Source: Chiloscyllium plagiosum (lineage: Eukaryota). Taken from it: a DNA stretch of 64,000 nucleotides. The stretch is from contig NC_057716.1 of the NCBI RefSeq assembly GCF_004010195.1, forward strand, positions 16,492,720 to 16,556,719. Direction: 5' to 3'. Both the position numbers and the translations under genes were made by a program. The notes below the pieces were generated by a model. The model worked only from the letters and a program-made list of their open reading frames with translations. It was not told the DNA's origin and did not search any database. Below, in pieces: positions 1 to 64,000 of this stretch. Position 1 is the stretch's first letter. The number at the start of each line of letters is the position of its first letter.

Positions 1-59
1 CTCCAATAGGCCTGTTGTTAATCACCACTACCCCAGTACAGCTCCCATTTTGAATGCAA

Positions 60-750
60 CACAGAATGCATTTAGGGAATGATCAGCCTGGTCATCATCT
101 GCAGATGCCTTACAGACAAACACCATGACAAAGACATGGCACAACCTAACTCACTGGCCACGCCACCGTACATAAAGCGTCTCTGAACTGACAGCCAGAC
201 TTCTCTGACCATTGGAATCCACGATAGCCCATAAACTGACAGGCACACTCAGACAACAACTCACCAGGACAAAATATCCAATACCCTTCACGTGCAGGAC
301 AAACATAATTTACAAGATTCCATGCAGAGACTGCACGAGATGTTACATAGGACAAACAGGCAGACAGCTAGCATCTACGAACACCAACTAGCCACTAAAC
401 ACCACGACCAGCTAACCTGGCAGCCATACACACAGACGACAAGGACCACAAATTCGACTGGGACAACACAACGATCACAGGACAAGCTAAACAGAGCACA
501 GCCACAGTGTGTCTGGAAGCATGGCACTCAGCCACGGACTCCATCAACAAACACGCAGACCTTGACCCAATGTACCCGGCCACTACAACAAACAACCAGA
601 AGCAGCAGGAACCGAACCAAATAAATTCCAGAAAACACATTATAGCAGCGTTTCACAGGAGGCTCCAAAGCACTGGAGTCACCTGGACAGGGGATGAAAA
701 GTCTGTAAATCGACTTCCCAGCTCGGCAAACATACCCACAACTACGACAA
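60..750 (+). mobile_element. Decayed Penelope-like retroelement (RT thumb + GIY-YIG endonuclease + 3' pLTR), Poseidon/Penelope-type
   Basis: Frame from 299 reads TNIIYKIPCRDCTRCYIGQTGRQLA (GIY-YIG motif). It is preceded by PYIK..SELTARLL..IAHK..TLRQQLTRTK and followed by EHQLATK..CLEAWHS, with frameshifts and stops. Degenerate hammerhead-like motif at 670-706. Confidence 0.9.
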
Positions 751-1191
751 GGTAGGAGTGTCCACCAATGGCTGGACACATCCATCACCAATGCTTGACA
801 CCATCCAGGACGAAGCAGCCCAAGTGGTCGTCATCATCAAAATCAGACCTAAAAGTCAAAATCCTGCAACACTCTTCCTAACAGTGCTACTTGCATTCCA
901 AGGAATACAGTGGTTTGAAAAGGCACTTTCTCAAGGGATTTTCAATGAGCAATAAATACTACCTCAGATTGCATAACTATCTGAAGAGCCCAATCCTTCC
1001 AGTACTTCAGACTGTCCTAAAAGGTTAGGCTCTTCTCCAGCTTCAGATTCTATAGAAATCCCTCATGTTCCTCGACACACTGCACTGGGAAGGATGCCCT
1101 GGGCAATGAAATCAAGGGATCATAAGCAGTTTTCAAAATAATTCATCTGTCCAGTGGTGCTTCATCTTTCTTGTATTATATTTCTCCTCAC

Positions 1192-1307
1192 CTCGAGCAA
1201 TAGATCTCCCTCGGAGATGATTGGCTGACCATTTTGCTGTCCATTCCCTTGAAAGTGTGCTGAGGGCTTGTCCGTCAACCAGCCAGCCCTGCTCCTCTTG
1301 ATGCCGG
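1192..1307 (-). CDS. Candidate spliced exon of an unidentified host gene
   Basis: Minus strand: long polypyrimidine tract (ctgtttcttttctaaagtgtccctttgtttgtattccttacag|) and donor GAG|GTGAGG, 116 bp of non-repeat sequence. Two frames are fully open; the third has a stop followed by ATG in good Kozak context (MDSKMVSQSSPREIYCS). Confidence 0.5.
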
Positions 1308-1494
1308 CTGTAAGGAATACAAACAAAGGGACACTTTAGAAAAGAAACAGGGTTATGAAACAATGCGCAGCTCGCTTTTCAGAGAAAATTAAAATTAGCG
1401 CCAGACAAGAAATTACTCATGAAAGGTGGCTTTTTCTCATTAAACATGAGTTTATTCTGAGCAGCCAGATTAATAAACAGGAACTGACAGCACA

Positions 1495-1645
1495 GTGGGA
1501 GAAAGTGAGAGGCTGGAGATCAGAGTCGAGTGTGGGGCGCTGGAAATGCACAGCAGGTCAGGCAGCATCCGAGGAGCAGGAGAGTCAATGCTTCGGGCAT
1601 AAGCTTCATCCCTGCTAGAGGGAGAGTAACTTGTATGATTACCGC
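1495..1645 (-). mobile_element. Penelope pLTR fragment (family A)
   Basis: ggagaaagtgag..cagcaggtcaggcagcatccgaggagcagg motif; flanking direct repeat ctgacagcaca at 1484-1494 and 1646-1656. Confidence 0.75.
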
Positions 1646-1689
1646 CTGACAGCACATGGTACCATGAGAATTTTAAAAGGGGTCAAATT

Positions 1690-3270
1690 CAGTTCTTTTT
1701 TAATCCATGCATGCAATCTGAGGTAGTATTTATTGCTCATTGAAAATCCCTTGAGAAAGTGGCAGTCAGCTGCCTTTTAAACCACTGTACACCTTGGAAT
1801 GCAAGTCGCACTGTTAGGAAGAGAGTCGCAAGATTTTGACTTTATGACAATGAAGGAAAAGCAATATACGTTCAGATGGTGTGGGGCTTGGAGAGGGAAC
1901 TGCGAAGTGGTGCTCTCACGTATCTGCTGCCTCTGTCTTTCCAGTGGATAGTGGCTGCAGATAGATTTAGAAAGAACTGTCGAAGGAGCCTTGGTGAGTG
2001 GCTGCAGTACGTCTTGTGAATGATGTGGAGATGCTGGAGTTGGATTGGCGTGGATAAGGTCAAAAATGAAATGACACCAGGCTTTAGTCCAACAGGTTTA
2101 TTTGAAACTGCAAGCTTTCAGAGCTCTGCTCCTTCCTCAGGCATGATTGATATAGAGCTATAAGACAGTATTTATAAGCAAAATGTTATCTAGGGACAAA
2201 GGTTTGAAAGGAATCTGGATTTTGCATTTTACTTCAGCAGTCTACCACCTAACTGATTCAAGGATCCAACAAAAGCAGCTAGTTTTAAAGGTGTTAACTT
2301 TTTGTTTATTCATACTGTGTCTTGTATCTCCCCACCATACCACGCCCGAGGAAGGAGCAGAGCCTCAAAAGCTTGCAATTTCAAATAAACCTGTTGGACT
2401 GTAACCTATTGTCATTTGATTTTCATCTTGTGGATGACACACAGTGCTGCCACTTTGCATCTGGCATAACGCAAGTGAACAGTGAAAGTGGCGGATGAGG
2501 TTCCAATTCAGTGGGCTACTTTGTCGTGGATGGTGTCAAGCAAGTGGAGAGTACTTAATCACTTTTGACTTAACGCCTTGTAGGTTGTGGACAGATTTTG
2601 CGAATTCAGGAGATGAGTTATTTACCTTAAAATTCCTAGCCTGTTGTAGCCTCAGTATTAATTGCGGTGGTGTAATTCAGTTTCTGATCAATGGGTAATC
2701 TAGGGTATTGATTATGGGGAATTCAGCAACAGTGATACCATTAAATGTCAAGGGGCAATAGTTAGATAGACTCTCTCTTTTTGAAGGTGACTCCTGAGTG
2801 ATTCAAACCTTATCAGTTTAAGTCTGGATATTGTTCAAATCATGCTGTAGGGAGATATGGACTATTACAGAACCGGATAATCATAAATGATGCTGAACAT
2901 TGCTCAACTATCAGCAAACATACCTACTTCTGACCTGCAGATCAAGGCAAGGTCAATGATGGTTGAGCAGTGAAACTACCCTGAGGAACCCTGTAGTGAT
3001 ATTGGGGAACTAAGATGATTCACTTCAAAACCACAACCATCTTCCTATACACTCAGTATTTCTCCCACTAAAGGGATTTTCTGCTCGTACCCACTGATTT
3101 CAATTTTGAAAGGGCTCCTTGATGTTATCCTCAAATCAAAAGCTGCCTTGACATCAGGGGCAGTCACTCTCACTTCACCTCTGGAATTCACCTTTTTGGA
3201 ATACATTTGAACCAAGGTTGGAGGACATCAGGAGCTGACTGGCTATGGCAGAATCCAAATTGAGTGGTGG
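1690..3270 (-). mobile_element. Old non-LTR retrotransposon (CR1/Jockey group), 3' portion, interrupted by later insertions
   Basis: Reverse strand near 3140-3190 reads NSRGEVRVTAPDVKAA (RT motif 3 region). Same family as 56355-57560. Resumes briefly after 3924. Confidence 0.75.
2024..2425. mobile_element. Inverted pair of Penelope pLTRs (family B) with hammerhead core
   Basis: 2060-2145 and 2343-2425 are reverse complements. TSD tcttgtg(a/g)atga at 2012-2023 and 2426-2437. Minus arm reads ugc-CUGAGGA-A-GGAGC-aga-GCUCU-GAAA-GC-UU-gca. Confidence 0.85.
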
Positions 3271-3923
3271 TGTTGTGAAGGTGTAGGTATGCACCGTACC
3301 TTTGAGAGAGAGATAGGAAGCTAGCAAGGACTGACTGAAAGCACAGAGTATCTGGAACAATTGTAACACTTGGTTGAAACAAACAGCTGGAGTTGAGTTG
3401 CCATGGAACAAAAACAAATTCAAATTCAGCCAGTTTAAATTATGCCCCAGGTACAAAAATCCAATTTAATTTGAATTTAGTGTTGTTATGACATCAAACA
3501 AATAACAAGATCCAATGTTTTGGGGTATAAAAACAGACAGTTTGAACAGTTATGGGGAGAACTGTCAAGAAAACCAACAAGTGTACACAGATGGCCAAAT
3601 AGCTCTCTGAAAGGTACCTGTCCATAAAAAAAGTTGTGCAGCAGAAGACCAAAGAGGAGATGATACAGGGAATCCTACGAGTGGATCTCTACAGGGGGGA
3701 GGGTAGAGTGAGAGGTAAAAGATAGGTTTAAGAGAAAGGAGTTGTAAATAGTCGTTTTAATGTTCTCTGGTGGACTTAAAGAGTAAAATAGTTAATTTTT
3801 ACTTTAAATACTGACCTCTGGGATAGCTCTTTGCCTCTCGAAATGTAACGGATTGCAGTGCGAGGTGAGCTTCTCTATGTGTCGGGTTGAAATTAGCAGA
3901 GGGGTTTACCCAGTGTTGTAACA
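3271..3923 (+). mobile_element. Solo LTR (Gypsy/ERV-like)
   Basis: Begins TGTTGTGA and ends TGTAACA; CCAAT at 3512, TATAAAA at 3526; cleanly interrupts the surrounding LINE. Confidence 0.65.
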
Positions 3924-5074
3924 GTGATGAGCAGATTAATGCTATGCACCTGCTACCTAATAAGATGTATAACCTGTTTGAACTGTCAGCTAAGCTCAGA
4001 TAACTGTGTGCATATGTATGTGGGGAGAGTGAGCAAGAGAGAGTGAATGTATGAAAGTTAATGAATGAGAGAGAGTACGCATACACACACGTATGTGGTG
4101 CTGATGGAGGAACGGGAGTGGCAGTGTATATACAAGACGTGTACATGTAGGTACACTAAATTGGCACAACCCAACTGTTGCTCTTCACTTCTCCTGTCTA
4201 TGGGCACTCTACCTTCTGTTAACATGAGGAATATTAAGACAATGAGAATTGTACTGTGGTACATGTGAATACTTTTATTGCAACAGGGAAGAGAAACAAA
4301 GTAAAGACTGATTTGGAGGTGCTATAATCTGGTGTTGCATGATTTTTAGCTAATTAAAGATTGCTTGCTATGTCCAAACATATCAAAATAATTGGATGCC
4401 GGTATTTTTGATTTGAAAACCTCTCTCTTTAACCTCTTTTGACATGTATGATAAAGGACAAACTCATTCTGATTCACAGAAGGTGAACATTCAACGTATA
4501 CTTAGTGGACTGAATGGCTATTCTCTGCACTACCGCGGCATTATCAAACTATGTTATCCATGGAGAATGAACTCCAAATCCTTCACCGCCTGACAGCATT
4601 ACCCTTTCAATGTCCGTTGAATAAATGCCAGTAAGAGAACTGGACACACTCCGAGTAGGCTCGAGAAGATGGCTGAAAACATATTCTTCAGAATCAAGAG
4701 TTGGTTTGGCTGCCCTCCAGAGTCTATCACCCCGGGTTTGTTCAAATTAAGACGGTGGTGCAAGGTTCTGGTTCAGCCGCAACTTTGGAGGGCTCCACTG
4801 GTACTCAGGACTTTTAACTGCATTGGAGGGGAGTGCCAAAAGGTGGCTTTACTCTGCAAACTAGGACACAGTATTGCACAACAGCGCAGCACCCGGGCTG
4901 AGCAGGAGAATACCCACATTCAGCAAAAGCAACGGAAACGGATGCTCTGAATGAATCCAGTTAAAAATGTAATGCTCTCCACCTTATTGGTGAAGAATCC
5001 CCAAATCAAACCTTTTTGCAGATGGCCTCCACAAGGCAAATAGTGCTACTGTTTGCAAAACGTATGGCCAAGTA

Positions 5075-5232
5075 TGGCATAGATTGATAAATTCTTAATG
5101 GCACAAGGAATTAAGGGCTACGGGGAGAATGAGGATAAATGGAGTTGAAATGCTCATCAGTCATGATTAAATGGCGGAGTGGACTCGATGGGCCGAATGG
5201 CCTTACTTCCACTCCTATGTCTTATGGTCTTA
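5075..5232 (+). mobile_element. CR1 LINE 3' tail
   Basis: gatgggccgaatggcc hairpin followed by a tatg(g)tct repeat tail. Confidence 0.8.
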
Positions 5233-5819
5233 AGTTTATTTGAGGATTCCTCCTCTATAGCCTGTTTCGCTAACCATTTTTGCACTTTGCCAGTTTAGAA
5301 TGGCAAGCAAGATAAGAGGCTGAAGCTTTGAAATTCAATAGGGTTTATAACCAACAATATAGCCAAGATTAGAGAGGTGATTATCCTTTCCCCCTTTTGC
5401 CGGATATACCCACCACCTTTCTTTCTCATTTCTCTTTCTTTTCTTGTCTTTCTACCTATCAATCTGTATCATGGGTTATTCTACCTCCCCTGTATTGACT
5501 GGTCTCGATAGGCCCAGCATGGTAATGGACAGACCGATGGCAGCAACAAGAGGAAATGTGATGGTCCAGCAGTTCATCAGATGGCTACATGGTTTCTCAA
5601 CCTTATTCCCTTCAGTTCAAGGTTGGAGTCAGTTCATCGAGAATGTCACATGATTATAGGGCTGAAACAGAGCCTCGTTTTTTTTGTTTCCAAGAAATTG
5701 TTCCCAAATGACAAACAAACACTTCTCATCACAAAACTCATGACTCAAACCAGCCTGGGTAAACCTCAGAGTGACAGAGCGAGAGCGCGGAACTCCTAAA
5801 CTTACTCCCAAACTGCACC

Positions 5820-6262
5820 GAGTTGTATGTAAGGGAGTGTCTTTGATGCGACAAAATATCTCGAGATGTTTTGCAAGAGCATTAAAAAGCAAAGTTCCTT
5901 CTGAGGCCAAGGAAATCATGTTAGCGCAGATAACCAAAAGCCCGATGCGAGGGGAAGGTGGAAAGTAGCATCAGAAACGAGAAGGCGGCAAGGTTAAGGA
6001 AAGAGTTCCAGGGCTTAGGTCCCAGGCAGCTGGATGCTCAAGGCCAGAAGCTGATATCTTAGTGGGGCTGAAAGAGATAACAGAAACAGGGAGGACCATG
6101 ACCAGGAGCCAATGTAAGTCAGGGAGGTAAATGGCATTTGGTACAGATTAGGACACTGGGAGCAGAGGTTTGGAATAGCTCAAATTTGTGGAGTGTGGAA
6201 TGTGAAACACCAGCCAGGGTTACACTGGAATAGTCTAATCTAGACGGAGCAACCAAAGGTCA
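5820..6262 (-). mobile_element. Old L2 LINE 3' fragment
   Basis: Reverse strand reads SRLDYSSVTLAGVSHSTLHKFELFQTSA, matching the L2 'SRLDYCN..LQ..QN.AA' signature. Confidence 0.75.
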
Positions 6263-6427
6263 AGTGTTCCTCAGCTGCTCTAGTTTGAACTTCAATCACT
6301 CCTGTGTCCCTCATAGCAAAGTCAACTTGTAGGGTGAAAGTATAGGATAAGGCCAACCCACCAGTCTAGCATATCCATCCAGACCTGGCACTTGCCATTG
6401 CTTTAACGTTGGTGAGATGTGAAGTCT

Positions 6428-6517
6428 GAAAGTGTGTCGCTGGAAAAGCGCAGCAGGTCAGGCAGCATCCAAGGAGCAGGACAATCAACGTTTCAGGCAT
6501 GAGCCCTTCTTCAGGAA
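6428..6517 (-). mobile_element. Penelope pLTR fragment (family A) with hammerhead core
   Basis: Minus strand CUGAAGA-A-GGGC-ucau-GCCU-GAAA-CG-UU at 6486-6514; flanking repeat gtgaagtct at 6419-6427 and 6518-6526. Confidence 0.8.
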
Positions 6518-6986
6518 GTGAAGTCTCCCTAACAGCACTTTGGGGGTACCTACACCACACAGACTGCAGTGTTTCAAGAAGGCAACTCACCACCATGTTC
6601 TCCAGCGGGATTAGCAACAAATACTGGCCTTACTACAGCTCCCAAGAATAAAGTCAAAGTGATGTAAATGGAGACGAAGGATTATTCCACAGAACACAAT
6701 CATTCTGGTGTTGTGGTGAGGGATGGGGGCTGGTGCTATTGGAAGGGGATGTTAGGTGAGACGGCAGGCTGGGTGAAAATGATGACTGAGATGTGAAGGT
6801 GACATTCTGCAATTCTGTTTGCCTGCCTCAGGGACCTGCAGGATATTCAGAGTACTGACCCTTCAGGACATTGGGTCCATCCAGACAACAACACTGACCC
6901 AGTCTGCTAGGAAACAAGTGCTGAAAGGTCAAATGACCTCACCTTACCCAATATGTTGTATGTTTCATCTCCCTCCCTCCCTCCCG

Positions 6987-7104
6987 TGAGAGTGAGACCG
7001 AGAGTGAGACCGAGAGACCGAGACCGAGAGACCGAGACCGAGAGACCGAGACCGAGAGAGAGAGACCGAGAGACCGAGACCGAGAGACCGAGACCGAGAG
7101 ACCG
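6987..7104. repeat. (GAGACC/GA)n simple repeat running into an assembly gap (N 7105-7289)
   Basis: Directly visible. Confidence 0.95.
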
Positions 7105-7904
7105 NNNNNNNNNNNNNNNNNNNNNNNNNNNNNNNNNNNNNNNNNNNNNNNNNNNNNNNNNNNNNNNNNNNNNNNNNNNNNNNNNNNNNNNNNNNNNNNN
7201 NNNNNNNNNNNNNNNNNNNNNNNNNNNNNNNNNNNNNNNNNNNNNNNNNNNNNNNNNNNNNNNNNNNNNNNNNNNNNNNNNNNNNNNNNTGGTGTTCCCT
7301 TGAGATTTTACTTTGTGTGTTTTCAAAGTGTGAGATTGTTCTGCTCAGCTTGAGGGTTTTAAGTTACCCACAATTTCCTTCCAAGCAAGTCCGTACGAGT
7401 CTGTATATGAGACCGAGAGATCAACGTGCTGTCAGCAAGCAGAACTTGAGTACACTAGCAAAGGGTTTTGATGAGAAATATTTGTTTAATTAATGAGCTT
7501 CATAGTCGAAAAATTTAATGATGGTGGGGGTGGGTGCAGGGGCACGATTTCTAAATTTCTCTTCCCCCAATTTCCAACAAATTTCACCCTCCACCCCAGA
7601 AGATGCTGTATCAGGTGGAGGTACACTGCTCCGTTGTGCAGTTTCCCGTTCCTTGAGCTAGATTTTATACACCTCTTCCCATCCCCATACAAGTCGGTGA
7701 CTGCACATAAAATCCAGCAGGCACAGCCTCCACGCCAGCATCCCCAACCTGTCTGAAGACCTACAATACGACAGTGGCAGTGCAAAGATTAGAGCAATTT
7801 GTTCACCTTAGACATACAGAGGGTACAGGCCAAGCAGGGAGATGAGCACTGTAGCAAGTCCCACCAAGACACAGCAGCAGCTACCATGCACTAGGGCAAT
7901 TCAG

Positions 7905-8165
7905 GAAGCCTCGTTCAACATCACCTTTCAAACCTGTGACATCTACCACCTGGAGGGGTAAGGACAGCAGATACATGAAATCACCATCACTTACTGGCTG
8001 CCTTCTGAACCGCACATCAAGTTAACTGAGAGGTCAGTTACTTCACTGTCACTGGGTCAAAATCCAGGAGCGAAAGCACCGTGGGGTTTTCTATACCCGG
8101 ATTGGCCACAGTAGCTCAAGAAGACATTAACGTTTGAACAATAAACGTTGGCCTTGCTAGCGACG
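7905..8165 (+). mobile_element. 3' end of the old CR1/Jockey-group LINE family
   Basis: cttcactgtcactgggtcaaaatcc and caataaacgttggccttgctagcgac motifs, shared with 54700-54982 and the reverse complement of 1690-2000. Confidence 0.65.
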
Positions 8166-8897
8166 TCCACATGGGTGAACTGACAGTCAACCCAAGGATG
8201 GGCCAGTTCAGACCAGTGCCAAGTGGAAGCAACCATCACTACACTAATAAAAAGAAAGCAACCACACAAATAAAACGGAACCAAGACTTCATAAAGCTAA
8301 AAGCAGGCAATCTGCCGACTGTCACCGTGGTAACCACTCGGTAAAGAATGTGGTAAATGGGACAGTGCCATCTTGAGGGATATTCATACTGCACTGAAAT
8401 ACTGGTGGTTACAATATTGTAACTGGTGCCCAGAAAAACCAAGGTCCCTCAATTAAGAGTATCACGCACGCCAACACAAACCTACCGTGCAGCTTTTCCA
8501 AACAGCTAAACACACAAATCATAAGGCTGCCGTGGTATCTGCCTTTTCCTGATTCTGCTCAAGTACATTTCGTAACTTTTATTTTGTAGCGAGTTTGACA
8601 GTCCAATTTTAAACCAAAGTTGGATGGGATATCTTTTTCCCCTCTGGCATGAGGAGAAACTGTAGATGAACTGGCATGCTCTCCCACTGCTTTCAAACAC
8701 GTTTGGAGGGGTGAAGTGTTTGCCAGCTGTGAAGGCAGGCGCAGGCTGGGAGGTCACTGGGTCGGGTGTTGCTCTTATTTTGTGAGCAAGCACGAACATC
8801 CTGTGCTTCCACTCAGCCCTCTAGCGCGTGCAGACTGCGCAGCAATGCTACAAAAACCACCGGCATCAGTGGCTGGGCCAAGCTAAAGGAGATATTT

Positions 8898-9242
8898 GGG
8901 GCAGCACGGTGGCTCAGTGGTTAGCACTGCTGCCTTCCAGTGCCAGGGACCCAGGTTCAATTCCAGCCTTGGGCGACTGTCTGTGGGGAGTTTGCACATT
9001 CTCTCAGTGTCTGTGTGGGTTTCCTCTGGGTGCTCCAGTTTCCTCCCACAATCCAAAGATTGCCATGCTAAATTGCCATGCTAAATTGCCCATAGTGTTC
9101 AGGGATGTGGAGGTTAGGTGCATGAGTCAGGGGTAAATGTATAGTAGTAGGGGAATGGGTCTGAGTGGGTTAGTCTTCAGAGGGTCAGTGTGGACTTGTT
9201 GGGCCGAAGGGCCTGTTTCCACACTGAAGGGATTCTATGATA
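8898..9242 (+). mobile_element. HE1-type tRNA-derived SINE
   Basis: A box TGGCTCAGTGG, B box GGTTCAATTCC, V-domain (gtgggtttcctc..gggtgctcc..tttcctcccaca) and CR1-derived 3' tail. Confidence 0.92.
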
Positions 9243-10529
9243 TGGTATGGTTGTCTCAGTTTGCATCCACCTCAGATCGCACTGTGTGTATCAATATTTG
9301 GACTAAAACAGGATTGAGGTAAACATGGACTCTTGGGTGAGAAAGGAGAATCAGGTGCTTGAAGGACAATCAATTTGCAAAGCTGCACAAGTGCCAACAG
9401 TAGCTTTACCTGCGCAAGATAGAATGAGTGCACACCATTGTTATCTCGTTTCCACGCGTCATCAGGAATTATTTCATCAGAATTGCTTTTTCTTAATGCA
9501 CCAACATGACTTAATTTGCTCCAACAATGACTTTAGTTCTCAAAGTTAATGCAAATCATACTGGCCACCAGCCAGTGACATGCCTGTAATATTGATGCCA
9601 CTGCTCCAAGGCAAACCAATATTCATGGTCAGTCAAGTTCCTCACACTCAAATACATACTAGGAAAGGGATAAGTAGATTAAAAAAAAAAGAGGGTACTC
9701 ATGAAAAGGAGTGAGAGAAAGAGGTTAGATGCGAAAGCAAGAGAAAACAANNNNNNNNNNNNNNNNNNNNNNNNNNNNNNNNNNNNNNNNNNNNNNNNNN
9801 NNNNNNNNNNNNNNNNNNNNNNNNNNNNNNNNNNNNNNNNNNNNNNNNNNNNNNNNNNNNNNNNNNNNNNNNNNNNNNNNNNNNNNNNNNNNNNNNNNNN
9901 NNNNNNNNNNNNNNNNNNNNAATGATATGGAGGCACTCTGCCTTGACAGCTGTCGCTGACTTTATTGCTGATGAAAAGCTCACTGTACATTTTACTAACT
10001 AGTGATACCCTACCGTGAAACACTGAATGGAAAGAAAAAGGGCTTATTTTTCTAAGATCAGAGTTTAGATGTCTGGTTTATATTTTAGAATTTTCCAGAG
10101 AGCAGGCCAGTGATCGGTGGTTGTTCCTGAGCCAGCAATTGGGCAATCTCAGCCTGGTTAACCCAACAAGTTAGAGGTGGTCAGCTTTCAACATCAGTCA
10201 AGCACACGGACGGGGTAGCTGGGTGCGGCAGCTCCAAAGACAGGTTTTCATAAACAAACTTATTTACAATACGTCCATTTCAAGTGGAGATCATTAGGCA
10301 CAGGAGTCACCGCACAAGTCAGAGCACAAACAGGTCTTTGCGGTTCAAATGGTAGTTCAGGGAACTACTTGGTACCGCTCTGTGAAGAGAGAGGCAGGGA
10401 GCCCTCAGTGATGGATACATGCAGGCTGCATGTAGCACAGTGAGAGCCCCATGTGTGCTCACTGACCTCACCTCTCGAAAACAGGAAGTTCGCAGTCAGG
10501 GACTGGCACCGGATACAACTACAGGCAAC

Positions 10530-11525
10530 ACAATTATTCACTGGAGGAAGGTTTGTTGTGGAGTTCCTCAGTGCTCAGTAATGGGAGCCTGGCTTTTCTT
10601 CGTTTAAACTAATGATCCAGATCGTGGTGGGACAAGGAATGATTTCAAAGTTTGCAAATGATACAAAATTTGGACAAACTGTGTGGGGGGGGGGGGGGGG
10701 GGGGGGTGGAGGACAGCGTAACTCCGAAAAGGGCACGAAAAAAAGCTGGTGGATAACAGACAAGTGAGATTCAACTGAGAGAGGTGCGAGGTGATGCGTT
10801 TTGGTCAGAGTGACATGGACAGACATTCGAAAACATGAGGTACTAGTGCAGAAAGAGCTGGGCGGAGATGTGCACAGATCACTGAAGGCAGCTGGACAGG
10901 TGGGGAGAGCACCAAGTAAAACGCACAGTATCCTCAGTTTTATTAATAGAGACATAGTGCAGAAGAGCAAGGGGATGATGCTGAACTGGTACTGGTACTG
11001 GATGCCTGTTAAATCTCCACTGCCTTACTATGCACAAGTTGTGAACATATTGAACAGAAGCAATTTACGAGAATGATTCTGGGGATCAGAAGTTTTGATT
11101 ATGATAGATTGAGGAAGTGGAGAATATTTCTCTCTGAGGTGAACAGTCCATGAGAACTGATTGAGGTTTTCAAAACTATGCACGGGCTGGATATACAACG
11201 TCGGGAGAAACCGTTTCCACACATAAACAGAACAAGAACAAGTGGGCATAGAGTTAAAGTGATTTGAAAAAGGGGAGTGGGTAATAGGAGAGAAACCTTT
11301 TGCACTCTGCAAGTTGTCAGATGATGGGATGCATTGCCTGGAAGTGCGACAGAGGCAGGTTCAACTGAAGCAGTCAAGAGGGCATTGGATGGTTATTTGA
11401 ACAAATATAATGTGCGATGGTTTGAGGAGCAAGCAGGAGATTGAGCATCATTACCTCGTGCCCTTTAATGAGCCAGTGCAGGCATGATGAGCCACGTAGT
11501 TTCTGCTTGCCAAGATTTCTGTGAT
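10530..11525 (+). mobile_element. Decayed CR1 LINE (RT C-terminal half and 3' UTR)
   Basis: Degenerate GVPQ.SV.G and KFA.DTK motifs; typical CR1 3' sequence. Confidence 0.8.
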
Positions 11526-11730
11526 CCGTTAAACATACTTGGACGGGAAAAAAAACGCAAATAATGCTGGAACACCATATGGCTGATCAACTCTGTCCAA
11601 ACTCGGTCATCAAAACGTAAGTGATTCCAGCCACAAGATTGGGAAGCGAGGCTCTCAAAGCAGCTACCTAGGTGATTACTGTTCCCACATCCTGCAACAG
11701 CTCCCAAGCTCCTGGAAGATTCATCGTACC

Positions 11731-12122
11731 TGTTTCAATGGGTAGCACTCTCACCTCATTCATGAGGTGGGAGATTCAAGACCCAACCCTGGGGAACTGA
11801 TCACCAAAGTCTAGGCTGGTTGTACCAGTGCCGGAATGAGGGAGTGTTACATCGTTGCAAAAGCCTCTCAGATGAGGTAGCTAACCAATGTTTTTTGCTC
11901 AAGTGGAGACAAAACTTCCTTGGGCGCTTCAAGATATAGTATGGAACATTGCCCACATCATCCAGACCAGTATTTATCCCTTAACGCATAAAGCGATCAT
12001 CTGGTCACATTATTTTTTGGGAGTTTACTGTGCAACATGGCTATCACCTTTCCTGCTCAACTCCAGTGACACCAGTTCATTGGCAGTAAATAAGAATATG
12101 GCCTTTCACAACAGGTGTTACC
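11731..12122 (+). mobile_element. Ancient DeuSINE (SacSINE1/AmnSINE-like)
   Basis: ggtagcactctcacctc head, ccagtgc..tgagggagtg and tatttatccct motifs of the Deu domain. Confidence 0.65.
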
Positions 12123-12123
12123 G

Positions 12124-13485
12124 AGAATCATAGAGATGTACAGCACGGACACAGACCCTTCGGTCCAACCTGTCCATGCCAACCAGATATCCCAACCCGA
12201 TCTAGTCCCACCTGCCAGCACCCGGCCCATATCCCTTCAAAACCTTCCTATTCATGTCCCCATTCAAAATGCCTTTTAAATGTTGCAATTGTACCAGCCT
12301 CCACCACTTCCTCTGGCAGCTCATTCCATACATGTACCACCCTCTGCGTGAAAACGTTGCTCCTTAGGTCTCTTTTATATCTTTCCCCTCTCATACTAAA
12401 CCTATGCTCTCTAGTTCTGGACTCCCCCACCCCAGGGAAAAGACTTTGTCTACTTACCCTATCCATGCCCCTCAATTTTGTAAACCTCTATAAGGTCACC
12501 CCTCGGCCTCCGATGCTCCAGGGAAAACAGCCCCAGCCTGTTCAGCCTCTTCCTATAGCTCAAATCCTCCAACCCTGGCAACATCCTTGTAAATCTTTTC
12601 TGAATCCTTTCAAGTTTCACAACATCTTTCCGATAGGAAGGAGACCAGAATTGCATGCAATATTCCAACAATGGACTAACCAATCTCCTGTACAGCCACA
12701 ACATGACCTCCCAACTCCTGTACTCAATACTCTGACCAATAAAAGGAAAGCATACTAAACACCTTCTTCACTATCCTATCTACCTGCGAATCCACTTTCA
12801 AGGAGCTATGAACCTGCACTCCAAGGTCTCTTTGTTCAGCAACACTCCCTAGGACCTTACCATTAAGTGTATAAGTCCTGCTAAGATTGGCTTTCCTAAA
12901 ATGCAGCACCTCGCATTTATCTGAATTAAACTCCATCTGCCACATCTCAGCCCATTGGCCCATCTGATCAAGACCCTAATCTGAGGTAACCCTCTTCGCT
13001 GTCCACGACACCTCCAAGTTTGGAGTCATCTGCAAACTTACTAACCGTACCTCTTATGCTCACATCCAAATCATTTATGTAAATGACAAAAAGTAGAGGC
13101 CCCAGCACCGATCCTTGTGGAACTCCACTGGTCACAGGCCTCCAGTCTGAAAAACTGCCCTCCACCAACATCCTCTGTCTTCTACCTTTGAGCCAGTTCT
13201 GCGTCCAAATGGCTAGTTTTCCCTTTATTCCATGAGATCTAACCTTGCTAATCAGTCTCCCATGTGAAACCTTGTCGAATGCCTTACTGAAGTCCATATA
13301 GATCACATCTACTGCTCTGCCCTCATCAATCTTCTTTGTTACTTCTTCAAAAAACTCGATCACGTTCATGAGACATGATTTCCCATGCACAAATGTTGAC
13401 TATCCCTAATCAGTCCTTGCCTTTCCAAATATATGTACATCCTGTCCCTCAGGATTCCCTCCAACAACTTGCCCACCACCGATGT
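12124..13485 (-). mobile_element. Relatively young 5'-truncated CR1 (HER1-like) LINE
   Basis: Successive broken ORFs 12248-13390 with CR1 ORF2 motifs; 3' tail tctatgattct. Confidence 0.95.
12968..13390 (-). pseudogene. CR1 ORF2 reverse transcriptase core fragment
   Basis: [32 protein letters not shown] and FADD motifs; frameshifted downstream. Confidence 0.95.
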
Positions 13486-13605
13486 CAATTTTTGTCCTTT
13501 TCTTTTTTAAACATTCCTCAGCCCTCCAGCAGCCATTTTTGCCTTTTCCTTTTTTCTTAAAGGCACAACAGTTAAGCCTTTTGAATCCTTAGGCTTGGTT
13601 GTGTC

Positions 13606-13838
13606 GAGGAGAAAGCAAGGACAGCAGATACTGGAGGTCAGGACCAAAGAATGTGACGCTAGAAAAGCACAACAGGCCAGGCAGCGTTCAAGGAGGAGGA
13701 GGAGGAGAGTCAACGTTTCGGACATATACCCTTTTTGGTCCCTATAAGCAAATCAATGCCACTTCATGACACACCACACTTTGCCAAATCACCTTTCCTG
13801 ATGAAGGGCTTATACCCAAAACATCGATTCTCCTGCTC
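13606..13838. mobile_element. Inverted Penelope pLTR fragments (family A)
   Basis: Minus arm 13606-13735; plus arm ctgatgaagggcttatacccaaaacatc from 13798. Degenerate TSD cttg(g/t)ttgt(g/a)tc at 13594-13605 and 13839-13850. Confidence 0.75.
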
Positions 13839-14493
13839 CTTGTTTGTATCTGTCTTGTACAGAGCTTTCACTTTTCTGTAGGTCAGCCCATGGCATTAGA
13901 ACACACCAGACACATTCCTGCACTGAAATGGGAATCCGTGATCTCAGGGGTCAACACTAACGGTTTGCTTTTTAAGCACGTGTTATTACAAGCTGCTGTC
14001 TGTGTGTCGAGATCTCGCCAGTTCATACAACGACGCGGCTTGTGACAGCAGAGAGAAAACCATTGCGCAGAAGGTTCGGCGGAGGCATTCTTTTATTTTG
14101 ATGTCAGTCAGAGCTCTTTCAAGAGAGAATAAAAAACACCCAGCATTTTTCCTCGAGCTGACCTCTTTTTGTTGAGGTCCATCGAAGCACTCAAACACTG
14201 GGGGGAAAAAATACACAGCCCAGTTTCAAAATGGCTCCAGCCCGCAAGGTCTCATTGGAGAAAAGCTGGTTACAGGTCACTGGAAGGTACACTAAATTTT
14301 TTAAAATCTGGCTGGAGTCCAATCATCGATAGCTAACTTTTCCGTCTCTTAAACAGTTCAGTCAAATAGGCCGATAGAAGCATATAATGCCTCAGTGTCA
14401 ATCCAGCCTTGTCAACAATACCTGGACAATGGGATAAAAGCTTAAACAACAGGAAATGTTGTTTCAAAGACAAGGTAATCCCACGTCCATGAT

Positions 14494-14541
14494 CAGCACA
14501 ATAGATAAAGAATGAACCAGCACAATAGATAAAGAATGAAC
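14494..14541. repeat. Perfect 24-bp tandem duplication
   Basis: cagcacaatagataaagaatgaac x2. Confidence 0.95.
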
Positions 14542-14829
14542 AGACATTTAAGATTATCTGAAATCTAGAGCACTAAGCGCATCAAAATAGCCACCAACAT
14601 TTGAAGAATAGGAAGCATTGCTGAGGTGGACAGGGGAATGTAAGTGACTGAACATGTCAGATATAACAATGAAGAACTCGGTCAACTGTTAATGGTCGCT
14701 TCATCTCACAAAAAATTGAGGTAGCAGGATCTGTGTACACTGAAGCAAGCTTCAAACACACCCACAGCCTAACTGGCAGAGGCCTTCAGTCTCCCTTTAC
14801 CTTCGCCACTCCAAAACCAGTCACCTATA

Positions 14830-15330
14830 TACACGGAGTAAAAATAGGCCATTCAGCCCATGTACATGTTTGCATTCCACTCTATCCTTGTCCCATCTTT
14901 CCTTATTTAACCCAAACGGCATGACCCGCTAATCCCTCTCCCTCACACGCTCATCTCGCTTCTCCTTAAATATATTCACACTATTCTCTTCAGTCATTCC
15001 TTCAGTCAGTTAAGCCTTTTGAATCCTTAGGCTTGGTTGTGGGAGCAAGTTCCATATTCTCACTGCCGTCTGGTTAAAAGAGGTTTCTGAGTTCCCGACT
15101 GGATTTCTTGGTGACAGTCTTACATTGACAGCCTCGAGTTATGCTCTTCCTCCCCAACGTAAAACTGTGGCGACTCTCTCAAAAGCTTTCATGAATTTTC
15201 AAGATTCTGATCACGGTTGACCTATCAGCCCTCTCTTTCCCAGAGAAAAGAGCCTCAAGCATATCAATCCTTACCCCATAGGCACACCAGACCACTCCTG
15301 GACCTATTGTCAGAAATCTTTTGGTACCTC
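14830..15330 (-). mobile_element. Old CR1 3' fragment
   Basis: ggccattcagccc tail hairpin and caagttccatattctcac..ctggttaaaag motif. Confidence 0.65.
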
Positions 15331-15770
15331 TAAATATTTTGACTAAATAACATGGCGACTACATTTGTGTATACAGCCCTGGATTTTTCAATGGTCAGAC
15401 ACAGTCTTTATTCCAGTATGAATGAAATTCTGCAGACTCTGAAGGAATTTCCCAAGAAATGTAAGATGGCACTGGACAATTCCTTTATGCCCAAATCTCT
15501 GCATTTCACTTGGAAAATTCAGAGGGTTCTGATGAAATGAAGAATCGCTCGGAAAAAACCAGACCAATAAATACATAGTCTGACTCTTACGTGACTATTC
15601 AGCTGACCCCACACTTGCCTCAGACCGACTCCCCCCCAGCCCACTCACATCACCCCCACCTCATCTGCTGTGGAGACAATGGCCACTTCACCTGTTTTGT
15701 ACAGAATCCCACTTCACCTCCCGACCCGATTTCTCCCACCCATTCTGACTGACCTTAAAATGCTCCATCA

Positions 15771-15959
15771 GGGCAGAATTGGGTACTGCAGATGCTGGAG
15801 ATTAGAGTGGTGCTAGAAAGGTACAGCAGGTCAGGAGGGGCAGGAAAAGCAACATTTCGGGTTCCTGATGAAGGGCTTTTGCCCAAAACATCACTTTTCC
15901 TGCTCCTCAGATGCTGCCTGACCTGCTGTGCTTTTCCAGCACCACTCTAATCTTGACCT
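15771..15959. mobile_element. Fold-back pair of Penelope pLTR fragments (family A)
   Basis: 15800-15862 is the reverse complement of 15880-15953. 13-bp TSD aaatgctccatca at 15758-15770 and 15960-15972. Mutated hammerhead core at 15865. Confidence 0.85.
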
Positions 15960-16339
15960 AAATGCTCCATCACCTACCTGATCCACTTGCCACTTGTACC
16001 TTGGCTCCCTACCCACCTGGCAAGCGACTTAGCTGGCACAATACTTACCTAGCACCTGATCCAGCTTTCAACCCAACCACGTATGCATTGGGCATCCTTC
16101 CCTCCCTGCACCTTAACCACACGCCTTTACTGTTGGACAGCAGTTGTCCAAGTCGTTGTCTGAGACTCTGGGGCTTACAATTTCAGATTGCAGGAGCTGA
16201 CCACTGTCAAAAGGGAATGTGGTTTTCATTCCTCAAACAGTTCTATGTTACATCAATCCTTTTAATCCCTCAGGATACAGCTGATCAGGCCATTACTCCC
16301 ATTAATTTTCCTGATAGTGATTCTGATGGCTTCAAAGTT

Positions 16340-16655
16340 ATTTAAAAAAATCCCACATCAGGTTATAATGCAAGAGGTTGATTTGAAAGCATAAGCTTTC
16401 AGAGCACTGCTCCTTCATCAGGTAGCTAGTGGGGCAGGATTACTGGATACAGAATTTATTGTAAAAGATCAGAGCATACAGTTGTATGATACAATTTATT
16501 GTAAAAGATCAAAGTCTATCCTATGATCCTGTCCCATGAGCTACCTGATGAAGGAGCAGCGCTCCGAAAGCTCATGCTGTTGGACTATAGCCTGGTGTTG
16601 TGTGATTTTTAAATTTGTCCATCCCAGTCAAACACTGGCCCCCTCCACATCCTGG
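16340..16655. mobile_element. Inverted pair of Penelope pLTRs (family B)
   Basis: 16345-16440 and 16526-16612 are reverse complements; both arms keep CUGAUGA...GAAA. Confidence 0.85.
16541..16578 (+). ncRNA. Minimal hammerhead ribozyme motif (family B)
   Basis: CUGAUGA(16545)-A-GGAGC-agc-GCUCC-GAAA(16566)-GC-UC; helix III is the palindrome AGCU; stem I weak. Confidence 0.65.
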
Positions 16656-16756
16656 CGATTGTTTCAGGTTGCTCACTCTGTCTTGCCTCTCAATTTTCTA
16701 CTATCCTTGGGAATTTTTTTTTTGCACATCCGACTGTGATCACAGAGAGAAAATAA

Positions 16757-16880
16757 AAACTGAAAGAACTGCAGATTCTGTAAATCAGAAATGGAAACAG
16801 AGGTTGCTGGATAAGCTCAGCAGCATCTGTGAAGAGTAATCAGAGTTAAGGTTTTGGGTCTGATGACCCTTCCTCAGAAC
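16757..16880 (-). mobile_element. Penelope pLTR fragment (family C), decayed hammerhead
   Basis: Minus strand CUGAGGA-A-GGGUC-auca-GACCC-AAAA-CC-UU (GAAA mutated). Confidence 0.7.
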
Positions 16881-17011
16881 AGGATACAAAATACTTGTGC
16901 AATATATCTGCCATTTCCTCATGTCCCGTTATTAATTCCCCACTGTCACCTTAAGTATCTAATATTTTCTTTAGGCACTCTTTACCTCTTTAAATAGTTG
17001 CAGAAGCATTT

Positions 17012-17358
17012 CATAGAATCCCTAAAGTGTGGAAACAGGCCCTTCGGCCCAACAAGTCCACACCAACCCTCCGAAGAGTATTTCACCCAAACCCATTCTC
17101 CTCCCCTGTTAATCCACTTATACCCCTGACTAATGTATCTAATCTACACATCCCTGAACACTATGGGCAATTCAGCACAACTAATTCACCTCACCTGCAC
17201 ATCTTTGGATCATGGGTGGCAACCGGAGCACCCAGAGAAAACCCACACAGACACGGGGAGAATGTGCAAACCCCACACGGACAGTCACCCGAGCCCAGAA
17301 TCGAACCCGGGTCCCTGGCGCCGTGAGGCAGCGGTGCTAACCACTGAGCCACCATGTT
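17012..17358 (-). mobile_element. HE1-type SINE
   Basis: Full reverse-complement match to the 8898 and 50078 copies. Confidence 0.92.
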
Positions 17359-19007
17359 TACCCCATGTTTTATACTTCTTGATAGTTTTCTTTCATTTGC
17401 CATTTTCTCCTTGCATTTTTAAACTCATCGTTGGATGGTTTCACAATTGTGAAGCCCCATTTAACATTCTCAATCTAGACTCACATGTGAAGAGAAGTCT
17501 GCAGCATGCACTGAACTGTACTTCCTAATGAGAATGTTAGTGTAAAGCGTGCAAGGGACGAATTTAGCATTAAAGTGAGAATCTAAATACCCATTCTTTG
17601 CTCACTGATAATGGGTCATTTCTACTTGAAGACCATATTGAGTTATAAGAAAATCTATTTTATCAAAACACTCTCTAGCTGCGGAGTTGGTGAACAGATG
17701 GTCAAACAAAATCATTTGGAATGACCCAGGAACAGGGCTGGATTTCAGACAGCGTTGTAAAGATAGAAGTTGCATGTGGAAAAAGCAGGACAAGGAACCA
17801 CAGTGTGCAAGAGAACACGCAACTTGTAAAACATGCACTCAGCCCCCAACAAAAGCAACTTGTGCAAGACATTTGTTCTGTCCGGAGATATTTTCTTTCC
17901 TGCTACATCCACACACTGTACGATAGCTGTAGCTAAAACTTTCCATAAAGGGAAAGGTAATCTTCACTCACAGTGGAATGAAAGCAACACAAGCAATTTC
18001 GCTTTGTTTGGATGAATCAACCGTTTAATAATAAAAGTATAGTTTATTCAAGATTAGAAGAAAAGCATAGTTTTGCGAGTGGTTTTGTGGGCTAGCATAT
18101 GATGGAACATTGCACTGGGCCGTAAAGATCAGCAGGTCCCAGGCTCCAGCTTTGGTTTGTACTGAATTATCCTGTTCAAGACTTGTGGGGCTTCCAAATT
18201 CTTGCACAGCCTCTGACACAAGGTCATGGAGGGTGGGGGCCTGAAGTACTCACCGGCCAATCATCTGCTGTGATGCCAACCAGTGTTCAACAGCCTGCTG
18301 ACATCGCATCCAAAGTTAAGGTACTGCTTCCTCCTGAGCTGCTGGCGCCAATGGGATGAAACCTTAGCGGGAGCTAGCATCTTTACAAAGGAGGGGGGAT
18401 AGGATCATTCAGTCACTTGGCTTTCATTCCCCACCGTCCAGCCCAGTTAATGGGAACATTTGTACTTATTACAAGAACCTCTTACAAAACCTTTGTTTAA
18501 AATAGCCAAACATCTGACGCTAATAAAGGTTCAGGCAGTTACTGCCTCTTCAAAAGGCCACTAAAAGGTGAACAGTGTTTCCCTCCAGTACCGCACCCCA
18601 CTCCACCCCACCCCTAAAAAAATACAGAAAAGCAGCTGCTTAGTATTTGAATCTGAACAAAGCACTTGTTTGTAATTTTACAAGACCCTCCTTTCATGGA
18701 AGCCAAAGGCTAGAAGATGCCACAGGCCAAATTTGTTTCCATGTGGGTGTGGTTTGACTATTTCTGAACTATAGAGGGAGGGGATCACTCCACGGATATA
18801 GCTGACCAGAGTCCTGTATACTACAGAGAATGTACACCACAGGAGCAGGCCATTCGGCCCAACTGGTCGATGCTAGCGTTTACACCCCACATGGAGTCCT
18901 CCTGATCACCATTTCCTCTCTCCCTTTCCCCCTCATGCATCTCTCTACCTTCCCCTTCAATGATCACGAATGCTGGTGTTTGAGAACTGAAGAGTGATAG
19001 TGGGCTC

Positions 19008-19226
19008 TGAAGTGACTCCACAGAGGTCTGTATCCCATCACTAAGTCACCCTTTATTTACACATTGAGTCCTTGACACTTCTCCAGCTCCCTCAGAGCCA
19101 ACCGAACCCCTGACACTCCTGTTTACATCTGTCAGCCAGGGCTCTCTGATTGGACCAGATTAACAGCCCCAACCAGGGAACTCATTCCATAAGGTCCACC
19201 CGGCTGACCTCGTTCCAATCGCTACA
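19008..19226 (-). mobile_element. Short solo LTR (~219 bp, Gypsy-like)
   Basis: Minus strand TGTAGCGA...CTTCA with CCAAT, a TATA-like gatgtaaac and AATAAA in the expected order; no clean TSD. Confidence 0.55.
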
Positions 19227-19904
19227 AATTCTAAATATTAACTGTGTTTCTCTCTGCACAGATGCTGCCAGACCTGTCGAGCTTCTTCAGCATTATATTA
19301 ACTTCAGATTTTCAGTATTCACGGTATTTTGATTTTATTGTAAGACATCAATGTAATTGCATTAAAGTTTCACAAAGACGGACTTTGATGTGGGCGATGG
19401 GGGGAAAGGAGCGAGAACAAAGAGTTTGAGAATTGAGAAACAGTGGCCTACAGGACCAGTGAGAGGGGGACAGGGAGCAGGGACCTCTACCTCTTCTTCA
19501 TTTATTATCCGCCAAATCAATGGAGTTATGAAACCTGCAGCCCCCACAGCACAATGGCCTTTTTCACTCTCTGGTGTTCATTTCCTCCTTAATGGCGAGG
19601 GTTCAGCAGATCTACAGAATGCTCACTATGTGCGGCTGCATTCCAACAGGAGCTCCGGTTTCAGGCTGCTCTCTGCATCCCACAGTGGAATAAGACAGAG
19701 GCAGCACTTTTATCTGCAAGACCATCCATCAACAGCCCAGAGGTCCCAGGACCTGCAGTAAAATGCTGGGGAAACCAAACAATTCCATGATGACTGGGTG
19801 TGTGGACCCAACGCGCGCGCACGCACGCACACACAGAGCAATCTATTTTATTTTAGGCAGACAAAGAGCAAATAAGAATGGAACTCAAGTGTGAAATAAA
19901 GCAT

Positions 19905-20480
19905 TTTAAGAAGAATGTAGAGACACTATATGAAGTGAAAGGGTACAATTCTAAAGAAGGGGCGATCAATGAGAGAGGAGGGACCTAGTGGTTAAGCCAC
20001 TGAAACTGAAAGGATTGTTTGGGAGTGTGGTTAATAAAGAATATAACATCCTGGGCTTTATTGGTAAGAGAATAGAGTACAAAAACAGGTAAGCTATGGT
20101 GAACCTAAATAGAACACTGTCTTAGCTTCCCCCGCCCTTTAGGAAGAAGGTAAAGGAATCATGGAGAATGAAAGACTATTCATGAGAATGGTCCCAATGA
20201 CATGGATTGGCGATGCTGACACTGTTCTCCTTGAAGACGAAGCGGCTAAGAGATTGGATAATGTGTTCAAAATCCTGAACAAGGAAAACTGGGAGCAACT
20301 GGTCCCATTGGTGGCATGATCAAGGGCACGTGTTTAAGATAAAAGGAGCAGCAGAAAGCAATGGTAAGAGGAGGAAAACCCCTTCTCATGCAGTGAGTAG
20401 TTGGGGTGTGGAATACACAGCCCGAGTGTGTGGTGGAGGCTAAGGCTTTCAAAGAATGCAGAGGGTTACTGGGAAAAAGC
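19905..20480 (+). mobile_element. Old CR1 3' fragment
   Basis: catcctgggctttatt..agaatagagtacaaaa and ggtgtggaatacac motifs. Confidence 0.7.
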
Positions 20481-20569
20481 AGGGGAGCAGCTCTCAAGGA
20501 ATTCCTCCTTCGGGAATTCCGCACCTGTGTGATGGCCTTGATGTGTTCTGTAATGGGTCTCCGATGATG

Positions 20570-20918
20570 GGAGAATGGTACATCCCACTCCAGTGCACGT
20601 TTATAGGAACATTGCACTGTTGGAGAGTGGAGACATTAAGCCAAGGCTCCCTTCCCACATAAAATCCCCAGCACTATTTCAAACAAGGGCAATGGAGCTG
20701 TTCCCAGCGTCCTGCCCAGTATTGGCCCTCAGTCAATAGCACAAAATCAGATGATGTGGGTCATTACCAAATTATCCTTTCGGGGAGCTCACTACAAACA
20801 AGTTGGTTGTTGCTTCCTGCAGCATAGTGACAACATTTCACAAAGTACCTGACTAGTTGGAAAACACTTTGCCTTAGGTTTATGAAAGTTGTTCTAAAAA
20901 GATTCAAGAGCTTTTCTC
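20570..20918 (+). mobile_element. Ancient DeuSINE fragment
   Basis: gcactatttcaaacaagggc..ttcccagcgtcctgcccagtattggccctca (Deu domain). Confidence 0.6.
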
Positions 20919-22327
20919 TCCTCCCCCCTTCCTTGAGGATTATTAATTATTGGCATATTGTTGATTATTGGGATCATGCTGTGCAAACTGGCTTCTACGA
21001 TTCCCACATTAGAATAGCAATCCCAGAAATGCTTCATTGGAACATCCTGTGGGGGAGGGGAACCTGAATGGTGCAGTTCTGTTGGCTCAATACTCCCCAG
21101 ATAACAAGGAGAACTGGCAAAGAGCTTTTACTTAAGTCCTGGGCTGGGACATGAACTCACAACTCAAAGAGAACTATGAAATAAAGCCGCGGCCAGCAAT
21201 GGCTAAGAAAGTGATCTCTTGCCTTCTACTAACCCCACTCTAAACTGAACCTCAAGGCTGGCTTCTTGCTACTAATTGATTTGCCCATTACAATGGAATT
21301 ATCAGACCCCAGAATTATCATAATTGGAAAGTGAAGTGGAATGGGAGTGATGGGATTGATGCATGGCAGCAGTAATGTCTACTTGGGGCCTTTTAACGCA
21401 AGAAATGTTCATTGGTAGCACATCCTGTCACTGAAATCCAAGCACAGCAGTGAATATAAACAGTGCAAACCAAACCACTTACAACAGATTGAAATATTTG
21501 AGCTCTCATGTCAAACCTTTGGCTTCTATTTCGAGTTGGCAGCAAAACGTCAAACACAAACAAACTGGAACTACACTTTGGTTGTGCTTTTCATTTCTGT
21601 GCGCTGGATTACTATCAAGGCCATGACAGAGCAAATAATTTCACGCTGAGCACAGACACAAAGGCCACCTTCCTGATGCACACTGCCCGACTCCCCTCAC
21701 CTCCAACCTAGAATACATCAACTTGCTGCCATGCCCAGTGCTAGCCTTCCAGTATCGGGCAGCCTTTCTCCATGTGCCACCTTACAGAGTCAGCAGTGGC
21801 AGGGTAGCCAAATCCGTGAAGACATCTCAGATCTCCAGCTCACGCAATCTTTTCTAAAGCATCTCATCATACGCTTGCTGGGAGTTGGTGGTGGGGAACA
21901 AGGGGCTTTTTTTTTTATATATATCCTTGCTTTGCAAAAGAACCACAGGCAATACTGAAGATACATCCTCTTTAGGCAGCTACTGCTTAGGATCTAGAAT
22001 ACACTGACAGAACATAGCTGAGGCAGGCTCAATCATAACTTACAAAAGGAATAAGCACCAGAAGAACAGAGACACTGACCCACAAGCGATAGGCAGTGGA
22101 GCAGGACTGCAGGTTTACTCTCTCGGGGAGAGAGAGAGAGAGAGAATGAGCTTAATGGGCCAAATGTCCACTTTGTAGGCTGGGACCAATCTTTGTCCTT
22201 CAATTCACTCCTTAAATGGCTTCCTCTCCCTCTCTGTTCAAACTTGCCCCTCACATCTTAAAATTTCAAGACATTAGATGGCAGATCTTTGTTCGCAAAC
22301 ATCCTAGCGAGTGGCGGAATTTCCCTG

Positions 22328-22541
22328 CAGGTTGTTCTGCTATCACGTGTGTTAATGCAAATTCGTTGTAATGCGATTGACAAATTGGGGACACTGTTTC
22401 TGAAGCATGAACTTTTAAAACGTGTGTTGGCTATAGCGTGATTACATCGGCAACACTTTAAGCGCAGTTTCTAAAGCACAATTTTTCTATAATGTGGGGT
22501 TGCACAAGAACACAACTATTGCATTATAGAAGAACCACCTG
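22328..22541. mobile_element. Tc1/mariner (Tigger-like) MITE
   Basis: TIRs CAGGTTGTTCTGCTAT / ATAGAAGAACCACCTG; TA on the right flank. Confidence 0.8.
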
Positions 22542-22928
22542 TATATTAAAAGGGGTTATATTAACCTAAGCCGTTGCAAGCTCAGACACAAGAGTGCCAA
22601 ATTACTTCCTCCTCACATCCACAAGTAAAGAAAGACGTTGCATTTATGTATCCTGCGTTTTCATCCCCAAAGTGCAGCAAGGTCAATGAGAAGATTCTGA
22701 AAAGAACACTGTGAAGTCATGAAGTGCAACAGCTTTGACACAATGACAAGATAAAAGCGCCTGTCTTAATTTGAAAGTCCAGTAGCAAATATTGGCCATT
22801 GCACCAGTAAATATCACTTTACCTCAAACTTGGTCAGTGACACTCCATTCAAATTACTTCACTCAAAATGTCCACAGAATTGCAACTGAGCTGAGCTGCT
22901 TCTGACGAGCATACCTTAGGAAAGCAGT

Positions 22929-23259
22929 CATGATTCGGAGATGCCGGTGTTGGACTGGGGTGTACAAAGTTAAAAGTCACACAACACCAGGTTATAGTCC
23001 AACAGGTTTAATTGGAAGCACACTAGCTTTCGGAGCGACGCTCCTGCATCAGGTGACTGTATTCTAACAGATGAAAGGCTTAACAGACAATCAATTCTTC
23101 AATGTATAATTTCAGTTACATCACACTGCAAATTTTTGCTATAAATTCTGTGTTACGACCGAGCCCTCCACAATCACATGAAGGAGCGTCGCTCTGAAAG
23201 CTAGTGTGCTTCCAATTAAACCTGTTGGACTATAACCTGGTGTTGTGTGATTATTAACG
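22929..23259. mobile_element. Young inverted pair of Penelope pLTRs (family B)
   Basis: 22969-23056 vs 23173-23258 near-perfect reverse complement; 12-bp TSD taggaaagcagt at 22917-22928 and 23260-23271. Confidence 0.92.
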
Positions 23260-26200
23260 TAGGAAAGCAGTGTCTTCAACAATGAAGCCATCATGAGAAC
23301 TGGCAGGGAGAGAGCTCCTTCAGCAATGACCCAGCTTCCAGAATTTTCCTTAATCTGAAAACTTTGCTGGGGGACCCTGCTGAACTGACGACCTGGATTT
23401 GAGAGATTGCTTCCCACCACCAACCCTGCCCCCCTCCCCCCCCTGCCGAGTGATAACTTTAAGATACACCAGTATAACGAGGCTTACTGCTGAGTCAGCC
23501 TGTGAAGTGGGCACTCAAACCTCTTGCCAGTCTGTGCTGTTCCAAGCATCCAGTCAAGGTGCGTTCAGGCACACTGTTACTGGATCCTGTGCCTCTTCAG
23601 CCAGTTAGGGAGGGGGGGTAGTTCCAAGTGTCAGTGGAGCCAATGAGTGCCGTGGGGAGTGCGTGTGCCAGGCCAGGAAAAGGTGGGAGATCAATGGCCA
23701 CAAAAGCGCAACGCCAAGGCCTCAATTCCTGAAATAGCTCCGCTCACACATGAATTTGATCCAACAAAAGGGAGATGGGAAGAGAGCACCACTGGCTTAA
23801 CCCCCTGGCAAGTGCAAGCATCCTCAGCGAAAAGGGGCAGTCAGTTTGATCATTTGCTCAAACGTTCGACCAATTTTTATTTTTGTCTCCTTTCTGGAGG
23901 CCAGATTCACCAGAATTCACTGTCGGGATTCTACAACAAAAAGAAGGATAAACCTTTGGAATGTTGGGACTGAGTGCAACTAACTTTCAAAAAGATTGCC
24001 CCACTCCCAGGAAGCCATCTGCATCGGGACAAGCCACTGGCCCTGGGGAGACTTACAGCTGGCAGGGAAATGGAGCAAATCTGGGGCTTTTGCTATAGAT
24101 GGCAGCAAAGAGGCCATGCCATCTTGCTTTCCCCCCCCCCCCCCCCACCAAAAGCAGCCGACCGCTCAGTCGGGCACTGTTTGTGGAGGCTGAGCTCACC
24201 CTGCAGTGTCCCTCTCCTCTCTGCAGCATTGTTTTCATATACAGCCAGCACTCAGGGAGCTCTGGGGAGCCCACAAATGGAAAGACTGACAGCTCCAGAA
24301 GACTCCCGTTTGTGAGAGATGCAGCAAAATAAACCAACAGCTTTAACCTCAGGAGGATCCCAACACCGTGGCTGAGAAGAGTCAATGCCTGGACTCATTC
24401 CCAACCACAACAAAACATGGACACGACACTGACCAGAGGGATTTTTGTTTTGCACTGTAATAATTACTCAGATCTTTCCCACTCTCCTTTTCAGCCAATG
24501 GGGGGGGGGGGGGGGGGAAGAGAGAGAAAGAGAGAGAAGGTAGCCACATGACACTCATAGCATTACATCATGGTTGTCATGTGCTCTAAAAGTAGTTCCC
24601 TTCAGCAAGTATATACATATTGCTCGATGCATACACAACGAAGCAAGTCCTAAAACCAGAGGTCAGTTCATTTGGCACCTTCATCCTTCTTTAGCTTATC
24701 TCCTACATCACTGCACTATGCAGTACTATCTGCAAGGTCTACCCTCCCTAACTGTGCCCTCCAACTCTTTACCACTGTACTGTACTTGTGCCGTCTAACT
24801 GCTTTCCCCAGCCTAACACTAGCAAGATGAAAGTAGCGCATAGTTCGCCCTCACCAGAAATTCTGCACCTTAGCTAGAACAAAGCTCAGAAAGGGCTGGA
24901 AATCCTCAGGCAGCAGTTGCAGAGATGAACGCAGAGTTCACTTTTCAAGTCTGTGACCGGTCACCAGAGTTGAAGACAGACAGAATTGCTGGTGTTTTAA
25001 ATAAATAAAGAGGAAGAGCGCAGGAAGAACAAAGAAAGCAAGGTCCAGGTACGGAGGATCACAATCTCAGAACGGCGATGGTGCAAGAGGCCATTCACCC
25101 CAACATGCCTGCACTGGTTCTACTATCTAGTGCCAATTCCTGCCTTTTCCCATATCCCTGCAGACAATCACTGTCCAAAATAAAACAAGCAACCTCCTCT
25201 TGAATTTAATTGCCTCAATTGAGCACTGCCTTCAGTTAGTGTGTCCCATACTCTAACTGTTGTCTCAAGAGATTCTCTCCCACATCAGGATAGGGTTAGC
25301 AAATGAGCCCCGGGCAATGCCGGTTGGATTCGGTACGTCCGTGGAGATGGGTTGGGAACACAGTAGGATGTGAAGTGAGGCCAGATCCCAGGCTTTTGCA
25401 GCCTATCATTGCATCTTCACGTAAATACATTCATTCATTGAAACACCCTTTTGACTGGGCTGAGATCACGGGAAACCTTCCACCCTTACACAAACAGCAT
25501 AAAGGGTGGGAGAGATTAAATAACAAAAATTTCACAATACAAGAGCCAAAGGGATTTGGATGTGTGAAGTAAAGGAACAAACTGCTTGTGCCCAGAGGGG
25601 GTGCGAACGGTTGGACAGCAGCACCTTATCCCCTGGTTCTGGTCCTTGATGCATTTCAGTTTGATATTGGGTTTGGTTTCCAACTTGACATCCAGCCACT
25701 GCTTAACCCTGTCCACCCATTTCCTCCTCCAGAATATCGTCTCATCTCCAATCTCCTAACCCACAAGAGGCGCACTTGCACCTTTCCTCAAGCAGTACGT
25801 TGAGATTGGAAATGACAGATTTCCACTGCAGTGTGATGGGCTGGAATTTTGATGAGTTGGCATTTCGATGAGTGAAGATGACTATGAATTACTTTTATTT
25901 TAAAATCGAATAACGCGGTCATTGCATGCTGACTTCCAGCCAGTCTTGGTAGAGTGCAGGCTTGGTCGTGATGGCGATGATGATGATAGACCAGGCTGTG
26001 CTGAGAGACATGAAACATTGTCTGCATCAGACTCCAGCCAGTACGGACACAAGGAAAGCCACCAGAGCTCAGTCACTGCCTGCTGAGGCTTTTAGATTGA
26101 GCATTCCCTGCCTCAAGGAATGGCTCCCAACGAGGAACAGACCAACCCGGAGACTCCACTGCTACCTCTCTCTGATCCCAACGTGGCTTCAAACCTCAAG

Positions 26201-26359
26201 ACTGGCTGCACCATTGCTGCCCTCTGCCCGGAATACAAACAGTCGCAAACCCAGCAATGCCTCCACAATGCAGATGACTGCGAGAAGGAAAATCTTCATC
26301 CACAATACGTCACTTTTCAGTGACGCAGCAGGTTTTTCCTTCCGAGACCTTGGACCATT

Positions 26360-27050
26360 CAGACTGTGGGAAATGGGAAAAGGAGTAGGCCGTTTGGCCC
26401 CTTGAGCCTGCTCTGCCATTCAACAGGAATATGGCGGATTTGACAACCTTCCTCCTGACCTCTTTCATGCCCTTCAGCCATAACCCTCGATTTCCCCTAT
26501 TGATCAAGAATCTATTGCAGCCTTAAATATACACAAGGACTCAGCCCCTACAGCTCTCTGTGGTAAGGACACTCAAAACCCTCTGACACTAGAAATTCCT
26601 CCTCATCTCAGTCTTAAATTGACACCCCTTTATTCTGAGACTATGCCCTCTGGTCCTAGACTCACTCATGAGGAGGGGCATCTGCTCAGCATTTATCGTG
26701 TCAAGCTTCTTAAGAATCCTTTACATTTCAATAAGATCACATCTCATCCTTCTAAACTCCAGCGAGTGGAGCCCCAACCTGTTTAGGTTGCTCATAGACA
26801 ATCCTTTCACACTAGGGATCATCTGAGTGAACCTTCTTTGAATTGCCACCAATGAAATGATATCTTTCCTTAAATAGGGGAACGAAAACTGTTCTCAGTA
26901 CTCCACATGAGGTCTCACCAGCATCTTGTACAGTTGCAGTAAGGCTTCCCTACCTTTACACTCCAACCCTCTTGAAATGAGGGCCAACGTTCCATCAGCC
27001 TTCCTGGTTACCTGCTTGCCCCTGTGCGCTAGTTTTCTTTGTTTATTGTC
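26360..27050 (-). mobile_element. CR1 3' fragment
   Basis: ggagtaggccgtttggccccttgagcctgctc tail and ctatgccctctggtcctagactc motif. Confidence 0.85.
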
Positions 27051-27245
27051 CAGGGCAGTCAGTCCATGGAACAGTTAGTTGTCATCACATGGTAAGCTCT
27101 GCCCGTCAGGATGTGAATGGCTGTTCCAAAAGGGAGGAGCTAACCAGAATTGTGTTGAGTCTTGTGGGTTCTTCATTGTCTTCACCAGAGTTGCAGAGAG
27201 CCCCTGAGCAAAGGGTCTTTGTATGAACAGCACATAGCCAGAGTA

Positions 27246-27286
27246 AATGCTGCCTGAACTGCTGTGCTCTTCCAGCACCACTAATC
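27246..27286 (+). mobile_element. 41-bp Penelope pLTR micro-insertion
   Basis: atgctgcctgaactgctgtgctcttccagcaccactaatc flanked by the exact 13-bp repeat catagccagagta (27233-27245, 27287-27299). Confidence 0.85.
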
Positions 27287-28046
27287 CATAGCCAGAGTAG
27301 TAATTGCTAGCTTAGTCTCGGGTTGAGCGTAATGTCTCACCAGGGACAAACGTTGTACGTTAAAAGTAATGTAACTAGTTACTAAGTAGTATGTAATAAA
27401 CATTTATTGTTTAATTAAGTCAGAGCCTATCCAAATAGCTGTATGTGCATCCTTTTCCACTCAGTATCAGCTGTTTGAATAATACCAGGATTAGTGGCAC
27501 CAATTCAATCCAAGATGTTTCTGGCAGAAAGCAATATTTACCACACGCAGCCATAGGCATACACCAGTGTAACACTATTCATTCATTGATAATGTAGGGC
27601 CAAAACCTTCAGCAGCTGTGAGAGTGAGAGAACTGGAAAACAAACCATTCCATACAATAGTAATCACAATACACTTAATGGAGCATTATAAAACAGTCAA
27701 TTTTCACTGCTTGTTTACACACACCATGTGATAGCACGGGTCACAATACTGCTCATAAAAATTATGCAAGACTGTTTTTCTTCGTGACAACCCTGCCAAC
27801 TTGGAAGCCTAACTGATGGCGGAGAGATTATACACAATCTAGAATGTACAAAGGCCTAGTGATCAGAAGATCCCAAGTTCAGGTCCCACAAGTGAACTGA
27901 ATTGAGCATTTCTGGGTTGCAATCAACAGAGATCCTGATGTACTATTATTAGTCAAAGACCTGATGCATCTGTGGAGGGAGAAACAGAGGCTTAGTGTTT
28001 CGAATCCTGAATGACGCCTCTCCTTCAGATGCTCAGTGCATGGGTA

Positions 28047-28144
28047 CAGAGCCCCATCAGGAGGTCAGGCCCCAGGGTGGAGCAGAGCCCCATCAGGAGG
28101 TCAGGCCCCAGGGCGGGGCAGAGCCCCATCAGGAGGTCAGCCCC
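28047..28144. repeat. 36-bp minisatellite, ~2.7 copies
   Basis: Unit cagagccccatcaggaggtcaggccccaggg(t/c)gg(a/g)g. Confidence 0.92.
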
Positions 28145-29864
28145 ACTAGTGGGTGACAGAAGAACAACAGACATCACATTTAATTAATTAAAAATACAGT
28201 ACACATTTAAAGACAAGGCTTTTTCAAGTACTTGCTGGGAAAGACAGTGCCCTTTTAAATATGAATGGCATTTGCAACATCTGTGGATTATTTTGTTTGT
28301 CTGTGTGTGTGTGTATATATACACACATATATATATATATATATATAGCACTTTATAGGCAAAGACGCCTTACCAGAAACACAGACGAAAACCGTCACAT
28401 TCTCATTAGCAAATTGGACCCTTTCAGGACGAGGCCTCAAGTGCCACGGCAGCACTTTACTGGCTCAGGCCTCCGAGTCTGCTTCTGGTTCCCAGATTAA
28501 TCCAATGCCTCAGCGTACGCTATTCAGTCTCATGAGCTGTCTCATGTGGAACGTGACACTGCACTACAAGGAACAGAGCTATTCCCAATTCACACCACTT
28601 CAGCCAGTTAACATCAGGGAAATAAAGCTCACGACAGTAACAGGAAAAGCTACTAAAATCCATCAGGTCAGGCAGCATCCATGGAGGGAACAAGTGTAGT
28701 CAAGCGAGTGGGCAAAAGGAGGGATTAGACAGTGTCTTGTCAAAGGAAACCTAGGCCCTGAATAGCAAAGCTCATTCTAGAGAAAGACCAGGATTGGGGA
28801 TGAGACTATGGGGTAGATTGTAAACTTGTTTCTTGTCAGTGAAACTGGCCGGGTTGGGTGGGGAACAGAGAGAGACAGTGACAGATAGAGAGCAAAATAA
28901 AAAGCCCACTCCAGACAGCCTTCGAAAACAATCCTGCTTAGGGTACTAACCCCTTCATTTCGAGTGGGTATCTCTTCTGACCCTTTTCCTCCCCGCATCC
29001 TGCCTTTGTGAAAATGGCTGGATGGGGCAAAACAGCTCCTGCCATGCCTCCATGTTGGTGCCCAAATGATCAGGACCAAAATCCATCTTTTGGTAAAATG
29101 GAACCAGAAATGCCACACCTCAAATTGTTCAGAAACAACCCTAAAAATAATTTCTGGGGAAAGAAAGGAGAAATCTTACTGTGACCTTTGAACCCCATGC
29201 AGCCACAATGTGTGCATAGCACCAATCTTGGATTTTTTTAGCCAATCCAAATACTCCTTTAAGCCTATCCAGGGATTAAAAAGTAAATTCCCACATCAGC
29301 AATTGGAACAGCAAGGAAGGATCAGAGAGAGAGACAGTGAGAGAGAGAGAGAGAGTGAGTGCAAGGCAGCAAGGACAGAGTGCTCACAGCTGGTGGTCCA
29401 TTTAACAAGAATAACCCATAGTTCCAGCTACAACCTCAAACATTTTCTCTATCATTGCTTTTCGTGTTCATTAAATCACAATTTTCTGATTGCTCGAGGT
29501 AACTCATCAGCATCCTGCCTCTCTCTCAGCCATGTTTCTCCCCAGGAGGGTGCCCTTCCTGCTGACAGGATAACAACGGTCGATCGCATTCTGATAGTGC
29601 ATTAAGGGGAAAGGCAACGACAGCACAGAGATTCCCCAGAGTGGATCAACATTATCAACACTCCTCGGGCAAACTCAGGCACAGACTTTACTGCGGCTGT
29701 TCGGTTGGGAATTTGAACAAAGACATGTCTTTTTCCATTCCACCACCCCGCCCCCCCCCCCCCCCCGGTTTTCCTCTGTGTCCCCACCTTACTTGAAAGA
29801 AGTTCTGGGATTGATATATCAATGAACAGAAACCAGCATATCCCATTATAAAAGATGAAAGTGT

Positions 29865-30073
29865 TAATGTAAGATTGTTTACTGTATCACATCTCCATGA
29901 CACTGGACTCCTTGGGCTATAAACTCTGAGCATGATTTTAACCTCCACAACCACCTGAAGGAGCAGCGCTCCGAAAATTAATACTTCCAAATAAACTTGT
30001 TGGACTATAAATCTGGTGTTGTGAGATTTTTAACTTTGACCACCCCAGTCCAACACTGGCACCTCCACATCAT
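29865..30073 (+). mobile_element. Penelope 3' end/pLTR (family B), hammerhead core with a 3-nt deletion
   Basis: ccacctgaaggagcagcgctccgaaa..aaataaacttgttggactata..ccccagtccaacac. Confidence 0.85.
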
Positions 30074-30713
30074 CTAACCCAAGGAAAGAAGCCAGGACAG
30101 ACAGCAAAGGCAATATCAACTGAGCCCAACGGGATCCTGAAAGGAGCTGCATTTCACTTTACAGTGAGCCCCAGCAGACTGTCTTCATCGCGGCCCACCA
30201 AGCCACTCAGAAATATGCTGGGTAAGGGCTGGACCTGTCCTGGGACCCTGTCCGTCAGTTCAACCCTGGTTCACTTCACCACCTGAAGGCGGCCTTTCAA
30301 GGGCCAGTTGTGATGGAGTATAAAAGAGTCTCAGATCACTGAGTGGCACTCAACTTGGCCTAAGGTTGAACTTCAACTCAAAGCCATTCTTTGCACTACT
30401 GATGCCTGACAAAGGCCTCGTACAAGTCACAGTTTCTGAAGGAAGTTGAAGTTGGGCAGGATGCTCCAAGATGCTGACGATGCAGCAAACAGCTTCAGCA
30501 CTCCACCGGCCTTCGCTACAAGCTGTCGAGAACCCCTGGGGCTTTTTAAAACAACGAACAAAGAGGAGCTCAGTATCAGATCCTGTCACTACCTGCTGAA
30601 ACTGAACACTCACTGTGCACACGGCAGCCTCAGTTAACAAGGAGTATCAAACTCAAAAACAATGCAGCGAAAGACAAAATGTTTCTGTTCCCACCGACAT
30701 ATATTCTAAATGT

Positions 30714-30891
30714 GGGCGGCACGGTGGCACAGTGGTTAGCAATGCTGCCTCACAGCGCCGGAGACCCGGGTTCACCCATAGTGTTAGGTAAGGGGTAAAT
30801 GTAGGGGTATGGGTGGGTTGCGCTTCAGCGGGTCGGTGTGGACTTGTTGGGCTGAAGGGCCTGTTTCCACACTATAATGTAATCTAATCTA
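30714..30891 (+). mobile_element. Internally deleted HE1-type SINE
   Basis: tRNA head fused at the B box to the 3' part; (TAATC)n tail. Confidence 0.9.
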
Positions 30892-30946
30892 TGACAACTC
30901 ACCAATCCAGAGTACCTTCCAAGTGATGCTTCAAGAACAAGAATCT

Positions 30947-31127
30947 TAGAATCCCTGCAGTGTGGAAGCAGGCCATTCAGCCCATCGAGTCCACACCCAG
31001 AGGAAACCCACTCAAACACCGGAGGAATGTGCAAACTCCACCCAGACAGTCGCTCGAGGGTGGAATCGAACCTGGGACCCTGGTTCTGTGAGGCAGCGGT
31101 GCTAACCACTGAGCCACCGTGCCACCC
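30947..31127 (-). mobile_element. Internally deleted HE1-type SINE
   Basis: Head plus part of the V-domain fused to the tail. Confidence 0.88.
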
Positions 31128-31884
31128 ATTTGGTCTCTTAAGCCCATTCCACTGTACGAAAAAGATCAAGACCAATCTGAGATTTAACTCCGCATACCCA
31201 CTTTGGCCAGGTATTTGGGGAACACACATTGTCAGACATGGTTGACTCCTAAAGCCCAAAGCTACTGATTTGGATGTGTGGCAGGTGCTGAGAAAAACAA
31301 AGAGAGAGAGAAAACCATCTTTAGCCTGATCTTCATCAATCCGCCTGCCGCACATTGTCTGCTCATGGCACCATTCGCACAAGTGACCACCAAGCAACGA
31401 GTCATTGTGGAGACCAAGTGCCATCTTTACATTGGGATACCCTCATATTGCGTGGCCTGAATGCCTCGCTGAACACGGCATATCTGGAATTCAAGCCACC
31501 CACAGGGCCTTGCGAGTCATCACTAACAGTGGAATTACATTCAACCACAATCTGTGATGTCATGGTCCAGCACAACCCCAACTCTGCAACAACCAGAGCC
31601 AGGGGATCAAATGTGGTTCAATGAAGAGTGCACAAGGGTGAATTTCTCATCGCCTCAAGGGCAATGGACAGTAAGTCAGTGAAATTCACTCCCATGAACG
31701 AGTAACCACCCTCTCTCCCTGCCAAGTGTCAACACAGACTGCCAGTTCTTGGGCAATCTCAGATCAGACATATTGCAGGTGACAGATACCACTAAAAGCA
31801 AATAAGCCACTCGCAGCTTGGCTGCGCTTAAACAACAGGGAGTCTGCTGGCCTAACATTATTAATAAGCTTTAATAAAAACACT

Positions 31885-32099
31885 AGGAGAAAGTGAGGAC
31901 TGCAGATATTGGAGAGTCAAGAGTTTAAAAAAAAAGCGTAGCAAGGGACAGCAGGTCAAGTGGCAGAGGAGCTGGAGAGTCAACGTTTTGGGCATAAAGC
32001 CTTCATCCAGAAGGTCTTATGACCGAAAGAAACATCAACTCTCCCGCTTCTTGGACACTGCCTGATCCTGCTGTGCTTTTCCAGCGCCACACTTTTCGA
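31885..32099. mobile_element. Fold-back pair of Penelope pLTR fragments (family A)
   Basis: Inverted arms; flanking repeat cttt(a/c)ataaaaacact at 31869-31884 and 32100-32115. Confidence 0.8.
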
Positions 32100-32583
32100 C
32101 TTTCATAAAAACACTGCCATTTAAGTATGCAGCTGGCAGCACGGCGTTTTGATTCTGGAGCTTGTGGCCACAGTGCTCAGTAATTCTGCCGCAAAGGCAG
32201 TGAACCAATGGTGCAGTCGGCTCCCGCACTGCTTAATGCAGGACCACATCAACTGAAGTATGGAAGGATCAGCTCCAATTCAGAGTTGGCTTCTAAACTC
32301 TGTGTAGACATGATCCCCAGCATGATACACCACATCCGCGGGAAAGGAGCTGCCAGCCTCCAGGCTAGGCCCAACACCAGAATATGTCCACGACGGGCAC
32401 TCTTTGCCCAGAACAGCTCAATTGGTGCCAACATTCACTGTTGGCGAACTGGCCAAGCCAGCCTGGGGTCTCCCAAGTGCAACAAGCCACAGCGGCATTT
32501 AAATAGGAAAACAGAGGAAAATATTAGCTCACGAGAAAGAAAATGCTCAGCAAAATAAAAACACTAAAATAAGTGACATCCAA

Positions 32584-32924
32584 TGGCATTGCCAACTCTC
32601 TGGACTGGGCTCCGGGAACTGGAAACGAAGCTCCAGGAGACTGTGCAACCCAGGAGAAGAACAAGTAAAAATGAAAAAAATTATATTTTTGTTATTCCCG
32701 GTGAAATTTCACTGTAGCAAGTGTTGAAAATGGGGAAAGGAGAGGAAAGACGGACAATTCGAGCATTTTTGAATTAGGTCAGGAGTCTAATTGCTTTCTA
32801 GTTGGTGATGGGAGGCAGTGTGTCACCAGGCTGACTATCTGGTTGACTGTAATGGCTGGAACGTAGGGTTATGTGGATGTGAAGACACCTCCTGGAATAG
32901 ATTTGATTCCAGTTGGCAAAACCT
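32584..32924. mobile_element. Possible old hAT-like MITE
   Basis: Degenerate TIR cores ttgccaac(t) and (a)gttggcaa. Confidence 0.35.
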
Positions 32925-34199
32925 GCAACCATACTTTGAAACAGGACAAGGCCCTGTGCTAACTCTGGATCGCTCGCCTACGAATATTAATGTAATCAAA
33001 CACTACCTCCTCCAACACTTCTCCCCCAACTTTGAAGCTCTTAGCAAAAACGGAAAATTTGCACACACTCAGTCAGGCAACAAGGTATCAGTCAACTGCT
33101 GCCCTCTCTCCTACTGTAGCCTAATGACCCAAAGGTGAGGACATGTGCCAGGAACTCTCAGGAAGTGCATTGTTTGAGCTGGCAGAGAGCTGATCTCTTT
33201 TTCTGACCTGCAAAAGGAAAATGCCACCATTCCTCTCTTTTTTTTTGTTTTAAAAACTGACCAAAACTTAAGCTGTCAACGCTTGGTTGCTCCACCCACT
33301 GGAAGCCTGTAAACAGACTGCTCAGTAGAAGGGACGCCCCGTGAAGAGGAAATGTTTGATAGCGAATAACTGGCCCCTCCCTTCAAATTGTAGAATTATC
33401 AGTCCGCGGATGAGATTTACATAGCTTGCATAATTCTGCACAAGCACGCATGGCTCTCCACTTCAAACAGCTTCACATAAGTTTCATGGTTAGGCTTCAT
33501 TTGTTAAACTGGGCCTCGCTGGAAATATTATTAAATACGTGCTCCCAACCATGTAAACAAATTGCTATCTGCAAGACATCAGTGGAATGGTTTTAGACTG
33601 GAGTCTCTCTCAAAACAAAAAAAAAAGACGGGGGGTTGGGGGGTGGGGAGGGAAGGAGCAGAAAGGGATGGGTTAACAGCCAGGGTCCGTGTGGAAACAT
33701 GACAACGCCAACCAGGCCTGCATGCTTCATGGTAAAATATTACAAACAACCTATTTCTTAATAAAGTCTTCACATGCGATGCCCTGGCAGGGCAAGCAGT
33801 TCTTGGCCACATCTGTCAAGTCCTGTCAGCCAAGGGTTTCATGCTGCAGCGCTCTGCTCCAAAAAAAAACTCTGAAAGACTCTTGTTTTGTTTCATCGTT
33901 GGAGCATTAACCCCGTGAGTGCCAAGGGGAGAGCGATAGGTAGGAAAACAAGAGGAGGAAGGTGAGGGCCTGAGAGTGGCTACTTGGGAAACAGAAAGGC
34001 AGTGAAGCATAAGTGTACGAGAATACCGACACCTGCCCAAAAGCTCCTGGAATGCGCAAAACGGTCTTAAGCCAAAATCCAAATCAATCTGACATTGCAA
34101 GGAGCTGAACAGGTTTGTACTGGACTGGTTTAAGTTGCTCCACTACAATAGTGACGACAACACTTCAAGGAGTATTATATTGTCTATAAATCAGCTTCC

Positions 34200-35200
34200 A
34201 TACATTCATAGGTTTTTAGTCTAGGATAGGGATCCCTTATGGAGGCAGTATGCACTGTGGCTCGGGGGCAGCACACTTGGTCCTGTGAAAGAGGTAGCTA
34301 TGGGGGTCATGCCAACTCCAAGATGTGGCTGGCATGCCAATGCAGTGCTGAGGGAGGGCTGCACAGTCATGGTGCCAACTTTCATACGCTGCATTAATCG
34401 GAGACCCTGTCGCCCACCCCCACTCCCAGACCCCCCCCCCCCTCCCTCAGATGGGTATCAAAAATTCCCATGGTCTTTATTTCAAAAAAACCTATGATTG
34501 TGCTGGTCAATATTTCTCCCTTGATCAATACCCACAAAACCAAATAACTGGTGGAGGCACAGTGGCTCAATGGCTAGCACTGCTGCCTCACAGGACCAGT
34601 GAGACAAGACTGTGTGGACTTTGCACATTCTCCCAATGTCAGCATGGGCTTCTTCCGGGTGCTCTGGTTTCCTCCCACAGTCCGAAGTTGTGCAGATTAG
34701 GTGGGTTGGCCATGCTAAATTGCCCATAGTGTCCAGGGATGTGCAGGCTAGGTGGAGCGGCCATGGGAAATGCAGAGATAGAGTAGGGGAATGGGTTTGG
34801 GTGAGATTCTCTTCGGAGGGTCGATGTGGATCCGTTTGGCTGAATGGCTCATTTCCACACAATAAGGATTCTAGAATTCTACTTTATGATTCTAAATTGC
34901 CCGTAGTGTCTCGGGATGTGTAGGCTGTAGGTTTAGACATGAGAAATGCAGAGTTATAGGGATAGGGAGGGAGGTGGGATGCTCTTCAGAGCGATGGTGT
35001 GAACCAGATGAGCCCAATGACCTGCTTCCCCACTGTGGGGATGCTCTGAATTCCAAGGTCATTTAGCTCCTTGTTGTCTGTGGATACTTGCAGCGTGCAG
35101 ATCAGCTGTGGTGCTCCCCGCATTCTAACATTGTAACTGATTGCAAAACACATGGGACGCCCCAAAGCTGTGAGAAGGCGCCACAGTAATGCAATTCCAA
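34200..35200 (+). mobile_element. DeuSINE interrupted by an HE1-type SINE (34553-34875) and a second partial HE1 (34893-35050)
   Basis: caatgcagtgctgagggagggctgcac and gctggtcaatatttctccct before the insertions; gcagatcagctg..cattctaaca after them. Confidence 0.75.
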
Positions 35201-35512
35201 CAGCTTTTAACTACAACACAAAGGGAACTTGTGGGGAAACCCTGCTTTCCAGACGCACACCTTTTTACTGAGAGGAGGACCATCCCCCTACAACCCCTTT
35301 CCGCTTGTCCTGTCTCATAGCAGACTCCTTCCAATGGCAGCTCTTTGTTCCTGTAAGTATCATTCACCCGAATCAGTGACAGCGAACATTGGCAAGTGAC
35401 TCGAGCACACACACGAGTATCATAGCCCAGCTCTCACTGTTAGCTTTCAGCACGAATCGCTGACTGGACTCTAATGAGGGAAGTCAAACACGCCTGGGTG
35501 TCATATTCCTTT

Positions 35513-35669
35513 CCACCGTTCAGGCACACTGCCTCTATTCCTGATGAAGGGCTTTTGCCCGAAATGTCGATTTCCCTGCTCCTCCGATGCTGACAGAACT
35601 GCCGTGCTTTTCCAGCGCCACTCTAATCCAGAATCTGGTTTCCTGCATCTGCAGTCCTTGTTTTTACTC
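35513..35669 (+). mobile_element. Penelope pLTR (family A) with near-intact hammerhead core
   Basis: CUGAUGA(35541)-A-GGGC-uuuu-GCCC-GAAA-UG-UC; 14-bp TSD tgtcatattccttt at 35499-35512 and 35670-35683. Confidence 0.88.
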
Positions 35670-36018
35670 TGTCATATTCCTTTTAGTCTAACCAAGTCCT
35701 TCCTAGTTTAACACAACCTGCCCAAAGTGTGGCATTGAGAACCTCTGGCCGGGAGGCACCGTGCCACGGAGAGAGATTAGGAACCCAACCTTCTCAGCGA
35801 CCCAATCGGTTTTTTGTGTTCCAAGTCACCCAAAGGCTGATGTGCTGTCCTGGACACTGAACAATGTCAGGCTATCTCTCCGAGCGGCAAGTGGATTCTC
35901 AGGTACCCCTGAAACAAAGGGGAAAGTAGCCACTTTGGAGCGCGGCGCACAGACTGAAGAGCAACATGTTCATTTACAAACTCCGGGAGTTAAACGGAAG
36001 AGTCTTGACCTTTTTTTA

Positions 36019-36338
36019 AAGATTAGATTAGATTACTTACAGTGTGGAAACAGGCCCTTTGGCCCAACAAGTCCACACCGACCCTCCGAAGAGCAACCCA
36101 CCCAGATCCATTCCCCTATGTTTACCCCTGTACCTAACACTATGGGCAATTTAGCATGGCCAATTCACCTAACCTGCACATTTTTGGACTGTGGGAGGAA
36201 ACCGGAGCACCTGGAGGAAACCCACACAGACGCGGGGAGAATGTGCAAACTCCACACAGTCAGTCACCTGAGGCGGGAATTGAACCCAGGTCTCTGGTGC
36301 TGTGAGGCAGCAGTTCTAACCACTGAGCCACCGTGCCA
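36019..36338 (-). mobile_element. HE1-type SINE, (TAATC)n-tail subfamily
   Basis: Full-length reverse-complement match. Confidence 0.93.
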
Positions 36339-37109
36339 TATGTTTTTGTAAGAGGGTGTGTGGTTAGAATGTGGAAGCTGCTGTCACAGGGAGTGGCTAA
36401 AGAGAACAGTGTGGATGCTATTGAAAGGGAAGTTCAGAAAGCATGTGAGGGAGGTGGGAACAATGATCAATTTGGATGCTTACAGATGGGAAAGACGGCC
36501 GAGTGGAGAATAAACATCAGTATGGACAAGATTGGCTGAATAGCCTGTTTGTGTGTGTCATATTAGTTTTACCTAATTTTCACTAGCTTATGATTTCAGC
36601 CACCCAGGCCCCAATTTCCTCTACCCTTTACATCTATTCCTTTGACCAACTGGTTTGGCACTTGCATTCAGTTCACATGGTTTCATGGCAAATGCTATTC
36701 AATAATGTTCCTCTGCAACCTCTTGGGAGGTTTCCCCCACAATCGAGAGTGCCACATAAATGCAAGTTCTTGTTCTTGTAAACTGGCATCTGCCCAAACA
36801 GCTACATTGTCATCATCTCACAACCCCACTGCAAACTCTTTCAGGACATTCTGAAGACATTACAGAGAGCCACATAAAGGCAAGCTATTCTTGCTCATTC
36901 CCAGAAATGAAGCAACAACAGTCTCACCCCCAGCACAATTTGTGCAGCCTCGCCTGGTCGGAAAACTGCAGCGGTCAGATTTGTAAAAGTGAAACAGCAG
37001 CGTCTGGTTCCATTTAGATTTGCACAGCGACAGAGACAGAGACAGGATGTGAGAGAGAATGTGAGAGACAGAGACGGGATGTGAGAGAGAGAGACAGAGA
37101 CAGGATGTG

Positions 37110-37680
37110 AGAGGGAGAGGCAGAGGCAGAGGGAGTAGGAGAGGCAGAGGCAGAGGGAGTAGGAGAGGCAGAGGCAGAGGGAGTAGGAGAGGCAGAGGCA
37201 GAGGGAGTAGGAGAGGCAGAGGCAGAGGGAGTAGGAGAGGCAGAGGCAGAGGGAGTAGGAGAGGCAGAGGCAGAGGGAGTAGGAGAGGCAGAGGCAGAGG
37301 GAGTAGGAGAGGCAGAGGCAGAGGGAGTAGGAGAGGCAGAGGCAGAGGGAGTAGGAGAGGCAGAGGCAGAGGGAGTAGGAGAGGCAGAGGCAGAGGGAGT
37401 AGGAGAGGCAGAGGCAGAGGGAGTAGGAGAGGCAGAGGCAGAGGGAGTAGGAGAGGCAGAGGCAGAGGGAGTAGGAGAGGCAGAGGCAGAGGGAGTAGGA
37501 GAGGCAGAGGCAGAGGGAGTAGGAGAGGCAGAGGCAGAGGGAGTAGGAGAGGCAGAGGCAGAGGGAGTAGGAGAGGCAGAGGCAGAGGGAGTAGGAGAGG
37601 CAGAGGCAGAGGGAGTAGGAGAGGCAGAGGGAGTAGGAGAGGCAGAGGGAGTAGGAGAGGCAGAGGGAGTAGGAGAGGCA
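37110..37680. repeat. Homogeneous 24-bp purine-rich tandem repeat, switching to an 18-bp unit and running into a gap (N 37681-37889)
   Basis: (gaggcagaggcagagggagtagga)n. Confidence 0.97.
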
Positions 37681-38119
37681 NNNNNNNNNNNNNNNNNNNN
37701 NNNNNNNNNNNNNNNNNNNNNNNNNNNNNNNNNNNNNNNNNNNNNNNNNNNNNNNNNNNNNNNNNNNNNNNNNNNNNNNNNNNNNNNNNNNNNNNNNNNN
37801 NNNNNNNNNNNNNNNNNNNNNNNNNNNNNNNNNNNNNNNNNNNNNNNNNNNNNNNNNNNNNNNNNNNNNNNNNNNNNNNNNNNNNNNNNGCGGGGGCGGG
37901 GGAGCGGGGGCGGGGGAGCGGGAGAGGGAGAAAGAGAGCGAACGAGGGGGATCGTGAGAGTGAGCGTGCGAGAGATACGCCAAGGGGCTGCAATTAATTG
38001 ATCCTCATAACAGTGAAAAGAACCCAATACATCATTTCTGGGCTGGATACAGAGAGTACACAATACCACACAAATTAACAATACAGACCACAAATAGACC
38101 ACCACAATTCATCAAAACA

Positions 38120-38298
38120 CAGAATCCCCACAGTTTGCAGGCAGAGCATTTGGCCCATCAAGTCCATACCGACACTTTGAAGAGCATCCCACCCACACCC
38201 ATCCACTCTACCACCTCTATCCCTGCATTGCCCATGGCTGACCCACCTAACCTGGACATCTTTGGACTGTGGAAGGAAACCAAAACACCTGAAGGAAA
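38120..38298 (-). mobile_element. HE1-type SINE 3' half
   Basis: cctaacctggacatctttggactgtggaaggaaacc. Confidence 0.8.
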
Positions 38299-39026
38299 CG
38301 CTGCCCTGAGTAGATTTGCTTTCCTTAAGGACCTGATTGAACCAAACAGGTTTTTAGCACAGGTGACCATCACTTAGACTAGCTTTCAGTAGCAGAGATG
38401 AACTGCACCCTTCTTCCTCTTCACCGCGCCCCAATATCTGACCATTTTCTCAGCTCATCCCAGTCGCCCCTCCTTCTCGGGAAGAGGACGCTGTAAATGA
38501 ATGCTCGGTGGGAGCACTCCTGCCTCCACAAGCCCCAAACCGAAGGCAAGACCCGAATGTGACAAAGAAAGAAACCAGGCCCATGTTCTGTTGCAGCACC
38601 TGAGATAGTGCCGGGGCAGAGACAACAGACAATGAGAGCTCTCTTCCACGGAGAAGGAAGAGGAGAGTTTGCCTCAGAGCTTGAAACATTAATTTTTTTT
38701 TCTTTCTCACTGCGTGGGTGCTGTCAGAAGCTACTGAGTAGTTGCAGTGTTTTCTTGTTTTGTCTGAGCGATTGTATAAGTTGCAGGAATGGCTCCATGA
38801 ACATGCACACAGACAAAGCCCAGTGCATCTGTTGGCTACAGTCTATTTCCCCACTCCCCCTCCCCTCTGTGGGCCAGTGAAGGGCATGTACTCAATGAGA
38901 AATTATTCAATGGTTTCTCTTTCGGACTGAGAGCAGGGTGTGGGCCCATTGACACACTGAGGGAGAGTGGTGCGTCTCAGTCTCCAAGAACTAAAGGAAT
39001 GCGGCGTATTCTGTCTGTGAGCTTAC

Positions 39027-39174
39027 CTTTATGATAATATGGCACAAAAGCAATCTGCTGATCTCGTGTACTTTTGACTGCATTGTGCAATCCTCCCGTT
39101 ATTGAGAATGTGCTGGTAGGGTCGACAGGCATACCTTGTCCTGTGGTAACATTAAAAAACGTTGGGAACACTTC
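39027..39174 (-). CDS. Candidate coding exon (148 bp, phase 0 to phase 1)
   Basis: Acceptor ttctctccctcggtcag|, donor AAAG|GTAAGC; only one frame open through the donor: EVFPTFFNVTTGQGMPVDPTSTFSITGGLHNAVKSTRDQQIAFVPYYHK. Confidence 0.35.
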
Positions 39175-39227
39175 CTGACCGAGGGAGAGAAGGTGGTCCA
39201 AATCCCTTCGCCTTTCTCACGTCATAT

Positions 39228-39392
39228 AGCAGTAGCTCAGTGGTTAGCACTGGTGCCTCACAGCGCCAGGGACCCAGGTTCGATGCCTGCCTCAGGCGAC
39301 TGTGTGTGTGGAAGTGTGAGTGTGTGTGTGAAAGTGTGAGTGTGTGTGTGAAAGTGTGAGTGTGAGTGTGAAAGTGTGAGTGTGAAAGTGTG

Positions 39393-39464
<72 letters not shown>

Positions 39465-39632
39465 AGTGTACCCTCTGAGTGCTCTGGTTCCCTCCCACAG
39501 AGCAGGTTCAATGGATTGCCCACAATGTCTATGGGGGAAAACACAGGGATAGGGACTGGGGTGGGTCTCGGAGGGTTGCCGTGGACTTGATGGCTCAAAT
39601 GGCCTGCTTCTACACTGTAGCGATTCTATGAT
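39228..39632 (+). mobile_element. HE1-type SINE with internal (TG)n/(GTGA) expansion
   Basis: Head and tail intact; microsatellite at 39301-39462. Confidence 0.88.
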
Positions 39633-40334
39633 GGAAAATCCTTACCTAGTCGGATCTACACTGACTCCTGACCAACTGGACAATGTGGTTAAATCTCATC
39701 CGCTTTCAGAATTGCTATTCAATGCATGGGCAAGTTGGGAATGGGCAACAAATACTGGCCTTGCCAGTGTTGTCCACAAAATATATCGCAGAAAGCTGGC
39801 ACAGAAACAACAGGCACTTCTTGTGCTCGAACCATTTCTATTCTCATAGGAAGGAGCTCCAAGGGAAACAGTAGCCACCAAGAAATTGCTGATAGATTTG
39901 AAGAAAAGCACAGGAAAACAAAGTTTCCACTTTCTGGTAACTGCAGCCTTTCAGTAAAGCAATGTGAAGCACCGATTCTTTATGTCACCCCAAACCCCCC
40001 CTCTAGTTTTACCCCAGGAATAAAAATAAAAAAGCTACTGAACAACTTGCTAAACTGTTAGGAGAGTCTAGAGGCTTCCATTCTGCCAGGGAAAGTTGGA
40101 GGTGACTAAAACTAGGTTTAAAAAATAAAATGGCCTCTTTTTTATTCCCCCAACCCCCTACAATGGTGGTTCACTTAGTCTAGAACTTGCGACCCAACCA
40201 AAGTGTTATAAACTCACTGTCACCTTTCTTTTTAAAAAGAAACTGCATTTATTTTGAGAAACTTTTTAAAAATAAAAAGTTACATTACTTATCAGTGAAC
40301 TTGCTTCTGGGAAATTATATAGAGGTTTTCAATA

Positions 40335-40755
40335 CAGAAAAGAACCTGCATTTCCATAGCACCCTGCACCACCTCAGGACAACTCAAAAATGCTGCAGAG
40401 GCAACGGGACATGGCTTTGGATTTCAGTCCCTGCTGTACCGCAGAGTCTAGCAGCAGCCAATTTTGGCACTGGAGCTCATTTCAAAAAAAAAAAGAAATA
40501 AGTTAAATGAGCAGGTTTTCCGTTTTTTAGCCACAACGGTTGAGAAATAAGTGTCCACCAGAAGAACATCATGCTCCATTTCAGTAACCATCATGGGATC
40601 TATTTGTGACCTCCACCCTCCAATCATTTAGCATCTAAAAGACTGTCACCAAAACCCTCAGTACTGCATTGGCAGTTGGCTAATTTGAAGTCCAGTTTCT
40701 GAAGTGATGCTCACAACTTTGTGTCAATGGTGAGAGTGCGTGGTTATTGTGCTAC
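40335..40755 (-). mobile_element. Ancient DeuSINE
   Basis: ccctcagtactgcattgg and ggtgagagtgc (reverse complements of the Deu core and head); cctgcatttccatagcacc tail. Confidence 0.6.
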
Positions 40756-41039
40756 TGCTGATATTTTACATATACACACACCATTCCATTTCTAATAGCC
40801 ACTGGTCATTCACTGCACTGCTCCTTTGTTTTTCAAAGATTAAGAGTGAGTGTCCGTCTGTCTTTCTGACTGTTGTGTGCTTGTGTGAATTTTCTAAGCC
40901 TGGACAGATAGTGCTATCTCACCCTCCACAGAAACATAACATACATATTCCAAAATCCAAGACTGAATGGGCTTTTAACATAGAAGCACAGAAAAATGAG
41001 CAGGATTAACCCATTCAGCTTTCGAACTTGTTCCATCAT

Positions 41040-41347
41040 TATAGAATTGTAGAATCCCTACAGGGGAAAGACAAACCATTTGGCCCATCGAGTCCACACC
41101 TGAAAAGCGTCCCACACCCTTACCCTGTAACCCTGCATTTGCCATGGCTAATCCGCCCAGCCTGCACATCCCTGAACACCATGGGACAATACAGCATGGC
41201 CAATCCACCTAACTGGCACACCTTTGGACTGTGGGAGGAAACCAGAGCACCCAGAGGAAACCTACACACACTCCACAGTCACCCAAGGCTGGAATTGAAC
41301 CCGGGTCCCTGGTGCTGTGAGGCAACAGTACTAGCCAACAGCCACCC
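41040..41347 (-). mobile_element. HE1-type SINE
   Basis: Reverse-complement match with a small internal deletion. Confidence 0.9.
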
Positions 41348-43079
41348 TTCATTAATGATCATGACTGATTAACCAACTCAAGAGCCTGTTCCTACCCCCC
41401 TCCAGATCCTTTAATCCCCTTCGCCCTAAATGCCATATCTAACTCATTCCTAAAATCATACAATGATTTGGCTTTGACTGCTCTTGGTATAGTGAATTCC
41501 ATAGGCTCATCACTTTCCCCCCCAACATTGGGCCATGTGACCTCTCACTCTGAGCTGTGAATAGTCATAGATTTGATGTACTTATGAGCAGCGCAAAACT
41601 AGGGAACGATCCAGAAATCCCTTTTCTAATCTGACCAGCAATTCTAAACTTCTGGAAAAAGAGGAGGGTTAGGGTGGGGTAGAAAGAGGAAAAGATCAAT
41701 CATTCTTGCTTAGGCAAAAGCACATGGGGAACCAACTCATTCATTGCGACAAGAAACATTCAATGGCCTCTGGCTCTTCAATAAATTACTGCTACAGTCA
41801 GCAAGAACGCAAAGGGAAGAATGTCACACACACCATGCGGTCTTGCCTGAAGTGACGATAAAGCTGCAGCAACAGGGTGTCAGATAGCTTTCGAGATGAA
41901 TGATTGGAGAAAGCATCCTGCTCATCAAGTTCTCCTCACTTCTGAACCTAAAGACATTCTGCCCGTCCATACAACACAGTGATGACTCATTGTGGGTGTG
42001 GTTCCACCGGGCCTGGTTCGCCTCGTGTATCTCGCCCAGGTGATCCTCACTGAGCATCAAGAAGCAGTGTGGAGGAGGGTGTGAGAAAGGACAGCGGGGG
42101 GGGGGAGAGCCAATACCGTCCTTCAGATAGGGGTTAACATTCAGGGGGCCAGGAAGCTGCCCCCACAACATAAGGTGCAATGTTGAAAAGCCCAGATGGA
42201 TCGGGGATAAGCAACAATGAAGGGGAGTGGAACAAATAAATCAGATATCAAATAGGCATTGAGAAAGAGCAGTCAACCATTCAGAAGATTCTGTGCAGTA
42301 TTACCATCTACTTCTGCATTTTTGTCATGCCAGAGAACCTCCATTCACTGACAACTTTAAAAGTTTCCCAAATCTCAAGTGGGCATTACTACACAGACAA
42401 GCATGGAGACGGCACGTTTGAGGGGTCACTGATCCGAAACCCCACAATCGCACCATTTTAGACCCGGTGCCGCTGACATTCCTGAACGCCACAGGCTGGC
42501 AGACTCGCACGAGTTGAGTTGCGTCAAAAATGTCTACTTTTAATGCATCAGAATGTATTGAATTGCTATGAAAGTACTTATATTTCCTGAACAACAAAAC
42601 CAGCTTGTATTTGTATAATCATTGAACATCATAAACTATCCCAAGAAGCTTCAGAATAGCAAAATTTGACATCACAACACACGAAAGTGTTAGCACAGAT
42701 GGCCAAGGGTTCGGTCAAAGAGGTGGATTTTAATAAATATAAGGCACGAAAGAGAGGTGTCAAGTCAGAGGTTTGAAATCCAGAGCGTAGGGCTTTCCTA
42801 CTGAAGATGTGCCTACCAATAGTGGGGCGAATTAAATCAGGATGCTCAAGAAGGTAGAATTAGAAGACAACGGATATCATGGAAGGTTCTATGAGAGTGA
42901 AGAGGAGACTGAGACGTTTGATGGGGGCAATGAGGAGGAAAGCGCATGAGAGGGGAACAGAACTCTCATGCTCCAAACAACATCGCACAGCCACCTTCAG
43001 AAGGACTTTGGGTGCACATGCCACAACTCAAACCATCCCTGTAACTTGGACATCACGTGACTAAGTGCAAGAGATTAGC

Positions 43080-43437
43080 GAAAGGCCTGGACAGAGTGGA
43101 TGTTGGGAAAATATTTCCACTAGCGGGAGACACTGGGACTCGAGGGCACAGCTTTCGAGTAAAGGGAAGGCTCTTTAGAATGGAGATGAGGCGAGACGTC
43201 TTCAGCCAGAATGTGCTGAATCTGTGGAATTCATTGCCACAGAAGGCTGTGGAGGCCAGGTCATTGAGTATATTGAAAACAGAGATAGATAAGTTCTTGA
43301 TTGTTATGGGGATAAAAGGTTATGGGGAAAATGCAGGAGATCGGGATTGAGAAACTTATCAGCCATGATTGAATGGTGGAGCAGACTCGATGGGCCGAAT
43401 GGCCTAACTTCTGCCCCAATATCTAATGGTCTTATGA
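43080..43437 (+). mobile_element. CR1 3' end
   Basis: KGLDRVDVGKIFPL..TRGH..FSQNVLNLWNSLP; terminal hairpin. Confidence 0.92.
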
Positions 43438-45767
43438 TAGCATGCAATGTATTTACAAGATACAACAGTAACATGGGTCCTTTCTCCCCTGAATCTACTC
43501 TTGGTGAAAATTGCCACAGGCACCAGATGTCCTCTGGCCATTCTTGACATGTCTCCATCTTATTCATGCTCACATGGTATCCAACTGGGCCAAGGTTGCT
43601 AAGAGATCACAGCGATTTGTTTTGTTCCAGGTCAACACAGAGACTTTCCATTGGAACCAGAATTTTTCTATCATTCATTCATTCAGGAGACAGAGTATGC
43701 CTTTGCCTGGAATTATTGCTCATTCTGAATTGTCCTAGAGACCTTGGGCTGCCTACTTGAACTCTTGCACATCACAACTGTATGGGAAGGAAGATCCAGA
43801 ATTTTGACTGAGTTACAACAAAGGAGCAAGGATATAGTCCCAAATCAGGAAGATGCATTGCTAAGAGGGACACTTGTACCGGCTGCCCTTATCCTTCGAT
43901 ATGGTAGAGCGCGAGGGGTTAGAAGCTGAAGCCATTGCTCCTTTTCATTTTCTTCATGCACAAGTAGTGAGGCTCCACACTACCCACACACCCCTTTGGC
44001 AAAGTAACACCAGCCCCCTCGAAAGTTATGTATCACAGTGCAGCGAAGAAAAATCAACCAAAACACTGCGTGCGTGCAAAACAGTAAGTGACGGGGCGGT
44101 GTGCACATTTCAGATAAACATAGGCAGTTTAACAGGCTAGTGCTCTGCTCAAACCAGCAATATCACATTACCCTGCCCAGTATATTAGCTCATAATTATA
44201 CATTCCTCCCCATTCAAGCTGTGCAGCTCAGTTACAGAGCACAGGACTCTCTCAGCATCATTTCAAACGGTCCAGAAAACTCTCAAAGGGAGATTGGATT
44301 ACATTTTTAATCTCTAATCCTCAGTTCAAACATCGTTTCCATTAATTATTTTCTCCTGCCTTGCTAGTTTTTAAATCCTCCTTACTGTTTTGCTTTTTAA
44401 AACTATTCCTTGTGAATTTCCCTCCATTTGCCAATCTCCCACTTCCCCCTTCCTCACTCATGTACTGGTAGTCAGCAGAGGATCGCAGCCTGCTCTCCAT
44501 ATCTCACAGATTCTCCCTTCAAACAGGGTTAGCAAAGGGGGAGGACATGAACTGCCATTGCAGCAAGTATTCCCATCTATTACAGCTCTCCAAACTGCTC
44601 CCCCCTACCCCACCAGTCCTTCTAGGTTGAACCTTCCTTATTCCTGACCAGTTTTCTTATGAATCCTACTTAAAGTATGCGAATATCAAAATAATCTTGA
44701 GTGGCATTATGAATGGTAATATGAACTCATTTCACTCAAATCATCCAACTGCTGACAGATCCCAATGTGGTGCTAACAGACCAGGATACCTGATACACCA
44801 CTGGTGCCAAGCTGTTTGATCTCCATGTGGGTAAATGCCACGGGTGGGTTACAACTCAGGTTGCCATGGCACCAGATAGGTCTCCAGCTCCTAATCCCTA
44901 TCCAGTGAGATATGGGTAAAAATGCAGACAGAATTGGACCTAGTCAGGTCAGCTGATCAGCCTGGCCGCACACTGGCCTGATCCTAACCTAACGAAAACT
45001 GCCTTGCGCAAGACACCAGAGATCAGATGAGGACCAGACATTAGGCACCTGCAACATGGTAAATCCAATGTTGCAAAGTGAACTGGTCGAGGCATCGTCA
45101 TGGATACTGCACTGAGGGAACTGGCAGAGTACTCAACCAGGCCCGTGCTTGCAAATCTCAGCATGCATAATCACATCTCATGTTAGGCACAATGATTGCT
45201 CACTAAGTACTTCTCAATCGCCTGTATGCCAGGAGTTATAACCGATTTAAAATGATCTGTTATGCTCGCAATGCAGTTCAACTTGCTCTAACTGGAAGCT
45301 CGATTTGTTCATCCACAGGGCCCTGTCCTCTGCAAGCAGAAGGGATCTGTCCAGGTATTGTGCTGGTATTTCCAGCGTACAGAGGTTTGGTGTACACTAC
45401 TCCCTGGTGCGTTCCCAAAGACGAACCTCAGCAAAAGTCAACTTGGCTGGTTTGTACTTAAACCAAATCTTTTGGAGTAACTGTTTCCTGGTGCATTTTC
45501 AGTTGCAAAGTCTTGAACAATAAGAATATGCATGCCAATGATTCTGGTCAACATAATATTTTTTCCGTTTTGAAGATTAGTATTCTTGCATTCGTCTTGA
45601 TGATACAAGATGAAAAGCTTTGACAGCAATGCTCAAGATTGATCTCAGTTAAGCAACAGAATTTTGAGTTATGGTATAAATGTGGGTAAATTCAGTCAAG
45701 AGGAGTCATGATCAAAAGGAAAGATGCAACAGACAAAACAGGCTCCTCCTGTTCCTGGATTTGTCTC

Positions 45768-46853
45768 GGCATCGCCATATATCACATCCATATAATGCAC
45801 CAACAGTCAACAGCCTCCACTTACAGCTACTGTGACACACAGAGACACATTCCACCTAGAACGCATAAGGAACCAAACTCTTCAACATAACCTCCCCCCC
45901 ACACACCCCCCCCCCCCCTCCCAGACCTACAATTAGTCTTTTGGTGCAGATGATGAGTGTCAGCATTTAGGCTTTAATATAACTGTTTATAGCACCAAAC
46001 CCATCAATTAGATCCCAGTCAGTCAGTGACTCTGCGTAACCATTATCCTTTATATAAACCATCCAAACCCCCTGATTAAGATGGTAGCCTATGACTGGTT
46101 ACAAAGTAGACCTTACACTGTATAAAACGTGGGAGGGATTTACTTTAAGAACTTTGAGCTGTGTGTAATGAGGCTTGAACAGTATATCAGAGGCCACCTG
46201 ATTGAATGCTGCTGACTGCTTGATGAAATGGAGAAAGCAGTGGGTTCATGTTCAGTTACTTGAAACAATCTGCTCAGCCTGAAAGTTCTGCATTCTTGAC
46301 ACAGATCCAAACACATTGATGTGAAGTATTTACAGAACTCAGTGGTTGTAGCTTGTCTCAGGTCAGGCTTGGGATAGAGGTAAGCCAGAGAGATAGAATA
46401 TAGAAAAGTAAAGCACAGAATAGGCCCTTCGGCCCACAATGTTGTACCGAGGATCAATCCTAAAGTAAAATAAAATAACCTAACCTATGCAGATTTTGAA
46501 ACAGAGAAAAGATCCTGGCCCGGAGCTAAACTGGACAGAAGACCTGTAAATGGTCTGGTTAGAGGGTTGAAGAGTACGCTGGGAACAATGTTCCCCTTCC
46601 CAAAGGAGATGGATGAAAATCACCTGTTAAATTTGCAGAGGGCACTACAATAGGAAAGCAGCAGTGGTTCAGGGCACAGCAAAACTTTTGCAAAGGAATT
46701 CAGATACACTTTTTTAAAGTGTATACTTTGTTATATTGAAGAGTTTGGTTCCTTATACGTTCTAGGTTGAATGTGTCTCTGTGTGTCACAGCAGCTGTAA
46801 GTGGAGGCTGTTGACTGTTGGTGCGTTATATGCATGTGATATATGGCGATACC
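45768..46853. repeat. Unclassified segment bounded by 124-bp inverted repeats
   Basis: 45768-45891 is the reverse complement of 46730-46853 with 7 mismatches and no indels by hand count. Confidence 0.9.
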
Positions 46854-46876
46854 ATCCCCAATTCCCTTGAACTACA

Positions 46877-47168
46877 GGGCGGCACGGTGACTCAGTGGTT
46901 AGCACCAGGTTCGATTCCAGGACGACTGTCTGTGTAGCGTTTGCACATTCTCCCTGTGTCTGCGTGGGTTTCCTTCGGGTGCTCCGGTTTCCTCCCATAG
47001 TCCAAAGATGTGCAGGTTAGTTGGATTGGCCATGCTAAATTACCCATAGTATTAGGTGCATTAGTCAGAGAGAAATGGCTCTGAGTGGGTTACTCTTCAG
47101 AGGGTCAGTGTGGACTTGTTGGGCCGAAGAGCCTGCTTCCACACTGTAGGGAATCTAATCTAATCTAA
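46877..47168 (+). mobile_element. HE1-type SINE with a deleted head
   Basis: gggcggcacggtgactcagtggttagcac, V-domain, (TAATC)n tail. Confidence 0.9.
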
Positions 47169-47189
47169 AGTGAGTTGATAGGTCATGTT

Positions 47190-47450
47190 ACAGGGCAGTT
47201 AAGAGTCAACCACATCGTTGTGGGTCTGGAATCATGTGCAGGCCAAAAAAGGCAAATTCCTTGCTTCAAGGGCGTTAGTGAACCTGTTAACGATTACAGT
47301 ATGACCATTGATGATAGCCTCATTCATGGTGCCATGAAGCTAACTTTTAATTCCAGTTTATGAATTAATTGAGTTTAAATTCCACCAACTCCATTGACAG
47401 ATTTGAACCAGTGTCTCCACAGCATTAGCCTTTGGGTTACTAGTACAACT
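47190..47450 (-). mobile_element. Old tRNA-derived SINE (different family)
   Basis: Minus strand B-box-like ggttcaaatc followed by ggtggaatttaaactcaattaat; a related fragment lies at ~38305-38395. Confidence 0.55.
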
Positions 47451-47487
47451 GCATTTGGAGGAAGGGAGACCGACGGATTGCAAATAC

Positions 47488-47730
47488 AATTTACCACAGG
47501 AACGTGCTCGTGAGTTTGGAAATAACAGGTTAGTCCAGATGAATGAGTGGCTGGCAAAATGGTGCAGGAGGGAGGCCTGTGGATTTCTGGGACGTTGGGA
47601 CCATTTCCGGGTCGGGGGGCAGTGGACCATATACAAGGCAGGTGGATCGCACCTAAGCTAGAACCAGGCCAACTTCCTTGTTATAAGGTTTCTGAATGCT
47701 GTTGGGGAGTTTAAGCTAATTTGGCAAGGG
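47488..47730 (+). pseudogene. CR1 ORF1 SGNH-esterase C-terminal fragment
   Basis: LP..RA..GNNRLVQMNEWLAKWCRREACGFLGRWDHF..IYKAGGSHL, resembling CR1 ORF1 'WCRREGF.F..HW..DGLHL'. Confidence 0.8.
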
Positions 47731-47814
47731 TAGCACTATCCTGACAGAAGGTTGAGCAGTGAGAGATGAGCAGCCAAAATTAGATCGGATACCAAGGAGT
47801 CAAAGTGGCATAGA

Positions 47815-49910
47815 AACTATTAGGTTCAAGAGTCATTTAGCACGGAATCTCTTCAGACCAACTCATCCGCACCAACCAGACATCCCAATCTATTTCAGTC
47901 CCATTTGCAAGCACCTGGCCCATACCCCTCCAAACACTTCCTATTCATATACCCATCCAGATGCCTTTCAAATGTTGCCATTGTACCAGCTTCCTCTCAT
48001 TCCACATGCACCACCCTCTGCGTGAAAAAGTTGCTCCTTAGGCCCTTTTTATGTTTTTCCTCTCTCACCTTAAACCTATGCCCTCTAGTTTTGGGCTCCC
48101 ACCCTAGGGACAAAGACCTTGTCTATTCACTCTATCCATGCCCCACGTGATTTTATAAACCTCTAGAAGGTCACCTCACAGTCTCTTTCACTCCAGGGAA
48201 AACAGCCCCAGCCTATTCAACCTTTCCCTATAGCTCAAATCCTCCAACTCTGGCAACACCCTTTTAAATCTTTGCTGAACCCTTACAAGTTTCACAACAT
48301 CCTTCCTGTAGCAGGGAGACCAGAATTGAACGCAGTATCCAAAAAATGTTCTGTACAGCCACAACTCCTATACCCAATAAAGGAAGAATTCCAAAATCAC
48401 AATCCTGTCTACCTAAGAGTGCACTTTAAAGGAACAATGAACTATGAACCAACATTTCTTTGGTCAGCAACACTCCCCAGGACCTTACCATAAGTGTACA
48501 CATACTGCTCGAATTTGCCTTTCCAAAATGCAACCCCTCACATTTATGTAAATTAAACGCCATCTGCCACTCCTTGGCCCATTGGCCCATCTGATCAGGG
48601 TCCCATTGTACTCGGAGATAATCATCTTCACTGTCCATTACATCAGCTATTTTGGTGTCATTTGTAAACTGACTTCATCATATCTCCTGTATTCACTTCC
48701 AAATCATTTGTATAAACAAAAAGCAGTGGACCCACCAGAGATCCTTGTGAGACACCACTGGTTGCAGGCCTCCAGTCCAAAAAGCAACCCTCTAATCACC
48801 ACCCCTCTATGCCCTGTTAGTGCGAAGGGAAGCTTGATAGGTGTTAGGGAATGCTGAACGACTACAGAAATTGAGGTGCTGGTCAAGAAAAAGAAGGAAG
48901 CATATGTCAGTTGGGATTGAGTGAATCTCTAGAAGAGTGTAAGAGCAGTTGAAGTATACTTAAGAGGAAAATCAGGAGGGCAAAAACGAGACACGACATA
49001 GCTCTGGCAAATAGACTCAAGGAGAATCCAAAGGGATTCTCCAAGTACATTAGTAGGAATTAGGGAGACAATAGGGCCCCTTAAAGATTAACATGGCCAT
49101 CTATACATCTATATGTGGAACCAGAGGAGATGGCTGAAATACTAAACCAATATTTCACAGCAATATATTTGTTGTGGAGGAAGATATAGAAGCTAGGGTA
49201 CTTGGGGAAATAAATAATGATGTCTTGAAAGAGTTCATATTATGGAAAAGGTGATCTTCCGTAAAGGTTGATAAATTTCCGCAGCCAGATGACCACATTA
49301 AGCTTTAAAGGGCCCTATGCTCTCCCTAGTTCCTCCTGATGTACTTGGAGAATCCGTTTAAATCCTTTTTAACTCTATTTGCCAAAGCTATGTCATGTCC
49401 CTTTTTGCCCTTCTGATCAGGTGTTTGCCAGAACTTTGTGGGAAGTGAGGGAAGAGATTGCTGGGCCCATAGCTGAGATATTTGAATCAGGATTTTACCT
49501 AGACTGAACTGTTTCAGTTCTGTGGAGAATGGGTTTTCTTGGAGCAGAGGAGGTTGAGAAGGAATACATTGAGATGCACAAAATGATGAGGGGCATAGAC
49601 AGGGTAAACAGGAAGGAACGTTTCCTCCCTCACTGGAGGGTACAGATAGAAGGTAAGGGATAGAAGATTTAAAGGGACGTGAGGATTTTCCCCAGACAGA
49701 GGATGGTGGCAATCTGGAACTCATTGCCTCTAAGACTGGCAGAGGCAGAAATCCACATAACATTTAAGGAGTATTTAGATGTGCTCTTGCAATGCCAAGT
49801 CATACAAAGTTATGGGCCAAGTGCTGGAAAATGGGGTTTAAATAGTTAGGCAATTGTGCTGGTCAAAAACACAGACTTGATGGGCTGAAGGGCCTTTTTT
49901 CTGTCCTTGT
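47815..49910. mobile_element. Rearranged CR1 cluster (-,+,-,+ segments)
   Basis: 47815-48810 minus (WQMAFNLHKCEGLHFGK), 48815-49290 plus, 49300-49420 minus, 49420-49910 plus 3' end. Confidence 0.85.
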
Positions 49911-49914
49911 AAAT

Positions 49915-50458
49915 ACAAATCGCCAGAGGCCTGCTCTCTCATTGGAGAGAGACAACTGGTGTGGTGATTTAACCAGAGGGTCACTAAGCCTCAGGCAGGG
50001 AAGAATTGAGAAGGATAGTCCTTTGTGGTAACCTCAGCTGATGCAGGAATTGAACCCACGCTGTGGGCTCAATTTGTGGGTGGCATGGTGGCACAGTGGT
50101 TAGCACTGCTGCCTCACAGCGCCTGAGACCCGGGTTCAATTCCCGCCTCAGGCGACTGACTGTGTGGAGTTTGCACGTTCTCCCAGTGTCTGCGTGGGTT
50201 TCCTCCGGGTGCTCCGGTTTCCTCCCACAGTCCAAAAGATGTGCAGGGTCAGGTGAATTGGCCATGCTAAATTGCCCGTAGTGTTAGGTAAGGGGTAAAT
50301 GTAGGGGTATGGGTGGGTTTCGCTTCGGCGGGTCGGTGTGGACTTGTTGGGCCGAAGGGCCTGTTTCCACACTGTAATGTAATCTAAAAAAAATCTAATG
50401 TTGGTGTCACTCTGCATTACTAACTAGCGATCCAGCCGACTGGGCGAACCAACTCCCA
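49915..50458 (-). mobile_element. Old tRNA-derived SINE split by the HE1 copy at 50078-50398
   Basis: B box (ggaattgaaccc on +) left of the insertion and A-box-like head (ccagccgactgggcgaacc) right of it. Confidence 0.6.
50078..50398 (+). mobile_element. Young full-length HE1-type SINE
   Basis: Intact A/B boxes, CpGs retained, (TAATC)n/A tail. Confidence 0.95.
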
Positions 50459-52377
50459 ACCCCTATGACTCAAATGCAAAATTCGACATGCTGGAAGAAA
50501 GATTAGTCAAGTGAGAAAATAACTTATACAATCATCTCAGGAGGCAAGTCAACTGAATGTGCAAAGTATGGTCAGGGGAACGCTCCAGAGTCCAGCTTCC
50601 AGTTAGCTCTGTTTCATTGAAGAGGCACAATTGAAGTGTACCTCTTCACGCTATCAGGAAGCAGTTCAAGTCTTTTGGCCCATATTTGTATGACTTGGGG
50701 CCCAGTCCCACTTGTTGCTCAACTTAAACTTGTCTCAAAACTTCTTGTTACTTTATTTGCTAATGGCTTTGTTTGTGATTGTGTCAAACTGCTAAAAAAG
50801 TAGTGTGTCGCCCATGAGGGCTAGCATGACAAAGTATTTACTGATTAGAAAGTAAACACATTCAGGAGAACATTCCTGAAAATAAACAGTGGAACTGGAG
50901 TGTAACTAGGGGAGAACGGGTAGTACTTGTTAAAAGACTCAGCCAACATGCTGGTTATGATTTAACGCTAAGTCAGAAGTCACTGGAATTTGCCCATCTG
51001 TGAGGTCTGTTTACATAAATTGTCATAAACTAAACAACAGAAACCATCACACACAATCATGTTAACACAGTAACTTTGTTATTTGAAAGGAATATTGAAC
51101 AACAGAGTCCAACATTGCTGTCTCTGGTCAGAATTTTTGAAAGTAAACGATAACTGTTTGTACCCAATGACCTCTCCCATCTTATACTGCACACTGCGAG
51201 CTCACTTCACATTATCCTCAAAGGAAATTATATCTTCCCAACAACACACTGGGAATGGGAAGAAGTCTTGCTCTCACCACTTAGTAACAAAATACTACAT
51301 CCTTTGATCTTCTTCAAAAATTCTGGAATGCCTCAACTCAAATATTAAGCAATCTTACTTCAACAGAAACCATCAATATTTACTGGTCAATAAATAACCC
51401 CTTAATAATGCCACAAACTTAAATAATTGCTGGAAAATGGTTTGCTTTTGGAGTGACAACTCTGCTCACCTTCTAGTGACACTGCACCAGAGAACAAGTA
51501 CTATTGGTCCTATCCTTATTTCTATTGCTTGGATTTCTCCTCCATTATGTTGTGGCAGGAATTTTAGGTGGGGGGGGGGGAAGAGAGGGAGGGAGGGAGG
51601 GAGAAGAGATCAGGTGACATTTTGCACCATCGTGCACCCCACAGAAGGTGGGCTCATATTAATAATCTCAACAAAGAACAAAATCCTTCATCTCTTGTTC
51701 ACACAACAAGAGGGACAATCAGACGGACAGTGCAGTTTCCAGGTCCAAAGACACCACTGAAAGTCAGCCAGGGAAAGCCACCGACAGGAACAAAATAAGG
51801 AAAACAAAAGACAATGATGTACTTAAAAGGTAGCTGAAAATTAATAGGTGATCCCAATGTATTGGTGGAGTTACAGGCTATTGGCTGCTGGACAGTATCA
51901 TTGATTGGGTGGAAAAGTGACAAATGGAATTCAATCTGGAGAACTGCGAGTTTATGGATTAGGGTGGGGACAGGAAGAAAAATAAGGAATGCACAATAAA
52001 CAAGATAATGAGAGAGGTAGAGGTTGTGAGGGAACACAACATTGCAATGATGATATTTACATTCACCAGCTGACCAAAACGTCACACAGTAACCATGGAA
52101 ACATGCAATGGGATCATGAGATCACATTTCACCACCAGTGACCTAGGCAAAGACTGGGTGTTCAATCAGCTGGTCCAAGAGTTGGGCAAGCTTCCACAGT
52201 GACTGCTGGATGGAGCAGAAGCCATGATCAGCAAATTATATGCAATTATTGGAATGAAAGGCGGCCATTCAGCCCCTTGAACATGTTCTGCCATTCAGTT
52301 AGAATACAACTAGTTTGTACCTAAATCCCAATGACTTGGTTTTGATCAGTTCTCCTGGAATGCACTGTCACTTCAAT

Positions 52378-52920
52378 CAGAGTCATACAGCATGGAAACA
52401 GACCCTTCAGTCCAATTCATCCCCCCCGACCAGATATCCTAAATTAATCTAGTCCCTTTTGCCAGCATTTGGCCCATATCCCTCCAAACCTTTCCCATAT
52501 GCCCATCCAGATGCCTTTTAAATGCTGTAACTGTACCAGCCTCCATCACCTTCTCTGGCAGCTCATTCCACCCTCTGCGTGAAAATGTTACCCCTCAAGT
52601 CCCTTTAAATCTGTTCTCTCTCACCTTAAACCTATGCCCTCTAGTTCTGGACTCCCCCACCCCAGGGAAAACACCTTGTCTTTTTATCTGACCTGTGCCC
52701 CTCATGACTTTATAAACCTCTGAGGTCATCCCTCAGCCTCCAATGCTCCCGGGAAAACAGCCCCAGCCTATTCAGCCTCTCCCTGTAGCTCAAATCCTCC
52801 AACCCTGGCAACATCCTTGTAAATCTTTCCTTAACCTTTGCAAGTTTCACAACATCCTTCTGATAAGCGGGAGACCAGAATTGAATGCAGTATTCCAAAA
52901 GCGGCCTCACCAATGTCCTG
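52378..52920 (-). mobile_element. CR1 3' fragment
   Basis: TLVRPLLEYCIQFWSP..ERFTRMLPGL..YRERLNRLGLFS. Confidence 0.93.
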
Positions 52921-53296
52921 ACATCTTTCACAAGATTTCAAATTATTTGTTGTTTCAGGTCAGGGTGCACCTCTCCGCTGAGTTTTAAATTGTCTGGTTC
53001 TTTAATTAAAATATCAATTTCCATTTTCCTGGCTACTTGGCTGGTTTCCCAATCACAAAACAACTGTTGCCTCTGTGAGCCTCAGCCGTTCCTCCATGAT
53101 ACCGCAGCAATCAGTCACCAAATTATCCTGTTCACCTTTCATTGCAAAATGGGACATTTTTACGTGGCAAAAAACAAACAGAGAAGAAAGCGAATCTCAG
53201 ATAAGGCTGCTAAAGGGTTCCTCCAGGAAGCTGCCACTTGATGTAGCATTGCCAGTTGATCTCAGTGGCTAAGCAATGAACAACACGAGAGCAGAA

Positions 53297-53334
<38 letters not shown>

Positions 53335-53451
53335 CATGTTCTGGCTTCAATTGCTATTCAAGTCAAAAATACTCAGCTGCTGATTGTGAACAGATTTCCA
53401 TGGTTCAATTTCCCAATGGGGACTATGTGCTATATCTGAGCTGGGCAGTGT

Positions 53452-53553
53452 ACAGAGAGACAAACACACACACACCAACAGAGAGACACGCACAGAGAGA
53501 CACGCACAGAGAGACACGCACAGAGAGACACGCACAGAGAGACACGCACACAC
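53452..53553. repeat. 14-bp (cacagagagacacg)n repeat
   Basis: Directly visible; a (CA)n tract also lies at 53301-53332. Confidence 0.9.
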
Positions 53554-54994
53554 AACCAACCAATGAGAGACGGGTCATTAACAAGCTTAATCCACATGCT
53601 CAACTCTTTAAGGGCACGCTGGACTGAGAGACCCGGGTTCAACTCCCACCTGACCCCGATATATGCAATAACCAATTTTCCAACCAAGAGATGTTAACTA
53701 AAACATAATAAAGAGAAAGAGAAAAACACATGGGAGAGGCTGCAAACTTCCAGTGCTGGAATGGATTTGAACAAAACTTGTTTCACGACTGCAGATAATC
53801 CAATTCCAGCCAATGCTTCGCACTGTTCCCCCTTACAAGTTGAGATGTCAAAATGGCTTCTGCACTGCTGCTCCAATGCTTTACTACTGTCTTGCAGAAG
53901 GATGGGATCTAAACACTGGAGACTGGTCTTCTGCTCAATAGTGGAATCAGGTGGTGGAATTTGGTCAGTGCACTGGCATCACAGCGCATTGTTCAACCAG
54001 CGTGTAAAGATGTTGGACGTCCTGGATTGTCTCAATCTCCTCAGTAACAAGCTCAACAGGCTCACTGCCTCTGGTCCACCGCAATTTAGAATCAGATTAA
54101 AGGTAGAACAAAGCATCTGCTCTGGCCAACCCTCAAGCACCAGCATCAAACTACCTTGATACACAAAGACTGGTTCACACTTCAATTCCCTCGGACAGAC
54201 TCAGGCTGGTGCTCCAGCTCCTAGACAGGAAAACAAAAGCACACAACACGCAGCTGCTCAAGCTCATAACCACCTTGGAAGGCAATTAATTGAGATGGTC
54301 CATAAATGACGTCCTTGCCTACAGTGCAGGCAGCACGGGTGAAAACTTGTCCAGCACTGGGAGAAAGCAAGCCCACTTGGGGAAAACCCAGCTTGAAGCA
54401 TCTGCAGGCCCATGGCTTAAAAAAAGAGACTGCAATATTTGACTTTTTAAAACTTATTTAATTTTCTACTTTTACATGAAGAAAGCTGTAGTGCTGAACT
54501 TTTAAAAAGTTGTGTTTTATTTTTCTACTGTTGCAACTAAGATTTTGTACTTTGTACCTAAGATGGTGCCATGGCAACAGTGTATGCTTTGCACTTTGCT
54601 CTTGTATCCCATACACGTGACAATAAAACCTCAACGCAAATCTTTTAAAAATGCACAAATCTTTGAATACTACTGCAATATCCAAACTTTAAACCAGAGG
54701 AGGACAAGGGGCTATCAGTGTGGTTAAGCATTCCCAAGCCTCAGTACAGTGTTCAGTGGTAGCCGTGTGTGACACATTGACAAGATGTACTGCAGCATGG
54801 CTCCCCAGCATCATCCGAAGCCATGACATCCACCATCCCCAAGAACCACGGGCACGTGAGAAAGCTAGCACCATGCAAGTCGCCCTGCAAACCATACACT
54901 GTCCTGACTTGGAAGCACAATGGTTATCCTTCAGTGTCACTGGGTCAAAATCCTGGAACTCCCTCCCTGGTCTCAATGTGGGTATACATACAGA

Positions 54995-55523
54995 ACTGAA
55001 ATTGTGTTGCTAGAAAAGCGCAGGTCAGGCAGCATCCAGGGAACAGGAGAATCGACTTTTCGGCCATAAGTCCTTCTTCAGGAATGAGGAAAGTTTGCCC
55101 AGCAGGCTAAGATAAAAGGTAGGGAGGAGGGACTTGGGGGAGGGGTGTCAGAAATGCGACAGGTGGAAAGAGGTCAAGGTGAGGGTGATAGGTCAGACTG
55201 GGGAGAGGTCAGGAAGGCAGTGCTAAGTTCGATGGATTTGACTGAGACAAGGTGGGGGGAGGGGAAATGAGGAAACTGGTGAAATCCGAGTTCATCCCTT
55301 GTGGTTGGAGGGTTCCTAGGCGGAAGATGAGGCGCTCTTCCTCCAACCGTCGTTTTGTTGTGGTCTGGCGATGGAGGAGTCCAAAGACCTGCATATCCTT
55401 GGTGCAGTGGGAGGGGGAGTTGAAGTGTTGAGCCACAGAGTGGTTGGGTTGGTTGGGTTGGTTGGGTTTCCAGCAACACATTTTCAGCTCTGATCTCCAG
55501 CATCTGCAGACCTCACTTTCTCC
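54995..55523 (-). mobile_element. 5'-truncated Penelope-like element (Neptune-like GIY-YIG C-terminus) with 3' pLTR and inverted 5' pLTR
   Basis: SVAQHFNSPSH..RRLEEERLIFRLGTLQPQGMNSDF; family A pLTR at 54995-55085 and inverted at 55468-55523; TSD tatacatacaga at 54983-54994 and 55524-55535. Confidence 0.93.
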
Positions 55524-56354
55524 TATACATACAGAGAACATCTGCCGGAACAGAACAAACTAAAGCTTTTCACAATCAAATACCTGTCAGATTTTGACCT
55601 TCTCCAACGGATAAATGAAACAGGATGAATGACCATCCTCAGCGTTCACTGGTTGCTTGACTAATGTGTTATACAACCATGTTTGTGTAGACGAACCTTA
55701 TAGTGCTTTGTATTAATACACAACCAATGAGAGATGGGTCATTAACAAGCTTAATCCACATGCTCAACTCTTCTCATTCCTCCTATTACAAAAGCACTTT
55801 CATTTCCCAAATCCAGAGACCATGTTCTACTTATCTTTTTACAACATGGGGTTGGGAGACTTCCACCTGTGATTTGGGAATCATATTTCAGGATTCTATC
55901 CACTTACAGTGAAAAAAGGATCTTGCACCCTTCACACTATCAAATCACTGCACAGTCAATGAAATACAAATGTAGAGATTAAAGCATCTGAGTCAACCTA
56001 CAGCTATGGACTTCAGTGATTCAAAAAGGCAGCTCCCCATAACTTTCACAAGGGCAACTAGGGACAGGCAGTAAAATGTTGGCCAGCCAGCAATGCCCAA
56101 CTTTCTCCAAACCAAGGATGGTTCATGTGTGGAGTGAAATGTCAGTGAAATTGGTAGATGCAGGTACAGTTACAACATTTAAAAGACATTTGGACTGGTA
56201 CATGAATAGAAAAGGTTTGGAGAGATATGGGCCAAATGCAGGCAAATGGGATTAGTTTGGTTTGGGAAAGCTGGTCGGCATGGACGAGTTGGACCAAAGG
56301 ATCTGTTTCCATGACGTATGCCTGTATGAGGGCATCCCACTTTTGTTTTGGTCC

Positions 56355-57560
56355 ATTCTTAATTGGCCTTGAGAAGCTGAGGTGAGCTGCCTTCTTGAAC
56401 TGCTGTAGCCCACATGACATAGTTACATCCAAATGCTGTTAGGGAGAGAATTCCAGGATTCTGGCACAAACAGTAAAGGAACAGTGATATATTTCCAAGT
56501 GACAATGGCTTCGAGGGGAACTTGAAGGTGACTGCGTTTCCATGTATCTGCAGCCCTTGGCCCTCTAGCTGGAGGTGGCCGTGGGTTTGGAATGTGCTGT
56601 CTGAGGATCTTTGGTGAATTTCTGCAGTGCACCTTGTACATAATACACACTGCTGTCCTTGCGTAAAGATGGTGCAGGGAAGGAATTATCAATTTGGTGG
56701 GTGAGGTCCCAATTAAGCAGGCTGTCCAGATGCACCCATCCAGGCAAGTGAGGAGTACACCATCACAATCCTGACTTGTGCCTTGTGGATGGTGGACATG
56801 CTTTTGGGAGTCAGGAGATGAGGTACATGCCGCAGTATTCCTCACCTCTGACCTGCTCTCGTAGCCACCATGTTTATGTGGCACGTCCAGCTCAGTTTCA
56901 TGTTAAGAGTAATTCCCAGGATGTTGCAGGTGGTGGCTAATAGTATTGGCATTGGATGCCAAGGGATAATGGTTAGAGTCTCTTTTTGGGGATAGTCATT
57001 GCTTGGCACTGGTATGACATGAATGGATTGGTGGATTGGCCATGTTAAATTGCTCTTAATATCCAGAGATATGCAGGCTAGTTGGATTAGCCACACCCAC
57101 ACTGTTGGGATTCTGTGATGCTATGACTCAATGATTCTGGGAATGTTAGTTGGCACTTATCAGCCTGAGGCTGAATATCATGCAGGTCTCACTCCATTTG
57201 GGTACAGACAGCTTCAGTATCTGAATTGTCATGAATGGTGCTGAACACTGTTTGAATTAGCAAGCATCCTCCTTCTGACCTTCTAATGGGAGGGAAAGTC
57301 AATAATAAAGCAGCTGAGTATGGTTGGGCCCAGGACACTATGCTTTCATAAATCCTGCAGAGGAGCCCTGGAGCACAGATGATTGACCTCCAATAACCAC
57401 AACCATCTTAAGTGTAAGACTTCAACCAGTGGAGAATTGAGCACACATTCCCATATGCCACCACTTTCTCATTATCATGGTTTTCCATTTTTCCAGGGTT
57501 CTTTAATGTCACACTTGGTCAAATATTGCCTTGATATCAAAGGCAGTCACTCTCACCTTG
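56355..57560 (-). mobile_element. Old CR1/Jockey-group LINE (RT to 3' end)
   Basis: VRVTAFDIKAIFDQV and ILGITLNMKLSWTCHINMVATRAGQR on the minus strand. Confidence 0.85.
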
Positions 57561-58444
57561 TGTGGGGCAAAAAAAAAATCAAGCACAGGAGGATCCCACA
57601 AACAGCGATGAGCAGGAATTCTTCCCTGTCCTTCTTTAGCAATTCCATGAGGGATAAAATGGGAGCCCCAGATGAACCTCCCCAGAGGAAGCGAGTCCGA
57701 GTGCAGGATTCCCTCAGCACTGCTTGAAGCATCCACCTTGGGCAGGGGCTCACAGCTCCTGGCAGGGTCTCCAACCCACCAACTTCCCACTCACCTCACA
57801 ACTGCGCTCGGCCTCAGCACAGAGTGAGTTCAAAATAACTGGACAGAATCAAAAAATGCTACACACAGGGTATGGAATGCAAGACGTTTTAACAGTACTG
57901 TGGGAATTTAGTTGCAGTCCAAACTGTCAAAGTACTGAGTTGGCAGTTTTGACCAAGCTCATCCTCTTTACCAGACAGCTCAAAGACAGTGACCTTATTA
58001 GTATGGCACACACAATTACAAACTCATTACTTCCTACTTATGTCCACGACCAATCTTGCAGTTCCTATTTTTTATTTGGAACTCCAGACACTCAAGATTG
58101 TAAAACTAACCAGTGGAAGACTTCCCGGTTCCCAGTGAGTGAGAGGTCTGACACTTCAACCCCCACTGAAGTCTCAAGAAGGAAGGGTCTCCTCAGGGGG
58201 GGGGTTGACAGTAACAAGGCTTTGATGGCAATGTGCTGATCTCCCAGCAAAACCTCTGAGGAAATTCTGCTTCAAGTTAGCACATGCTGCTACGGGTTCT
58301 CGGATTTAGGGAAGGCAAATGTGCAGAGCGAGAACTCGAGCCAGCAATTTCGAATAGTTGCGTGATTTATTTGTGTAAAACTGCCCCGAGAGCCAAGCAA
58401 CACCAAGCTAAACTTGACTTGAGCCAGTGTGGCAACTCCAAATA

Positions 58445-58633
58445 CAAGTCGTCCCCGGGTTACAAACGCCCCGTGTTTACGAACCGACCTCCGGCTTCTC
58501 ATTTATAAAAATCCAAGCTACCGAAAATATTTCGTCCTAACGAATGGGCGGACTACTTAGCCCGCATCTGTTCCGATTTAGGAACAGCGGGGGGGAAAAA
58601 AATGGAACTCATTCATAACCAGGGGTGTTCCTG
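58445..58633. mobile_element. Tigger-like MITE
   Basis: TA-caagtcgtccccgggttacaaacg ... cattcataaccaggggtgttcctg-TA: degenerate TIRs with TA on both sides. Confidence 0.75.
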
Positions 58634-59267
58634 TATACAGTACGCTGTTGAATGCAACACGCCTGCCGTTAGAAACCTGGCTGTCCGCTGATTTACTGAG
58701 AGAAATGTCCTGGAGAACTGGCTGATTTAAAAATAAATGAAGCGGTAAATCAATTGGAAGAAAATGGAAATTAAAAGTAAGAGGGATATCAAAGATTTAT
58801 TTCATCAAAGCTCTTTGCCAGAGTGGAGAATCTCCAAGGCAGCACCAGGACAAGTCAGAACTTGTTTTTAATAAGTACGTAGAAGGATTGGGTCTGGAAC
58901 GCATTTTTTTTTAAAACTCTTTTTTTTTTAAAAATAGCCTTATGGGTTCTGTGAAGTGAAAATGCAGCATGCAATCTCACTGGCTGCTCCACCAAGCAAC
59001 TGGCTGCCTGCCAGGCTCCAGCAGCTTGCACACCACGAAGACGCTAAACACTGACCGTGGTGAACCCAACCCTTACTGTCTATTGAGAGGCTTCAGCTGA
59101 TCTGAGAGAGAGAGAGAGAGAGAGTAAATATTGACTCAGGATTTCACTGGAGTTAACTCTCTGCACTCGCAAAACTTAGCGATAAACTATGCTGCTTGTT
59201 TCAGCTTTGTGCACTCATTTTGGGTCTTGCCTAGCTGAATGGATGAACCATTTATTTGTTGTCACAA

Positions 59268-60182
59268 ATAGAGTCGCAGATGTACAGCATGGAAACAGAC
59301 CCTTTGGTCCAAATCATCCATGCCGACCAGATATCCTAAATTATTCTTAGCCCCATTTGCCAGCATTGGGCCTATATCCCTCTGACCTCTGAACCCTTCC
59401 TATTCATAAACCCATCCAAATGCCTTTTAAATGTTGCAATTGTACCAGCCTCCACCACTTCCTCTGGCAGCTCATTCCATATACGCACCACCCTCTGCGT
59501 GAAAAAGTTGCCCCTTAGGTCCCTTTTAAATCTTTCCTCTCTCACCCTAAACCTACGCCTGCTCGTTTTAGACTCACCCACCCCTTGACTATTCACCCTA
59601 TCCAAGCCCTCATTATTTTATAAACCTGTGTAAAGGTCACCCCTCAGCCTCTGACACTCCAGGGAAATCAGCCTCTCCCTGTAGCTCAAATCCTCCAACC
59701 CTGGCAACATCCTTGTAAATCTTTTCTGAGCCCTTGCAAGTTTCACAACATACGTCCTATAGCAAGGAGACCAGAATTGCACGCAATATTCCAATAGTGG
59801 CCTAACCAATATACTGTATACTTGCAACATGACCTCTCAACTCTTATACTCAGAGCATTGAGCATAAGGAAAGCAGACCAAACGCCTTCCTCACTGTCCC
59901 ATCTATCTGTGACTCTACTTTCAAGGAGCTATGAATCTGCACTCCACGGTCTCTTTGTTCAGCAACGCTCCCTGGGACCTTACCATTAAGTGTATAGGTC
60001 CTGCTAAGATTTGTTTTCCCAAAATGCAGCACCTCATATTTATCTAAATTAAGCTCCATCTGCCACTTCTCAGCCCATTGGCCCATCTGGTCAACGTCCC
60101 GTTATACTCCGAGGTAACCTTCTTGGCTGTCCACTACACCATCTGTTTTGGTGTCATCTGCAAATTTATTAACTGTACCTAG
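59268..60182 (-). mobile_element. CR1 (HER1-like) 3' fragment
   Basis: WAEKWQMELNLDKYEVLHFGK, LVRPLLEYCVQFWSP, FFTQRVVRIWNELP. Confidence 0.95.
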
Positions 60183-61844
60183 GTTAAGGATCAAGAACGG
60201 CACTGACCACATCGAGGGAGATACAGTGAAAAAAAGTAGTGTTTTGTTGCCACAATATCTCATGATTCTGAAGTACAAGAAGAGAATATTCTTAAATAGA
60301 GTTCATCTTCATTGGTGGGGTCCCAGACATCGCTCCAGGACTTCTGCAAGATTCCCATTCTGGGCCTAGTCTGCCATTCTAGGAGTCTACTTCCTCAAGC
60401 TCTTTCTGTAGTCACTGTATGGTGGAACCACTGGTGTGTGCCTCTGTGCTTTGTCCAGTTACCCTGTTGTTTGAAATCTTTACCCACACTCCGAGCAGAG
60501 AGCAGAGGATGGCTGGTGAGAGATGAGGAACAGCTCGCACCTTGCCTGACCAATGTTGCGCTATGACAGCTTCCATCCCAAGGCAAATCCTAACATTGGG
60601 AGGATTTCCTACTTCTTCTGCCCCCACTCCATTCCCATTAACCCCTTGTTGAAGTAGGGTCCCCATGATGACAGTAAGTTTCTTGATGGGCACACAGCAG
60701 CCCCTGTTCACACTTGGGAGTCCCAACGCAGCATCCTGCGAAAGGAGTCAACATGTTGCTGAGGGATAGACAACAGCAGCCTGTTTTGAACGCTGTCTTT
60801 CAGCCACTCGCTCAACAGCAGACTTCCATGATTCACTAGAACCAATCCAAGATGGAGGCCTGTTCACCTGTTTTTATTGCACTGCAATCTCATTGAGATC
60901 AAAGAGCCACAACTGGCTGTGATATCAGTGTCTGAACATGCAGCACTCCGCACTTTATCAAACACAGATTCTCCTGTCAGGATATACCTTATCACAGTCT
61001 TGAGGTACACAGGCCTTCAAACACAAAACCAACAGCTTTAAAAATGTATAAATCACTCACAGCCCTTTAGAAAGCTCCTCAACTTTAAAGGATGCTCTTT
61101 TGGAACTGCCACAGCTGAGAAAACATGCACTATTTCAAAACTGTTTCTATTTAAAAACATTACGTTGGATAGCAAACACCAGGCCACCAACAGCTGTAAA
61201 TGTAAAATGCCCAAAACCTCTTGTCCCATTGGTGCGGGGACCTAAACTCTCCTGTGAATGGTTAGCATTCTTTTAAAATAATTAAAACACATGTAATTGG
61301 ATTTGTTTCACTTCTATCTCAGAGTCAATAACTGGCTTGTGTCCCTCAGGAGAGATGTGACCTGAGAGACAGAGAGGGATACCTTACAGGAGAGGTGGGG
61401 ATGGGCTGGGGTTGTTTGAACATCACTCACCCTGTTAACCCCCCACAACACAACAGAAAAAGGTTTCACCACACAGTACATGGCTCCCCACAGCACATAC
61501 AATGCCGTAAGCAACACTCTGGGGTGTAAGTGTTGGAAAAGATAGGTTTGCAGCCTTGAGCTTAGCTTTACAACAGAGAGCAGATTCTCCCCAACCCTTC
61601 CTGACTAGTCCCCAGGGTCAACAGCAAATTGACCTCCTGAATGCCCATTTTGATTCTCTTCAGACTCACCCACTTCACCAGTAAATTCTACTCGATTCCA
61701 GTTGACGACGGTTAGGGACTGATGGAGAGTGGGTCCATCAGCTGTAAATGTAAAGGAGCAACAGATGTTGACTCACTGCCACTGATAAATGTTAGATGTT
61801 ATCTAATGCATATTATTATTTGGTGTGGAGGAAGTGTTAGGTCG

Positions 61845-62572
61845 AGCACTTCGGATTTAAGATTCCTCTAATATTCAGAACCTGAGCATGAAGATCCAAC
61901 CTAACATTCCAGTGTTGACAAAGTTAAAAAGCCCACAACACCAGGTTATAGTCCAACAGGTTTATTTGAAAGTACAAGCTTTTGGATTTTTAACTTTGTC
62001 CACCCCTGTCCAACACCGGCATTTCCACATCATTCCAGTGTTGGACTGCGAGACTGCTGTGTTGTACAATGTGCATATCTTTTACACCAGATATTAAAAC
62101 ACCATAGCCAGCTGTCTCCTCAGATAAACGTGACAGATTGTGTTCAAAGAGGAGCAGACAGGTTATCCCAGGTGCAATGGCTAATGTTTTCCCTCAATGT
62201 TTAAAAAAAAAAGCAAAGTAGAATTCCTGAAGAAGGGCTTATGCCCGAAACGTCGATTCTCCTGTCCCTTGGATGCTGCCTGACCTGCTGCGCTTTTCCA
62301 GCAACACATTTTCAAAGTAGAATTCTGTCAGCAATCTGGAATAAAAAAAGTAAGTGCTAGAGAAACTCAGAAGGTCTGGCAGCATCTGTGGAGAGAAAAG
62401 CAAGAGTTCACGGTACAAGTCAAATCTGACTTTTCTTCAGAATTCTATCCTATTCCTCTAATGTAAATTGCTGGCCTTACTGACCAGTTCTGTTTTTAAT
62501 AAAGCATCAATCACATTATTGGCTGTTACCCTTCCCACAATGCAATAGTGACTACACTTCAAATGGCCATTA
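61845..62572 (+). mobile_element. Ancient DeuSINE carrying three Penelope pLTR insertions
   Basis: gttcaaagaggagcag..tcccaggtgcaatggctaatgttttccctcaa and atagtgactacacttcaa; inserts at 61918-62030, 62227-62312 and ~62330-62445. Confidence 0.65.
62219..62260 (+). ncRNA. Minimal type I hammerhead ribozyme, all core nucleotides intact
   Basis: agaauuc-CUGAAGA(62227)-A-GGGC-uuau-GCCC-GAAA(62247)-CG-UC(62254)-gauucu; stem I of 6 bp with one bulge; helix III is the palindrome ACGU. Confidence 0.75.
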
Positions 62573-63410
62573 GAGTCATAGAGATGTACAGCATGGAAAC
62601 AGACCCTTCGGTCCAACCTGTCCATGTCGACCAGATATCCCAAACCAATCTAGTCCCACCTGCCAGCACCCAGCCCATATCCCTCCAAACCCTTTCTAAT
62701 CATATACCCATCCAAATGCCCCTTAACTGTTGCAATTGTACCAGCCTCCACCACATCCTCTGGCAGCTTATTCCATACATGTACCACCCTCTGCGTGAAA
62801 AAGTTGCCCCTTAGGTCTCTTTTATATCTTTCCCCTCTCACCCTAAACCTATTCTGGACTCCCCAACCCCAGGGAAAAGACTTTGCCTACTTACCCTATC
62901 CATGCCCCTCAGTACCACCCTCTGCATGAAAAAGTTGTCCCTTAGGTCTCTTTTATATCTTTCCCCTCTCACCCTAAACCTATTCTGGACTCCCCAATCC
63001 CAGGGAAAAGACTTTGCCTACTTACCCTATCCATGCCCCTCAATTTTGAAAACCTCTATAAGGTCACCCCTCAGCCTCCGACTTTCCAAGGAAAACAGCA
63101 CCAGCCTGTTCAGCCTCTCCCTATAGCCCAGATCCTTCAACCCTGGCAACATCCTTGTAAATCTTTTCTGAACCCTTTCAAGTTTCACAACATCTTTCCG
63201 ATAGGAAGGAGACCAGAACTGCACGCAATATTCCAACAACAGCCTAACCAATGTCCTGTACAGCCGCAACATGACCTCCCAACTCCTGTACTCAATACTC
63301 TGACCAATAAAGGAAAGCATAACAACCGCCTTCTTCACTATCCGATCTACCTGCGACTCCACTTTCAAGGAGTTATGAACCTGCACTCCAAGATCGTTTT
63401 GTTCAGCAAC
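62572..63410 (-). mobile_element. CR1 (HER1-like) 3' fragment with an internal 131-bp tandem duplication
   Basis: ORF 63027-63386 is the CR1 ORF2 C-terminus; duplicated units 62781-62911 and 62912-63042. Confidence 0.95.
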
Positions 63411-63748
63411 TAGTAATACACTTTAGGCTGTCCTTAGCTTACACAAACTAATATAGTGATGAAATAGTTTTTTTTTGTGTCCTCACATTTTATTAAGTTA
63501 TCATCTGTTGGAGTGATCTTTGGTTCACTGGGGATTGTAATGTTTAAAAACAGAATGCTGCCTAGCCGTATTGAGAGATATTACCAAGTCACATTGGTCA
63601 ACTCAAGAAGCAGAACGAGCAGCAGTCTGTGTAGAACAGGTAACAGATCCATTCAGCTGATGTGCTGCTGAGGGGGCTGGCACTTGGAGAAGCCCAGAAG
63701 CAGTTTCTGGCAGCAGTTTGAGAAACAGGAACCCTGCTAACCCTGACT

Positions 63749-63759
63749 AACATGGCGGC
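63749..63759 (+). promoter_or_regulatory. YY1-like motif
   Basis: AACATGGCGGC matches the AANATGGCGGC consensus, in non-repeat sequence. Confidence 0.3.
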
Positions 63760-64000
63760 TGGGAGGTTAGGCAAATGCAGTCTCAGCAGATCAGCCCAGC
63801 TGGTAAAAATATACCAAGGATACCAGACCGGGGACCAGAGTAGAGAGAAACGTGGAATACTGCGGATTCAGATTATATCCATAGAATTCAATTGAGAAAA
63901 GAGCTGCTGTTGGTTGGCAATCAGACTGGCTCTTTGAAAGAGAGGGGAGCTGAATTCTCTCAGGAGGAGGACAGCTTCCAAGCAACTTTGTGACACAAAT

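Follow-up and report, generated by a model that had tools for sequence, protein, structure and literature searches.

Minimal Hammerhead Ribozymes of Penelope-Like Elements

Minimal hammerhead ribozymes (min-HHRs) of the pLTRs of metazoan Penelope-like elements (PLEs) were described by Cervera and de la Pena in 2014 (PMC4209133), who reported them for fish elements of the Xena, Poseidon, and Neptune types; the introduction, results, and discussion of that paper make no mention of sharks. Published assays show low activity of such motifs in vitro, also as dimers (PMC4209133), and dimer cleavage is attributed to Lunse et al. in a review account (PMC6765202). 5' truncation, inverted pairs, and tails belong to the described pattern of PLE copies (PMC8557442).

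The locus compared here is a window of 64,000 nt, i.e., the whole stretch of DNA analysed, from the shark Chiloscyllium plagiosum (contig NC_057716.1, positions 16,492,720 to 16,556,719). Judged by their sequence, its recurring motifs are minimal type-I hammerheads situated at the 3' ends of PLEs of four families, with family B the most weakly assigned, which supports an identification that the original prediction had marked as established. It is highly probable that they are the hammerheads of 5'-truncated copies of these families (three Neptune-like and one Poseidon-like) in introns 2 and 3 of AHR, likely inert, neutrally decaying relics.

Motif Copies and Their State of Preservation

The features of the window are as follows (C3 is given for the hammerhead of a copy where it has been located).

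209..620, plus strand: decayed GIY-YIG endonuclease end of a Poseidon-type PLE, with stops and frameshifts (translation IYKIPCxDCxxxYIGQTGR; tblastn match to the family-A endonuclease at 287-376, E 0.001; no match in a Pfam search)
621..754, plus strand: Poseidon-type pLTR in AHR intron 3, antisense to AHR, with a broken hammerhead (core box minus 3 nt)
1192..1307, minus strand: exon 3 of the host AHR-family gene, 116 nt, bounded by AG/GT
1308..64000, minus strand: part of AHR intron 2, given the presumed exon 2-3 join
2018..2143, minus strand: family B 3' fragment, C3 2140, sense to AHR, predicted to be locked in a fold-back; core 11/11, G10.1-U11.1, U17, helix I of 3 bp
2308..2428, plus strand: inverted family B partner of 2140-, with U4C and G12A, absent from the original prediction
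6416..6524, minus strand: family A 3' fragment, C3 6514, sense to AHR, 9-nt flanking repeat; complete core, G10.1-U11.1, U17, no inverted partner
13627..13846, both strands: family A inverted pair, with G12A and a mismatch in stem II in 13798+ and no CUGANGA box in the minus copy
15795..15945, both strands: family A inverted pair; 15865+ has G12A; 13-nt flanking repeat
16333..16470, minus strand: family B fragment, C3 16421, sense, predicted to be locked with 16545+; complete core, G10.1-U11.1, first helix I pair broken
16515..16657, plus strand: family B fragment, C3 16545, antisense to AHR; complete core and stem II, helix I broken at its first pair
16763..16882, minus strand: family C fragment, C3 16877, with G12A and a broken palindrome
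22926..23260, both strands: family B inverted pair; 23052- has A9C, 23180+ has lost the core start; 12-nt flanking repeat
26096..26320, plus strand: open reading frame with no match in a Pfam search
29791..30075, plus strand: family B 3' fragment of ca. 285 nt, core minus 3 nt at 29955
31946..32096, both strands: family A inverted pair, both copies broken, absent from the original prediction
35523..35620, plus strand: family A fragment, C3 35541, complete core, palindrome AUGU, antisense to AHR
54984..55523, minus strand: longest family A remnant, C3 55081, with the endonuclease C-terminus at 55454-55212, a hammerhead with helix II and III mismatches, an inverted tail at 55467-55523, and a 12-nt flanking repeat
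61911..62034, both strands: family B inverted pair, tail fragments lacking the CUGANGA box
62223..62328, plus strand: young family A fragment, C3 62227, antisense to AHR, 13-nt target-site duplication; the only copy with a core identical to the young family, its 5' start 4 nt before C3
62331..62443, minus strand: decayed family C fragment, GAAA box gone

A strict descriptor, comprising the core, a helix II of at least 4 bp, a pairable helix III, and U16.1-H17, finds six min-HHR sites in the window; dinucleotide-shuffled windows yield 0.02 on average (maximum 1; 150 shuffles) and the reversed window none, and chance origin is therefore excluded. With a helix I of at least 2 bp added, four sites are found, against none in the controls.

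At all 14 places listed in the original prediction a recognisable family copy lies at or next to the position given, including the family C copy near 16845, whose minus strand was borne out. For the minus-strand copies, however, the low coordinate had been given, C3 lying in fact at 2140, 6514, 16421, 16877, 23052, and 55081, and further fragments had been overlooked: the window contains 30 according to family profiles (family A 14, B 9, C 6, Poseidon-type 1; 15 per strand), 16 of them in inverted pairs. All 11 core bases are kept in seven of the 14 listed copies (6514-, 35541+, 55081-, 62227+, 2140-, 16421-, and 16545+), and six of the 14 pass the strict descriptor; neither the claim of always complementary stems nor that of one motif per 5 kb is confirmed. 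An exact match to the young family pattern is found among the 14 only in 62227+. The core is broken by G12A in 13798+, 15865+, and 16877- and by A9C in 23052-, the CUGANGA box is partly missing in 23180+, 29955+, and the copy at 670-706, and 55081- has mismatches in both helices II and III. An Rfam scan of the window gave seven matches at E<=5 with no hammerhead family among them; the one to MIR841 corresponds to the inverted family B pair, at 22997-23231.

Core Architecture of the Families

The CUGANGA and GAAA boxes with U16.1-H17 are present in the majority sequences of the families and in seven of the 14 listed copies. The stem II covariation proposed earlier as a check is observed, since the majority letters of the four families form different paired helix II arms. 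Cross-family covariation extends to helices I and III, the first pair of helix I being C-G, C-G, U-A, and A-U by family and the inner pair of helix III C-G or G-C. Helix III is indeed reduced to a 4-nt palindrome, ACGU in families A, C, and the Poseidon-type one and AGCU in family B, numbered 15.1-16.1 in the criterion used here for membership and 15.2-16.2 in the comparison with PMC4209133. The extra A said to follow A9 is found in families A, B, and C, but the Poseidon-type family has U there in 24 of 24 copies. The family majorities have G10.1-C11.1, with position 11.1 of family C split by CpG decay (C 14, U 15 of 30 copies). Helix I comprises 2-4 contiguous pairs depending on the family, and only two in family A, where a U-U mismatch follows. 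The loop of family C is mostly 4 nt long, and a pattern assuming a 5-nt loop gives two matches, which is not a copy count.

The Host Gene

The window lies almost wholly within the ca. 114-kb (about 113.9 kb) intron 2 of an AHR gene on the minus strand. Exon 2, matching human AHR at E 2e-26, ends 51.2 kb past the right end of the window; its joining to exon 3 is presumed, and the splice phases fit. In each of three contig runs, exon 3 is present by itself, as an internal segment within longer contigs. Because the gene is on the minus strand, eight of the 14 listed sites are antisense to its pre-mRNA, among them 62227+, 35541+, and 16545+, i.e., all three constructs proposed earlier for cleavage assays.

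Copy Number and Decay

Exact family-A cores number at least 45,146 genome-wide and exact family-B cores at least 4,587. Among genome-wide family-A copies the lethal change G12A occurs 4,532 times and the mild C11.1U 4,571 times (ratio C11.1U/G12A 1.01), the near equality predicted by neutrality and thus indicative of neutral decay; this test averages all copies and would miss selection confined to sense intronic ones. Changes of G5 number 617, a count judged against the CpG counts only. Core changes in 61 incidental rows, a sample which includes five duplicate rows (overlapping loci) and ca. 10 family-C rows, amount to 23 against 28.9 expected. In 24 very young family-A copies, 10 non-CpG core columns show no changes against 5.05 expected (p 0.006; 5.05-5.2 by two estimates), a deficit not repeated in larger samples. 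The family samples, unlike the genome-wide count, give C11.1U and G12A as 38 and 20. Context-dependent CpG decay as the cause of this excess was dropped, the local estimates being inconsistent and the genome-wide ratio 1.01.

These numbers bear on the possibility, which we regard as unlikely, that young sense copies elsewhere in the genome are cut in trans at a low rate, which for the host would be a cost or a side effect and not a device. They would be cut by pairing with abundant same-family RNA, such as that of family A, or with help from the protein of the element, and a low-level cleavage load on shark pre-mRNAs across the genome, a doubtful proposition, would appear as a sense-strand deficit of intact cores. 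The copy number favours it, as at least 45,000 family-A hammerhead halves are perfect in sequence and thousands of them must be on the sense strand of introns; family-A sequence is also present in hundreds of contigs of three probably-RNA runs, and the hammerhead of an Anolis PLE cuts only with the protein of the element added (PMC11167929). Against it stand the equal counts of G12A and C11.1U, the two contiguous pairs of the family-A helix I, the Anolis data, in which no RNA ends at the cut site were found (PMC11167929), and the window itself, with no exact young copy on the sense strand, so that the AHR locus would not exemplify such a load.

Affiliation with Penelope-Like Elements

The hammerheads are more probably parts of truncated PLEs that the host leaves to decay. 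The family A motif lies downstream of a reverse transcriptase (Pfam RVT_1, E 1.4e-4 and 1.1e-5) and of a GIY-YIG endonuclease (Pfam, E 1.5e-4), all below the curated cut-off, and its translation has a CxxC linker and CCHH residues. In family C, same-strand endonuclease matches lie directly upstream in 17 of 30 loci by our reading of the search. The Poseidon-type copy of the window sits behind a GIY-YIG remnant, the endonuclease only. Family B is connected to PLEs by a single decayed long copy (L047/L089), with a blastp match to the family-A reverse transcriptase at E 2e-5 over 38 aa and no match in a Pfam search. The CX2-5CxxC linker joining reverse transcriptase and endonuclease is found in the translations of family A and, decayed, of families C and B. 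Families A, B, and C are accordingly classed as Neptune-like and the fourth as Poseidon-like, putative clades assigned from motifs and not from a tree. The 3' position of the motif is shown; a search of 11 longer stretches for an intact element with both pLTRs found none, and one partial tandem plus an inverted copy occurs at L172. Family A has two alternative 3' ends ca. 35 nt apart, and inverted pairs, 5' truncation, and flanking duplications are observed among the copies.

It is very unlikely that the short copies form a separate non-autonomous family of retrozyme- or SINE-like character, with the hammerhead as its basis. Such a family could account for the 27 of 45 incidental family-A copies that seem to begin at most 10 nt upstream of C3, with four reaching further, and 62227+ with its 13-nt duplication is such a unit; animal retrozymes derive from pLTRs (bioRxiv 10.64898/2026.07.22.740005). 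However, the short copies share 98% identity with the 3' end of copies that bear the endonuclease, their extents are continuous up to the reverse transcriptase, the 5' peak is in part artefactual, owing to upstream sequence that has diverged between subfamilies, and there are no head-to-tail monomer arrays, a trait of non-LTR retrozymes, among the family fragments of the window.

For truncated PLE copies the following course may be envisaged. In the RNA of the source element, two motifs of the same family would pair via the 4-nt palindrome into a dimer that cuts, a reaction probably slow and assisted by the protein of the element. Reverse transcription, likely of uncut RNA, would start ca. 90-135 nt downstream of the core and would in many instances stop at or near its 5' edge. 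Only two of the 45 incidental family-A copies start 20-29 nt after C3, i.e., the copies span the cut site, in agreement with the uncut templates of the Anolis PLE (PMC11167929). After insertion the host would neither use the motifs nor notably purge them.

Proposed Processing of the Host Intron

The least probable reading, and a remote one, is that of the original prediction, in which copies scattered along a single pre-mRNA would dimerise in cis and cleave the intron, as a layer of its processing. The window does sit in a transcribed gene, and three sense copies are core-complete and satisfy the strict descriptor. Pairing is also conceivable on paper between the core of 2140- or 16421- and the cleavage strand of 23052-, with a helix III of 4 bp and a helix I of 5 or 3 bp, and between 6514- and a copy situated 94 kb from it within this intron (4 bp, 2+2 bp). 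On the other hand, eight of the 14 listed sites are antisense, the three sense family-B copies have a predicted helix II probability of 0.00 owing to their inverted partners, which lie 124-206 nt upstream in the RNA, 6514- reaches 0.04-0.17 in its context, and A-B heterodimers pair in 2 of 4 bp of helix III, with a mid-helix mismatch. Cofold energies were not used, as the pairings they describe differ from the active dimer. The fragments of intron 2 are distributed as 26 plus and 24 minus, and lethal changes build up freely. An action of intronic hammerheads on host mRNA has, moreover, already been proposed in print for amniotes (PMC6155905). The motifs are thus likely relics rather than a new intron-processing layer, most being worn, wrong-facing, or predicted to be shut.

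Comparison with Known Systems

A literature search for hammerheads of shark PLEs found none, although subscription papers, Repbase/Dfam, and the supplements of PMC4209133 and the 2026 preprint may name shark families. The intronic hammerheads of amniote RECK, CTCL, and DTNB likewise lie in host introns, with a proposed effect on mRNA biogenesis, but are single, conserved, and canonical, with tertiary contacts (PMC6155905), whereas the shark motifs are high-copy, minimal, strand-unbiased, and decaying, with the best copies of the window antisense, and do not resemble domesticated motifs of the RECK type (single-copy, conserved, sense, canonical). With the EN+ PLEs of the Neptune and Penelope/Poseidon clades (Craig et al. 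2021, PMC8557442) the families share a C-terminal GIY-YIG with CCHH, 5' truncation, inverted copies, and an optional tail, here with no intact full-length copy, and the CX2-5CxxC linker of families A, B, and C is a Neptune trait. In PAc, a Poseidon element of Anolis, genomic copies retain the uncut cut site, as here, and its optional tail resembles the two 3' ends of family A; protein-assisted cleavage was assayed for PAc (PMC11167929), while the shark motifs are known from sequence alone.

With the min-HHRs of PMC4209133 the motifs share the type-I core, the palindrome for helix III, the extra base between positions 9 and 10.1, G10.1-C11.1, a short helix I, several families per genome, and mostly single motifs from truncated elements with close opposite-strand pairs. 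They differ in helix II, of 4-5 bp in families A-C and 7-8 bp in Schistosoma, and in their higher copy number, the 45,146 exact cores of family A alone exceeding the ca. 4,000 motifs of the coelacanth and ca. 9,000 of Xenopus (PMC4209133). Tens of thousands of near-identical motifs permit a clean test of the effect of a PLE hammerhead after insertion; the first count, with G12A equal to C11.1U, points to none on average. Should sense intronic copies be cut in vivo, host transcripts would be subject to a new cost of retrotransposon load; the evidence of the AHR locus points away from this. The kind of hammerhead is one already described, to which shark families are added, with family A unusually abundant and young.

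Hammerhead sites and source elements

A window scan for the CUGANGA box, a paired stem and the GAAA box found six complete hammerhead sites: 16545+, 35541+, 62227+, 2140-, 6514- and 16421- (window coordinate of core base C3, then strand). The strict descriptor gave six window sites vs a mean of 0.02 (maximum 1) across 150 dinucleotide shuffles, and four vs none when helix I had at least two pairs. All 14 places named in the original prediction, read individually and aligned to family profiles, hold a family copy, although half of these copies are damaged: 13798+, 15865+ and 16877- carry A at G12, 23052- has C in place of A9, and the CUGANGA box is partly missing in 23180+, 29955+ and 670-706; in 55081- the core is intact, yet helices II and III are mismatched. 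An Rfam scan of the window returned seven matches, with no hammerhead among them. Profiles made from genome copies detect 30 window fragments, 15 on each strand, 16 of them in inverted pairs; flanking repeats of 8-13 nt occur at 8 of the 13 checked, and every copy is a 3' fragment, the longest of ca. 500 nt (55456-54984).

Covariation was read from the majority letters of genome copies (n = 25, 29, 30 and 24 for the four families). As predicted, the helix II arms differ between families yet stay paired, with an identical core; the first pair of helix I is C-G, C-G, U-A and A-U, and the inner pair of helix III C-G, G-C, C-G and C-G. The extra A past A9, proposed as a general trait, is present in families A, B and C, but the Poseidon-type family has U (24/24). 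The Poseidon label is provisional, following that earlier naming and resemblance to such pLTRs rather than a tree. At position N7 and in loop 2, family A has linked variants, either A7 plus UUAU or U7 plus UUUU; these apparently represent two subfamilies, of which the U7 type looks older.

Walking upstream of family A leads to a GIY-YIG endonuclease with a CxxC linker and CCHH residues (88% identity to a bamboo-shark protein), and then to a reverse transcriptase; the Pfam matches (RVT_1, E 1.4e-4 and 1.1e-5; GIY-YIG, E 1.5e-4) are all below curated cut-offs. Family C has same-strand upstream endonuclease matches at 17 of 30 loci by our reading, and the copy at 621-754 is preceded within the window by a decayed GIY-YIG. 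The PLE link of family B is weaker: a single long but decayed copy shows an RT motif (match to family A at E 2e-5 across 38 aa) along with a cysteine linker. By the motif criteria given in PMC8557442, the sequences of families A, B and C are putatively Neptune-like. No intact element with two pLTRs occurs in the 11 longer stretches inspected. Family-A copies sit inside or beside other hammerhead-bearing PLE ends at loci L006 (within a family-B end), L061, L137 and L139, which suggests that family A prefers pLTRs as insertion targets. At another locus (L032, minus strand, 2-943), a 314-aa open frame lies 650 nt away from a family-B copy; it presumably resembles an intronless P2Y/GPR174-type GPCR.

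Host AHR gene

Motif searches across 224 kb found exons of a minus-strand aryl hydrocarbon receptor (AHR) gene.

Features of the window and its surroundings
ca. 51 kb right of window, minus: AHR exons 1-2 (motif searches)
1307-1192, minus: AHR exon 3 (motif searches)
left of exon 3, minus: later AHR exons (motif searches)
8892-9240, 17007-17363, 30707-31128, 34545-34875, 36020-36338, 46924-47166, 50071-50387: tRNA-derived SINE copies, presumably shark HE1 type
12124-13399, 47817-48389, 52371-52944, 59386-60094, 62572-63422: CR1/L2-type LINE fragments (RVT_1, E 1.4e-17)
25953-26402, plus: non-repeat, two open frames, one of 150 aa and one of 75 aa (the shorter without match in a Pfam search), third-position GC raised
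36941-37680: purine-rich tandem array, 24 bp (2 x 12), units ca. 99% identical, beside a masked stretch

Human AHR is matched by exon 2 at E 2e-26 and by exon 5 at E 2e-14, and the splice phases are compatible. In three contig runs, coverage outside repeats is found only at 1191-1308, as an internal piece within longer contigs, and thus has the appearance of a spliced exon. With the inferred exon 2-3 join, intron 2 would measure 113.9 kb; a plus-strand transcript may also cross the window. Two AHR-family genes lie in tandem, both on the minus strand, at ca. 16.43-16.61 Mb of the contig (G000:C7); in the upstream gene, intron 1 is very short, and intron 2, at a predicted ca. 114 kb, contains nearly the entire window, and the downstream gene begins ca. 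44.5 kb left of the window.

Possible dimerisation in the pre-mRNA or in the element's own RNA

The proposal that several sites along a pre-mRNA could dimerise in cis is not supported by the strand of the gene. Relative to AHR, 8 of the 14 predicted sites lie in antisense orientation, including all three constructs suggested for a cleavage assay. Six sites are sense, and three of these satisfy the strict descriptor (2140-, 6514-, 16421-), all carrying G10.1-U11.1 and U17. A dimer requires matching palindromes, and those of families A and B pair at two of four positions. On paper, and in favour of the proposal, the core of 2140- or 16421- is compatible with the cleavage strand of 23052-, and 6514- with a sense copy 94 kb away. 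However, each sense family-B copy is preceded in the RNA, by 124-206 nt, by its inverted partner (two of the fold-back hairpins have z of -9.8 and -13.3), and the helix II probability, as an equilibrium prediction for naked RNA, is 0.00 in all three of them and 0.04-0.17 in 6514-. Intron 2 has 26 plus- and 24 minus-strand fragments. It also contains a near-perfect palindromic pair of family-A cores (locus L100, window coordinates 74296-/74311+), whose sense copy is completely paired in the predicted fold.

Same-family motifs in the element's own tandem RNA would pair via the palindrome and then cut slowly (cf. PMC4209133 and PMC6765202), perhaps only with the element's protein present, inserted copies thereafter being probable passengers. 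An Anolis element, according to PMC11167929, cleaves only with its own protein, and its insertions derive from uncut RNA. Window copies extend through the cut site; among 45 incidental family-A copies from genome loci and the window, 2 start 20-29 nt past C3 and 27 apparently at most 10 nt before it, the latter figure being partly artefactual because upstream sequence has diverged between subfamilies. Both observations fit insertion from uncut RNA. Short family-A copies (e.g. 62223) tend to begin at the 5' edge of the core instead of the cut site. This clustering, to which the same artefact contributes, may reflect the point where the RNA starts or where reverse transcription preferentially stops.

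Selection after insertion

C11.1 and G12, the latter being the general base of the hammerhead (PMC6155905), together form one CpG, and C11.1U preserves pairing as G-U. Genome-wide single changes in family A number 4,571 for C11.1U vs 4,532 for G12A, whereas small family samples point the other way with 38 vs 20; G5 changes amount to 617 (1.4% of the exact family-A count). In 61 incidental rows, retaining 5 duplicates and ca. 10 family-C rows, 23 core changes were observed vs 28.9 expected (p 0.16), but, as evidence against neutrality, in 24 very young family-A copies (25 rows, one removed owing to gaps) 0 vs 5.05 (p 0.006). Averaged across all copies, there is no net selection on activity either way, the large counts outweighing the small samples.

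Comparison with known PLE hammerheads

Minimal hammerheads of PLEs are an already published kind. According to PMC4209133, such motifs are mostly single and derived from truncated elements, close opposite-strand pairs occur, and cleavage is low, dimers included; the four shark families show the traits listed there for metazoan PLEs. Within the library searched, no literature on shark families was found; a retrozyme survey (2026 preprint, bioRxiv 10.64898/2026.07.22.740005) includes one cartilaginous fish. The 3.56-Gb genome contains 45,146 exact family-A and 4,587 family-B cores, evenly split between strands (reversed patterns give 0). The family-A count exceeds the ca. 4,000 motifs in coelacanth and ca. 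9,000 in Xenopus that PMC4209133 calls remarkable, with counting methods that differ. New in the present analysis are the host gene with its strand, and the count of G12A vs C11.1U.
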